Below, in pieces: positions 1 to 38,895 of a stretch of 38,895 nucleotides of DNA. Source of the DNA: Pirellulales bacterium (lineage in GTDB: Bacteria > Planctomycetota > Planctomycetia > Pirellulales > UBA1268). The notes below the pieces were generated by a model that was given only the letters and a program-made list of their open reading frames with translations, made no database searches and was not told the origin of the DNA. The stretch lies in NCBI GenBank assembly GCA_044346795.1, contig JBIIYN010000001.1, positions 1 to 38,895 of the forward strand. The letters are read 5' to 3'. A program made the translations under genes and the position numbers. Position 1 is the stretch's first letter, and each line of letters opens with the position of its first letter.

Positions 1-170
1 CGGCGTTCACAACCGCCGCCAGCCCCGAAGCGCACGACGGCGGGCCGGCGAGTGTTCGAGTTCCTCGATCAGCGATCTCGTCAGAGAAGGGGCTTGCTGC
101 GACGCTCGCTCGAGGTGAACGACGTGCTTCCTGACTCGCTCGTCCGCCGAGCAGGGTTTTCAGCCACAGC

Positions 171-1571
171 CTAAAACAATTCGTCGATCGGCCGGCCGAA
201 CGGGAGCACGGGATGGGGCCGCCCGGTGTGGTCGTTGTAGGAGATGGTCGTATCGACGCCCAGATGGCGGTACATCGTCGCCAGGACGTCCTGCGGGTGC
301 TTGGGGTTTTCCTTGACGTGGGCGGCGTGCGAATCGGTGGCGCCGATGGCGCGGCCGCCCTGCACGCCGCCTCCCGCGAACGCGGCGCTGAACGCGCTCA
401 TCCAGTGGTCGCGGCCGGCCGTCGCGTTCACCCGCGGCGTGCGTCCATGCTCGCCCCAGGCGACGACGAGCGTGGTTTCCAGGAGCCCCCGCTCCTGCAG
501 GTCGTTGATGAGCGCCGAATAGGCCTGGTCGAAGGGCGGCAGGAAACCGTTCTTGAGCGACCAGAAGTTGTCGTCGTGCGTGTCCCACCACCGCAGGTCG
601 ACCGTCACCAGCCGCACGCCCGCCTCCACCAGCCGCCGGGCGAGCAACAGCCGCTGGTTCCAGCCGGGATTGTCGCCACCCGCCCGCATCCTCGCGCGGT
701 ACTGGGGCGGGTAGCCGTAGCGGTCCCGGACGGCCTGCGGCTCCGAGTCGATATCGAACGCGTGGCGGACCCGGGAGCCGGTGATGATCTCCCACGCCTG
801 CTGCTGGTAGGCGTCCATCGACTCGAGCATTCCCGACTTGTCCACATCGCGGCGGATCGTGTCGAGCGACCCGAGCAGCGAGCGGCGGCCGGCCATCCGT
901 TCCCCGGTGGTCAGGCCCTCGGGCGGAGACAGGTTTGGCACCAAGAACCGCTGGCCTTTGGCGGCCGGATCGGCCAACGTCTCGAAGGGCTCGCTCGCGG
1001 CGCCAAGATAGGCGGACCCAGTCCCGGGGATCTTTCGTGGCACCATCACGTAGGCGAACATCTCCCGGTCGAGCGGCTGCAACTGGCGGGATACGACCGA
1101 GCCGATGCTCGGCGCGACGTTCTTGTTCTCATCCGTGCCGGGCGGATAGCCGGTGAACACGACCTGGTCGCCCCGCGAGTGGCTCACGTCGCCGTATTCC
1201 TTCGGATGCTGCAGGCTGCGGACGATCGACCACTTGTTCATGATCGCGGCGGTTTTCGGCAGCAGTTCGCAGATCTGGATTCCCGGCACGTTGGTCGGGA
1301 TCGGCTTGAACTCGCCGCGAATCTCCACCGGGGCCTCGGGCTTCATGTCCCAGGTTTCGAGCTGGCTCGGCCCACCCCGCATGTGCAGGAGGATCACCGA
1401 GTTGCCCTGCTTGCTCCCCGCGGGCGAATCGGCCACCGCCGTGCTACGAAGCAGGTTCGGCAGCGTCAGGCCGCCCGCCCCGATCATCCCCCACTTGATC
1501 AACCCGCGGCGGTCGGTGAGCCCGCCCCCCAGGGTCCGGCAACTGGAGAGTTCTTCTGGCTGTCGCCGCAT
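171..1571 (-). CDS. DUF1501 domain protein (alkaline-phosphatase/sulfatase-like superfamily, Tat-type signal), 466 aa
   Basis: This is the C-terminal 466 codons of the run-on ORF 171..3569. ATG at 1569-1571 is preceded by GGAGA. A twin-arginine-like N-terminus (LTDRRGLIKWG..GGLTLPNLL) is followed by GGPSQLETWDMKP, EIRGEFKPIPTNVPGIQICE, WDTHDDNF and WGEHGRTPRVN..AGRDHW blocks typical of DUF1501. Confidence 0.9.
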   Translation of the reverse strand: MRRQPEELSSCRTLGGGLTDRRGLIKWGMIGAGGLTLPNLLRSTAVADSPAGSKQGNSVILLHMRGGPSQLETWDMKPEAPVEIRGEFKPIPTNVPGIQICELLPKTAAIMNKWSIVRSLQHPKEYGDVSHSRGDQVVFTGYPPGTDENKNVAPSIGSVVSRQLQPLDREMFAYVMVPRKIPGTGSAYLGAASEPFETLADPAAKGQRFLVPNLSPPEGLTTGERMAGRRSLLGSLDTIRRDVDKSGMLESMDAYQQQAWEIITGSRVRHAFDIDSEPQAVRDRYGYPPQYRARMRAGGDNPGWNQRLLLARRLVEAGVRLVTVDLRWWDTHDDNFWSLKNGFLPPFDQAYSALINDLQERGLLETTLVVAWGEHGRTPRVNATAGRDHWMSAFSAAFAGGGVQGGRAIGATDSHAAHVKENPKHPQDVLATMYRHLGVDTTISYNDHTGRPHPVLPFGRPIDELF

Positions 1572-1946
1572 GGTCGTCTCCTTTTCCCCGGCTGTGAGAC
1601 CCCACTGTGAGACACTGCGGGTGCACGCGGGCTCTGTCTTGGAATGACTGAACACTTCGATCGGTTTCGTCCAACACCGAGATTGCGGATCGTTGGCGGA
1701 AATGCGGCCTTTTCGCCAGCCGCTGCCCCGGAGCCGTTGCTGCCTCGCCAGAAGACCCAGTTTTCCCTCTTTCCTGGTCCTCCCCGGCCCCCGTGCCACC
1801 ATGCCCCGGAAGCCGGCCAGAGCGGACGCCCGACGGTGCCGGATCGGCAGGTCGCCTCGCCAGCCGATAGTATACTCTGGCGGCGGTCGGCGGCGGGCCG
1901 CCCGTGGGCCGCCCGAAAGCCTCTCGCCCTCCCGGGAGATGCCCCC

Positions 1947-3326
1947 ATGCTCTCGATCTTCGGCGGCAGCCAAAACCTCTGCGGCGGTCTCACCCGGCGC
2001 GACTTTCTCACGATCGGTGGCCTCTCCTTCGGCATGGGAGGGCTGTCGCTGGCCTCGATTCTGCGGGCGGAAAACGCTCCTGCCGCCGAATCTGGCCCGA
2101 AGGGCACTCCGGCCACCGGCGGCTCCCGGCGGCACAAGTCGCTCATCAACATCTTCCTGGCGGGTGGTCCGCCGCATCAGGACCTCTGGGATCTCAAGCC
2201 CGCGGCCCCGAGCGAGATCCGCGGGGAGTTCCGACCCATCGGCACCAACGTGGCGGGCATCGAGATCTGCGAGGTGTTCGGAAGGCTCGCCAGGCGGATG
2301 GACCGCTGCGCCGTCATCCGCTCGGTCGTCGGCTGCGAGGGCGCCCATGCCAGCCACCAGTGCATGACCGGCTGGCCCGAGAGCAGCCTTCGCACGATCG
2401 GCGGCCGACCCTCGATCGGAGCGGCGGTCGCGAAGCTCGCGGGCCCCGTCGATCCGTCGGTGCCGCCATTCGTCGGAATGGCGGCCCGCACGAAGCATGT
2501 GCCCTGGAGCGATTCGGGCACGGCCGGCTTCCTCGGCCCCGCCTACGCCCCCTTCAAGCCCGACGGCCAGGGCCTGGAAAACATGACGCTCAAATCGCTC
2601 TCGCTCGAGCGGCTCTCGGACCGCCGCCGGCTCCTCTCGGGGCTCGACCGGCTCCGCCGAGACGTCGATGCCTCCGGCATGCTCGAGGGGATGGACAGCT
2701 TCGGCCAGCGCGCCTTCGACGTGCTCACCGGCAGCCGGCTGCTGGAGGCGATGGACCTGTCGAAGGAAGACCCGAAGATCCGCGAGGCCTACGGCGACGG
2801 CAAGCCCTACCGGTTTCAGTACGACGGGGCGCCCACCTGCAACGACCACTTGCTGATCGCCCGCAGGCTGATCGAGGCGGGCGTGCGGGTGGTGAGCCTG
2901 AGCTTCGGCCGCTGGGACAGCCATGGCCAGAATTTCGATCTCGTCCGCGACCACGGCTCGAAACTCGACCAGTGCCTCTCGGCCCTCCTCGACGACCTCG
3001 AGGGCCGCGGCATGCTCGGCGATGTCGCCATCGTGGTCTGGGGGGAGTTCGGACGCACGCCGAAAATCAATCCCCAGGCCGGCCGGGACCACTGGCCGCA
3101 GGTGAGCACGGCCCTGCTGGCCGGGGGCGGCCTGCGGACCGGTCAGGTGATCGGCGCCACCAATCGTCTCGGCGAGCATGCCACCGACCGGCCGGTGCAC
3201 ATGCAGGAGATCACCGCCACGCTCTACCACGCCCTGGGCATCACCACCGCCGACACGACGCTGGTCGACATGACCGGCCGCCCGCAATACCTCGTCGACC
3301 GCCAGCCGATCGTCGAGCTCATCTGA
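1947..3326 (+). CDS. DUF1501 domain protein, 459 aa
   Basis: In frame with ORF 1644..3326. ATG at 1947 lies 7 nt after GGGAGA. N-terminus MLSIFGGSQNLCGGLTRRDFLTIGG (Tat-like), then LAGGPPHQDLWDLKP, EIRGEFRPIGTNVAGIEICE, WDSHGQNF, WGEFGRTPKIN..AGRDHW and ATNRLGE. Confidence 0.9.
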   Translation: MLSIFGGSQNLCGGLTRRDFLTIGGLSFGMGGLSLASILRAENAPAAESGPKGTPATGGSRRHKSLINIFLAGGPPHQDLWDLKPAAPSEIRGEFRPIGTNVAGIEICEVFGRLARRMDRCAVIRSVVGCEGAHASHQCMTGWPESSLRTIGGRPSIGAAVAKLAGPVDPSVPPFVGMAARTKHVPWSDSGTAGFLGPAYAPFKPDGQGLENMTLKSLSLERLSDRRRLLSGLDRLRRDVDASGMLEGMDSFGQRAFDVLTGSRLLEAMDLSKEDPKIREAYGDGKPYRFQYDGAPTCNDHLLIARRLIEAGVRVVSLSFGRWDSHGQNFDLVRDHGSKLDQCLSALLDDLEGRGMLGDVAIVVWGEFGRTPKINPQAGRDHWPQVSTALLAGGGLRTGQVIGATNRLGEHATDRPVHMQEITATLYHALGITTADTTLVDMTGRPQYLVDRQPIVELI

Positions 3327-3375
3327 CGGATCACGGCACTCGTCCGCCGCGCAGGCGCCGAGCTGATGGCAGGGC

Positions 3376-6300
3376 TCAGGGTGCCGGCGAGGGCTCGATG
3401 GTGTGCAGCGGCTCCGGCCTGGCGACGTTCCAGATGCGCAGCCGGCCGTCCTGACCGCCTGCCGCGACCGTCGGCCCGACGACCGCCAACGAGTGCACGA
3501 AGTCGCCGGCGCCCGTGAGCTGGCGGACAGCGGCACCGCTGGCCGCATTGAAGACACGGACGGTCGCATCGCCCGAGGAGGCGACGATTTCGTCCCCCTC
3601 CCCGATGAACCGCACGCTCGTCACCTCGCGGCCCGGCCCGGTGATCGTGCGTTGCTGCTCACCCAAGGACACGTCCCAAACCTTCACCACGTTGTCGCCG
3701 CCGCCGCTCACCAGCCGGCGACCGTGCGCCTGCCAGGCCACGCCCAGGACGTGACCGGTGTGCCCCTCGAAGGATCGCTCGGTCTTCCCGTCGGCGATCA
3801 GGTGGATTTTCGCGAAGCGGTCGGTGCCGCCCGAGGCGAGTCGGTCTCCCGTCCGCGAGAAGGCGACCGCCACGACGGTGTCGGAGTGGGGCTGCGGGAT
3901 CGACCGGGCGAGCGTGCCGTCGGCCGTCCTCCAGAGCTTGATCTCGCCGGAACGGCTGGCCAGTCCGCTGCCGGAGGCGAGCAGGCTGCCGTCGGGGGAG
4001 AAGGCGAGCGCCAGCACGGCGTCGATCGGCGGACCGGTCGGATCGTCATCGGCCGCCGGGGGCGTCTTCTCCCCGCCGATCGTGCGGACGAGGCTCCACT
4101 GCTCGCGGACGTCGGTGACCGTGGCGGCGGCCGGCCCGCCCGCGACCACCAAGCGGCCGTCGCCGATCAACGCGAGTCCTGCCGCCTGCGCCGCCACGGC
4201 TACGCTCCGCCGCGGCTGGCCATCCTGTGCTCCCGCGAAAACAGCCCAGCCGGTCGGATCGAGCGCCACGAGGCCCGAGGCATCGGCCGCGAACGCCACG
4301 GCGATGAAGGGGCGGGCCGAGGCGTTTCGCTCGGCATCGATCCCCACCCGTTCGGTCTCGGCCGTCTTGAGGCGTCCCTCCATCGCGGCGAGATCCGCCT
4401 GACGGGCGGGAACCGCCTCGTCGGCCCGCTTCACCTCGGCGGCGGCGAACTCGCCATCCCGCTTGGCGCTGTCGATGCCGGTGCGGGCCTTGGCGAGCGG
4501 CTCGTCGGCGGCCGCCTGGGCCTTCACCTTCTCGGCCGCCTTCGTCGCAAGATCGGTGGCCTTGGCCTTCAACTTCTCGACATGCTGGCGTGCCTGCGCG
4601 ACGGCCTGATCGGCGGCGGTCTTCGCGGCGGAAGCGGCGGCCGATGCCGCCTGCAGTGTTTTATTGGTCTCGGCCGCGTCGGCATTGCCTTCGGCAACCT
4701 TCGCGAAGGCCGCGGCCGCCGCGGCGGCGGCATCGGCCCCGGCAGCCGCCGATGCGGCGGCCTTTGTGGCGACCTCGACGGCCGCTTCCGCCAGCGGCAC
4801 GGCGGCCGCGGCGATGGCGGAAAGCCTGTCGGCCTCGTCGCGGGCGGTCTTCGCGGCCTTGGCGGCCTCGTCCGTCTCCTTGAAGGTCTTCTCGGCTGCG
4901 GCGAGCTTCTCGCCGGCCTTCTTCACCTCTTCGGCGGCCGTGCCCTTGGCCTTCTCGGCGGCGGCCACTTGCGCCTTGGCAAACTCCACATCCTGCTTGA
5001 GGACGGCGATGTCGGCATCCCGGGCGGCGAGCCGGTTGGCAATGCGATGGTCGCCAACAGCGTGCAGGATCATCGCTCCGCCGGCGGCGTTCCAGAGCTT
5101 GAAGCCCGGGAGGGTACCGACGGATGCCAGCCGGCTGCCGTCGGGGCTGACGGCGATGCCCGCCACTGCGCCGCCGTGGGCGAACTGCCGCACGACACCG
5201 CCGTTTTCCAGATTCCACAGCCGCACGACGCCATCCCCGCAGCCCGCCACGACATGGCCGGACACGGCAGGCATCTCGACCAGGCCCACCAACGGCTGGG
5301 GGGCGCCGGCGATCTCCTTGGTCGGCCGGGCGGCCGCGGGATCGGCCGCGGCCTCCGCCAGCGGCAGTTCCCAGACCCGCAGCACGTTGTCGGCCTCCGC
5401 CGTCACGAGGCGGGTGCCGCCGTTCACGACGGCGAGCGACCGCACCTCACGGGGGCGGACGAGCCGCCCCAGCGCCGCGCCGTCGGCCAGCCGCCAGGCG
5501 GTGACGACGTTGTCCTTCGTGGCGGCGAACAGGCTGCCGCCATCCGGCGCCATCGCCGCGGCCATGACGGGCTGCCCCGGCATGCCGATGAGCCTCCTGG
5601 CCGACTCGGGCTCCGGGGCCGCCGCATCGACCACGGCGAGGCGGCCGTCGGGCAGCCCCAGCACGACCATGCCGCCGTTGGCCGCCCGGGCCAGGAGCGT
5701 GGCTCCCGCAGTGTCGGGCAGTTCGGCGATCCTTCGCGGCTCGGCCCGCTTCCAGATCTTGATCGTGCGGAACGATCCCGTTGCGAGCAGATCCTCGGCG
5801 GGTGAAAAAGCCAAGGCCGAGACCGTGTCGGCATGGGCGAGATCGGGTGCGAAGTCTGCCAGACCCGGATCGACCAGTGTCGTGAGGCCCCGACCGGAGA
5901 GCGTGTCGAAGAGGCTGACCCGCCCGGCCCGGGCAGCGGCCGTCATCCGGCCATCGGCCGACATCGCCACGGCGATGACGCCGCCGGTTCCCTTGGGCAA
6001 CGGCCGCCATTGGATCGGTTTGGCGACCACCGCCGCCGCCTTCGCCCCCTCGGCGATCCAGCGCTCGAGCAGGCCGAGCTGCTCGGGCGAGAGATTCTTC
6101 GCCCCCACCGAGTTGGACGGGGGCGGCATGAAATCCTCCTGTCGATGGCTCGCCCGCAGGAAGAGCACGCTCTCCGCGGGCTTGCCCGCCACCACCGACG
6201 GCCCCGAGTCGCCACCGGCGAGGATGCGATCGAGGGAATCCATCGAGAGCCCCCCCTCCCGCACCTTCTGGTTGTGGCAGGCGGTGCAGTTCGCCGCGAG

Positions 6301-6474
6301 CATCGGCAACACCTCATCCACGAAGCGGACGGGATCCTGGCGGGCGGGAACCGCGATCGGAAGGCCCTCTGCGGCGGCCGGCCGCAGGCCGATGGCAAGC
6401 AGCAGGCAGATCGACAGGCTCCCGGCGTTCGTCGTCGCCCGCGGGCTCCCGATATTCTTGATGCCACGGGTCAT
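3376..6474 (-). CDS. Secreted PSCyt1 (CxxCH) domain + WD40 beta-propeller protein with central Ala-rich coiled coil, 1032 aa (cassette arm A, gene 3)
   Basis: Full-length ORF. ATG 6472-6474 overlaps the upstream stop (ATGA). Hydrophobic N-terminus, then a PSCyt1 block with NCTACHN (CxxCH codons 6274-6288) and GDSGP..GKPAES. WD40-like blades (LATGSFRTIKIWK, GCGDGVVRLWN, LASGGTDRFAKIHL, GGDNVVKVWD, GQDGRLRIWN) lie on both sides of a ~240-aa Ala/Lys/Glu-rich segment. Confidence 0.9.
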   Translation of the reverse strand: MTRGIKNIGSPRATTNAGSLSICLLLAIGLRPAAAEGLPIAVPARQDPVRFVDEVLPMLAANCTACHNQKVREGGLSMDSLDRILAGGDSGPSVVAGKPAESVLFLRASHRQEDFMPPPSNSVGAKNLSPEQLGLLERWIAEGAKAAAVVAKPIQWRPLPKGTGGVIAVAMSADGRMTAAARAGRVSLFDTLSGRGLTTLVDPGLADFAPDLAHADTVSALAFSPAEDLLATGSFRTIKIWKRAEPRRIAELPDTAGATLLARAANGGMVVLGLPDGRLAVVDAAAPEPESARRLIGMPGQPVMAAAMAPDGGSLFAATKDNVVTAWRLADGAALGRLVRPREVRSLAVVNGGTRLVTAEADNVLRVWELPLAEAAADPAAARPTKEIAGAPQPLVGLVEMPAVSGHVVAGCGDGVVRLWNLENGGVVRQFAHGGAVAGIAVSPDGSRLASVGTLPGFKLWNAAGGAMILHAVGDHRIANRLAARDADIAVLKQDVEFAKAQVAAAEKAKGTAAEEVKKAGEKLAAAEKTFKETDEAAKAAKTARDEADRLSAIAAAAVPLAEAAVEVATKAAASAAAGADAAAAAAAAFAKVAEGNADAAETNKTLQAASAAASAAKTAADQAVAQARQHVEKLKAKATDLATKAAEKVKAQAAADEPLAKARTGIDSAKRDGEFAAAEVKRADEAVPARQADLAAMEGRLKTAETERVGIDAERNASARPFIAVAFAADASGLVALDPTGWAVFAGAQDGQPRRSVAVAAQAAGLALIGDGRLVVAGGPAAATVTDVREQWSLVRTIGGEKTPPAADDDPTGPPIDAVLALAFSPDGSLLASGSGLASRSGEIKLWRTADGTLARSIPQPHSDTVVAVAFSRTGDRLASGGTDRFAKIHLIADGKTERSFEGHTGHVLGVAWQAHGRRLVSGGGDNVVKVWDVSLGEQQRTITGPGREVTSVRFIGEGDEIVASSGDATVRVFNAASGAAVRQLTGAGDFVHSLAVVGPTVAAGGQDGRLRIWNVARPEPLHTIEPSPAP
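4320..5050 (-). other. Ala/Lys/Glu-rich coiled-coil-like coding segment splitting the WD40 blocks (arm A)
   Basis: Encodes ..RLAARDADIAVLKQDVEFAKAQVAAAEKAKGTAAEEVKKAGEKLAAAEKTFKETDEAAKAAK....RQADLAAMEGRLKTAETER.. with no WD40-like blades. Coordinates are approximate. Confidence 0.7.
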
Positions 6475-9398
6475 GGCTTGGCAGGCTCCTGCGGCTTGGG
6501 GGCGACCACGAGCGAGATCTTCTGCTCGAACGCGACTTCCCGGTCGAAGAACGAAACCTTTCCCTTGAACGCGAGCGTGTGCGTGCCCGGCGGCGTGCCC
6601 GGCGTGGTCGTGACCTTGAGCGCCGCCTTGGCCGCCTCGGGCGGCACGGTGGCCGGCGCGATCGTGAGCCCCGCCACGGGCGTCGGGCTCGCGGCCTCCA
6701 GAAACACCGGCCCCGCGAAGCCGTACTTCCGCTCGAGATCGACCCCGATGTCGACCGACCCGCCGGCCTCCACCTTCAGGCCGGCCGGATCGGTCTTGAG
6801 TTCGACGGGCGACTCGTCGACGACCAGCGTGATCGGCGGCATCAGCACCGGCACGTCGATGTCCTTGGGGGCGCTGGCCGTGGCGGTGTCGGCGGCGGTT
6901 TTTTCCCGTCTGACCCGCTCCTCCTCGGCGGCCTTGAAGGCCCCCTCCGCTGCCGCGAGGGCGTTCCTGGCGACATCCCGCGCGGCCACCATTTCGGCGG
7001 CGGGCTCGCCGCCGCCGGCCTGCACGTCCGCCAGCTGCTTTTCCGCGGCGGCGAGGGCCTGCTTCGCGGCCTCCACCTTCGCGGCCCGTTCCTTGGCCAG
7101 CACCGCAACCCGTTCCGCATCGGCCTTCGCCCGGGCGGCCGCATCAGGATTGCGGGCGAACGACAGCTTGGCCACGCCCCGCAGGGCCACCGTGTAGGTG
7201 CCGGGCGGGAGCTTGGGGTCGATATCGACGGCGACCTCACCCGAGGAGGCCTGCGGCGGCATCGGCTGGCCGGCCGGCTGCCCCTCCGGCGGTTTCACCT
7301 CGGCGATCTTCACCTCGGGCACCTTCAGTTCCGCCGGCAGCTTCATCTCCGGCGGGTAGGCCACCGCCGCGAGCGAGAGCGGCCCCTTGCAGCCCGCCCG
7401 ATGGACGACATCGATCGGGATCGCGAGCTTCCCACCCCGCGCCGTCTCCCAGGCCTTCGATTCCTTGGGCCGCACCGTCACCGGAGCGGAGTCGGCGGTG
7501 ACGGCCACCCGGAGCGAGTCGGTCTGTCGCACCAGGTGCGGCTGCCGCTGCTGGTTGTCGACATTCCAGCGAAGGGTCGCGGCCCGGGCGGTGCGGGTGA
7601 TGTCCGCCTCGCCATTCCTGGACCGGCCAACGAGCCGGAAGGTCTTCTCCACCGGCTTGGCGTCGTCGGCGGCCTGCAGCACGACCACGCCTCGCCGCGC
7701 CTTGCCCGCGATCACGACCGGCGCCGCCGTCACGCCGGCGGGCAGATCCTCGGCCGTCACGGTAATGTCCCCCGCGAAGCCGTCCTGCCGCAGCACGAGC
7801 AGGTCGATCGCGACCGCGCCGCCCACGGCCAGGGAGGTGGATCCGATCAGCATTTTGTTGGCGTCGGCCCGGTCGGGGCTGACGACCATCGCGAGCAGGT
7901 CGAAGCCGGGCCGCGGCTCGCGGATCTCGAGCACGTAGCCCGCCGCGCGGTCGGCGACGGAGTCGACCGACTGCTCCCAGACTCCCACCCGGTAGCGGCC
8001 TTCGACCGGAGCCTTGAAGCGGAGAATCGGATCGAGCGTCGGTTGATCGACCGTGAGGCCCTGGAACTCCTTTGGCCCGTCGTCGGCGAATGCCAGCTCC
8101 TTCACCTGCGGGTTCCCCTCGGCATGGACGGCCACGCTCTCGACGAGGATCGCGGCATCGGTGGCGAAGCCGAGCCTGCGCGAGAACAACTCCAACACCA
8201 TCTCCTCTCCCGCCTTGGCGTCGAAGGAAAACCAGTCGCGGTCCCCCAGCGGAAAAAACCGGCCGGCGACGGCGGCCGGCCGCGGCACCGCCTGAGGCGT
8301 CGCCGGGTCGTCGTTGGGCTCCTGCTCCTGCACGACGGGCAGATCGACCTCCAGCACGGCGGGCTGCCGCGTCGCCGCGTCGAAGACGCCGCCCCGCAGG
8401 AACACCAAGTCGGCCGTGCTGTCCCAGGGGGAGAGCAGCCGCCAGGCGGGCCGTACGGGCGAGCCGAAGGCGATGTCGCCGGGGCTCACCTGCACCGGTT
8501 TCTGCTCGAGGTCGCCGTCGCCGTCGGGCATCGGCTGTGCACCCTGGCCGAGGCCGCGGCCGGTGACCGTGAAGGTGGCCGACTCGCCGGTCTTCGCCGC
8601 CGGCGGAAAGATTGCCACCACGACCGGGCCGGTCGACACCCCGAGCCTGTAGAAGAAGCCGTCGCCGCCGCCGGCAAACCGGTCGTGCACACGGATCAGA
8701 TACCGGCCGGAACGGGCGGCCGTGAAGTCGATCGCGGGATCTTCGGCGATGCTGTCGGCCGCGACCTCCACCTTCCGATGCTCCGCGTCGAACACGGTGA
8801 TCTCCGGCGTCATCCGCGAGTCGATCCGGCGGGCCCACATCTCGGCGTGGACCCTCTGCCCGGCGTGGCACTCGATGGCGTAATGATCGGCCGTGTTCGC
8901 ATCGACGCGGGCGTTCACCGAGGCCTCGAGCGGAATGGCCAGCGGCTTCTCGGCCGAGTCGATCGGGCCCGACTTGCGGAATTCAGGTGCCAGCCCCACC
9001 ACAAAGCCCCGCGGGCTGCTCACACCGTAGCGGCAGACGACCGTCGCGTCGTAGAGGCCCGCCGGCACGTCTGCCGCGATCGTGACGGCCATGCGTCCGG
9101 GCATGGACCTCGGCTCCGGATCAAATTCCGTGGGTGGCGTCATCACCGGCTTCGCGGTGATGCCGGGGTGGGAGAAGGTCAGGGCGGTCGCCTCGTCGAG
9201 ATCGCTCCCCGCGAGGGTCACCTCGATGGTCGTGCCCCGCAATCCGCCGGGCGGATCGATCGCAGTGAGCCGCGGCTCCGGAAACTCCGCCCGGGCGAGA
9301 CCCGAGCCCACGAACGACAGCGCGACGAGCCCCACGCCAAACAGGCGAGCGGCAAGCAGCCGGGCGGAGCGGGCCGCGAGGATTCGAATCCCGGCCAT
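6471..9398 (-). CDS. Large secreted protein with Ig/IPT-like and two pre-peptidase-C-terminal-like (PPC) blocks plus Ala-rich coiled coil, 975 aa (arm A, gene 2)
   Basis: The ORF track begins at a TTG (9416). I prefer ATG 9396-9398 (MAGIRIL..), 8 nt after AAGGAGG. Signal peptide present. PPC-like blocks are ADHYAIECHAGQRVHAEMW...YLIRVHD and EQEPNDDPATPQ..GDRDWFSFDAKAGEEMVLEL...YRVGVWEQ. The coiled coil lies at 6861-7151. The domain calls are less certain than the CDS call. Confidence 0.85.
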   Translation of the reverse strand: MAGIRILAARSARLLAARLFGVGLVALSFVGSGLARAEFPEPRLTAIDPPGGLRGTTIEVTLAGSDLDEATALTFSHPGITAKPVMTPPTEFDPEPRSMPGRMAVTIAADVPAGLYDATVVCRYGVSSPRGFVVGLAPEFRKSGPIDSAEKPLAIPLEASVNARVDANTADHYAIECHAGQRVHAEMWARRIDSRMTPEITVFDAEHRKVEVAADSIAEDPAIDFTAARSGRYLIRVHDRFAGGGDGFFYRLGVSTGPVVVAIFPPAAKTGESATFTVTGRGLGQGAQPMPDGDGDLEQKPVQVSPGDIAFGSPVRPAWRLLSPWDSTADLVFLRGGVFDAATRQPAVLEVDLPVVQEQEPNDDPATPQAVPRPAAVAGRFFPLGDRDWFSFDAKAGEEMVLELFSRRLGFATDAAILVESVAVHAEGNPQVKELAFADDGPKEFQGLTVDQPTLDPILRFKAPVEGRYRVGVWEQSVDSVADRAAGYVLEIREPRPGFDLLAMVVSPDRADANKMLIGSTSLAVGGAVAIDLLVLRQDGFAGDITVTAEDLPAGVTAAPVVIAGKARRGVVVLQAADDAKPVEKTFRLVGRSRNGEADITRTARAATLRWNVDNQQRQPHLVRQTDSLRVAVTADSAPVTVRPKESKAWETARGGKLAIPIDVVHRAGCKGPLSLAAVAYPPEMKLPAELKVPEVKIAEVKPPEGQPAGQPMPPQASSGEVAVDIDPKLPPGTYTVALRGVAKLSFARNPDAAARAKADAERVAVLAKERAAKVEAAKQALAAAEKQLADVQAGGGEPAAEMVAARDVARNALAAAEGAFKAAEEERVRREKTAADTATASAPKDIDVPVLMPPITLVVDESPVELKTDPAGLKVEAGGSVDIGVDLERKYGFAGPVFLEAASPTPVAGLTIAPATVPPEAAKAALKVTTTPGTPPGTHTLAFKGKVSFFDREVAFEQKISLVVAPKPQEPAKP
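6861..7151 (-). other. ~97-aa Ala-rich coiled-coil-like insert in the PPC/Ig protein (arm A)
   Basis: Encodes NPDAAARAKADAERVAVLAKERAAKVEAAKQALAAAEKQLADVQ...AFKAAEEERVRREKTAADT, lying between Ig-like domains. Confidence 0.65.
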
Positions 9399-9412
9399 GA
9401 ATCGGTCCTCCT

Positions 9413-11995
9413 TCAATGGTTGAAGAGGAATTCCTTGGTATTGAAGAGCGACCAGACGACGTCCTCCCAGGCCTCCTTGGCCTTGTCGGCCCGGGCCGCG
9501 ACGTAGCGCTCGATCTGAGACACCTCTTCGGGCCGGGCCGGACGCGAGACCGCCACCCGGTAGAGCTCGTCGATCTTTTCCCCGGTCGGACGGGACGCAT
9601 CGCGGGCCAAGGCCGTTACACGACCGCCGCCGAGCTTGCCGAGAATGTCAGCCGAATTGATCAGGTGCAGGCTTTGCGCGAGGTTGGCCTCCGAGCCCCG
9701 CTCGCACTCGCAGGCGCTGTCGCCGTTGGGCCGGCCGAACACCGCCAGGAAATAGTTGTTGAAACCGGTGTCGGGCAATTCCACCGCGCGTGTGCCGGGC
9801 AGCACGCCGCCGAAGCCCGTGCGGCTGCCCGTCAGGCCGTCAATCGCGTCGAGGGCCACCTCCGCCGGCAGCCTCCGTGCGAAGAACCGCGAGAAGCTCT
9901 GCCGATCCTCGGCATTGAACTCGTTGGGCTCGGCCGAGAGCTGGTAGGTGGTCGAGCGGCAGATCATGCGGATCAGACCCTTCAGGTCGTGGCCGCTCTC
10001 CACGAACGCCGTCGCCAGCGCGTCGAGCAGCGCCGGGTTGGTCGCGGGGTTGGTCAGCCGCATGTCGTCCTCCGGCTCGACCAGGCCGATCGAGAAGAAG
10101 TGCTTCCAGTAGCGGTTCACCAGCGACCGGGCGAAGAAGGGATTCTCGGGGGCCACCAGCCAGTCGGCCAGAAGCCGCCGGGGGTCGGTGTCGATCGGCA
10201 CGTCCATCGGCTGCGAGCCGAGCACGGCGGGCTTGTGCGCACCCTTCGGCCCGGTTGCCTGCGGAGTGCCCCGGTTGTGGAAGATCCGGTCCTCCCCCGG
10301 CTGCATCCCCTTCTTGCGGCCCACCCGCGAGAAGAAGGCGGCCAGTTGGAAGTAATCCTCCGTGCTCCACTTCTCGAAGGGATGGTGGTGGCACCGGGCG
10401 CACTGCAGCCGCAACCCCATGAACAGCTGCGAGGCGTCCTCGACCTGCTGGTTGACGTCGGCCACCTGCCGGTACCAGATCACCGCCGGGTTGCGGTCGA
10501 CCTCGCCGGTCGCAGTGAGGATCTCCCGCACGAATTCGTCGTAGGGCCTGTTCTCGGCGAGGCGATCGCGGATCCATTCGTGGAAGGCGTAGGTGCCGTT
10601 GCGGTGGAGCTGGTCGTCGGTCCGCTTGTTGCGGAGGATGGCCGACCACTTCAGGGCGAAGGTGGCGGCGTAATCGGGGGAGTCGAGCAGGCGGTCGACG
10701 AGGGCATCCCGCTTCTGCGGGCTCGAGTCGGCAAGAAACGAGTTCGTCTCCTCCAGCGTGGGGAGCCGTCCGGCGATGTCGATCGTGGCCCGCCGCAGGA
10801 AGGTCGAGTCGTCGCAGAGCGGCGAGGGCGGCAGCCGCAGTTTCACCAGGTGCGCGAGCACGTGCTCGTCGAGGACATTGCGGACGAACTGCTCCCGCTT
10901 CGGCATCCGATCGAGCGGTGTCTCGAGCGGGAGCGTGCCGCGGAACACGGCCACCTGGCTCTGGTAACGGACCATCACCGCCACGCTGCCGCAGCGGGCC
11001 GGGCCCTCCCCCTTCTCCGCGGTGGAGACGAGCCCCGCCACGTCGACGGTGGCCAGATCGGGCGCGCTCGCCTCGAAGTGCGCGAGCCGGGTGACATCCT
11101 CGATCCGCCCGTCGTCGTAGTGGGCGATCACCCGCAGCTGCTGCCTCCGGCCGGCGGCGAGCATCCGCTCGGTCGGAAAGACGTCGATGTGCGACACCTT
11201 CGGCGGGTTGGGGCCGCTGGGATTGGCACCCTCGGCGATCCAGCGAACGAGCAGGTCGTGCGAAGGGGAGCCGGGCTCGATCAGCCTTCCGCCGCCGTGG
11301 GGCACCGCCGCCGCAGCCTTGGCCAGGAGCAGGCTCGTCTCAGGCGCGACGAGGCTGAGACGGCGGCCACGAGCCTCCTTCACGAGGTGCGCGTGGTCCT
11401 CCCGCGGCTCGAAGCCCAGGAGCGAGAGGCGAAAGCCGTTCTGCCCGCCGCTCTTGCCGTGGCAACCGCCGCCGTTGCAGCCGTATTTCGTGAAGACCGG
11501 CACCACCTGGCTGACGAAATCGATGGGAGGGTCGTTGCCGAACCGTTCCACGACCAGCGGCACCCGGACCTCGGCCTCCCCGGGCACGCTCGCGACGACC
11601 GAGCCCGTGCCGTCGGCCAGCGGCACGACCAGCCCGCCCGGCTGGACCGTCGCGAGCGTGGCCGGCTCGACCCGCCAGGCCGTGGTGCCGGTCACGTCGA
11701 GGGCCGTCTCGGGGCCGGCGGGGGTCGCGGTAACGATCAGCTGCCGCCGGTCGCGGCTGCCCACGAGCCGCAGGGGACCGGGAGTCGTCTCGCCCGTGGA
11801 AACGTCGATCGAGGCGGCCGCGACAGGGCCGGCAACCGCAGCCACCAGCAGGGCGACCAGTACGGCGAGAACGGGCAGCCTGCGGCCCGTCAGGCCGTGC
11901 CCTCCGCCGGCAGAGCACCGGCAAACCCGGGGAAAATGACCCGAGAGAGGACGGAGTGCCGACGGGGCGGGAGCGATCCGGGAAGCGACGTGCAT
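9413..11995 (-). CDS. BIG2-like + DUF1549 (PSCyt2) + DUF1553 (PSD1) protein, 860 aa (arm A, gene 1)
   Basis: In frame with ORF 9413..12061. ATG 11993-11995 lies 7 nt after GGAGGA, and this start is somewhat uncertain. Motifs are GCNGGGCHGKSGGQNGFRLSLLGF, LRLQCARCHHHPFEKW, FFARSLVNRYWKHFFSIGLVEPEDDMRLTNPATNPALLDALA, STTYQLS and C-terminal KEFLFNH. Confidence 0.9.
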   Translation of the reverse strand: MHVASRIAPAPSALRPLSGHFPRVCRCSAGGGHGLTGRRLPVLAVLVALLVAAVAGPVAAASIDVSTGETTPGPLRLVGSRDRRQLIVTATPAGPETALDVTGTTAWRVEPATLATVQPGGLVVPLADGTGSVVASVPGEAEVRVPLVVERFGNDPPIDFVSQVVPVFTKYGCNGGGCHGKSGGQNGFRLSLLGFEPREDHAHLVKEARGRRLSLVAPETSLLLAKAAAAVPHGGGRLIEPGSPSHDLLVRWIAEGANPSGPNPPKVSHIDVFPTERMLAAGRRQQLRVIAHYDDGRIEDVTRLAHFEASAPDLATVDVAGLVSTAEKGEGPARCGSVAVMVRYQSQVAVFRGTLPLETPLDRMPKREQFVRNVLDEHVLAHLVKLRLPPSPLCDDSTFLRRATIDIAGRLPTLEETNSFLADSSPQKRDALVDRLLDSPDYAATFALKWSAILRNKRTDDQLHRNGTYAFHEWIRDRLAENRPYDEFVREILTATGEVDRNPAVIWYRQVADVNQQVEDASQLFMGLRLQCARCHHHPFEKWSTEDYFQLAAFFSRVGRKKGMQPGEDRIFHNRGTPQATGPKGAHKPAVLGSQPMDVPIDTDPRRLLADWLVAPENPFFARSLVNRYWKHFFSIGLVEPEDDMRLTNPATNPALLDALATAFVESGHDLKGLIRMICRSTTYQLSAEPNEFNAEDRQSFSRFFARRLPAEVALDAIDGLTGSRTGFGGVLPGTRAVELPDTGFNNYFLAVFGRPNGDSACECERGSEANLAQSLHLINSADILGKLGGGRVTALARDASRPTGEKIDELYRVAVSRPARPEEVSQIERYVAARADKAKEAWEDVVWSLFNTKEFLFNH

Positions 11996-12420
11996 TGGAA
12001 TCCTCCGTGTCACGAGGGTCTCCGTACCGGTGCAAACAGGATTCTTATAGTGTGACCTCAAACCGCTGGCCGCGAAACCCTTCGGCGGCTGATTCCCGGC
12101 CCCGTACCCCTCAACATTGTGGAAAAAGTGTCGTTTTTGCCTGCTGAATGATACTTGTTGCGATCGGAAGCCCCCCCGGGATCACCCCTGTTCGCCGTCC
12201 CGGGGATCACCTTCCTGGAGGGCGACTTCGGGCGTGCGGGAATATGGAGATGACTCCCTCTGGTTCGCTCCACTCAGATCCCTCTTTGGAAGCGGTGCTG
12301 TTGAAGGGGGGGTAGGTCAAGAACGCGGGCATGAAGCCGAAGCAGGACAAAAAGGCGCCCGCCGCCAAGAAGTAGGCAGATGGGTCGGGTTTCGTGCGCC
12401 GCGTTTCAACCGGGAATTCG

Positions 12421-12449
12421 TTGCGAGGGGCCATCGACCGGTCTATACT
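12421..12449 (+). promoter_or_regulatory. Candidate sigma70-like promoter TTGCGA-N17-TATACT, 8 nt upstream of the NPP start codon (possible leaderless mRNA)
   Basis: TTGCGA at 12421-12426, a 17-nt spacer, and TATACT at 12444-12449. ATG at 12458 has no Shine-Dalgarno-like purine run in between (cccgcagc). Pattern match only. Confidence 0.35.
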
Positions 12450-12457
12450 CCCGCAGC

Positions 12458-14080
12458 ATGCCCCCCCTCACGGATCGCGTGACACAGCGGCTCGAGTCGA
12501 GTGAGCGTTACCGCCAGCTGGTCATCGGCTTGGATGCGATGGAGTGGGCCCTCGTGGAGCAGTGGATGGGGCAGGGAAAGATGCCCACCTTCCAGCGGCT
12601 GATGCAGCAGGGGGTGCGAGCATCGCTGCGGAGCGTGTCGGAGCAATTGCCCGACACCGTGTGGCCGGCGGTGTTCACGGGCGCGAACCCCGCGAAGTTC
12701 GAGAAGTATTTCTATGTTCAATACGATCCCGCGACGGCGGGCCTGAAGCATGTTTCAGACGACGTGATTCAGACTCGGCCCTTCTGGGAGTACTTGAGCG
12801 ACGCGGGCGTGCCGGTGGGGGTGGTGGATGTTCCACATTTCAAGGCGAGCCGGCAGCTGAGGGGTTTTCAGGTCTCCAACTGGGGCTCTCATGCGACCAA
12901 AACGTCGCGGGTATCGACGCCGCCCGAGTTGCTCACGGAGATCGACCGTCGCTTCGGCAAGCATCCGGTGGGCGACTGCGACGCGACGGACTGCCAGCCC
13001 AAAGCACTGGCCGGTCTCAAGCGGCGGGTGCTCGATGGCGTCCGGAAACATGGCGAGCTCTTTCGCTGGGTGATGCGCACCCGGGAGTGGGAGACTCTGG
13101 TGGTCGCATTCAGCGCGCCGCACTGCATCGGACACCACTTCTGGCATTGGCTGGATCCGCAACACCCCCGGCATGGCGAGAAGGACGATTACGATTTGGC
13201 CGACGCCATCGAGCAAGTCTACCGCGCGATCGACCGCGAACTGGGACAGATGCTCGAAATGGTCGACTCGCGGACACGGCTGATGGTCGTGGCGGCTCAT
13301 GGAATGGGGCCGATCTACCATGCGTCGTGGAATCTGCCCGAGATCCTGCAGTTGCTGGGCCATGGTCGCACTCCGCACGAGTCCCGGACGGGCAGCGGTG
13401 CCCGCTCGGCGAAATCGGAGCCCAAGCGGACGGCGAAGGTCAATCCCTGGCGCGTGCTGAAGATGATGTTGCCGGGCAGGCTTCAGTATGCCATCAAGGC
13501 AATGCTGCCGAAGTGGGCGGCGGATGAGCTTCTGTTTCGGTGGTATGCGGGCGACCGGAATTGGAAAGGGCTGCGCGCCTTCGCCATCCCGAACAACGAC
13601 ACGGTGGGCGCCATTCGCATCAGCGTGCGGGGCCGGGATCACGACGGGCTGGTCGAGCCTGGAGAACCCTATCGTGCTCTCTGTCGGGAAATCAGCGACC
13701 GGCTCATGGAACTGACCGACCCGGTGACAGGCAAGCACGTGGTCAAGAAAGTGACGCTGTTGCACGAGGAGTTCCAGGGCCCGTTCGTGGATGGGCTGCC
13801 TGACCTGACGGTGCTGTGGGAGACGAGCTTTCCCTGGTCGCAGCTGCATTCGCCGGTCTTCGGTACGTTGGACATCCGTCGACAGGACGGCCGAACCGGC
13901 AGTCACTCCGACCATGGCTTTGCGCTGATGTACGGTCCAGAGGTGCCGCACGGCCAGGTGTTGGACGAATGCACCTTGTACGACGTGGCCCCCACGATCT
14001 TGGCGAACGCGGGCGTTCCCACGCCGGGCCACATGGACGGCCAATCGCTCACTGCCCGCTGGCTGAAAAACGGTGAATGA
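12458..14080 (+). CDS. Type I phosphodiesterase / nucleotide pyrophosphatase (NPP, alkaline-phosphatase superfamily) family protein, 540 aa, no signal peptide
   Basis: In frame with ORF 12380..14080. Start chosen at MPPLTDRV (ATG 12458), about 19 aa before the LVIGLDAMEW first beta-strand/metal-Asp motif. Other blocks are LPDTVWPAVFTGANP, VVAAHGMGP and GSHSDHGFALMYGP. An alternative start is ATG 12380. Confidence 0.8.
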   Translation: MPPLTDRVTQRLESSERYRQLVIGLDAMEWALVEQWMGQGKMPTFQRLMQQGVRASLRSVSEQLPDTVWPAVFTGANPAKFEKYFYVQYDPATAGLKHVSDDVIQTRPFWEYLSDAGVPVGVVDVPHFKASRQLRGFQVSNWGSHATKTSRVSTPPELLTEIDRRFGKHPVGDCDATDCQPKALAGLKRRVLDGVRKHGELFRWVMRTREWETLVVAFSAPHCIGHHFWHWLDPQHPRHGEKDDYDLADAIEQVYRAIDRELGQMLEMVDSRTRLMVVAAHGMGPIYHASWNLPEILQLLGHGRTPHESRTGSGARSAKSEPKRTAKVNPWRVLKMMLPGRLQYAIKAMLPKWAADELLFRWYAGDRNWKGLRAFAIPNNDTVGAIRISVRGRDHDGLVEPGEPYRALCREISDRLMELTDPVTGKHVVKKVTLLHEEFQGPFVDGLPDLTVLWETSFPWSQLHSPVFGTLDIRRQDGRTGSHSDHGFALMYGPEVPHGQVLDECTLYDVAPTILANAGVPTPGHMDGQSLTARWLKNGE

Positions 14081-14333
14081 CGCCACCATCGCCCGCCATG
14101 CCTGGTACGACAAAACCTGGCATTCCCTGGCCACGCCCCCAAACCTGCCCGCCGGTTGATTTTCGCTCCGTAACCGCCCACGCTAAAATCGACATAGTCT
14201 TTCGCGGGGCCTGTCGACCAAACCCTGGCGGCTGGACAGCACAGCGCGGTCGTCAGCTTCCTGAGCGGATTCAAAGCCACAAACCGTCCGACCCGCCTGC
14301 CCCCCTGTTCGTGCTACGCCTCGGAGACTTCCG

Positions 14334-16823
14334 ATGCCCACGGTGTGCCGTTCCCTGCCGACCGCCCTGCTGATCGTCGCCTGCGGCTTCGGGCTTCTCC
14401 CCCTGCGGACCGCGGCTGCGGGCGTTGAGATTTCGACCGGAACCGAGCCCGGCTCGGCCCTGCGACTCGTGGGCAGCCGCGACCGTCGCCAGCTCGTGGT
14501 CACGTCGACGCCGGGCGGGCTGGAAACCGCCATTGATCTCACGAGCGACGCAACTTGGCGGGTGGAGCCCGCCACGCTGGCGACGGTTGAGCCGGGCGGC
14601 ATGCTCGTGCCGCTGGCAGATGGCGAGGGCACGATCGTGGCGACCCTCGCCGACGCGGGCGATGCCCGGGTTCCGCTGGTGGTCGAGCGCTTCGGCGACG
14701 ATCCTCCGGTCGACTTCGTGAGCCAGATCGTTCCCCTCTTCACGAAACACGGCTGCAACGGCGGCGGCTGCCACGGCAAGAGCGGTGGGCAGAACAACTT
14801 CCGGCTTTCGCTCCTGGGCTTCGAGCCCGGCGAGGACCAGGAGCACCTCTTCAAGGAGGCCCGCGGGCGGCGGATCTCGCCGGCGGCGCCCGAGCAGAGC
14901 CTGCTGTTGGCCAAGGCCACGGCGGCGGTGCCGCACGGGGGAGGCAGGCTCATCGAGCCCGGCTCCCCGGCGTACGACCTGCTCGTCCGCTGGATCGCCG
15001 AGGGGGCGCAGCCGAGCGGGCCGAACCCGCCGCAGGTCGCCCGCATCGAGGTCTTCCCAACCGAGCGGATGATGCGGTCCGGCCAAAAGCAGCAGCTGCG
15101 GGTGCTCGCCCACTACGCCGATGGCCGCGCCCAAGACGTCACGCGGCTCGCGCAGTTCGAGTCCAACGCGGCCGACCTGGCCACCGTCGACACGACCGGG
15201 CTGGTGACGGCCGCGGACACCGGCAAGGGTCCATCCCGCTGCGGCACCGCCGGGATCATGGTGCGGTACCAGAGCCAGGTCGCGGTCTTCCGCGGCACCA
15301 CGCCGCTCGACACGCCGCTCGACAAGCTGCCCAAGCCCGAGCAGTTCGTGAGGAATCTCGTGGACGAGCAGGTGCTCGCCCAACTCGTGAAGCTGCGGCT
15401 GCCCCCGTCGCCCCCGTGCGACGACGCCACGTTCCTCCGCCGCGTCACGATCGACATCGCCGGGCGTCTGCCGACGAGCGACGAGGCGCGGGCGTTCCTG
15501 GCCGACGCGAGTCCCGGCAAGCGGGCAGCCGCGATCGACCGGTTGCTCGACTCGCCGGACTACGCGCAGTACTTCGCCATGAAGTGGATGGCGATCCTGC
15601 GGAACAAGCGGACCAGGGCGGACGAGCGAAACGGCACCTATTCCTTCCACGACTGGATCCGCGAGAGCTTCGCCGACAACAAGCCCTACGACGATTTCGT
15701 GCGGGACCTGCTCACCGCCACGGGCGAGATGTCCGTCAACCCCGCGGTCAGCTGGTACCGCCAGGCCCGCTCGGGGGACATCCTCGTCGAAGACTCCGCC
15801 CAGTTGTTCCTGGGCATGCGGATGCAGTGCGCCAAGTGCCACCATCATCCCTACGAGAACTGGGGCATGTCCGACTACTGGCAGATGGCGGCCTTCTTCT
15901 CCACGATCGGCCGCAAGCCGGGGCTTTCGCCCGCGGAGGACATGATCTTCCACACCCGCGGCACTCCCAGGGCGGCCGGGGCGCCGGCGCACGTCGCGAA
16001 CACGCCCGCGGTGCTGGGCGGCAAGCCCCTGACGATCGACCAGAACATCGACCCGCGGCAGGTGCTCGCCGACTGGATGGTGGCCCCTTCGAACCCGTTC
16101 TTCGCGAAGTCGCTTGCCAACCGCTACTGGAAGCACTTCCTCGGCGTCGGCCTCGTGGAGCCCGAGGACGACATGCGGCTCACGAACCCCGCCACCAACC
16201 CGGCCCTGCTCGACGCGCTCGCGAGGTCATTTGCGGACAGCGAATTCGACCTGAAGCAGCTGATCCGCACGATCTGCAATTCCCGGACGTACCAGCTCTC
16301 CGCGCAGCCCAACGAGTTCAACGGCACCGACCGGCAGAGCTACTCCAGGTTCTTCGCCCGGCGGCTGCCGGCCGAGGTGACGCTCGATGCCATCGACCTG
16401 CTCACCGACAGCCGCACGGGCTTCGCCGGCGTGCTGCCGGGCACCCGGGCGGTCGAACTGCCCGACCCCAACTTCGACAGCTACTTCCTCACGACCTTCG
16501 GCCGTCCGATGGGCGAATCGGCCTGTGAATGCGAGCGGGTGAACGACCCGAATCTCGCGCAGAGCCTGCACCTCGTCAACTCGTCCGAAATCCTCGCCAA
16601 GGTGGCCGGCGGACGGGTGGAGAAATTGGCGGCCCACGACGAGCGTCCACTCGCCGAGCGGGTGGGCGACCTGTATCTGATCGCGGTGGCGAGGCCGGCG
16701 CGGCCCGAGGAACTGGGCGAGATCGAGCGGTATTTCGCGGCGCGGCCCGACAAGCCGAAGGAAGCCTGGGAGGACGTCGTGTGGTCGGTCCTCAATTCGA
16801 AGGAATTCCTCTTCAACCACTGA
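14334..16823 (+). CDS. BIG2-like + DUF1549 (PSCyt2) + DUF1553 (PSD1) protein, 829 aa (arm B, gene 1; paralog of 9413-11995)
   Basis: ATG 14334 lies 8 nt after GGAG. Signal peptide present. Motifs are GCNGGGCHGKSGGQNNFRLSLLGF (14754-14774 encodes CNGGGCH), MRMQCAKCHHHPYENW (15828-15842 encodes CAKCH), FFAKSLANRYWKHFLGVGLVEPEDDMRLTNPATNPALLDALA and the same KEFLFNH C-terminus as arm A. Confidence 0.92.
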   Translation: MPTVCRSLPTALLIVACGFGLLPLRTAAAGVEISTGTEPGSALRLVGSRDRRQLVVTSTPGGLETAIDLTSDATWRVEPATLATVEPGGMLVPLADGEGTIVATLADAGDARVPLVVERFGDDPPVDFVSQIVPLFTKHGCNGGGCHGKSGGQNNFRLSLLGFEPGEDQEHLFKEARGRRISPAAPEQSLLLAKATAAVPHGGGRLIEPGSPAYDLLVRWIAEGAQPSGPNPPQVARIEVFPTERMMRSGQKQQLRVLAHYADGRAQDVTRLAQFESNAADLATVDTTGLVTAADTGKGPSRCGTAGIMVRYQSQVAVFRGTTPLDTPLDKLPKPEQFVRNLVDEQVLAQLVKLRLPPSPPCDDATFLRRVTIDIAGRLPTSDEARAFLADASPGKRAAAIDRLLDSPDYAQYFAMKWMAILRNKRTRADERNGTYSFHDWIRESFADNKPYDDFVRDLLTATGEMSVNPAVSWYRQARSGDILVEDSAQLFLGMRMQCAKCHHHPYENWGMSDYWQMAAFFSTIGRKPGLSPAEDMIFHTRGTPRAAGAPAHVANTPAVLGGKPLTIDQNIDPRQVLADWMVAPSNPFFAKSLANRYWKHFLGVGLVEPEDDMRLTNPATNPALLDALARSFADSEFDLKQLIRTICNSRTYQLSAQPNEFNGTDRQSYSRFFARRLPAEVTLDAIDLLTDSRTGFAGVLPGTRAVELPDPNFDSYFLTTFGRPMGESACECERVNDPNLAQSLHLVNSSEILAKVAGGRVEKLAAHDERPLAERVGDLYLIAVARPARPEELGEIERYFAARPDKPKEAWEDVVWSVLNSKEFLFNH

Positions 16824-16853
16824 TGCCGACACCGCCGCTGTTGGAGGAAACCC

Positions 16854-19814
16854 ATGGGCAAGTCGATCCCGGCCGCGGCGTGGGCCGCTGCGGTCCTCAC
16901 GGTATCGTTCGCCTCGGCACAGTTGCCTGAGCCGCGGCTCACGGTGATGGAGCCGCCCGGTGGCATGCGGGGCGGCAGCGTTGAGGTGACGGTCGCCGGT
17001 GGCGACCTCGACGGCCTCAGCGGCATGACCTTTTCCCACCCCGGCATCACGGCCAAGCCGGTGGCCGAAGACCCGCCGAAGCTGCTCGTCACGATCGCCG
17101 CCGACGTGCCGCCCGGCCTGCACGAGGCGGCGGTCGTCACACCCCTCGGCGTCAGCAATGCGCGGATGTTCGTGGTTGGCCGCGGTCCGGAACTGCGCAA
17201 GACGGCGGCGATCGATGCGGCCGACAAGGCGCTCGCGCTGCCGGCCGAGGCCACCGTCAACGCGCGAACCGAGGCCGATCAGGGCGACCATTACGCGATC
17301 ACGTGCGCGGCGGACAAGCGGGTCCGGGCGGAGGTCTGGGCGCAGCGGATCGACTCGCTGCTCACGCCCGTGATCACGGTGTTCGGCCCGGATGGCGAGG
17401 AAATCGAGACGATCGACGACTCCATCGCCGGCGATCCGGCCGTCGACTTCACGCCGACGAAGGCGGGCCGGCACGTGATCCGCGTGCACGACAAATTCGC
17501 CGGTGGCGGTCCCGGATACGTCTATCGGCTCGGCATCTCGACCGGGCCGGTGGTGCTCGGCGTGTTCCCGCCGGTCGTCAAGCCGGGCGGAACGGCCTCG
17601 TTCACACTCGTGGGCCGAGACCTCGGCCCGGCGGCGGTGCCGATGCCCGAAGCCGCCGACATCGGACTCCAGCAGATGCCGGTGCAGGCAAGCCCCGGCG
17701 AAATCGCCTTCGACGAGGCCGTGGTGCCGGCATGGAGAATTCTTTCGCCTTGGGACACCGCGGCCGATCTCGTCCGGCTGCGCGGCGGGCTGTTCGACGC
17801 CGCCGCCAATCAGCCACTCGCGCTGGCCGTCGACCTGCCTGTGATCGAGGAGGCGGAACCCAACGACGACCCGGCTTCGCCGCAGGCGATCGAACGGCCC
17901 GCCGCGATCGCCGGCCGGTTCCACCCGCGGGGCGACCGCGACTGGTTCACGTTCGACGCGAAGGCCGGCGAGGAGATCGTGTTCGATCTCTATTCGCGGC
18001 GGCTCGGCGGGGCGACGGACGCCGCGATCCTCGTGCAGCAGGTGGTGAAGGCTGCCGACGGCAAGCCGCAGTTCAAGGAGGTGGCCTACGCCGACGACGC
18101 GCCCGGCGCGTTCGCCGGCGAGGCGGCCCTCTCCCGCCCGTCGCTCGATCCGATGCTCACGTTCAAGGCTCCGGCGGACGGTTCCTACCGCGTGCTCGTC
18201 CGCGAGCAGTCCGTCGACTCGGTGGCGCACGTGACCACGGCGTACGTGCTGCAGGTCCGGCCCACGCGGCCCGACTTCCGCCTGCTCGCGATCGTCGCGC
18301 GGCCGTCCGCCCAGCAGGACAAGCTCGACATCGACAGCCGCAAGCTCGTCAGCAGCACGTCGCTCCCGGCGGGAGGGACGGCGCTGATCGACGTGGTGAT
18401 CCTGCGCCGGGACGGCTTCGCGGGCGAAGTCACCATCTCGGCCGAGGACCTGCCGCCCGGCGTCACCGCGCCGGCGATCACGATTCCGGCGGCCGCACAG
18501 CGGGGCGTGGTCGTGTTGCAGGCTGCCGATGACGCGCAGCCGGCCGTGAAGGCCGTGCGGCTCGTGGGCCGGGCGACGATCGGCGGCACCGAGATCGTGC
18601 GGGCGGCGACCGCCACGACGCTGCAGCGGAGCTACGGCCCCCCGGCCGATCCGCGGAGTTTTCACGCGCCGCTGCGGGTGAGCGGCGTGATCAACGTCGC
18701 CGTGACCTCCGCCGTGGCCCCGATGACCGTCCGGCCGAAGGAGCCCGGGAAGAGCTGGGAGACGTCGCGGGGCGGGACGCTCTCGGTTCCGATCGACGTC
18801 GTGCAGCGGCCGACCGCGAAGGGCGCGGTGTCCCTCGCGCCGCTCGTGCATCCCAACTCGCCGAACACGAAGCTGCCGGTCGAACTGAAGGTGACGGAGC
18901 TGAAGATCGCCGAGTTCAAGCCGGCGGCCGCCGCCGCTCCGCCGTCCCCACCGGCACCGCCGACTGCTCCCGCGCCGGCCGCCGGCCAGGCTCCGCCGCA
19001 GCCGGCCCCGCCAGCCACACCCGAGGCTTCGCCCGTGCCCCCTCCCGTCCCGCTGGTTTCCGCCACCGCGGTCACGATCGAACTCGCTCCCACGCTGGCA
19101 CCGGGCACCTACTCGGTGGCGCTCGGCGGCACGGTCAAGATGTCCTTCACGCCCAGCCCCGTGCCGGCCGCCAAGGCGAGGGCCGAGGCCAAGAACGCGG
19201 CCGACACCGTGAAGGAGCTCATGACGAAGCGCGACGCGGCGAAACAGGCCCTCGCCGCGGCGGAGGCAAAGGCCGTCGGCGGCCAGGCCGATTTCGTGGC
19301 GGCCCGCGATGCGGCGAAGGCGGCCGCCGTCGCCGCGGACGAGGCATTCATCAGAGCCGACAAGGAGCAGAAGCGGCTGGACAAGGTGGCGACGGACAGG
19401 GAGAAGGCGGCCGCGGTCAAGGACATCGATGTGCCGGTGATCCTGCCGCCGATCACGGTCGTGGTCCGCGAGTCGCCGGCGGAGCCGAAACTCGACCGCG
19501 CGGAGATCGCCGTGCAGGCGGGTGGCACGGCCGACCTCGCCGTTGCACTCGAGCGCAAATTCGGGTTCACGGGACCCGTGTCACTCGAAGCGGCGGCAGC
19601 CACGCCGGTCGCCGGCCTCTCGGTGAAGCCCGTGACGGTCGCCGCCGACGCCGCGACTGGCACGCTGCAGGTCGTGACGGCCCCCACCACGCCCCCCGGC
19701 ACGTTCACCCTTGCCGTGAAGGGGAAGATGCCGTTCGCCGGCAAGGACGTGACATTCGAGCGAAGGCTCGCGGTCGTCGTGTCGCCCAAGCCCAAGGAGC
19801 CTGCAAAGCCATGA
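16854..19814 (+). CDS. Large secreted Ig/PPC-like protein with Ala-rich coiled coil and Pro-rich linker, 986 aa (arm B, gene 2; paralog of 6471-9398)
   Basis: ATG 16854 lies after GGAGGAAACCC. Signal peptide ends ..ASAQLPEPRLTVMEPPGG. PPC-like blocks are GDHYAITCAADKRVRAEVW and EEAEPNDDPASPQ..GDRDWFTFDAKAGEEIVFDL. Pro/Ala linker at 18919-19060 and coiled coil at ~19155-19430. Confidence 0.9.
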   Translation: MGKSIPAAAWAAAVLTVSFASAQLPEPRLTVMEPPGGMRGGSVEVTVAGGDLDGLSGMTFSHPGITAKPVAEDPPKLLVTIAADVPPGLHEAAVVTPLGVSNARMFVVGRGPELRKTAAIDAADKALALPAEATVNARTEADQGDHYAITCAADKRVRAEVWAQRIDSLLTPVITVFGPDGEEIETIDDSIAGDPAVDFTPTKAGRHVIRVHDKFAGGGPGYVYRLGISTGPVVLGVFPPVVKPGGTASFTLVGRDLGPAAVPMPEAADIGLQQMPVQASPGEIAFDEAVVPAWRILSPWDTAADLVRLRGGLFDAAANQPLALAVDLPVIEEAEPNDDPASPQAIERPAAIAGRFHPRGDRDWFTFDAKAGEEIVFDLYSRRLGGATDAAILVQQVVKAADGKPQFKEVAYADDAPGAFAGEAALSRPSLDPMLTFKAPADGSYRVLVREQSVDSVAHVTTAYVLQVRPTRPDFRLLAIVARPSAQQDKLDIDSRKLVSSTSLPAGGTALIDVVILRRDGFAGEVTISAEDLPPGVTAPAITIPAAAQRGVVVLQAADDAQPAVKAVRLVGRATIGGTEIVRAATATTLQRSYGPPADPRSFHAPLRVSGVINVAVTSAVAPMTVRPKEPGKSWETSRGGTLSVPIDVVQRPTAKGAVSLAPLVHPNSPNTKLPVELKVTELKIAEFKPAAAAAPPSPPAPPTAPAPAAGQAPPQPAPPATPEASPVPPPVPLVSATAVTIELAPTLAPGTYSVALGGTVKMSFTPSPVPAAKARAEAKNAADTVKELMTKRDAAKQALAAAEAKAVGGQADFVAARDAAKAAAVAADEAFIRADKEQKRLDKVATDREKAAAVKDIDVPVILPPITVVVRESPAEPKLDRAEIAVQAGGTADLAVALERKFGFTGPVSLEAAAATPVAGLSVKPVTVAADAATGTLQVVTAPTTPPGTFTLAVKGKMPFAGKDVTFERRLAVVVSPKPKEPAKP
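19155..19430 (+). other. ~90-aa Ala-rich coiled-coil-like insert in the PPC/Ig protein (arm B)
   Basis: Encodes PAAKARAEAKNAADTVKELMTKRDAAKQALAAAEAKAVGG...AFIRADKEQKRLDKVATDREKAAAV at the same position as in arm A. Confidence 0.65.
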
Positions 19815-22800
19815 GCACCTTTCGGAGCACCTCACGATCGGCCGCCGTCGTTCCCCGTCATTTCGCGTTTCGTCGCGGCTGTATCGTCGTCAGCGGCGGA
19901 CTGGCCCTCTTGATCGGCGGCGGCACGCTGCCGACGACGGCCCGTGCCGCCGGTCTCCCGGTCACGACCCCGAACCGCAAGGAGCCGGTGCGGTTCGGCG
20001 ACGAGATCGTGCCGCTGCTCGCGGCGAACTGCACCGCCTGCCACAACAAGACGCTCGCCGAGGGGGGGCTGTCGATGGAGTCGCTGGCGACGATGCAGAA
20101 AGGGGGCGACTCGGGCCCGGCGATCGCGGCCGGCAAGCCGGCGGAGAGCGTGCTCTTCCAGCGGGCGTCGCACCGGCAGGGGGACGCGATGCCCCCGGCC
20201 GACAACAAGGTCGGCGCGAAGAACCTCACGCCCGAGCAACTCGGGCTGCTCGAACGGTGGATCGCCGAAGGAGCCGGGGGCTCGGAGATCGTCGCCAAGC
20301 CGATCAACTGGCGGCCGCCGCCGAAGGGGATCGGAGGCGTGATCGCCGTGGCGATGTCGGCGGACGGCCAGCTCACCGCGGCGGCCCGGGGCGGCCGGCT
20401 GACGGTGTTCGACACGCAGAGCGGCACATCGCTGGCGACGCTCGTCGATCCCGCGCTCGCCGGGAGCGGGCCCGATCTCGCCCACGCCGACATCATCTCG
20501 AGCGCGGCCTTCTCACCAGCCGAGGACATGCTGGCGACCGGGTCGTACCGCACGATCAAGTTCTGGAAGCGGGCCGGCGTGCGGAAGTTCGCCGACGTGG
20601 CCGGCTCGGCCGGGGCGACCGGTGCCGTTGCCGCCCGTGCGGGCTCACCGGTCGCGGTGCCGCTCGCCGACGGGCGGGTGGCGATCGTCGACACGTCCGC
20701 CGCTGCGCCGGCGCTCGTGCGGACCGTGGGTGCGGCCGGACCGGCGGCCGTGGCCGTGGCGATCTCGGCCGATGGCGCGGTCGTCGCGGTCGCCGGCCAG
20801 GACAAGGCCGTCAGCCTTTGGCAGGTGGCCGATGGTGCGGCGGCCGGCCGGTTCACGAGGCCTGCTGACATCCGTTCGCTCACGTTCGCCGCCGGTGGCA
20901 AGCGGCTCGTGACGGCGGAGGCCGACGGCGTGCTGCGGGTGTGGGAATCGCCCGTCGCCGGCGGGGACCCTGCCGCCGTGAAGCCGATCAAGGAGATCCC
21001 GGGGGCGGCCCATCCCGTGGTCGGTCTCGCGGAACTGCCGGCGGCAGCCCCGCCGGCAGCGGCCGGTCAGCCCCCCGCGACGGCCCGGGCCGCGATCGTC
21101 GTCGGCGGCTGCGGCGACGGCGCCGTCAAGCTCTGGAACATCGACACCGGCGCGATGGTTCGGCAGGTCGCCCATGGCGGCGCCGTGGCCGGCGTCGCCG
21201 TGAGCCCGGATGGCAGCGTCATCGCCTCGGTCGGCGCGGTGCCGGGCGTGAAGCTTTGGAAGGCGGCCGACGGGGCGGCCATCGCGCACACGACCGGCGA
21301 CTTCCGAATCGCCGAGCGGCTCGCCCGAAAAGACGCCGACATCGCCGTCCTCAAGCGGGATGTCGAGCATGCGAAGGCGGAGGTGGCCGCGGCCGAAAAG
21401 GGGAAAAAGGCGGCGGCCGACGAGATCAAGAAGGCGACCGACAAGCTCGCGGCCGCGGAGAAGAATCTCAAGGAAAAGGAGACGCCGTTCCTCGCCGGGA
21501 AGATGGCTCGCGAGGACGCCGAGAAGCAGGCCGCGGCGGCGACCATGGCCGTCACGCAGGCCGAGGCGGCGGTCGCGGCGGCCACGAAGGGGGTGGAAGC
21601 CCTGCCGTCCGGCGCCGACGCCGCAGCGAAGGCCGGCCCGGAGCAGGCCCTCGCGAAGGCCAGGCGGGATCTGGACATGGCGAAGGCGAAGGCCGCGCCG
21701 CTCGTGGCGGCGGTGACCGCGAAGACCGAGGCAGAGAAGCCGCTCGCACAGGCATTCACCACCGCGCAGGCCGACGCGGAGCGGACCAAGCGGTTCGCGG
21801 ACGACGTGGCTGCCGAGGCCAGGAAGGCCGACGCCGCCGTGCCGGCCCGGCAGGCGGATCAGCAGGCCGCCGAGGCGAAACTGAAAACCGTGGAGGCCGA
21901 ACGGCCCCCGATCGAGGCCGAACTGAAGGCCTCCGCCCGGCCCTTCGCGGCCGTCGCGTTCTCGCACGACGGCACGACCGTGCTGGCCATCGACGCCGTG
22001 CCGAATGGAGCCGCGTGGAACGTCGTGGCGTTCAGCGGCAAGGATGGCCAGCCCCGGCGGTCGTTCCCGATGCCCCCGCAGTCCACGGCGATCGCCGCGG
22101 CCGCAGGTGGGCGGATCGTCACGGCCGGGGGGCCGGCGCAGGCCGTCGTCCACGATGCCGGTGAGAAGTGGGATCTCGTCCGCACGATCGGCGGCGAAAA
22201 GACACCCTCGGCGGCCGACGAGGATCCTGTCGGGCCTCCGCTGGATTGCGTCTTTTCGCTGGCGTTCTCGCCCGATGGCGCGACGCTCGCCTCCGGCAGC
22301 GGCCGCTCCAGCCGCAGCGGCGAGATCAAGCTCTGGAGGACGGCCGACGGGTCGCTCATCCGGTCGATCCGGCAGGCCCACTCCGACACGGTGGTCGCCC
22401 TCGCCTTCTCCCGCGACGGTACCCGGCTGGCCTCCGGCAGCACCGACCGGTTCGCCAGGATTCATCTGGTAGCCGATGGAAAGCGGGAGCGGTCGCTCGA
22501 AGGGCACACCGGCCACGTGCTCGGCGTCGCCTGGCAGGCCGACGGCCGGCGGCTCGTGACCGCCGGGGGCGACAACGTCGTGAAGGTCTGGAAGGTGGTG
22601 ACGACCACGCTGCACGAGGACCTGAAGTTCGCCGCCACCGACCCGGCCGAGCGGACGATCCAGGGTGCCACCCGGGAGGTGAGCGGGGTGAAGTTCCTCG
22701 GCGAAGGGGACGAATTCGTGGCCACCAGCGGCGACAAGTCGATCCGCGTCGTCAACGCGGCGACCGGCGTCGTCGTCCGATCGCTCGTCGGCGCGGGCGA

Positions 22801-22927
22801 CTTCGTCAGTGCGCTGGCCGTGTCGGGCCAACGCGTGGCCGCCGGCAGCCAGGACGGCCGGCTTGGCATCTGGAAGGCGACGGAGCCCAAGCAGCTCGTG
22901 ACGGTCGAACCGGCCGCCAAGCAATGA
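19811..22927 (+). CDS. Secreted PSCyt1 (CxxCH) + WD40 protein with central Ala-rich coiled coil, 1038 aa (arm B, gene 3; paralog of 3376-6474)
   Basis: ATG 19811 overlaps the upstream stop (ATGA), exactly as in arm A. NCTACHN is encoded at 20030-20044. WD40-like blades are LATGSYRTIKFWK, GCGDGAVKLWN, LASGSTDRFARIHL, GGDNVVKVWK and SQDGRLGIWK. Coiled coil at ~21300-21945. Confidence 0.92.
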   Translation: MSTFRSTSRSAAVVPRHFAFRRGCIVVSGGLALLIGGGTLPTTARAAGLPVTTPNRKEPVRFGDEIVPLLAANCTACHNKTLAEGGLSMESLATMQKGGDSGPAIAAGKPAESVLFQRASHRQGDAMPPADNKVGAKNLTPEQLGLLERWIAEGAGGSEIVAKPINWRPPPKGIGGVIAVAMSADGQLTAAARGGRLTVFDTQSGTSLATLVDPALAGSGPDLAHADIISSAAFSPAEDMLATGSYRTIKFWKRAGVRKFADVAGSAGATGAVAARAGSPVAVPLADGRVAIVDTSAAAPALVRTVGAAGPAAVAVAISADGAVVAVAGQDKAVSLWQVADGAAAGRFTRPADIRSLTFAAGGKRLVTAEADGVLRVWESPVAGGDPAAVKPIKEIPGAAHPVVGLAELPAAAPPAAAGQPPATARAAIVVGGCGDGAVKLWNIDTGAMVRQVAHGGAVAGVAVSPDGSVIASVGAVPGVKLWKAADGAAIAHTTGDFRIAERLARKDADIAVLKRDVEHAKAEVAAAEKGKKAAADEIKKATDKLAAAEKNLKEKETPFLAGKMAREDAEKQAAAATMAVTQAEAAVAAATKGVEALPSGADAAAKAGPEQALAKARRDLDMAKAKAAPLVAAVTAKTEAEKPLAQAFTTAQADAERTKRFADDVAAEARKADAAVPARQADQQAAEAKLKTVEAERPPIEAELKASARPFAAVAFSHDGTTVLAIDAVPNGAAWNVVAFSGKDGQPRRSFPMPPQSTAIAAAAGGRIVTAGGPAQAVVHDAGEKWDLVRTIGGEKTPSAADEDPVGPPLDCVFSLAFSPDGATLASGSGRSSRSGEIKLWRTADGSLIRSIRQAHSDTVVALAFSRDGTRLASGSTDRFARIHLVADGKRERSLEGHTGHVLGVAWQADGRRLVTAGGDNVVKVWKVVTTTLHEDLKFAATDPAERTIQGATREVSGVKFLGEGDEFVATSGDKSIRVVNAATGVVVRSLVGAGDFVSALAVSGQRVAAGSQDGRLGIWKATEPKQLVTVEPAAKQ
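21300..21945 (+). other. Ala/Lys/Glu-rich coiled-coil-like coding segment splitting the WD40 blocks (arm B)
   Basis: Encodes ..RLARKDADIAVLKRDVEHAKAEVAAAEKGKKAAADEIKKATDKLAAAEKNLKEKE....RQADQQAAEAKLKTVEAER.. at the same position as in arm A. Coordinates are approximate. Confidence 0.7.
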
Positions 22928-23167
22928 GGTCCCGGGCGATTGGGAGAAATTTTTGGCCAGCCCACGGCCCAGACGAACACTGTTTTCGCGTCATTTTTTG
23001 GCGTGATCGACCTTCCCGGCGGGGGCCTGAAACCATTTGACCGGATCGGTCATGAGAAACTAGGCTGTCGAGGTTCGATGTGCCGAATGAAATGGCGGCC
23101 TGGGGACGGATTTCAACAGCCCTCCGGATTGAATCCGCCGAAACCACGATCGCTGGAGAGTGCGCCC

Positions 23168-24520
23168 ATGCTGACCATCTCAGGACGTTCGACCGGCCGA
23201 TTCTGCGACGGCATGACCCGCCGCTCGATGCTGCAGATCGGCAGTCTGGGTGTCGGCGGCCTCACGCTGGGCGACCTGCTGCGAAACGATGCGCTGGCGT
23301 CCACGGGAGTGGCCGCAGGCCCGGCCCCGAAGGCCAAGTCGGTCATCAACATCATCCTCTTGGGCGGGATTTCCCACATCGACTCGTTCGACCTGAAGCC
23401 CGACGCCCCGAGCGAGATTCGGGGCGTTTTCCAGCCGATCCACACGAACGTGCCCGGGATCGACATCTGCGAACTCCTGCCGAAGGTCGCCCAGCACGCC
23501 GACAAGTTTTCGATCGTCCGGTCGATGCACGGCTTCGTCAACGAGCACACCGACAGCCAGGCCGATTCCGGCTGGCCGACGGCGGCCAAGCGACCCGGGA
23601 TCGGAGCGGTCGTGTCGAAGGTTCTCGGCCCGTCGGATGCCTGCCCCATCAGTTCGGTCTCGCTGGGCTCCACGTTCCTGCCCCGCGGTCCCCTGACTTC
23701 CCCGGGTTACCTCGGGAGTGAGTGGAAGGATTTCGAGCCGTTCGGCCCCGGCAATCCTGGCGGGCAGGCGCCGAAGATGTCCGACAGCCTGCAGATGAAT
23801 CTGCCGAAGGACCGGTTCGCCTCGCGGACGGAGCTGCTGTCCCGGCTCGAATCGCTTCAGCAGCGGATCGAGGGCCGGAGCGACTATTCCTCCGCCGACG
23901 CATTCACCAAGAAGGCGATGGACGTGGTGCTCAGCGGCTCGATGGCCGAGGCGCTCGACATCGAGAAGGAGTCGCCGAGGACTCTCGCAGCCTACGGCCT
24001 CGACAAGGGCCGCAACGGGCGACAGGTGTTCCTCATGGCCCGCCGGCTGGTCGAGGCCGGCGTCCGGGTCGTGACGACCGCGTTCGGCGCCTGGGACACG
24101 CACTACGACAACTTCGGCGAGATGAAGCGGAAGCTGCCCGACCTCGACATCGGCTTGAGCGGGCTCCTCTCGGACCTGCACGACCGCGGCATGCTCGAAG
24201 AGACGCTCGTGATCGTGACGACCGAGTTTGGCCGGGCGCCGCGGGTTGATGCCGGCAACGGCACGGGCCCCGGCCGCACCCACTGGCCGTCGGCCGGCAC
24301 GTTCCTCATCGCCGGCGGCGGCACGCGGATGGGGCAGGTGGTCGGCTCGACGAACCGGCTGGGCGAGATGCCAGAGAACGATCCCGTCCATCTGCAGGAG
24401 TTCTTCGCGACCGTGTACCGCCAACTCGGGATCGACGTGAACTCCGTCATGCTGCACGACACAGCCGGCCGTCCGCATGCCCTGGTCGATCACCGGCGGG
24501 TGGTCGAGGATCTGATCTGA
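23168..24520 (+). CDS. DUF1501 domain protein, 450 aa
   Basis: In frame with ORF 22940..24520. ATG 23168 lies 8 nt after GGAGAG. N-terminus MLTISGRSTGRFCDGMTRRSMLQIGSLGVGGLTL (Tat-like), then LLGGISHIDSFDLKP, EIRGVFQPIHTNVPGIDICE, WDTHYDNF, TEFGRAPRVD and STNRLGE. Confidence 0.9.
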   Translation: MLTISGRSTGRFCDGMTRRSMLQIGSLGVGGLTLGDLLRNDALASTGVAAGPAPKAKSVINIILLGGISHIDSFDLKPDAPSEIRGVFQPIHTNVPGIDICELLPKVAQHADKFSIVRSMHGFVNEHTDSQADSGWPTAAKRPGIGAVVSKVLGPSDACPISSVSLGSTFLPRGPLTSPGYLGSEWKDFEPFGPGNPGGQAPKMSDSLQMNLPKDRFASRTELLSRLESLQQRIEGRSDYSSADAFTKKAMDVVLSGSMAEALDIEKESPRTLAAYGLDKGRNGRQVFLMARRLVEAGVRVVTTAFGAWDTHYDNFGEMKRKLPDLDIGLSGLLSDLHDRGMLEETLVIVTTEFGRAPRVDAGNGTGPGRTHWPSAGTFLIAGGGTRMGQVVGSTNRLGEMPENDPVHLQEFFATVYRQLGIDVNSVMLHDTAGRPHALVDHRRVVEDLI

Positions 24521-24556
24521 GGGGGCGACGCTCCCGGCCCGACGCGCCGGAGGCGG

Positions 24557-25759
24557 TCAGCGGTCACCGGAGGTGGCCACGCCGGCGGCGCCCAGGCCCA
24601 TGACGCGGTATTCGTGGCCCGCGCTCCGCGGGTTGCGGTCGGCGAGGACCTCGAAGACCACGCGGTGTTTGCCGGGCGCGAGATCCCGGGCCAGCTGCTG
24701 CGTCCGGCGGTATCCGCCCCAGGTCATCTCGTACCAGGCGTCGCGGACCAGCGGCGGCCGGTCGTCGACCTGCATACGCACCATCCCCATCGGCCCGTTG
24801 ATGTGCCAGTCGTCGGCGAGGATGACGCGGCCCTCGATCTCGAAGGCGATGCGGCTGCCCGGGCGGTCGCTCCTCCACGAGCGGGTCTCGGGGTCGTAGG
24901 CCCAGCCGTCGTTGACGACCGGACGCAGGTCGGCGGCATCGACGAGCGACACGTGCTCGAAGAGATCTCCGAGGAGCGGCGGGGGGACGGCGGCCACCGG
25001 CGGAAGCCGGCCATCGTCAGGGAGCCGCCGCAGCAGCGGTTCGAGGGCGGCCGTGAGAAACCTGGCCGCGTAGGCATGGCCCCGGTCGTTCGGATGCACC
25101 TGATCGTCCTCCACGTCCTCCCACCTCAGGCGGCCCGCCTGGATCTCGGGCCACAGGGCGTCGCGCAGGCTCACCATCGGGAGCCCGTAGTGCCGGCCGA
25201 CCTTGCCGTGCCACTCCTGCGCGTTGCCGCCGTCGCGGTGCATCATGAACAGGAGCATGACCGCCGGCCGGCCGGGCTGCCGGAGGATCTGCCGCACGAG
25301 CCCCTCGAGCGTCTCCGCGCACGACTCGAGGTCAGGGTCGTTGACACCGTATTCCACCACCACGACGTCGGGCCGGTGGCCGAGGAGGTCCCGCCGGGCC
25401 CGGAGGGCCCCGTAGTTGGAGCCGGTGGCGCCGATGCCGGCGTTGACCAGCTCGATCCGCGACTTCGGAAACGTCTCCCGCCACCACCGGGCGAAGAGGT
25501 TGGCGTAGTTCTTCTCCTTCACGGAGGCCCTCGCGCCGGCCGTGATCGATCCGCCGATGACGGCGACGGTGACCGGCTCGCCGCGGCGGGCCTTCGCGAG
25601 GGCCTGGCAGAGCCGCGCCGGATCACCCGCCGCCACGAGGGAGCGGCCGACGATGTCGTCGTCGGTCTGGGCGGCCAGCCGCCGGTCGCCGGCGGGCGAG
25701 AGGAGGATGGCGGCCAGCAGGACGACGCCGGCGGGAAGGCGGTGCGGGATCGATCGCAT
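24557..25759 (-). CDS. Secreted SGNH/GDSL-type hydrolase with ~140-aa C-terminal extension, 400 aa
   Basis: This is the C-terminal 400 codons of the run-on ORF 24557..27499. ATG 25757-25759 lies 9 nt after GGAG. Signal peptide present. SGNH blocks are VAVIGGSITAG (block I Ser), NAGIGATGS (block II), VEYGVND (block III) and DDQVHPND (block V Asp..His). Confidence 0.85.
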   Translation of the reverse strand: MRSIPHRLPAGVVLLAAILLSPAGDRRLAAQTDDDIVGRSLVAAGDPARLCQALAKARRGEPVTVAVIGGSITAGARASVKEKNYANLFARWWRETFPKSRIELVNAGIGATGSNYGALRARRDLLGHRPDVVVVEYGVNDPDLESCAETLEGLVRQILRQPGRPAVMLLFMMHRDGGNAQEWHGKVGRHYGLPMVSLRDALWPEIQAGRLRWEDVEDDQVHPNDRGHAYAARFLTAALEPLLRRLPDDGRLPPVAAVPPPLLGDLFEHVSLVDAADLRPVVNDGWAYDPETRSWRSDRPGSRIAFEIEGRVILADDWHINGPMGMVRMQVDDRPPLVRDAWYEMTWGGYRRTQQLARDLAPGKHRVVFEVLADRNPRSAGHEYRVMGLGAAGVATSGDR

Positions 25760-26038
25760 GGGACGGGCTCCGTTGGTGTCGTCAGCCGCCGGGCGAGGCG
25801 GCCCGGCCATCCCGACGCCGGGGACGAGCATACCCGGGGCGGGGGCCTCGGGGGGTGGGGCCGGCCCGCCGGGCGGCGTCGGACCGCGGGATTTTCCGCG
25901 GGATACGGACCCTCGGCCCGCCGGCCGTAACATTTCGGCCGGCGCGGACATAATCTCTGGGAGAGAGCAGGTTTCGGGATGTCGCGGATCGTCCCGGCCC
26001 GTGGTCCCGAGAATCCGTTTCCTGCGAGGAGTCACGCC

Positions 26039-27430
26039 ATGCATCTGGCCCGCCGCACGCTCCTGAAGACGCTTCCTGCCGTCATGGTCTCTCCGTACGT
26101 GGCCCCGCTGGTGGCGCGGGCGGCGGCGGAGGCCGCGGGTGAGAAGCCGATGCGGTTCGTGTTTTTGGTGGAGGGGAACGGCCTCTGGCCCGAGCACACG
26201 TATCCGAAGGGTTTCAAGCGGAAGGAGATGAAGAACCCGCGGGGCGGCGACCATCACTTCGAGACGGTCAACGGGGAGGAGGATCTGATCGACCGGCCGT
26301 TGGGCGGTCCGGACGGTCAGTTGCCCGACGCGGTCGCGCCGCTGGAGAAGCATGTCTCGCGGCTGACGCTGCTGACGGGTCTGTCGGGCCGCGTGGCGGG
26401 CGGCGGCCACGGGAACGGCCACGGTGCGCTCGGAGCCTATCCGGCGGTGGCCGGTCCGAAGGACGTGACGATCGACTGCGCGTTGGCGAAGACGTCTCCG
26501 GCGATCCGCCAGATCGTGTCTCTGGGTTTCCAGAATGATCCGGCGAACGCGCCGTCGATGTTCCAGGGTTTTTCGGCGTACGGCCCCAATCAAAAGGTGT
26601 CGGTCATCCAGGATCCGGTGCTGGCGCACAAGGTTCTCTTCGGAAAGCTGGTGGGCGGCGATCCGAAGGGGGAGGTGGGTTCGCAGTCTCTGGTGCTCGA
26701 CGCGGTGGCGGAGGACATCCATCGGGTCAAGGGACTGTTGCCCGGCGAGGAGGGGCGGAAGCTGGAGCGGATGGCCGACGCGTTCGCGACGATCCGTCGG
26801 CGGCAGTCCCGTTTGGGCGAGATCGACCCGGGTCGGATTCCGGCGCTTCGTCCCGAGTTCCATGGCACCAAGTCCGAGACGACGCGGATGGAGGCGCACG
26901 TGGAGTTGGCGGCGACGGCGTTGCTGACGGGACTGACGAACGCTGTCACGCTCTGCTCGGGGACGGGGTATCCGACCTGGAAGAGCCTGGGGATCGATAT
27001 CGACACGCACTCGATCGGGCATCAGGCGAACGATCCGAAGGCGCAGGCGTTGCGGGTGAAGATCCGGCAGTTCAACGCCGGTCTGATCGCGAAGCTCGTC
27101 GACATGCTGGACTCGGTTCCGGAAGGTTCCGGAACGATGATGGACAACACCCTGATCGTGTACCTGAGCGACTCGGCCGAGACGCACCACTCCGTCTGCA
27201 TGGAGTGGCCGATGGTGCTGGTGGGCGACCTGGGCGGGCGGCTGAAGCTCGGCGGCAGGTTCATCAACGTGCCGAAGTACGGCTCGGCGGGCCACCGGAC
27301 GGTGGCGCAGTTCTACACGGCGCTGCTGCATGCGGCCGGGGCGCCGGTGAACCACTTCGGCATGAAGGATCGCTTCCTGCTGGAGGCGGGCCTCGACCAG
27401 CGGGAGCCCTGGACGCACGTGCTGGCCTGA
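26039..27430 (+). CDS. DUF1552 domain protein, 463 aa
   Basis: In frame with ORF 25979..27430. ATG 26039 lies 9 nt after GAGGAG. Tat-like MHLARRTLLKTLP, then FVFLVEGNG, THSIGHQ, LIVYLSDSAETHH and FYTALLHAAG blocks in the order expected for DUF1552. Confidence 0.85.
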   Translation: MHLARRTLLKTLPAVMVSPYVAPLVARAAAEAAGEKPMRFVFLVEGNGLWPEHTYPKGFKRKEMKNPRGGDHHFETVNGEEDLIDRPLGGPDGQLPDAVAPLEKHVSRLTLLTGLSGRVAGGGHGNGHGALGAYPAVAGPKDVTIDCALAKTSPAIRQIVSLGFQNDPANAPSMFQGFSAYGPNQKVSVIQDPVLAHKVLFGKLVGGDPKGEVGSQSLVLDAVAEDIHRVKGLLPGEEGRKLERMADAFATIRRRQSRLGEIDPGRIPALRPEFHGTKSETTRMEAHVELAATALLTGLTNAVTLCSGTGYPTWKSLGIDIDTHSIGHQANDPKAQALRVKIRQFNAGLIAKLVDMLDSVPEGSGTMMDNTLIVYLSDSAETHHSVCMEWPMVLVGDLGGRLKLGGRFINVPKYGSAGHRTVAQFYTALLHAAGAPVNHFGMKDRFLLEAGLDQREPWTHVLA

Positions 27431-27458
27431 TCCGGCCGCCGTCCATCGCGGGCCTGGA

Positions 27459-29735
27459 ATGGAGGGCGGAATGGAGAAGCGGATCGGCGGCCGTTTCATC
27501 GTGGTGCGGGGCGGCGGGGTGGCCCTTGCCGTGATGGCGATGCTGCTGCCCGCCGCGGCCCGCGGCGAGTTCCGGCATGCGCTCGTGATCGGGCAGTCGA
27601 CCTACAAGACCGGCACGCTCGCGGCGCCGTCCGGCGACGTGGCGGCGGTGGCCGGCGCCCTCGCGACGCAGGGCTTCACGGTCACCAAGGCCGAGAACCT
27701 GGCCACGGTGAAGGATCTCGGGGACGCGGTGCAGGCCTTCTCGAGGACGGTGCCGACGGGCGGCACGGCGCTGGTCTATTTCTCGGGCCACGCCATGACC
27801 ATGCCGGTGGCGACCGGCACGAATCCGCCGCGGAGCGACACGGGGCTCGTGGCGCTCGACGGCCGGCCACTGCCGCTGGCCGCCGTGCTGAGGCCACTGG
27901 TCGTGCCGGCCTACGCGCCGTACGGCCACGGCTGGCCGGGAGTCGTGAGCGGCAGCAGGATCAACGTCGTGATCCTCGACGCGGTTCCGCCGCCCACCCC
28001 GGCGACGCCGGCTGGAACGCCGTCCGTCTCCGGCACGGCCGCGCCGACCGTGGATCTGCTCGCCGACTCGTTCGTGGTGCTCCGGCCGGCCGATGCCGCC
28101 GGGGCCACCGCCGGGCCGTCGCCACTGGCCGGCAAGCTCGCGGCGGCGGTCGCCGCGGGGCGGACGCTCGACGCCACGCTCGCGGTCCTTTCCACCGGCA
28201 CGATGTCGTCGTTGGCCGCGGGGGAACTCGCGCGGCTGGCAGCCCCGGCGTCGAGGGCCGTGTCGCCCCCCGACACGCTCGCGGCCGGCACCAAGGCGGG
28301 GGAGGAGTGGGTGGACAAGCACGGCATCGTCTTCTGCTGGTGCCCGCCGGGAGGCTTCACGATCGGCAGCCCGCCGACCGAGCCCGAGCGGCAGAAGGAC
28401 GAGTCGCGGGCGGCGGTGTCGTTCGCCGAGGGCTTCTGGATGGCGAAGCACGAACTCTGCTACCGCGAGTGCCTGCCCCTGGGGGCGGCGGCCTTCATGG
28501 CCTCGGGCAGGCACAAGCTCCATCCCCTGAACATGGTGCCCGATCTCACGAAGCCGCTCGCGACGGCCAACGCCTCCGCGCCGGCCGGCTGGGAGTATGG
28601 CCTGCCGACGGAGGCCGAGTGGGAATATGCGGCCCGCGCCGGCACGAACACGCCCTACTCGTTCGGCGACGATCCGGCCGACCTCGCCCGGCACGGCAAC
28701 TTCGCCGACAAAACGCTGCGGGAGGGCGACGTGCGGAGCGAGGCCAGCAGCGGCAGCGGCGACCGACAGACGGGCATCTTCGCCTACGCCCACCCGACGT
28801 GGAGCGACTCGAGCGCCACGATGGCCCGGGTGGGCAGCTACCTGCCGAATCCCTGGGGCTTGTGCGACATGCACGGCAACGTGGCGGAGATGACGAGCAC
28901 CACCTACGACGTCGTCAGGCTGGTGCCGTACGTGCCGGCCGAGAAGCGGGCGGAGTGGGAGGCCCGGCCCGACACCAAGAAACGGTACGGCAACGGCGCC
29001 GTCCACAAGGGCGGCAGTTGGGCGAGCGTCCCCGGCTCCTGCCGCTCGGCGTTCCGTGGCCTCTCCGCGGGCGGGGAACGGATCCAGGGCGTGCGGCTGG
29101 TGCTGCGGCGGAAGGCCACGGCGGTGCCGCCGCCGCCCACCCGGTGGACGCCGCTGGTGCCGACCGCGGTCGCGACGAGCGGCGGCGCGACGGCGACGCC
29201 GTCCCCCGACGGCACGGTGCTCGTCTCGGGCACCGCCGTCGCGGGCGACACCTACACGGTCACCTGCCCGGTGCCCGGCGGCATCGAGCCGCTCGCGGTC
29301 AAGCTCGAGGCGCTCGGCGATCCGTCGCTGCCCAAGCAGGGGCCGGGACGCGCCGGGGACGGCGGCTTCTGGATCGCCGAGGTCGCCATCACCGCGGATC
29401 GTGGCGGCGCGACGGCGGCGATCACGCCGCTCGACGTGCGGTCGGACCTGCCGAGCCCGCCGGCCGGCCATCTCCTCGACGGCAAGCCCGAGACGGCCTG
29501 GGGCGGCGGCGGCGGCAAGCCGTACGAGGTCGTCTTCACGATCGGCCTGCCGTCCCGGACGGGCCATGACGCCGCCCAGTGGCGGTACCCGATCGAGAGC
29601 CTGAAGCAGGGACCGCCGTCCCCGATCACGCTCACGATCGCCCATCGCAAGGATGGCCCGGCGACGCTCGGAAAGTTCCGCATTTCGGCGCTCCACGAGG
29701 AGCCCGCCGCCGCCCGTCAGGAGACCGCGCGATGA
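27459..29735 (+). CDS. Secreted fusion: caspase-like (peptidase C14) domain lacking the catalytic Cys + FGE/SUMF1-like domain lacking the Cys pair + C-terminal GPGR..LGKFRIS module, 758 aa
   Basis: ATG 27459; an alternative ATG 27471 lies 5 nt after GGAGGG. C14-like blocks are HALVIGQSTYK...ALVYFSGHA...VVILDAV. FGE-like blocks are FCWCPPGGFTIGSP, LPTEAEWEYAARAGT, NPWGLCDMHGNVAEM, KGGSWAS and GVRLVLRR. The C-terminal ~205 aa carry LPKQGPGRAGDGGFWIAE..DGKPETAW..LGKFRISAL. Confidence 0.85.
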   Translation: MEGGMEKRIGGRFIVVRGGGVALAVMAMLLPAAARGEFRHALVIGQSTYKTGTLAAPSGDVAAVAGALATQGFTVTKAENLATVKDLGDAVQAFSRTVPTGGTALVYFSGHAMTMPVATGTNPPRSDTGLVALDGRPLPLAAVLRPLVVPAYAPYGHGWPGVVSGSRINVVILDAVPPPTPATPAGTPSVSGTAAPTVDLLADSFVVLRPADAAGATAGPSPLAGKLAAAVAAGRTLDATLAVLSTGTMSSLAAGELARLAAPASRAVSPPDTLAAGTKAGEEWVDKHGIVFCWCPPGGFTIGSPPTEPERQKDESRAAVSFAEGFWMAKHELCYRECLPLGAAAFMASGRHKLHPLNMVPDLTKPLATANASAPAGWEYGLPTEAEWEYAARAGTNTPYSFGDDPADLARHGNFADKTLREGDVRSEASSGSGDRQTGIFAYAHPTWSDSSATMARVGSYLPNPWGLCDMHGNVAEMTSTTYDVVRLVPYVPAEKRAEWEARPDTKKRYGNGAVHKGGSWASVPGSCRSAFRGLSAGGERIQGVRLVLRRKATAVPPPPTRWTPLVPTAVATSGGATATPSPDGTVLVSGTAVAGDTYTVTCPVPGGIEPLAVKLEALGDPSLPKQGPGRAGDGGFWIAEVAITADRGGATAAITPLDVRSDLPSPPAGHLLDGKPETAWGGGGGKPYEVVFTIGLPSRTGHDAAQWRYPIESLKQGPPSPITLTIAHRKDGPATLGKFRISALHEEPAAARQETAR

Positions 29736-31702
29736 CCTTCCGCATCCCGTCAATCGTCCTGCTCGCCATCGTGGCCGCGGCGCCGCCGGCGGCCGCGGCA
29801 CCGGCGGCGATCGGCCCCTGGCTCGCGAAGCACTGCGGCGAATGCCACGCGGGCGGGTCGCAGGAGGGAGACCTGTCGCTCGAGGGCGTGGCCGGGTTCG
29901 ACGACCTCAAGCCCGAGGCGTGGGCCAGCGTGCACGAACAGTTGCAGCTGACGCTGATGCCGCCGGCCGACGCGGCGCAGCCGACGGCGGAAACGCGTGC
30001 CGACATGCTTGCCTGGATCGCCGGCTCGATGCGGGCGGCGGGGCATCACGTGGTCGACAAGCTCGCGCTTCCCAACTACGGCAACTACGTGCCCCACGAG
30101 CCGCTCTTCCGCGGACCCGCGCATCCGGCGCCGGCGACGCCGGCCCGGGTCTGGCGGGTGCGGCCCGACGTCTACGAGAGCCGCGTGGGCGGCATCCAGC
30201 CGTTCGCGTTCCTGCCGGGGCAGCAGATCGCGGACTACGCCAGCCTCTACGAACTGGATGATTCGGCGGCCGAGGTCGTGCTCTCCAACGCCCAGGCCCT
30301 GGCGGAGACCTGGGTGACGGGACAGTTCAAGGCCTTGCTCGATCCGAAGACGGAGCCGGCCGCGGCGGCGATCGACGGGGCGGTGAATCAGGCGTTCCGC
30401 AAGGCGCTGGGCCGCGGACCGACGACCGACGAGGCGGAACGGTGCCGCGGAATCTATGCGAAGGTGCTCGCGGCGCATGGCCGCGAGCGGGCGGTGCGGG
30501 CGGCCGTGGTCTATCCCTTCCTGCAGCCGGAGGCCTACTACCGGCTGGAGATCGGGGTCGGCGAGCCCGACGAGCACGGCCGACGGCGGCTTTCCAAGGA
30601 GGCGATCGTGTTCGCCATCCAGCAGACGCTCTCCGGCGACAGGCGGCCCCCCAGGCTCGTCGCCGTGCTCGCGGACGGCAAGGCGACGCTCGGCACGAGG
30701 GCGGACGTGGCGGCGGTCGTCCACGACGTGCTCGCCGGGGAGCCGGCGGGCGGCGTGAACGGCCGGTTGCTGCGGTTCGTCGACGAATACTTCGACTACC
30801 GCAAGGCGGCGGACGTCTTCAAGGAGCCGAAGGTGCCGATCGCCGGAGTGTTCGCGGCCGGCACCCTCGTGCGGGACACGTCCCGGCTTCTCCACCGGAT
30901 CCTGGCGGAGGATCGCGACGTCTTTCGGAGGCTGCTCACCACCCGCGAGGCCTTCCTCGAAGGCCGCGGCGAGGCCCCGATCTACAACCTGCCGCCCGAC
31001 CTCAAGCTGGTGGACGGAAGGTTCGAGGCCGTGGTCCGCGGCCTGTCCCCGGACCCCGCGGTCGACGGCCTGGTGACGCTCGATCCCGCAGTCCGCTGCG
31101 GCATCCTCACGCAGCCGGCCTGGCTCGTGGCCCACTCCGGCAACTTCGACAACGATCCGGTCCGCCGCGGCAAGTGGGTGCTCGAGCACCTGCTCGGCGG
31201 CACGGTGCCCGACGTGCCCGTCACGGTCTGTGCGGTCGTGCCGGAGGACCCCGCGAAGACGCTCCGCGAGCGGTTCAGCATGGTGCGGGACGACGCCTAC
31301 TGCTGGAAGTGCCACCGCCGCATGAACCAGCTCGGCATGCCGTTCGAGATCTACGAGCACTTCGGCAGGCACCGCACGCGGGAGCTGGAGAAGCCGGTCG
31401 ACTCCTCCGGTGCCGTGGTGGACAGCGGCGACCCGTCGCTCGACGGCCCGGTGCAGGACGCCATCGAGCTGATCGAGAGGCTCGCGGCCTCGCGGCGGGC
31501 GGAGGAGATGTTCGTGCGTTACGCGTTCCGCTTCTTCCTGGGCCGCAACGAGACGCTCCGCGACGCGGCCACGCTCCGCGAGGCCCACGCGGCCTTCGTG
31601 GCGTCCCAGGGCAGCCTGAAGGCTCTCGTCGCCGCGCTGCTCGCCAGCGACTCCTTCCTCTACCGGGTCGCCGAGGCCCCGCCCGTCACGGCAGTTCCGT
31701 GA
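29732..31702 (+). CDS. PSCyt3 / DUF1592-DUF1588-DUF1585-type protein (usual partner of DUF1552), 656 aa
   Basis: In frame with ORF 29579..31702. ATG 29732 overlaps the upstream stop (ATGA). Signal peptide, N-terminal CGECH, a later CWKCHRRMNQLGMPFEIYEHFGR (DUF1588-like), and a C-terminal FVRYAFRFFLGR...LLASDSFLYR (DUF1585-like). Confidence 0.85.
   Translation: MTFRIPSIVLLAIVAAAPPAAAAPAAIGPWLAKHCGECHAGGSQEGDLSLEGVAGFDDLKPEAWASVHEQLQLTLMPPADAAQPTAETRADMLAWIAGSMRAAGHHVVDKLALPNYGNYVPHEPLFRGPAHPAPATPARVWRVRPDVYESRVGGIQPFAFLPGQQIADYASLYELDDSAAEVVLSNAQALAETWVTGQFKALLDPKTEPAAAAIDGAVNQAFRKALGRGPTTDEAERCRGIYAKVLAAHGRERAVRAAVVYPFLQPEAYYRLEIGVGEPDEHGRRRLSKEAIVFAIQQTLSGDRRPPRLVAVLADGKATLGTRADVAAVVHDVLAGEPAGGVNGRLLRFVDEYFDYRKAADVFKEPKVPIAGVFAAGTLVRDTSRLLHRILAEDRDVFRRLLTTREAFLEGRGEAPIYNLPPDLKLVDGRFEAVVRGLSPDPAVDGLVTLDPAVRCGILTQPAWLVAHSGNFDNDPVRRGKWVLEHLLGGTVPDVPVTVCAVVPEDPAKTLRERFSMVRDDAYCWKCHRRMNQLGMPFEIYEHFGRHRTRELEKPVDSSGAVVDSGDPSLDGPVQDAIELIERLAASRRAEEMFVRYAFRFFLGRNETLRDAATLREAHAAFVASQGSLKALVAALLASDSFLYRVAEAPPVTAVP
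31686..31702. other. 17-nt inverted repeat TCACGG-cagtt-CCGTGA containing the stop codons of both convergent genes
   Basis: TCACGG (31686-31691) is the exact reverse complement of CCGTGA (31697-31702). TGA at 31700-31702 ends the plus-strand gene, and TCA at 31686-31688 is the minus-strand TGA. Confidence 0.6.
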
Positions 31703-32354
31703 TCCGGATGTTGCGGTAGCGGACCGTGCCGACCATCTTGCCGTGGATCTGCAGGGCGATCACGCCCTGCCGCGGGATCGAGTCGTCGGGCTCGACGTAG
31801 TCGACCGTCTCCACGCCGTTGATCGAGAGCCGCACCCGCGCGCCCTCGCAGCGGATCACGTACTCGTTCCAGCCGTCCTTCGCCTTCGCCAGCGCCGCGG
31901 CCACGGCCTCCGGGGCCGCCGTGGCGAGCAGCCGCTTCCGCCGGCTCTCGTCGTAGAGCGAGCCGTCCCAGCCGGGCCCGATGTCGGCCTGGTAGCCGAT
32001 CACCTCGTGGTGGTCGGGAATCCGCTCCGTGCGGAACTGCACACCCGCATTGCCCTCCTTGGTGAAGTCGAGCTTGTATTCCAGCCGCAGTTCGAAGTCG
32101 CCAAACCGGCGGTTCGTCGCCAGGAACTCGTTCCGCGGGGCGGGCCGCCCGGCGTCGCCGGCGACGATCGCCTTGTCCTCGATCCGCCAGGTGCCGGCCG
32201 TGTCGCCGTTCCAGCCGGTGAACGTCGTGCCGTCGAAGAGCGATTCCGCGGCGGCGGCCGCCGGGGCGACCGCGAGCAGGAGGACGCCGAGGGCGGCCGC
32301 GACGGGCCATGGCGGCAGGTGGGCGGCGAGCTTGGGCTGGGGAGCGGAGTTCAT
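31686..32354 (-). CDS. DUF1080 (3-keto-disaccharide hydrolase-like, jelly-roll) secreted protein, 222 aa
   Basis: Full ORF with ATG 32352-32354 and a signal peptide. Blocks are LFDGTTFTGWNG..WRIEDKAIV, FGDFELRLEYK, NAGVQFR, GYQADI, GWNEYVIRCEGARVRLSINGV and IALQIHG. Confidence 0.85.
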   Translation of the reverse strand: MNSAPQPKLAAHLPPWPVAAALGVLLLAVAPAAAAAESLFDGTTFTGWNGDTAGTWRIEDKAIVAGDAGRPAPRNEFLATNRRFGDFELRLEYKLDFTKEGNAGVQFRTERIPDHHEVIGYQADIGPGWDGSLYDESRRKRLLATAAPEAVAAALAKAKDGWNEYVIRCEGARVRLSINGVETVDYVEPDDSIPRQGVIALQIHGKMVGTVRYRNIRITELP

Positions 32355-32492
32355 GGGAATTCGATCCTCGCGGGGAAGGGGAGCCGCCGGGGGCGTGGCG
32401 TTACCTGTCTGACCTCTGGTCTTTTATACTGCGAGAAAACGGTGCCGTCAGCAGGCGTGGGGCGATTCGTCTGTTCCCGTCTTCGCCGCGAG

Positions 32493-33314
32493 TCACTTCG
32501 CAGCCGCTTCCGCGGGCGGCGGTTCGGGAATGGTGAGGGCCACGCGGAAACCCCAGTGATTCTGCGGGCGGAACGGGGGCCAGCCGTAGGCGTCGCTGCC
32601 GCGGGCCGCCGACTGTCCGTACCCGGCGGAATGCCGGAAGCTGCCCCCGCGGATGACCCGCTCGGAGCCTTCGGCCGGCCCCTGCGGATCGGTCGCGGCG
32701 GCGGCTTCGTAGGGACTGAAGAAGTCGTTGCACCACTCCCAGACATTCCCGTGCATGTCGTGAAGCCCCCACGGATTCGGCTTCCTCTTGCCGACGGGCT
32801 GCGTCTGGGCCTGCGAGTTGTCGACGAACCACCCGTAGTCTGCAAGTTGCTTCCAATCGTCGCCGAACGGGTAGAGCGTCTTCGTGCCCGCCCGGCAGGC
32901 ATACTCCCACTCCGCTTCGGTCGGGAGCCGGTACACCCGCCCCGCCTTCTTCTCCTCTGGCAGTCCCGACAGCGCCTTGCAGAACCCTGCCGCCTGCCCC
33001 CAGTCCACCGTATCCACCGGACGGTCGGGTTCTTTCCACGTGCTCGGCTCGGACTTCGAGACCGCCTTCCACTGGGCGTTGGTGACCTCGTGCATGCCGA
33101 GGAAGAAGGGCTTCGTGATCCGCACGCGGTGGACCGGCCCGGCATACCGGGTCGCGAGTCCGTTGTCGGCATGCCCCATGTCGAACTCCCCTGCGGGAAT
33201 CTTCACGAGTTTCATGCCGATCGAGTTTTCCAGCACCTCAGGGGACTGCTGGGCCCGGGCGACGAGGCATGCACCCGCGATCCACATCACCGCCGCGATC
33301 GTCACGTTTCGCAT
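32493..33314 (-). CDS. Secreted FGE/SUMF1-like domain protein without the catalytic cysteines, 273 aa
   Basis: In frame with ORF 32493..33365. ATG 33312-33314 lies 9 nt after GAGGAG. Blocks are MKLVKIPAGEFDMG, HEVTNAQW, YRLPTEAEWEYACRAGT, NPWGLHDMHGNVWEW, IRGGSF and GFRVAL. Confidence 0.88.
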   Translation of the reverse strand: MRNVTIAAVMWIAGACLVARAQQSPEVLENSIGMKLVKIPAGEFDMGHADNGLATRYAGPVHRVRITKPFFLGMHEVTNAQWKAVSKSEPSTWKEPDRPVDTVDWGQAAGFCKALSGLPEEKKAGRVYRLPTEAEWEYACRAGTKTLYPFGDDWKQLADYGWFVDNSQAQTQPVGKRKPNPWGLHDMHGNVWEWCNDFFSPYEAAAATDPQGPAEGSERVIRGGSFRHSAGYGQSAARGSDAYGWPPFRPQNHWGFRVALTIPEPPPAEAAAK

Positions 33315-33578
33315 CGCCGAAGGCTCCTCGTGAACGGACGGAGTCCGGTTCCAAGACGATACCATGACGGCTGATTTTTCCGAAGTCGGCTAACCCCCCC
33401 GGGGCCGTCACGACGGGACGACGGGCGACGAGCCGGTTTTTCGGCGGTTGGGGACGAAAGAGCGTTGATCCGGACGCCGGCGTCCACCGAGCACCCACCG
33501 TTTTCCCAGCGGAGCATGACTTCGTGCCGGCGCTGTTCGCGACGTCCCGACCAGCACGCGGAGACCACGCCGCGCCGG

Positions 33579-35336
33579 TCACGGCTGCGCCGGCCTGGCC
33601 GCCTCCAACTTCTCGAAGGCCGCGACCTGCGCCGCCGGCATCGCCGTGAACGTGAACTGCGTGGTCTTCGGCAGCGCCGCCTTCAGCCGGTCGATGTCGG
33701 CCTGCGGCACCACGACGTTCGAGAGCGTCAGCGACGTGAGCGCCGGCAGCTTCGCCAGGTGCTCCAGCCCGCCGTCGTAGCTGAACCGCGAACTCGAAAT
33801 GGACAACTTCGCGAGCTTCGGCAGCGTCGCCAGCGACGCGAGACCCGCATTCGTCAGGCCCGCGGTGCCCTGCGGGGAAAACGACAGCTGTTCGACCGCC
33901 GGATGACGGGCGAGCAATCCGCAGGCGGCGTCGGTCGCCTGCTGCTGCCCGATCACGATCGCGGCGAGCCGCGGATTGGTCAGCATGGCCTTGAACGCGG
34001 CCGGGTCTTTCACCCAGGCCGGCGGCAGCACGAGGTTCGAGACGGTCGGATGGCCGGACACGACCGCTGCCGCGGCCGGCGTGATGCCGCTACAGCCGGG
34101 GAGATGCAGCCCGCGGAGCGACTTCATCTCCGCGATGTGGGCCAGGCCCGCGTCGGTGACGGGGCAGTTCGTGAGCACGAGCGTCGTCGGGTCGAACGTG
34201 GCCAGCCGGCCGATGACGGCATCAGTGCCGACGCTGCCCGTGAGGCCGAAGGCCCGGACCGCGAACTTCGTCCGCAGCGGCTCGATCGCCGCCCACACGT
34301 CGGCCGTCGGCGCCGCGGTCGACGAGCCGAGCACGAGCATCGTGCGGAGCGGGTCGAGGGGATCGGCCTGCAGCTGGATGCTCGCGTCCTTGAGCACCGC
34401 GGGCATGTCTCGCATCGCCTCCTTCCGCTCGAACGCGGCCCGATGCTCCGGCTTCATCGGCGTGAACGTGATCTTCACCTTCGGAAGGTCGGCCCTGAGC
34501 CGGGCGAGGTCGTCGTCGGAGATGAGCATGTTCGTGAGCGTGAGCGTCTCGAGCTCTGGCACGCCCTTGAGCAGCTCCAGGCTGCCGTCGTAGGTGGCGC
34601 GGGAGTATTCCAGCCAGAGCTTCCTGAGCTTCGGAAGCGTCGTCAGGGAGGTGACGCCCGCGTCCGTGATGAACGGGGGATTCCAGTCGGGCCAGAACCA
34701 GAGATCCTCGAGCGCGGGGTGATGCTCGAGCATCTTGCAATAGGCGTCGCTGCCGATGTGGCCCCAGGCGACGGCCCGCAGCCGCGTGCACGACTTCACG
34801 AGCCGTTCATAGGTCGCCGGGTCGCCGAACCACGTTCCCGGCGGAATGAAGAACTCGAGCGCGGGATGATTCTCGACCGTGCGGGCCGTCTTCGTCGTGA
34901 TCCCGCCGCCGGCATGCACGAACGTCAGCACCTTCAGCGACTTCATGGAGGCGAAGTGCTCGGCCCCGGCATCGGTCATCGGCATGTCCCAGATCATGAG
35001 TTCGGTGGGGTCGAGCTTCGCGAATCGCGGCATGGCCGCGTCGCCGAACCCCTTGCCGCTCAGGTAGAACCCGCGGATGCCGAGTTTCTCGATCGCCTCC
35101 CACTGCTCTTCGGAGAGCGGCTCTTGGGCCGTGAGGTACAGCATGGGACCGATCGGCCCACCGACCTGGAGCTGCGTTGTGCCGATCCGGGCCTGCAACG
35201 GCTTCAGGACGTCGGGGATCTGCGGCGGTGCGGGCTTGGCCGGGGCGGGAGCCGCGGCAGGTGGGGCGGCATGACAGACGAGCGGGCAACTCGTGAGCAG
35301 GAACATCGCGACGAAGTGGATGGCAAAGCGGGTCAT
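33579..35336 (-). CDS. Secreted leucine-rich-repeat (RNI-like) protein made of two tandem ~270-aa units, 585 aa
   Basis: ORF 33579..35339 begins GTG-ATG, and I take the ATG (35334-35336), 9 nt after GAGGAG. Signal peptide present. LRR-like periodicity is seen (TDAG..H.A.MKSL..L, L..LP.L..L, L..L..L..L.L.N). Confidence 0.8.
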   Translation of the reverse strand: MTRFAIHFVAMFLLTSCPLVCHAAPPAAAPAPAKPAPPQIPDVLKPLQARIGTTQLQVGGPIGPMLYLTAQEPLSEEQWEAIEKLGIRGFYLSGKGFGDAAMPRFAKLDPTELMIWDMPMTDAGAEHFASMKSLKVLTFVHAGGGITTKTARTVENHPALEFFIPPGTWFGDPATYERLVKSCTRLRAVAWGHIGSDAYCKMLEHHPALEDLWFWPDWNPPFITDAGVTSLTTLPKLRKLWLEYSRATYDGSLELLKGVPELETLTLTNMLISDDDLARLRADLPKVKITFTPMKPEHRAAFERKEAMRDMPAVLKDASIQLQADPLDPLRTMLVLGSSTAAPTADVWAAIEPLRTKFAVRAFGLTGSVGTDAVIGRLATFDPTTLVLTNCPVTDAGLAHIAEMKSLRGLHLPGCSGITPAAAAVVSGHPTVSNLVLPPAWVKDPAAFKAMLTNPRLAAIVIGQQQATDAACGLLARHPAVEQLSFSPQGTAGLTNAGLASLATLPKLAKLSISSSRFSYDGGLEHLAKLPALTSLTLSNVVVPQADIDRLKAALPKTTQFTFTAMPAAQVAAFEKLEAARPAQP

Positions 35337-35480
35337 CACGAGAGACTCCTCGAAGGAAAGGTGAGGCGAATGAATCCTACACCGTGACGTCCGATTCGCA
35401 CGGCTCGCCTGTGGAGCACGCCTTGGAAATCCTGATCCAGTCGGTGTGAAAGTCTACCACCCGGCGATCTCGTCGGGGCG

Positions 35481-35882
35481 GTGCTTCTTCCGTCGGCTCG
35501 CCGCGAAGCGGTGGTCGTCGACGGGATGACGTGCGAGGAAGCCAAGAGGCTGAAGCACTCGGAAGATGAGAACCGGCGGCTCAAACAGGTGGGCATCGAC
35601 ACGCTGCACAACGAACCGGGCAGCCCTTGGGAGAAGGGCTACGCCGAGAGCTTCCGCGGCCGACTGAGAGATGAGTTCCTGGCGATGGAGATCTTCGAGG
35701 GTGGCCGGGATGCCCGGACGCTCACGGCTTCGTGGAGAGATGAGTACCATATCCAGCGGCCTCACAGCTCGTTGGGTTATCGAACCCCGGCCGGGTTCGT
35801 CGCCGCGTGTGAGGCTTTCGCCTCGGCCAAGGCCTCGGCTCCAGCCGCACGCGCTGGTTGCCTTGGTCAACCCTGTTTCTGA
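35481..35882 (+). mobile_element. IS3-family transposase relic (OrfA leucine-zipper fragment fused to the extreme C-terminus of the integrase core); non-functional
   Basis: EEAKRLKHSEDENRRLKQ resembles the OrfA zipper. It is followed directly by GI..LHNEPGSPWEKGYAESFRGRLRDEFL..EIF....DAR.L...WRDEYHIQRPHSSLGYRTPAGF, which is the last ~70 aa of an rve domain. The two catalytic Asp regions are missing. The ORF starts at GTG. Its codon usage (aga, tat, cat, atc, cga) is unlike its neighbours. No terminal inverted repeats were identified. Confidence 0.7.
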
Positions 35883-36002
35883 ACCCTCCTACCCCCTTGG
35901 TACAAAGAATTCCAGGCGTTCGCATCCCAGCAGAGTAATTCGATGATGCATCGCAACCGCTGCAACCCGGGTCGAAGGTGCTCCGTGGTGCCTTGCTTGC
36001 GG

Positions 36003-36552
36003 ATGGGCCATGCGATCGTGGTCTTGATGGTCGTGCTCGTGGCGACCGTGCTTGCGGCGGCGCCGGCTTCCTCCGCCGAGGCGAGCAAGCCCGCGGGGCT
36101 CGACACGTCGACGGCCGCCTTCTTCCAATCCCACTGCGTTCGCTGTCACAACGCGGACACGGCTGAGGCTGAGTTGCGGCTCGACCGGCTCGACGCCGAC
36201 CTCGACCGTGCCGACGTCTTCGCCCGTTGGCAAAGAATCGTCCAACGCCTGCGGGCCGGCGAGATGCCGCCTCGAGAGGAACCGCAGCCGACCGCCGCGG
36301 AGCGAACGGCGGCGATCGACGTTCTCGATGCCCAGCTGAAGGCCGTTTCGACACGCCGCCGACAGTCGGGCCGGGTGGTGCTCCGCCGTCTCAATCGCGT
36401 CGAATACCAGAACACCCTCAACGACCTGTTCGCCGTCGATGTGGACATCCAGGATCTGCTGCCCGAAGACACGGTGGCACTCGGCTTCGCAATACGGCCT
36501 GCGGTCGCTGGTGCATGAGGTGGTGCAGTCGAAACTGTTTGCAACCAAGTAG
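36003..36552 (+). pseudogene. Collapsed PSCyt3/DUF1587...DUF1585-type gene: N-terminal ~165 codons joined out of frame to the last 18 codons
   Basis: The N-terminal part (frame of ORF 35943..36518) has a signal peptide, FFQSHCVRCHN, MPPREEPQPT and RRLNRVEYQNTLNDLFAVDV..LLPED...GF. Around 36490-36496 the reading switches frame. From 36496 the sequence GLRSLVHEVVQSKLFATK-stop (stop 36550-36552) looks like a family C-terminus. The next gene starts 10 nt later behind GGAG, as in an intact pair. Intact relatives are 650-1000 aa. Confidence 0.65.
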
Positions 36553-36562
36553 GAGTCGAACG

Positions 36563-37518
36563 ATGAAGACTTTTGGGCTTGCGCGGCGGTCGTTCCTGCG
36601 GGCCGGCGGCGTCACGATGGCCCTGCCCCTGCTCGAGGCGATGTCGCCGCGGCGGCTCCTAGGCGGCGAAGCCGCCGCGGCGCCGCGCCGCATGGTGCTC
36701 GTCTGCACGCCGCTGGGGCTGCACACGGAGTATCTGAACCCGAAGCAAGCGGGGCGGGATTACGAGCCGACGCCGTATCTCGACGTGATCAAGGAGTTTC
36801 GTGACGACTTCACCGTGTTTTCGGGCCTCTCGCATCCCGAGAGCAATGGTGGGCACGGCGGCGAGCTGACCTTCGTGACCGGTGCCCGGGTTACGGCGCC
36901 TGGCAGCTTCAAGAACACCATGTCGCTCGATCAAGCCGCGGTCGAGAAGCTGAGTCCCGACACGCGGTTCAAGTCGCTCTCCCTGTCCACCGGCGCCGGC
37001 GCCGTGAACACCAAGAGTCTGTCGTGGACGGCCAACGGCGTGAACATTCCCGCCGAGGATCGGCCCTCGCAGCTGTTCCAGCGGATGTTCGTCACCGGCA
37101 CGCCCGCGGAGATCGCGACCCAGGTGCAGCGGCTGAAGCAGGGCGAAAGCATCATGGATGCCGTGCTGCAAGAGGCCAATGCATTCCAAAACAAGCTCGG
37201 CGGCCGCGATCGCGAGAAGCTCGACGAATACTTCACCGCCGTCCGCGAGGTCGAGCAGCGGCTCGTCTCCGGGCAGGAGTGGGCGACGCGTCCGAAGCCG
37301 AAAGTGGAGGCAACGCCGCCAGCAGCCACGACAGCCGGAACCTGCCGGTCGTGGTCGCCGGCGGCGGATTCCGGCACGGGCAGCACCTGGCCTTCGATCC
37401 GAGCAAGCACCCGCCGCTGTGCAACCTCTACGCGCAGTTTCTCCGGCGGCTCGGTGCCGACGTGAACGGGTTTTCGACCAGCACGGCCGCGTCGCTGCCG
37501 GGCTTCGAGATGGCGTAA
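36563..37518 (+). pseudogene. DUF1552 gene with internal deletion and frameshift (junction ~37300-37310)
   Basis: ATG 36563 opens with MKTFGLARRSFLRAGG (Tat-like), then VLVCTPLG, FSGLSHP and ..EYFTAVREVEQRL..WATRPKPKVE in frame 2. The family C-terminus GGNAASSHDSRNLPVVVAGGGFRHGQHLAFD...PLCNLYAQFLRRLG..GFSTSTA.LPG continues in frame 1 to the stop at 37518. About 130-150 aa of the middle (present in 26039-27430) are missing. Confidence 0.7.
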
Positions 37519-37561
37519 GAATCCCACCCGGATCACAGTCTCCTGCAACGCCGCCCGCGCC

Positions 37562-37744
37562 CTAGGACGAGAGAACCTTGGCGGCTATCGCAACGGCAAG
37601 TGGACCACGCGGCTGAGAAATTCGTCCGCGGTCAGGCCCCGACGTCCCCGCGGAGTCGTCTTGGGCGGTGCGGACATCGATCTGCTTCCGACGGAGCCCC
37701 TCCGAAACGCTCGCCGGCACATGTACATCCATGTCAATGGCCAT
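37562..37744 (-). CDS. Doubtful 60-aa ORF; N-terminus faintly resembles PIN-like DUF5615 toxins, probably a remnant
   Basis: MAIDMDVHVPASVSEGLRRKQIDVRTAQDD loosely fits the DUF5615 N-terminal pattern (lDenv...l...Lr..GhDV....e.g). The rest does not fit, and no DUF433-like partner lies upstream. Confidence 0.2.
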   Translation of the reverse strand: MAIDMDVHVPASVSEGLRRKQIDVRTAQDDSAGTSGPDRGRISQPRGPLAVAIAAKVLSS

Positions 37745-37757
37745 GCGGCTCTGACCC

Positions 37758-38294
37758 TCACCCAGCCCCCGCCGATCGACCGGCTCTGGGTGTCGCTGGG
37801 GGCGCCGGCACCCGCTTGAGCGTCACGAGCATCCGGCCGCTGCGTTTCGGGGCTTCGAATTGGTCCGGCCTGGGCTTTCCATCAGGGACGATGCAGAGCA
37901 CGCGGGTATCGCCATCAAGCCGGTAGATTCCCCGGTACCGAGTCGGCTTGATGCCCTGACTTCCGAGCGTCTCCATCTCGAACGTCTTCGGGGAGCCTTC
38001 CTGGTGATTCGTGCTCGCGCCTTCGGCCACCGGGATGCTCCGAAACATCACCGCCCACGAGCCGTCGGCTGCGTACAGGACCTGAAACAGCGACAGGAAC
38101 GCAGGGTCCATGGGTTTGCCGTCCCACTCGACCGAAACCACGGCCCAGCGCCCCACGGAGGCGGCCCGGTCGTCAGGAGTTGGGGCAACGGGAGTCTGGG
38201 CGTATGTCAGGGCCATGACCGCCAGCCAGGCCGCCGAAGCTACGCACAAGCCGACAAGGCGATGTGCGCTGGTCGCCGAAGCCAACGGAGACAT
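37758..38294 (-). CDS. TIGR03067-family (Planctomycetes uncharacterised domain) secreted protein, 178 aa
   Basis: ORF 37758..38312. I prefer ATG 38292-38294 (MSPLASA..), which overlaps the upstream stop as TGATG; ATG 38312 is the alternative. Signal peptide, then GRWAVVSVEWDGKPM...GSPKTFEME...YRGIYRLDGDTRVLCIVPDGKPRPDQFEAP...MLVTLKR. Confidence 0.8.
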   Translation of the reverse strand: MSPLASATSAHRLVGLCVASAAWLAVMALTYAQTPVAPTPDDRAASVGRWAVVSVEWDGKPMDPAFLSLFQVLYAADGSWAVMFRSIPVAEGASTNHQEGSPKTFEMETLGSQGIKPTRYRGIYRLDGDTRVLCIVPDGKPRPDQFEAPKRSGRMLVTLKRVPAPPATPRAGRSAGAG

Positions 38295-38806
38295 CAGCCG
38301 AATGTGGCGCATGGCACAGCCGCCTCAACTGGCCCCAGCTTTCGTCGCATGGCATCGGCGAACTCCCTGGCCCGCTCGAGGTCGCGCTCGTCGGGGTGTG
38401 TTCTGTTCAGTCCGCCGGTAAGCCAAAGCGGGCCCCAAGTGTCATACCCGCCGCAGGAGAACTCGCCGAAAACGTGAAACCCCTTGCGGGCCAGGAGGCG
38501 GCGCAGAGGCCGGTGCCAAAACCAAGCCAGCTGCGGGAGCCCGGACGTGGAGAAGACGAACGCGGGCGTCATGGACTCCGGGGACTCTGGCAGGCCCTGA
38601 AGCCATCCATAGAGTCCGTCGTGCATCCGGCCGTAGTACACACCGGAGCCGAAGCCCACGAGCGGACAGTCCTGCAGGCTCGCATAGGGCACTGCCTCGG
38701 GGGCCGCTATCTCGGCGCCAAGCACGCCCGCCATAGCGTCGGCGACCTTGGCGGTGTTCCCATGGTGGACCGACTTGCACAGGATCAGGGGACGGGCAGT
38801 CGCCAT
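38294..38806 (-). CDS. Flavodoxin-like family protein, 170 aa
   Basis: In frame with ORF 38294..38872. ATG 38804-38806 lies 8 nt after GGAGA. Blocks are LILCKSVHHGNTAKVA (FMN-phosphate loop position), PLVGFGSGVYYG and AFVFSTSG. Confidence 0.7.
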   Translation of the reverse strand: MATARPLILCKSVHHGNTAKVADAMAGVLGAEIAAPEAVPYASLQDCPLVGFGSGVYYGRMHDGLYGWLQGLPESPESMTPAFVFSTSGLPQLAWFWHRPLRRLLARKGFHVFGEFSCGGYDTWGPLWLTGGLNRTHPDERDLERAREFADAMRRKLGPVEAAVPCATFG

Positions 38807-38895
38807 GGCAGGGTCTCCATGGCCAATCCTACGGGCCAGCCGGAGGCTGGAATGGCGGTCGAGCCAAACCACGGCTTTGGCTCCGACCGCCCGGG

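Follow-up and report, generated by a model that had tools for sequence, protein, structure and literature searches.

Two diverged, mirrored arms that probably represent paralogous core operons of a described DUF1501 gene cluster in a Pirellulales bacterium

We believe that the window analysed here, a 38,895-nucleotide stretch of DNA from a Pirellulales bacterium, holds two paralogous core operons of a gene cluster that has been in the literature for some time. We put the probability of this reading at about 0.85. The left operon would be the canonical copy, inherited vertically, and the right operon an old paralog, evolving faster and seen to date in this lineage alone. Kamneva et al. (2012, Genome Biol Evol 4:1375; PMC3542564) described four-gene DUF1501 clusters from V. 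spinosum and planctomycetes as the most complex type of DUF1501 locus in PVC bacteria, and suggested that they serve membrane-targeted electron transport. The members of their cluster are a twin-arginine DUF1501 protein, a signal-peptide protein with a weak PPC domain, a PSCyt1/Big_2/PSCyt2/PSD1 protein and a PSCyt1/WD40 protein. The cluster is mentioned again in later papers. The original prediction held that the giant proteins found here could not be assigned to any described system, but they belong to this same four-gene cluster. Since it was already described in 2012, the novelty is limited to the local doubling.

The two three-gene sets (G1, G2 and G3; L1-L3 on the left and R1-R3 on the right) lie at the positions where they were first noted, and a check of open reading frames in the window finds both intact (Table 1). 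They are mirror images of each other, pointing outward, head to head, with a phosphodiesterase gene between them.

Table 1. Genes of the two arms and their neighbours, in window coordinates.
Feature	Length	Position	Strand	Evidence or remark
L4, DUF1501	466 aa	171..1571	-	PF07394 E 1e-91; DRRGLI twin-arginine-like N-terminus
L4b, DUF1501	459 aa	1947..3326	+	PF07394 E 3e-84; TRRDFL Tat motif
L3 (G3)	1032 aa	3376..6474	-	Pfam PSCyt1 + WD40
L2 (G2)	~975 aa from ATG at 9398	6471..9398 (ORF to 9416)	-	
L1 (G1)	860 aa	9413..11995	-	Pfam Big_2, PSCyt2, PSD1
Type I phosphodiesterase / nucleotide pyrophosphatase family		12458..14080	+	PF01663 E 1.6e-21
R1 (G1 paralog)	829 aa	14334..16823	+	69% identical to L1; Pfam
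R2 (G2 paralog)	986 aa	16854..19814	+	57% identical to L2; PPC E 6e-9
R3 (G3 paralog)	1038 aa	19811..22927	+	60% identical to L3; Pfam
R4, DUF1501	450 aa	23168..24520	+	PF07394 E 4e-86; TRRSML Tat-like motif
PSCyt3/PSD2-5 + DUF1552 examples		25979-27430 and 29729-31702		

All the DUF1501, PPC-type and PSCyt1/WD40 members of the 2012 module are matched in the window. For its PSCyt1/Big_2/PSCyt2/PSD1 member we find Big_2, PSCyt2 and PSD1, and the N-terminus is a CX4CH variant. Pfam recovered most of the domains that had been predicted (Big_2, PSCyt2, PSD1, PSCyt1, WD40, DUF1501 and the PPC domain of R2, the last at 37.0 bits against a PF04151 cut-off of 25.9); the PPC domain of L2, at 21.8 bits, falls below the cut-off. 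One could still argue for a multi-subunit machine that nobody has described before. None of the cassette's proteins has an NCBIfam model, the PDB holds no sequence relative of G2 or DUF1501, and the PSCyt2-PSD1 core of L1 has no PDB fold match. We consider this very improbable, because PMC3542564 explicitly describes the same four-gene cluster; it is uncharacterised, yet not undescribed.

The module is well conserved beyond this window. Neighbourhoods were drawn from 108 related loci (1.7 Mb), and the order G1-G2-G3 is nearly universal among them. The gene just before G2 is G1 in 62 of 67 loci, and the one just after it is G3 in 51 of 58. Of the 32 loci with full flanks, 14 have a DUF1501 gene no more than 10 kb away and 18 do not. 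In more distant genomes all four families recur in a permuted order, G3-DUF1501-G1-DUF1501-G2. The linkage of the G2 and G3 families to DUF1549/DUF1553 and DUF1501 genes, which had been proposed from this one locus, is thus strongly conserved elsewhere, and the missing linkage that was named in advance as an argument against the proposal is not what these genomes contain.

Each arm is, to judge from its Shine-Dalgarno sites and ATGA overlaps, a single translationally coupled operon. The start codon of L3 overlaps the stop of L2 as ATGA, and R3 and R2 overlap in the same way. AGGAGG lies 8 nt 5' of the L2 ATG (9398), and GGAGG precedes that of R2. N-terminal signal peptides were recognised from sequence on all three proteins of each arm. 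A terminator-like site is present just 3' of R3 (22930-22945), with a weak hairpin in the 240-nt gap between R3 and R4. The upstream regions of the two arms have no conserved non-coding repeat in common.

How old is the doubling? Protein identity between the arms had been put at 65-80%, and this does not hold up: global alignments give 69.2% for G1, 57.0% for G2 and 60.3% for G3. The corresponding nucleotide identities are 74%, 68% and 68%, and the dN/dS ratios 0.31, 0.44 and 0.37. Identity at four-fold sites is 51% between the arms; when the left arm is set against its 91% ortholog the figure is 73-81%. The dS values for these two comparisons are 0.71-0.84 and 0.26-0.39. On this synonymous divergence the arms split long ago. 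The evidence argues that they are old, diverged paralogs maintained by purifying selection, and the earlier judgement that both copies were long retained is borne out. The mirrored arrangement and identical gene order might be expected of a young duplication or a misassembly, but we give this practically no chance, with nucleotide identity at just 68-74%, four-fold sites near saturation at a GC3 of 0.9, many indels between the arms, and both sets of frames intact with every family-invariant residue kept. R1, for example, retains all invariant columns of the 64-sequence G1 family alignment.

The left-arm layout is common to four relatives (L089, L085, L086 and L001), with proteins 75-91% identical. 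A second G2 gene occurs at none of the other 108 loci, and the close relatives have a single cassette. Among 5.8 billion proteins there is nothing closer to R2 than the left-arm orthologs (55%); its best metagenome match is 35%. In neighbour-joining trees R2 groups with the left-arm clade as its sister (167 of 200 bootstraps); its branch is long and may distort the placement. An alternative is that the right arm came in by horizontal transfer, perhaps along with the phosphodiesterase, from a related planctomycete that has not been sampled, and that no duplication took place in this genome. Relatives that share the left arm have no right-arm orthologs, R1 is as far from L1 as from the L1 orthologs of L089 and L086 (69-70%), and gene order departs from that of L089 and L085 directly upstream of L1. 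However, the two arms do not differ in GC3 (0.88-0.92), we saw no genes of mobile elements between or next to them, and the position of R2 closest to the left-arm clade means that any donor would need to be a close unsampled sister lineage. We regard transfer as doubtful, though it deserves to be taken seriously. Copy count and the origin of the right arm were judged from the part of the genome in view, so further copies or another origin for the right arm are possible.

The DUF1501 genes fall outside the duplication. The three in the window match PF07394 at E 1e-84 to 1e-92, and their proteins are mutually 42-44% identical in pairwise global alignments (38-43% in a multiple alignment). Identities of only 38-44% mean that the duplicated unit is genes 1-3 and that the DUF1501 genes are not the mirror-image copies they were taken for. 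L4b is convergent with L3, and L4 lies beyond it. The convergent DUF1501 that immediately follows G3 in L089, L086, L001 and L003 matches L4b at 94%, 90%, 89% and 77% identity, and the dN/dS of 0.05-0.11 is the strongest constraint of the gene set. This makes L4b the cognate DUF1501 of the left cassette. L4 shares 39% identity with L4b and about 45% with the second DUF1501 of the closest relative, too little for an ortholog of that gene; it is a neighbour rather than the cassette's cognate partner. R4 shares 31-47% identity with the DUF1501 proteins it was compared with, and 41-47% with the cassette-linked ones. The idea that a DUF1501 gene follows each set is right for R4 and only loosely so on the left, where L4b is convergent on the plus strand. 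A profile of 19 DUF1501 sequences found sulfatases and LtaS below threshold (E 0.17-1.2), over the segment 'GLL-x-T-hhhh-x-[DE]-x-G', and matches of DUF1501 to the Pfam models Sulfatase, Phosphodiest (PF01663) and DUF229 are likewise sub-threshold (E 0.06-0.4). In Pfam, the clan of DUF1501 is the alkaline-phosphatase superfamily.

The phosphodiesterase is, as predicted, an NPP-type protein by its Pfam match and has no signal peptide. It had also been treated as the centrepiece of the system, and here we disagree. It sits between the arms on the same strand as R1, 253 nt upstream of it, and both it and DUF1501 have been placed in the alkaline-phosphatase superfamily, so one might see in it a functional member, such as a partner in the cytoplasm under shared control from the divergent region. 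We find this hard to credit. A tblastn search of the 108 module-related loci (1.7 Mb) returned zero matches to it, relatives at 91%, 87%, 76% and 75% carry other genes upstream of G1, and every module protein has an export signal while the phosphodiesterase has none. By all appearances it is unrelated to the module and no part of the three-gene system.

G1 runs from a signal peptide or anchor through an Ig-like region, a CX4CH heme-like domain and Big_2 to PSCyt2 (Pfam E 3e-50 in L1, 5e-50 in R1) and PSD1 (3e-42 and 1e-40). The putative heme motifs that had been predicted are present in both arms. L1 has CNGGGCH at 11459-11479 and CARCH at 10388-10402, with CECER also in its PSCyt2-PSD1 core; R1 has CNGGGCH at 14754-14774 and CAKCH at 15828-15842. 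CNGGGCH, PHGGG and CxxCHHHP are invariant in all 64 G1 sequences. CX4CH binds heme in cytochrome c3. The N-terminal heme-like domain goes undetected by the PSCyt1 model of Pfam with the threshold relaxed to E<=10, and bears a weak resemblance to the PSCyt1 domain of G3 (E 2e-4). AlphaFold2 models L1 well (pLDDT 85.3, pTM 0.84) and confidently predicts a helical fold for the core, whose two low-confidence loops coincide exactly with the invariant CxxCHHHP and CECER. Identity among G1 proteins is at least 53% across the 120 best matches, and G1 and the cognate DUF1501 are much better conserved than G2.

In L3 the order is signal peptide, PSCyt1, WD40 propeller, a coiled coil of ~230 aa (helix-biased windows begin at residues 481-671) and a second WD40 propeller. 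Pfam finds PSCyt1 at E 3e-14 in L3 and 5e-14 in R3, and WD40 at 1e-50 and 5e-47. The CTACH motif lies at 6274-6288 in L3 and at 20030-20044 in R3, and neither the CxxCH nor the MPP triplet varies among the 10 G3 orthologs compared from two clades. Candidate c-type heme sites would thus be one of His/Met type, CxxCH...MPP, in G3 and two in G1, CX4CH with PHGGG and CxxCHHHP. The sole PADLOC match in the cassette, JetC to L3 at E 4e-5, is a coiled-coil artefact, and we reject an anti-phage defence system.

G2 is an all-beta array of ~980 aa made of Ig-like and PPC beta-sandwiches, plus a helical hairpin (L2 residues 757-847). R2 has a longer Pro/Ala-rich insert. We found neither a heme motif nor a catalytic signature in G2, which has only 1-3 cysteines, and the family is large (1,120 clusters at 50% identity, E<=1e-30). 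A PDB search with the L2 model (pLDDT 87.9, pTM 0.84) returned nothing but generic proteins of multi-Ig/MG type and the PPC domain of ColG, at a TM of about 0.1. The one meaningful likeness among these is the single-domain match with ColG s3a/s3b (TM 0.41 on target), which supports a PPC-like domain. An alpha-2-macroglobulin or complement protein was considered and rejected (TM 0.09-0.13, rmsd >30 A, no Pfam A2M match).

What might such a module do? The redox/hydrolytic machine that had been suggested from the sequence agrees with the electron-transport role put forward by Kamneva et al. (2012). We offer an envelope redox/hydrolysis mechanism as a tentative proposal. The three proteins and DUF1501 would come together in the periplasm or at the envelope, with the non-catalytic Ig/PPC array of G2 and the WD40 and coiled-coil parts of G3 as scaffold and substrate binding. 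Electrons would move between the heme domains of G3 and G1 and the PSCyt2-PSD1 core, to or from it, and the Tat-exported, alkaline-phosphatase-superfamily-like DUF1501 would hydrolyse or transfer an ester on that same substrate, a conserved polymer and most likely a glycan. It is also conceivable, although we think it unlikely, that the module is mainly a structural envelope assembly, a surface-layer or pore scaffold in which the heme-like motifs are structural or sensing. G2 is a beta-sandwich array without a catalytic signature, G3 is built of propellers and coiled coil, one G1 ortholog (P0234) carries the source label 'S-layer protein', and S-layer proteins are among the fold matches of the Ig parts. 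Yet across clades there is no variation in three heme motifs or in their putative axial ligands, the module is tightly linked to an enzyme-like, Tat-exported and very strongly constrained DUF1501, and the simple PSCyt2-PSD1/DUF1501 pairs, with tens per genome and carbohydrate-binding domains, indicate enzymology. The redox mechanism has a more specific and rather speculative form, partly drawn from the models, in which the module is a periplasmic oxidative-hydrolytic complex, PSCyt2-PSD1 a new type of heme enzyme and the right arm neofunctionalised. If so, a short heme chain would lead from the His/Met heme of G3 to the CX4CH heme of G1 and feed the PSCyt2-PSD1 core, which would have DUF1501 as its partner in acting on a conserved substrate, either of the envelope or a glycan, and the faster-evolving orphan right arm would serve a different substrate or partner (R4).

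Alpha-2-macroglobulin/complement proteins and ColG resemble G2 in being long chains of beta-sandwiches and are its best PDB fold matches, but G2 has no identified thioester or bait region and the global TM-scores are ~0.1. The PSCyt3/PSD2-5 + DUF1552 pair is a parallel PVC-specific arrangement of a heme-motif protein and a partner; it uses other domain families and has no linkage to the G2 and G3 families. The simple PSCyt1/PSCyt2/PSD1 + DUF1501 pairs share with the cassette a PSCyt2-PSD1 protein beside DUF1501 (He et al. 2017, PMC5615132; Studholme et al. 2004 as cited in later papers). They occur in Planctomycetes and Verrucomicrobia in tens of copies per genome with variable LamG, F5/8C or CBM domains, without G2 and G3 partners, and G1 is far more conserved than their protein. 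In L085 and L089 such a pair lies near the cassette. The cluster of Kamneva et al. (2012) has the same four architectures, clustered and all with export signals. The locus described here differs from it in three ways: the N-terminal heme-like domain of G1 has the CX4CH form and escapes the PSCyt1 model of Pfam, the cognate DUF1501 in this clade is convergent with G3 on the opposite strand, and the core trio is doubled, head to head.

The window holds two head-to-head three-gene sets, a left arm (L1, L2, L3) and a right arm (R1, R2, R3), whose genes fall into three families, G1, G2 and G3. The original prediction of two mirrored sets stands, with corrections to the anatomy and the identities. 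G+C is about 70% and spurious ORFs are abundant. Despite the many spurious ORFs, the sets in both arms are real genes by ORF and domain checks. A search of NCBIfam gave no family match for ten proteins, except a coiled-coil SMC artefact.

Features of the two arms and their flanks
Feature	Positions	Strand	Remarks
L4, second DUF1501	171-1571	minus	beyond L4b
L4b, cognate DUF1501	1947-3326	plus	adjoins L3, convergent with it
L3 (G3)	3376-6474	minus	Pfam PSCyt1, WD40
L2 (G2)	6471-9416	minus	likely ATG 9398; PPC match below Pfam threshold
L1 (G1)	9413-11995	minus	Pfam Big_2, PSCyt2, PSD1
PSCyt2-PSD1 core of L1	9413-10915	minus	residues ~360-860
CNGGGCH (CX4CH) of L1	11459-11479	minus	PHGGG downstream
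Phosphodiesterase (PF01663)	12458-14080		Pfam; between the arms; without signal peptide
R1 (G1)	14334-16823	plus	Pfam Big_2, PSCyt2, PSD1
CNGGGCH (CX4CH) of R1	14754-14774	plus	PHGGG downstream
R2 (G2)	16854-19814	plus	PPC match above Pfam threshold
R3 (G3)	19811-22927	plus	Pfam PSCyt1, WD40
R4, DUF1501	23168-24520		240 nt and a weak hairpin after R3
GDSL lipase	24557-25759	minus	
DUF1552	25979-27430		
Caspase/FGE-sulfatase fusion	27459-29735	plus	758 aa; Peptidase_C14
PSCyt3/PSD2 (DUF1588/DUF1585)	29729-31702		
3-keto-disaccharide hydrolase (DUF1080)	31686-32354	minus	
Second FGE-sulfatase-domain gene	32493-33365	minus	
DUF1552 (HXXSHH)	36563-37530	plus	profile positions 1-227 of 307 only

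The gene junctions show that G1, G2 and G3 have an operon structure. After the G1 stop come a Shine-Dalgarno site (AGGAGG or GGAGG) and then the G2 ATG, and in both arms the G2 stop overlaps the G3 start as ATGA. Called-gene coordinates give the same 4-nt G2/G3 overlap in relatives. The upstream regions of the two arms have no conserved non-coding element and no credible direct or inverted repeat in common; the search for shared regulatory elements there found one weak sigma-70-like site.

The homology of the arms is unmistakable across about 2,800 residues, as had been claimed, but the identities are below the earlier estimate. Aligned globally, the proteins are 69% (G1), 57% (G2) and 60% (G3) identical, and the genes 74%, 68% and 68% identical in nucleotides. 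The NG86 estimate of dS is 0.71-0.84 between the arms, an underestimate because GC3 is about 0.9, versus 0.26-0.39 between the left arm and its 91% ortholog. We took identity at four-fold degenerate sites as a check, and it is 51% for arm against arm versus 73-81% for the left arm against that ortholog.

The left arm is the canonical copy. Relatives with G1 or G2 91%, 87%, 76% and 75% identical (L089, L085, L086-88 and L001) carry one cassette per contig, with a convergent DUF1501 behind it and a further DUF1501 after that. The genes upstream of G1 in these relatives are unrelated (LOR, rhomboid, NHL, PALP and others), and neither a phosphodiesterase nor a mirrored copy is found there. The right arm is an orphan: among 5.8 billion proteins it matches best to left-arm orthologs, at 55%, and the JGI metagenome scan held no right-arm ortholog, with nothing above a best match of 35%. 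None of 108 related loci has two G2 genes. The original prediction had set the phosphodiesterase between the two mirrored sets, and its link to the module is rejected on the lack of any homolog in those 108 loci.

The arms split before the left-arm clade radiated. R1 stands at the same distance (69-70%) from L1 as from the orthologs of L1 in L089 and L086. In a neighbour-joining tree R2 sits on a long branch and groups as the sister of the left-arm clade as a whole, with 167 of 200 bootstraps. R2 is only 45-49% identical to outgroup sequences versus 59-62% for L2, so R2 evolved faster. The right arm could be an old duplicate that other genomes have lost, or it could have been transferred from a sister lineage yet to be sampled. 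Purifying selection still acts on both arms (dN/dS between them is 0.31-0.44), and every family-invariant residue is retained in R1 and R2. In itself the pair of paralogs is a curiosity of this lineage. With both arms retained next to each other over a long period, it is also a natural contrast for finding the residues that tolerate change.

The DUF1501 genes have a different history. The three DUF1501 proteins of the window are 42-44% identical in pairwise global alignments (38-43% in a multiple alignment), and this low mutual identity means that DUF1501 was not co-duplicated with the trio. We reject DUF1501 as a member of the duplicated unit, since R4 shares just 31-47% identity with the DUF1501 proteins it was compared with. 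L4b, the convergent gene next to L3, is 89-94% identical to the convergent DUF1501 of relatives and has the tightest constraint of the set (dN/dS 0.05-0.11). L4 sits where relatives have their second DUF1501, but the two share only about 45% identity and are not orthologs; L4 is probably a replacement or a different paralog. L4 is 58% identical to an upstream DUF1501 of another related locus, L003.

The linkage of G2 and G3 with G1 and DUF1501 is conserved across genomes, as the original prediction expected. The G2 family contains 1,120 clusters (50% identity) at E<=1e-30 among 1.84 billion representatives, and 377 matches were confirmed in a scan of species genomes. Linkage was counted on the first 84 fetched loci, 83 of which were used since L002 duplicates L001. 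In 62 of 67 testable loci the gene immediately upstream of G2, on the same strand, is G1; G3 comes immediately downstream of G2 in 51 of 58, and a DUF1501 gene lies within 10 kb in 14 of the 32 loci with full flanks. Two loci from distant genomes (L092, 1111-12901, and L093, 1005-12886) have the permuted order G3-DUF1501-G1-DUF1501-G2 on one strand, with two DUF1501 genes inside the operon. The four-family set is retained despite this reshuffling, and this is strong evidence that the module is a functional unit. At least two MAGs have two modules on separate contigs (L018 and L049; L053 and L074), so module paralogy is not unusual in itself. In each of these MAGs one copy belongs to a clade about 50% identical to L2 and the other to a clade about 33% identical, and the copies are not adjacent. 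The members of the module are not equally constrained. G1 and the convergent DUF1501 are strongly constrained, G2 is much more divergent (31-35% identity to L2 in the distant clade versus at least 53% for the 120 best G1 matches), and G3 varies widely in length.

The AlphaFold2 model of G1, built from 64 sequences (pLDDT 85, pTM 0.84), begins with a signal peptide or anchor, then an Ig-like domain and a small helical domain with CNGGGCH and PHGGG, both invariant in all 64 aligned orthologs. This is followed by the Big_2 domain and a helical PSCyt2-PSD1 core of about 500 residues. The Pfam PSCyt1 model does not match the N-terminal heme-like domain even at E<=10, and the domain weakly resembles the PSCyt1 domain of G3 (E 2e-4). 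The core is predicted mostly at pLDDT above 90, and its sole low-confidence loops fall on CxxCHHHP and CECER, both invariant motifs; this coincidence suggests that a cofactor or metal site lies there. A PDB fold search with the core gave no match, leaving it with no solved structural relative, and a PDB sequence search with G1 returned Big_2 matches only.

The G2 model, from 71 sequences (pLDDT 88, pTM 0.84), is all beta-sandwich except for one helical hairpin at residues 757-847. Its PDB fold matches are generic multi-Ig/MG proteins and ColG PPC domains at a global TM of about 0.1; its PDB sequence search gave zero matches. The PDB folds matched by G1 and G2 allow no transfer of function, as these are generic Ig/MG/S-layer domains at TM ~0.1. 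G3 has a PSCyt1 domain with CxxCH and MPP invariant in both clades, two WD40 regions and a coiled-coil region; the helix-biased windows of L3 start at residues 481-671. The three invariant heme motifs with putative axial ligands are a usable fact about the module. The DUF1501 matches were all sub-threshold and all to alkaline-phosphatase-superfamily enzymes, and a PDB sequence search gave none.

The analysis shows that the proteins carry signal peptides and conserved heme motifs, that the genes are coupled in an operon, that the set of four families is conserved, and that G1 and its cognate DUF1501 are under strong constraint. In the mechanism we propose, a complex in the periplasm or envelope would have G2 and G3 as its scaffold and binding parts. 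Electrons would move to or from the PSCyt2-PSD1 core through the hemes of G3 and G1, and a Tat-exported DUF1501 would carry out a hydrolytic step on the same conserved polymer. We give the mechanism as a whole roughly three chances in ten. The chief rival is that the module is mainly structural. PADLOC gave no link to a defence system.

The right flank holds other genes. The caspase/FGE-sulfatase fusion lies between a DUF1552 gene and a PSCyt3/PSD2 gene, which are the other known PVC gene pairing. In the second DUF1552 gene, the C-terminal end resumes in another frame (~37330-37530), which points to a frameshift or deletion, so this gene is probably a pseudogene or contains a sequencing error. 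Genes for 3keto-disac_hyd are also found near the module in L001, L086 and L093.

The original prediction called the cassette an undescribed system, and this is wrong. The most complex DUF1501 locus type in PVC bacteria is a four-gene cluster (Kamneva et al. 2012, PMC3542564): a DUF1501 protein, in some cases with a twin-arginine signal, a protein with a signal peptide and weak PPC support, a PSCyt1/Big_2/PSCyt2/PSD1 protein and a PSCyt1/WD40 protein. Those authors suggested membrane-targeted electron transport and assigned no function. Later papers report that related PSCyt proteins have carbohydrate-binding modules, report enrichment in oxic surface-water genomes, and state that nothing is known of the function of PSCyt/PSD/DUF1501 genes. 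We found no functional study of DUF1501, DUF1549, DUF1553, PSCyt or 'planctomycete-specific cytochrome' in the searchable literature. Few lineage-specific gene families of Planctomycetes and Verrucomicrobia are as abundant as these. The new findings are confined to four points: the PSCyt2-PSD1 core lacks a solved fold, the cognate DUF1501 is convergent, the heme-like domain of G1 is a CX4CH variant, and an orphan paralog stands head to head with the canonical arm.

Follow-up and report, generated by a model that had tools for sequence, protein, structure and literature searches.

A fusion protein of degenerate caspase-like and FGE-fold domains linked to a DUF1552/PSCyt3-type gene pair in Pirellulales

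Organization of the locus

The window, a stretch of 38,895 nucleotides of DNA from a Pirellulales bacterium, contains three genes arranged head to tail on the same (plus) strand: D (26039-27430), encoding a 463-residue protein of the DUF1552/HXXSHH family, F (27459-29735), encoding a 758-residue fusion protein, and P (29732-31702), encoding a 656-residue protein of the PSCyt3/PSD2 type. Direct reading of the sequence gave a gap of 28 nt between D and F. The tetranucleotide ATGA at 29732-29735 combines the stop codon of F with the start codon of P, an arrangement that points to translational coupling, and the motif AGGAGA is present 5' of the P start. The compact block of the original prediction was borne out, as were the family assignments of the flanking genes, all three products passing the Pfam gathering thresholds.

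The gene 5' of D was identified by GC3 frame analysis, translation and Pfam as a GDSL hydrolase gene on the minus strand (24557-25759). Since this gene is divergent, D opens the transcription unit, and the spacer of about 280 bp between the two genes (25760-26038) is the probable promoter region for D-F-P. The sole sigma-70-like match within 25500-32600 fell in this spacer (25927-25954, plus strand), a weak indication. At the other end, a convergent gene for a 3-keto-disaccharide hydrolase/DUF1080 protein (31686-32354, minus strand; Pfam E = 6.6e-41), which lies outside the module, shares 17 nt with the 3' end of P and closes the unit on that side.

The canonical P-D order is not found at these genes, as there is no PSCyt3-type gene directly 5' of D and P lies downstream of F. 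A decayed pair of the canonical type elsewhere in the window (36003-37518, plus strand) served as a comparator, and Pfam and three-frame translation confirmed the earlier description of it, including its 10-nt gap. Pfam located PSCyt1 and PSD3 at 35943-36518 and HXXSHH at 36227-37465. The decayed P consists of an N-terminal PSCyt1-PSD3 fragment fused out of frame, by an internal deletion, to the final residues of a C-terminus of the PSD2 type. It ends in TAG and is followed, after the 10-nt gap, by a DUF1552 gene starting MKTFGLARRSFL that is both frameshifted and internally deleted.

Domains and active site residues of the three proteins

The reading frame of D was delimited as 25979/26039-27430. 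Initiation at 26039 gives the N-terminus MHLARRTLLK, a twin-arginine signal in which R5 and R6 (nt 26051-26056) are invariant among 60 homologues. The HXXSHH/DUF1552 profile (PF07586) scored 115.1 bits (cut-off 30) and covered profile positions 1-306 of 307. The eponymous HxxSHH motif is altered to H324-S-I-G-H328-Q. In the D proteins linked to F, its serine is replaced by glycine in 30 of 31 sequences and its final histidine is glycine or variable, while HxxSH(H) is retained in the generic D proteins aligned with them. The change to HxxGHx is a subfamily variation that is compatible with DUF1552 membership. The F-linked proteins are further set apart from generic DUF1552 by private invariant residues, extra invariant histidines and a C-terminal insertion, and they form a clade of their own on a long branch that accounts for about 1% of DUF1552 diversity. 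The AF2 model of D (pLDDT 89) has the invariant residues S116, H124, D146, H324, H328, H383, H384 and H419 following predicted strands. The best 19 Foldseek matches in the PDB all belonged to the alkaline phosphatase superfamily, which suggests that fold for D, although the scores were weak (E 7.5e-4 to 0.3, TM about 0.2-0.34).

P begins with a signal peptide and an N-terminal region with a weak cytochrome c match. Two CxxCH motifs, C35-H39 (nt 29834-29848) and C524-H528 (nt 31301-31315), are invariant in 28 relatives, and the N-terminal motif was present in all 38 unique P proteins linked to modules. PSCyt3/DUF1588 (90 bits) and PSD2/DUF1585 (45 bits) exceeded their cut-offs and were found in 28/28 relatives. 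The original prediction described the usual partner of DUF1552 as of the PSCyt3/DUF1587/DUF1592/DUF1588/DUF1585 type; of these domains, DUF1588 and DUF1585 were recovered in the window protein, but Pfam gave no match there to PSD3 (DUF1587) or PSD4 (DUF1592), and PSD5 (DUF1595) scored 16.7 bits, below its cut-off of 34.2. At E<=0.001, PSD5 was detected in 24 and PSD4 in 23 of the 28 relatives, and PSD3 in none.

Pfam, AF2 and Foldseek resolved F into a signal peptide followed by a caspase-like p20 domain, a domain with the FGE fold and a C-terminal β-sandwich, and the architecture is common to about 100 homologues. The AF2 model had a pLDDT of 89.7 and a pTM of 0.89, the latter value indicating a rigid multi-domain body, and its Foldseek matches were PvdO, FGE and MALT1. 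Among the PADLOC defence-system models, F gave only a marginal match to a generic caspase (E = 2e-4) and D and P gave no match.

The caspase-like domain (27564-28268, plus strand) was recognized by a profile match to MALT1 (E = 1e-10) and by Pfam Peptidase_C14 (aa 39-116, 32.2 bits against 21.4). Its p20-type fold was also matched by Foldseek to MALT1, caspase-9 and GSU0716. When the columns were placed by the MALT1 alignment, the positions of the catalytic dyad were occupied by H111 (27789-27791) and V176 (27984-27986). An intact His-Cys dyad was found in only one of 73 relatives of F; the family consensus is Tyr/Cys, the histidine being replaced by tyrosine in 49 of the 73. The domain is that of a pseudo-orthocaspase.

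The FGE-fold domain (28296-29108, plus strand) was recognized by Pfam FGE-sulfatase (aa 296-548, 85.6 bits against 23.3). The closest PDB sequences were PorK/GldK and PvdO, and the closest fold was PvdO (Foldseek TM 0.71-0.73); the human, T. curvata and S. coelicolor FGE structures were matched by Foldseek with E about 1e-8. F was considered as a PvdO or GldK family member and rejected, since, although these are its closest relatives, it fell far below both NCBIfam equivalog cut-offs (PvdO, 44.2 bits against 500; GldK, 58.6 bits against 350). The segment GGSWASVPGSC aligns without gaps to GGSYMCHRSYC, which we take to be the human FGE sequence around Cys336 and Cys341, so that S523 (29025-29027) corresponds to Cys336 and C528 (29040-29042) to Cys341. 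The first catalytic cysteine is therefore replaced by serine, as it is in 73/73 relatives, while the second is kept, the Ser/Cys pair occurring in 72/73.

As each canonical active site is degenerate, the labels caspase and FGE are not to be taken as activities, and F is probably an enzyme of neither type. Many invariant residues of F have nevertheless been retained, among them C293, C295 and C528, as has one cysteine of the FGE pair, so a non-canonical chemistry could persist.

By analogy with FGE and sulfatases, F might be a maturase that modifies a sulfatase-like D post-translationally. The predicted fold of D and the constant proximity of an FGE-fold gene would suit such a role, but we regard it as very improbable: the FGE cysteine pair is incomplete, no (C/S)xPxR target of the sulfatase type is positionally conserved in the D or the P proteins (38 unique sequences of each), D carries a Tat signal and would be exported folded while F has a Sec-type signal, and about 99% of DUF1552 diversity has no F-type partner.

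A second possibility, which is unlikely, is that F is active in a non-canonical manner, as a periplasmic oxidoreductase resembling PvdO or as a thiol enzyme using Cys528, and exchanges electrons with the hemes of P, the module then being a redox-coupled enzyme system rather than a hydrolase with an adaptor. Several observations are in accord with this idea, 1) the structure most similar to F is PvdO, a protein called dihydropyoverdine dehydrogenase in NCBIfam, 2) Cys528 is almost universally kept and C293 and C295 vary little or not at all, 3) both CxxCH motifs of P are invariant, 4) fusions of a PSCyt1 cytochrome to an FGE-fold domain occur in Verrucomicrobia, Planctomycetaceae and Bryobacteraceae and constitute a link of the Rosetta-stone type between these kinds of domain and 5) translational coupling joins F to P. 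Against it, the PvdO and GldK scores are low, no cofactor-binding motif was identified in F and the FGE copper site is incomplete; moreover, the FGE-fold domains of EgtB and PorK are binding or structural modules. A more specific and quite doubtful version would be a periplasmic redox complex in which the single cysteine of F captures or oxidises the substrate, electrons pass to the P hemes and the product is handed to D. F naturally has the Ser/Cys state of the C336S substrate-trapping mutant of human FGE, and on this view the independent PSCyt1-FGE fusions would represent the same wiring in compact form. If real, such a complex would for the first time assign a biochemical function to the very abundant "planctomycete-specific cytochrome" gene pairs.

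The C-terminal domain (29142-29708, plus strand; aa ~560-750) is all-β in the AF2 model and had no match in Pfam. A local HMM matched sequences of the closest clade only, so the domain is limited to the clade of the window. PDB profile searches gave sub-threshold matches (E 0.09-1), mostly to F5/8-type-C and CBM32 domains, and it may be discoidin/CBM32-like.

Linkage, gene order and phylogeny

A survey with a local HMM for F yielded 157 loci, and the relatives of F formed 44 clusters at 90% identity. D and/or P directly adjoin F in 34 of these clusters, while none of 80 loci with generic FGE domains had a DUF1552 gene nearby; the linkage is more than chance. Relatives with 25-69% identity to F, accompanied by D and P, were found in a Gemmataceae MAG, other planctomycete contigs and a Verrucomicrobiota MAG, and the cultured species Lignipirellula cremea has two modules in which F is flanked by D and P. 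The adjacency is kept across Planctomycetota and Verrucomicrobiota in at least three gene orders: D-F-P (13, plus one D-F-P-D), P-D-F (9) and F-P-D (5). These are rotations of one cycle, each specific to a clade, and among the survey loci the upstream family neighbour of F was always D and the downstream one always P. One family member, L117, had no partner of the subfamily type nearby, and the more distant C14-FGE proteins L012, L145, L149, L150 and L158 were unlinked to D or P.

The original prediction regarded the fusion gene as inserted between the two partners. This description fits the clade of the window but is no general rule, since only about half of the complete modules have F in the middle and the others have it beside an intact canonical P-D pair. 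The D-F-P order of the window is better seen as one of the rotations of a cassette of three genes, and as the usual arrangement in its clade, than as a singular event. The outcome that was to count against the original prediction, an arrangement both common and already annotated, applied only by half: it is common within the subfamily, but the literature searched contained no description of the D-F-P layout or of an extended DUF1552 module, and the databases use only the generic names "DUF1552 domain-containing" and "SUMF1/EgtB/PvdO family".

The overlap of the F stop with the P start (ATGA or GTGA) recurred in 16 of 22 dereplicated modules in which F adjoins P, and the public gene calls of related modules also have 4-nt overlaps. 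In neighbour-joining trees, computed without support values, the D tree mirrors the F tree and the D sub-clades match gene order. The proposal that F is made together with D and P as their third partner is supported at the level of sequence by the kept adjacency, the conserved overlap and the matching trees.

It could be argued that the adjacency reflects an inherited order without functional coupling, or that F is an active caspase-type protease with unrelated targets; operon membership alone is no proof of joint function and F of the window does keep the dyad histidine. Both are highly unlikely, as the linkage has outlasted three or more rearrangements and extends to F proteins of only about 25-30% identity, the D and F trees are congruent and the catalytic cysteine is valine in the window, in a family where the dyad is scarcely ever intact.

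The idea that F is a regulator or sensor controlling D and P, for example by an ECF sigma factor route, and not a structural subunit, derives from the second L. cremea module, in which genes for an ECF sigma factor and a FecR/WD40 anti-sigma protein precede F-P-D, the anti-sigma gene overlapping F by 4 nt, and from two other modules with two-component genes upstream. However, such regulators are not conserved neighbours, being absent from the window and from loci L001, L004 and L007, and the tight coupling of F to P suggests that the two are made in equal amounts, a pattern more usual for subunits than for regulators. We consider a regulatory role improbable.

Proposed role and comparison with known systems

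The interpretation that we favor, with a probability of about 0.55, is that D, F and P form a single module of three components outside the cytoplasm, which represents a specialised subfamily of the two-component DUF1552/PSCyt3 system and in which the function of F is binding rather than catalysis. D, the probable catalytic subunit, would be exported in the folded state through the Tat pathway and has a putative alkaline phosphatase/sulfatase superfamily fold, with invariant His and Asp residues at the ends of core strands. P would be exported by the Sec pathway and carry two c-type heme motifs followed by PSD5, PSD4, PSCyt3 and PSD2 regions. F, also a putative Sec substrate, would be a scaffold that combines two folds of enzymatic origin, one caspase-like without a working His-Cys dyad and the other FGE/C-type-lectin-like without the copper-binding cysteine pair, to which the clade of the window adds the discoidin-like β-sandwich. 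F is probably an obligate, non-catalytic third subunit, an adaptor or substrate-recognition protein that may dock onto D and P, most tightly onto P, its translationally coupled partner.

PvdO and PorK/GldK resemble F in that they lack the FGE cysteine pair and are extracytoplasmic, and they do not generate formylglycine; PorK/GldK is a structural subunit of the T9SS ring, and PvdO is a dehydrogenase in name. In contrast to them, F has no lipoprotein cysteine, possesses extra domains and is surrounded by neither T9SS nor pyoverdine genes. Pairs of FGE and sulfatase genes share with the module an FGE-fold gene adjoining a gene for a sulfatase-like fold, which is putative in D, but differ in that the Cys336 equivalent of F is invariably serine and that D is a putative Tat substrate without a CxPxR target.

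Fusions of orthocaspase and FGE-sulfatase domains, and pseudo-orthocaspases in which His-to-Tyr is the commonest substitution, were reported previously (Asplund-Samuelsson et al. 2012, PMC3501461; Klemencic et al. 2019, PMC6426788). F has the same order of a p20-type C14 domain and then FGE-sulfatase, and His-to-Tyr is the consensus of its family as well. The published fusions were treated as a possible protease-plus-FGE and no link to DUF1552/PSCyt3 was reported, whereas the F family has both sites degenerate and is defined by its linkage to D and P.

The DUF1501/PSCyt1-PSCyt2-PSD1 modules, which include a cluster of four genes that also encodes PPC and WD40 proteins (Kamneva et al. 2012, PMC3542564), likewise combine a Tat-exported protein resembling the alkaline phosphatase superfamily with a large protein carrying cytochrome motifs and, in some lineages, with accessories rich in interaction domains. 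Their core is DUF1501 instead of DUF1552, and their accessories are PPC and WD40 proteins and not a pseudo-caspase/FGE-fold protein. Two copies of the four-gene cluster are present in this window.

The closest system is that of the canonical DUF1552/PSCyt3-PSD gene pairs of Planctomycetes and Verrucomicrobia (domains of Studholme 2004; He et al. 2017, PMC5615132), which have the same two families, the Tat signal of D, the cytochrome c motifs of P, close adjacency and an unexplained role. The module differs from these pairs, of which the decayed copy at 36003-37518 is an example, in having F as an obligate third neighbour, in the distinct subfamilies of D and P, in the lack of PSD3/DUF1587 from P (28/28) and, in the clade of the window, in having D first and P last. 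On the best reading, the D-F-P module extends a known but unexplained DUF1552/PSCyt3 system by a third gene.

Three genes of the cassette and their boundaries

All three family assignments of the original prediction were confirmed by Pfam. D (26039-27430, plus strand) matched DUF1552/HXXSHH with 115 bits; F (27459-29735, plus strand) encodes 758 aa with Peptidase_C14 at residues 39-116 and FGE-sulfatase at residues 296-548; P (29732-31702, plus strand) contains PSCyt3/DUF1588 and PSD2/DUF1585 with a weak N-terminal cytochrome c match. DUF1587 and DUF1592, which the original prediction names for the usual large partner of DUF1552, gave no Pfam match in P. Both the predicted 28-nt gap between D and F and the ATGA in which the F stop overlaps the P start were legible directly in the sequence, and AGGAGA precedes the P start. 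The base composition of the window is about 70% G+C, of planctomycete type.

The start at 26039 gives MHLARRTLLK, the twin-arginine signal of D, in which the RR pair is invariant in 60 homologues. The GC3 phase ruled out a plus-strand ORF upstream of D (24614-25930) as a gene and, together with translation, showed the real gene to be a GDSL/SGNH hydrolase on the minus strand (24557-25759), located inside a 980-aa mechanical ORF (24557-27499). D therefore opens the unit, behind a divergent spacer of about 280 bp that holds the sole sigma-70-like match of the region. The unit ends at a convergent DUF1080/3-keto-disaccharide hydrolase gene (31686-32354, minus strand), which shares 17 nt with the 3' end of P. 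This hydrolase gene is next to a stand-alone FGE-sulfatase-domain gene (32493-33365, minus strand), in which the two FGE cysteines are likewise missing (GGSFRHSAGYGQSAAR). In loci L008 and L096-L103, too, the module has DUF1080, GDSL and additional FGE-domain genes nearby.

The decayed canonical pair claimed at 36003-37518 is real; by Pfam and translation it occupies 35943-37518 on the plus strand. Its P gene has a large internal deletion, retaining the PSCyt1 and PSD3 N-terminus and, out of frame, the last 15 or so codons, while the DUF1552 gene, starting 10 nt past the old stop codon of P, is frameshifted and has lost the HxxSHH region.

Recurrence and order of the three genes

A protein search with F returned about 45 relatives with all three domains at full length (40-69% identity), along with many of about 520 aa that have two domains; nearly all contain C14 and FGE. 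Context look-up found the order D-F-P in a Gemmataceae MAG, a JGI contig and an ENA contig, and F-P at the truncated end of a Verrucomicrobiota contig. Lignipirellula cremea has one module ordered P-D-F (CP036433.1, at about 597-615 kb) and another ordered F-P-D, the latter preceded by genes for an ECF sigma factor and a FecR/WD40 anti-sigma factor. In this second copy (L157:3642-11250; CP036433.1, 247836-261509) the ECF sigma, anti-sigma, F, P and D genes share a strand in this order, with a 4-nt overlap between the anti-sigma gene and F, and a DUF1501/WD40/PSCyt2 cluster is divergent upstream.

Another 66 loci came from scanning metagenomes with a sub-alignment restricted to the caspase-like half of F. 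Iterated local HMMs of the caspase-like and C-terminal domains drifted, giving about 170 matches in high-GC ORFs, and profiles from a curated alignment were used instead. D, P and the three F domains were mapped with local HMMs on all 157 loci, and dereplication at 90% identity left 44 F clusters. The order was D-F-P in 13 of these, P-D-F in nine, F-P-D in five and D-F-P-D in one; six were partial at contig ends (F-P or D-F) and F stood alone in ten. Five of the ten were distant outgroup sequences, two were cut within about 300 nt upstream, one had P-D beyond a 1.6-kb insertion, one had a divergently transcribed D-P, and one (L117) was a genuine exception. The closest family gene on the upstream side of F was D in every locus, and the closest on the downstream side was P. 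A scan of genome contigs with the full F alignment picked FGE-domain motifs and returned generic FGE-domain genes, so it served only as a negative control; DUF1552 was a neighbour of these genes in none of 80 loci. Chance adjacency of D, F and P is a less likely explanation.

The F stop overlaps the P start by ATGA or GTGA in 16 of the 22 dereplicated modules with F-P adjacency and lies within 6 nt of it in three more; D-F overlaps of 4 nt were seen in two loci in public gene calls. Translational coupling kept across such divergence is typical of subunits produced in fixed ratio, and the F-P coupling would point to such subunits. A purely regulatory F is less likely.

Gene order was clade-specific in a neighbour-joining tree of F. 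The window's clade is D-F-P throughout, with the third domain present or absent, the neighbouring grade is P-D-F, and a third clade is F-P-D basally with a derived D-F-P group. The window layout is thus the norm of its clade: the D-F-P arrangement that had been predicted is real, but it is not the singular insertion envisaged. The D tree, which like the F tree carries no support values, mirrors the latter and places every F-linked D in one clade, with a long branch between it and the generic DUF1552 proteins that happened to turn up in the same loci. An exhaustive profile search gave 9,206 DUF1552 representatives at 50% identity, the top 60-90 or so of which resemble the F-linked subfamily; by this rough estimate, it would therefore make up about 1% of DUF1552 diversity.

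The window layout is best read as a three-gene cassette in one of its rotations. The complete modules all fit one cyclic order (D-F-P-D...), which was not taken as significant because only about three to four independent rearrangements underlie it. The rotations could have arisen by tandem duplication, as loci such as L119 (D-F-P-D) and L111 (P-D-F ... D-F-P) suggest. Two related F genes (L142:493-6042 and L144:2271-9113) adjoin D and P of the generic rather than the subfamily type, one of these P proteins having 1,397 aa; in L142, D-P and F are on opposite strands and divergent. On trees that lack support values, these two loci may represent partner swapping.

Residues, folds and putative roles of the three proteins

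The AF2 model of F was confident and rigid (pLDDT 89.7, pTM 0.89). When the caspase-like domain was aligned to MALT1, the family columns landed on the catalytic His and Cys. The corresponding residues are His111 and Val176 in the window F and Tyr and Cys in the family consensus; the dyad is intact in only one of 73 relatives, and the residues at both positions are freely variable in the clade of the window. The idea that F is a caspase of anti-phage defence was rejected, as no PADLOC defence model matches.

The sequences nearest to the FGE-fold domain are PorK/GldK and PvdO, and the nearest fold is PvdO (TM 0.71-0.73), ahead of true FGEs. GGSWASVPGSC of F aligns without gaps to GGSYMCHRSYC, which we take to be the human FGE segment with Cys336 and Cys341, so that Ser523 corresponds to Cys336 and Cys528 to Cys341. 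The first position is Ser in all 73 relatives, and the FGE copper-binding pair is therefore absent from F; the second is Cys in 72 of 73. The N-terminus of F has, by eye, a hydrophobic signal-like segment and no lipoprotein cysteine. D and P contain no conserved (C/S)xPxR motif. Maturation of D by an FGE was rejected as a hypothesis because the Cys and the CxPxR motif are missing and the Tat and Sec signals do not match, and a maturase role for F on D is less likely.

The third domain of F, all-beta in the AF2 model, is limited to the window's clade. It is only tentatively of discoidin/CBM32 type, because it had no Pfam match even at E<=1 and a PDB profile search gave only sub-threshold matches, mostly to F5/8-type-C and CBM32 domains.

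Current databases label F as [quoted passage not shown], which its residues do not support, or as "SUMF1/EgtB/PvdO family nonheme iron enzyme". Judged by these residues, the caspase and FGE labels are both misleading for this protein. F is a clear case, relevant to automatic annotation, of caspase and FGE folds in one protein with the canonical chemistry of both lost.

The F-linked D proteins have private motifs (VEGNG, GLSGR, SDSAExHH, and HxxGH replacing HxxSHH), an extra invariant His419 and a C-terminal insertion with an invariant Asp444. D had no match in the PDB by sequence, and there is no NCBIfam model for D or P. The 19 best PDB fold matches of the D model (pLDDT 89) were all of the alkaline-phosphatase superfamily, with weak scores (best E 7.5e-4, TM about 0.3), and included S1 sulfatases, choline sulfatase, arylsulfatase A, LtaS-type enzymes, phosphoglycerate mutase, MCR-1 and phosphonoacetate hydrolase. 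Ser, His and Asp residues that are invariant in D come after predicted core strands, which may correspond to the placement of the metal ligands and nucleophile of that superfamily. F-linked P proteins have PSCyt3 and PSD2 in all cases, PSD5 and PSD4 in most and PSD3 in none, with two invariant CxxCH motifs; P is probably a di-heme c-type protein with helical PSD regions.

The reading we favor, at a probability of roughly 0.55, is an extracytoplasmic module of three components in which D would be the catalyst, probably metallo-hydrolase-like, P its heme partner, and F an obligate third subunit, neither protease nor FGE, that would act by binding as an adaptor or substrate-recognition unit. In PorK/GldK the FGE fold serves as a structural ring subunit, a precedent for F. 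A further precedent comes from DUF1501 modules, in which carbohydrate-binding domains are fused to PSCyt proteins (PMC3542564).

The main rival, which we consider unlikely, is that the PvdO-like domain of F carries out redox or thiol chemistry of a non-canonical kind, coupled to the hemes of P. In its favor, Cys528 is conserved, NCBIfam names PvdO dihydropyoverdine dehydrogenase, and PSCyt1-FGE fusion proteins occur in five unrelated loci (L069:9122-10846, L072:7861-9744, L089:9059-10846, L044:5820-7244 and L080:692-2164). These fusions, from Verrucomicrobia, Planctomycetaceae and Bryobacteraceae MAGs, consist of an FGE-sulfatase domain joined to PSCyt1 ("planctomycete cytochrome c") domains, one or two per protein; four were confirmed with Pfam and L089 has local HMM matches only. 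At the level of predicted domains they connect the FGE fold of F with P's type of heme domain, echoing independently the tie that the module makes between a heme protein and an FGE-fold domain. One ORF of a Verrucomicrobia MAG (L068:6216-9695, about 1,160 aa) has four tandem FGE-sulfatase domains.

Relation to known systems

The DUF1552/PSCyt3 and DUF1501/PSCyt1-2 pairs are among the most expanded gene families of Planctomycetes and Verrucomicrobia. According to published work their function is entirely unknown (He 2017, PMC5615132), PSCyt3 genes adjoin a family of unknown genes (PMC5615132), and such pairs have been called attractive targets (Kamneva 2012, PMC3542564). A subfamily with a fixed third partner provides a concrete handle, predicting a testable three-protein complex, and the module is present twice in the complete genome of the cultured L. 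cremea. The interest is moderate since such a complex could be tested in a cultured organism.

The window also has two paralogous four-gene DUF1501 modules (3376-12061, minus strand, with 1644-3326, plus strand; and 14334-24520, plus strand), of the kind described by Kamneva et al. 2012 (PMC3542564). Each consists of a PSCyt2/PSD1+Big_2 gene, a PPC-domain gene, a PSCyt1+WD40 gene and a DUF1501 gene; the first copy has its DUF1501 gene on the other strand and in convergent orientation to the rest. Between the modules is another alkaline-phosphatase-superfamily gene of the window, of the type I phosphodiesterase/NPP family (12380-14080, plus strand; Pfam Phosphodiest, E = 1.8e-21).

Although the layout is common within the subfamily, the literature searched contained no account of a DUF1552/PSCyt3 module whose third gene is of C14-FGE type, and database protein names do not reflect one, so it was rated a new form of a known, still unexplained system. 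Its parts have counterparts: the dyad loss of F matches the pattern of pseudo-orthocaspases (PMC3501461, PMC6426788), C14 plus FGE is a recurrent architecture (PMC3501461), and DUF1501 modules likewise exist in extended forms, a four-gene cluster included (PMC3542564).
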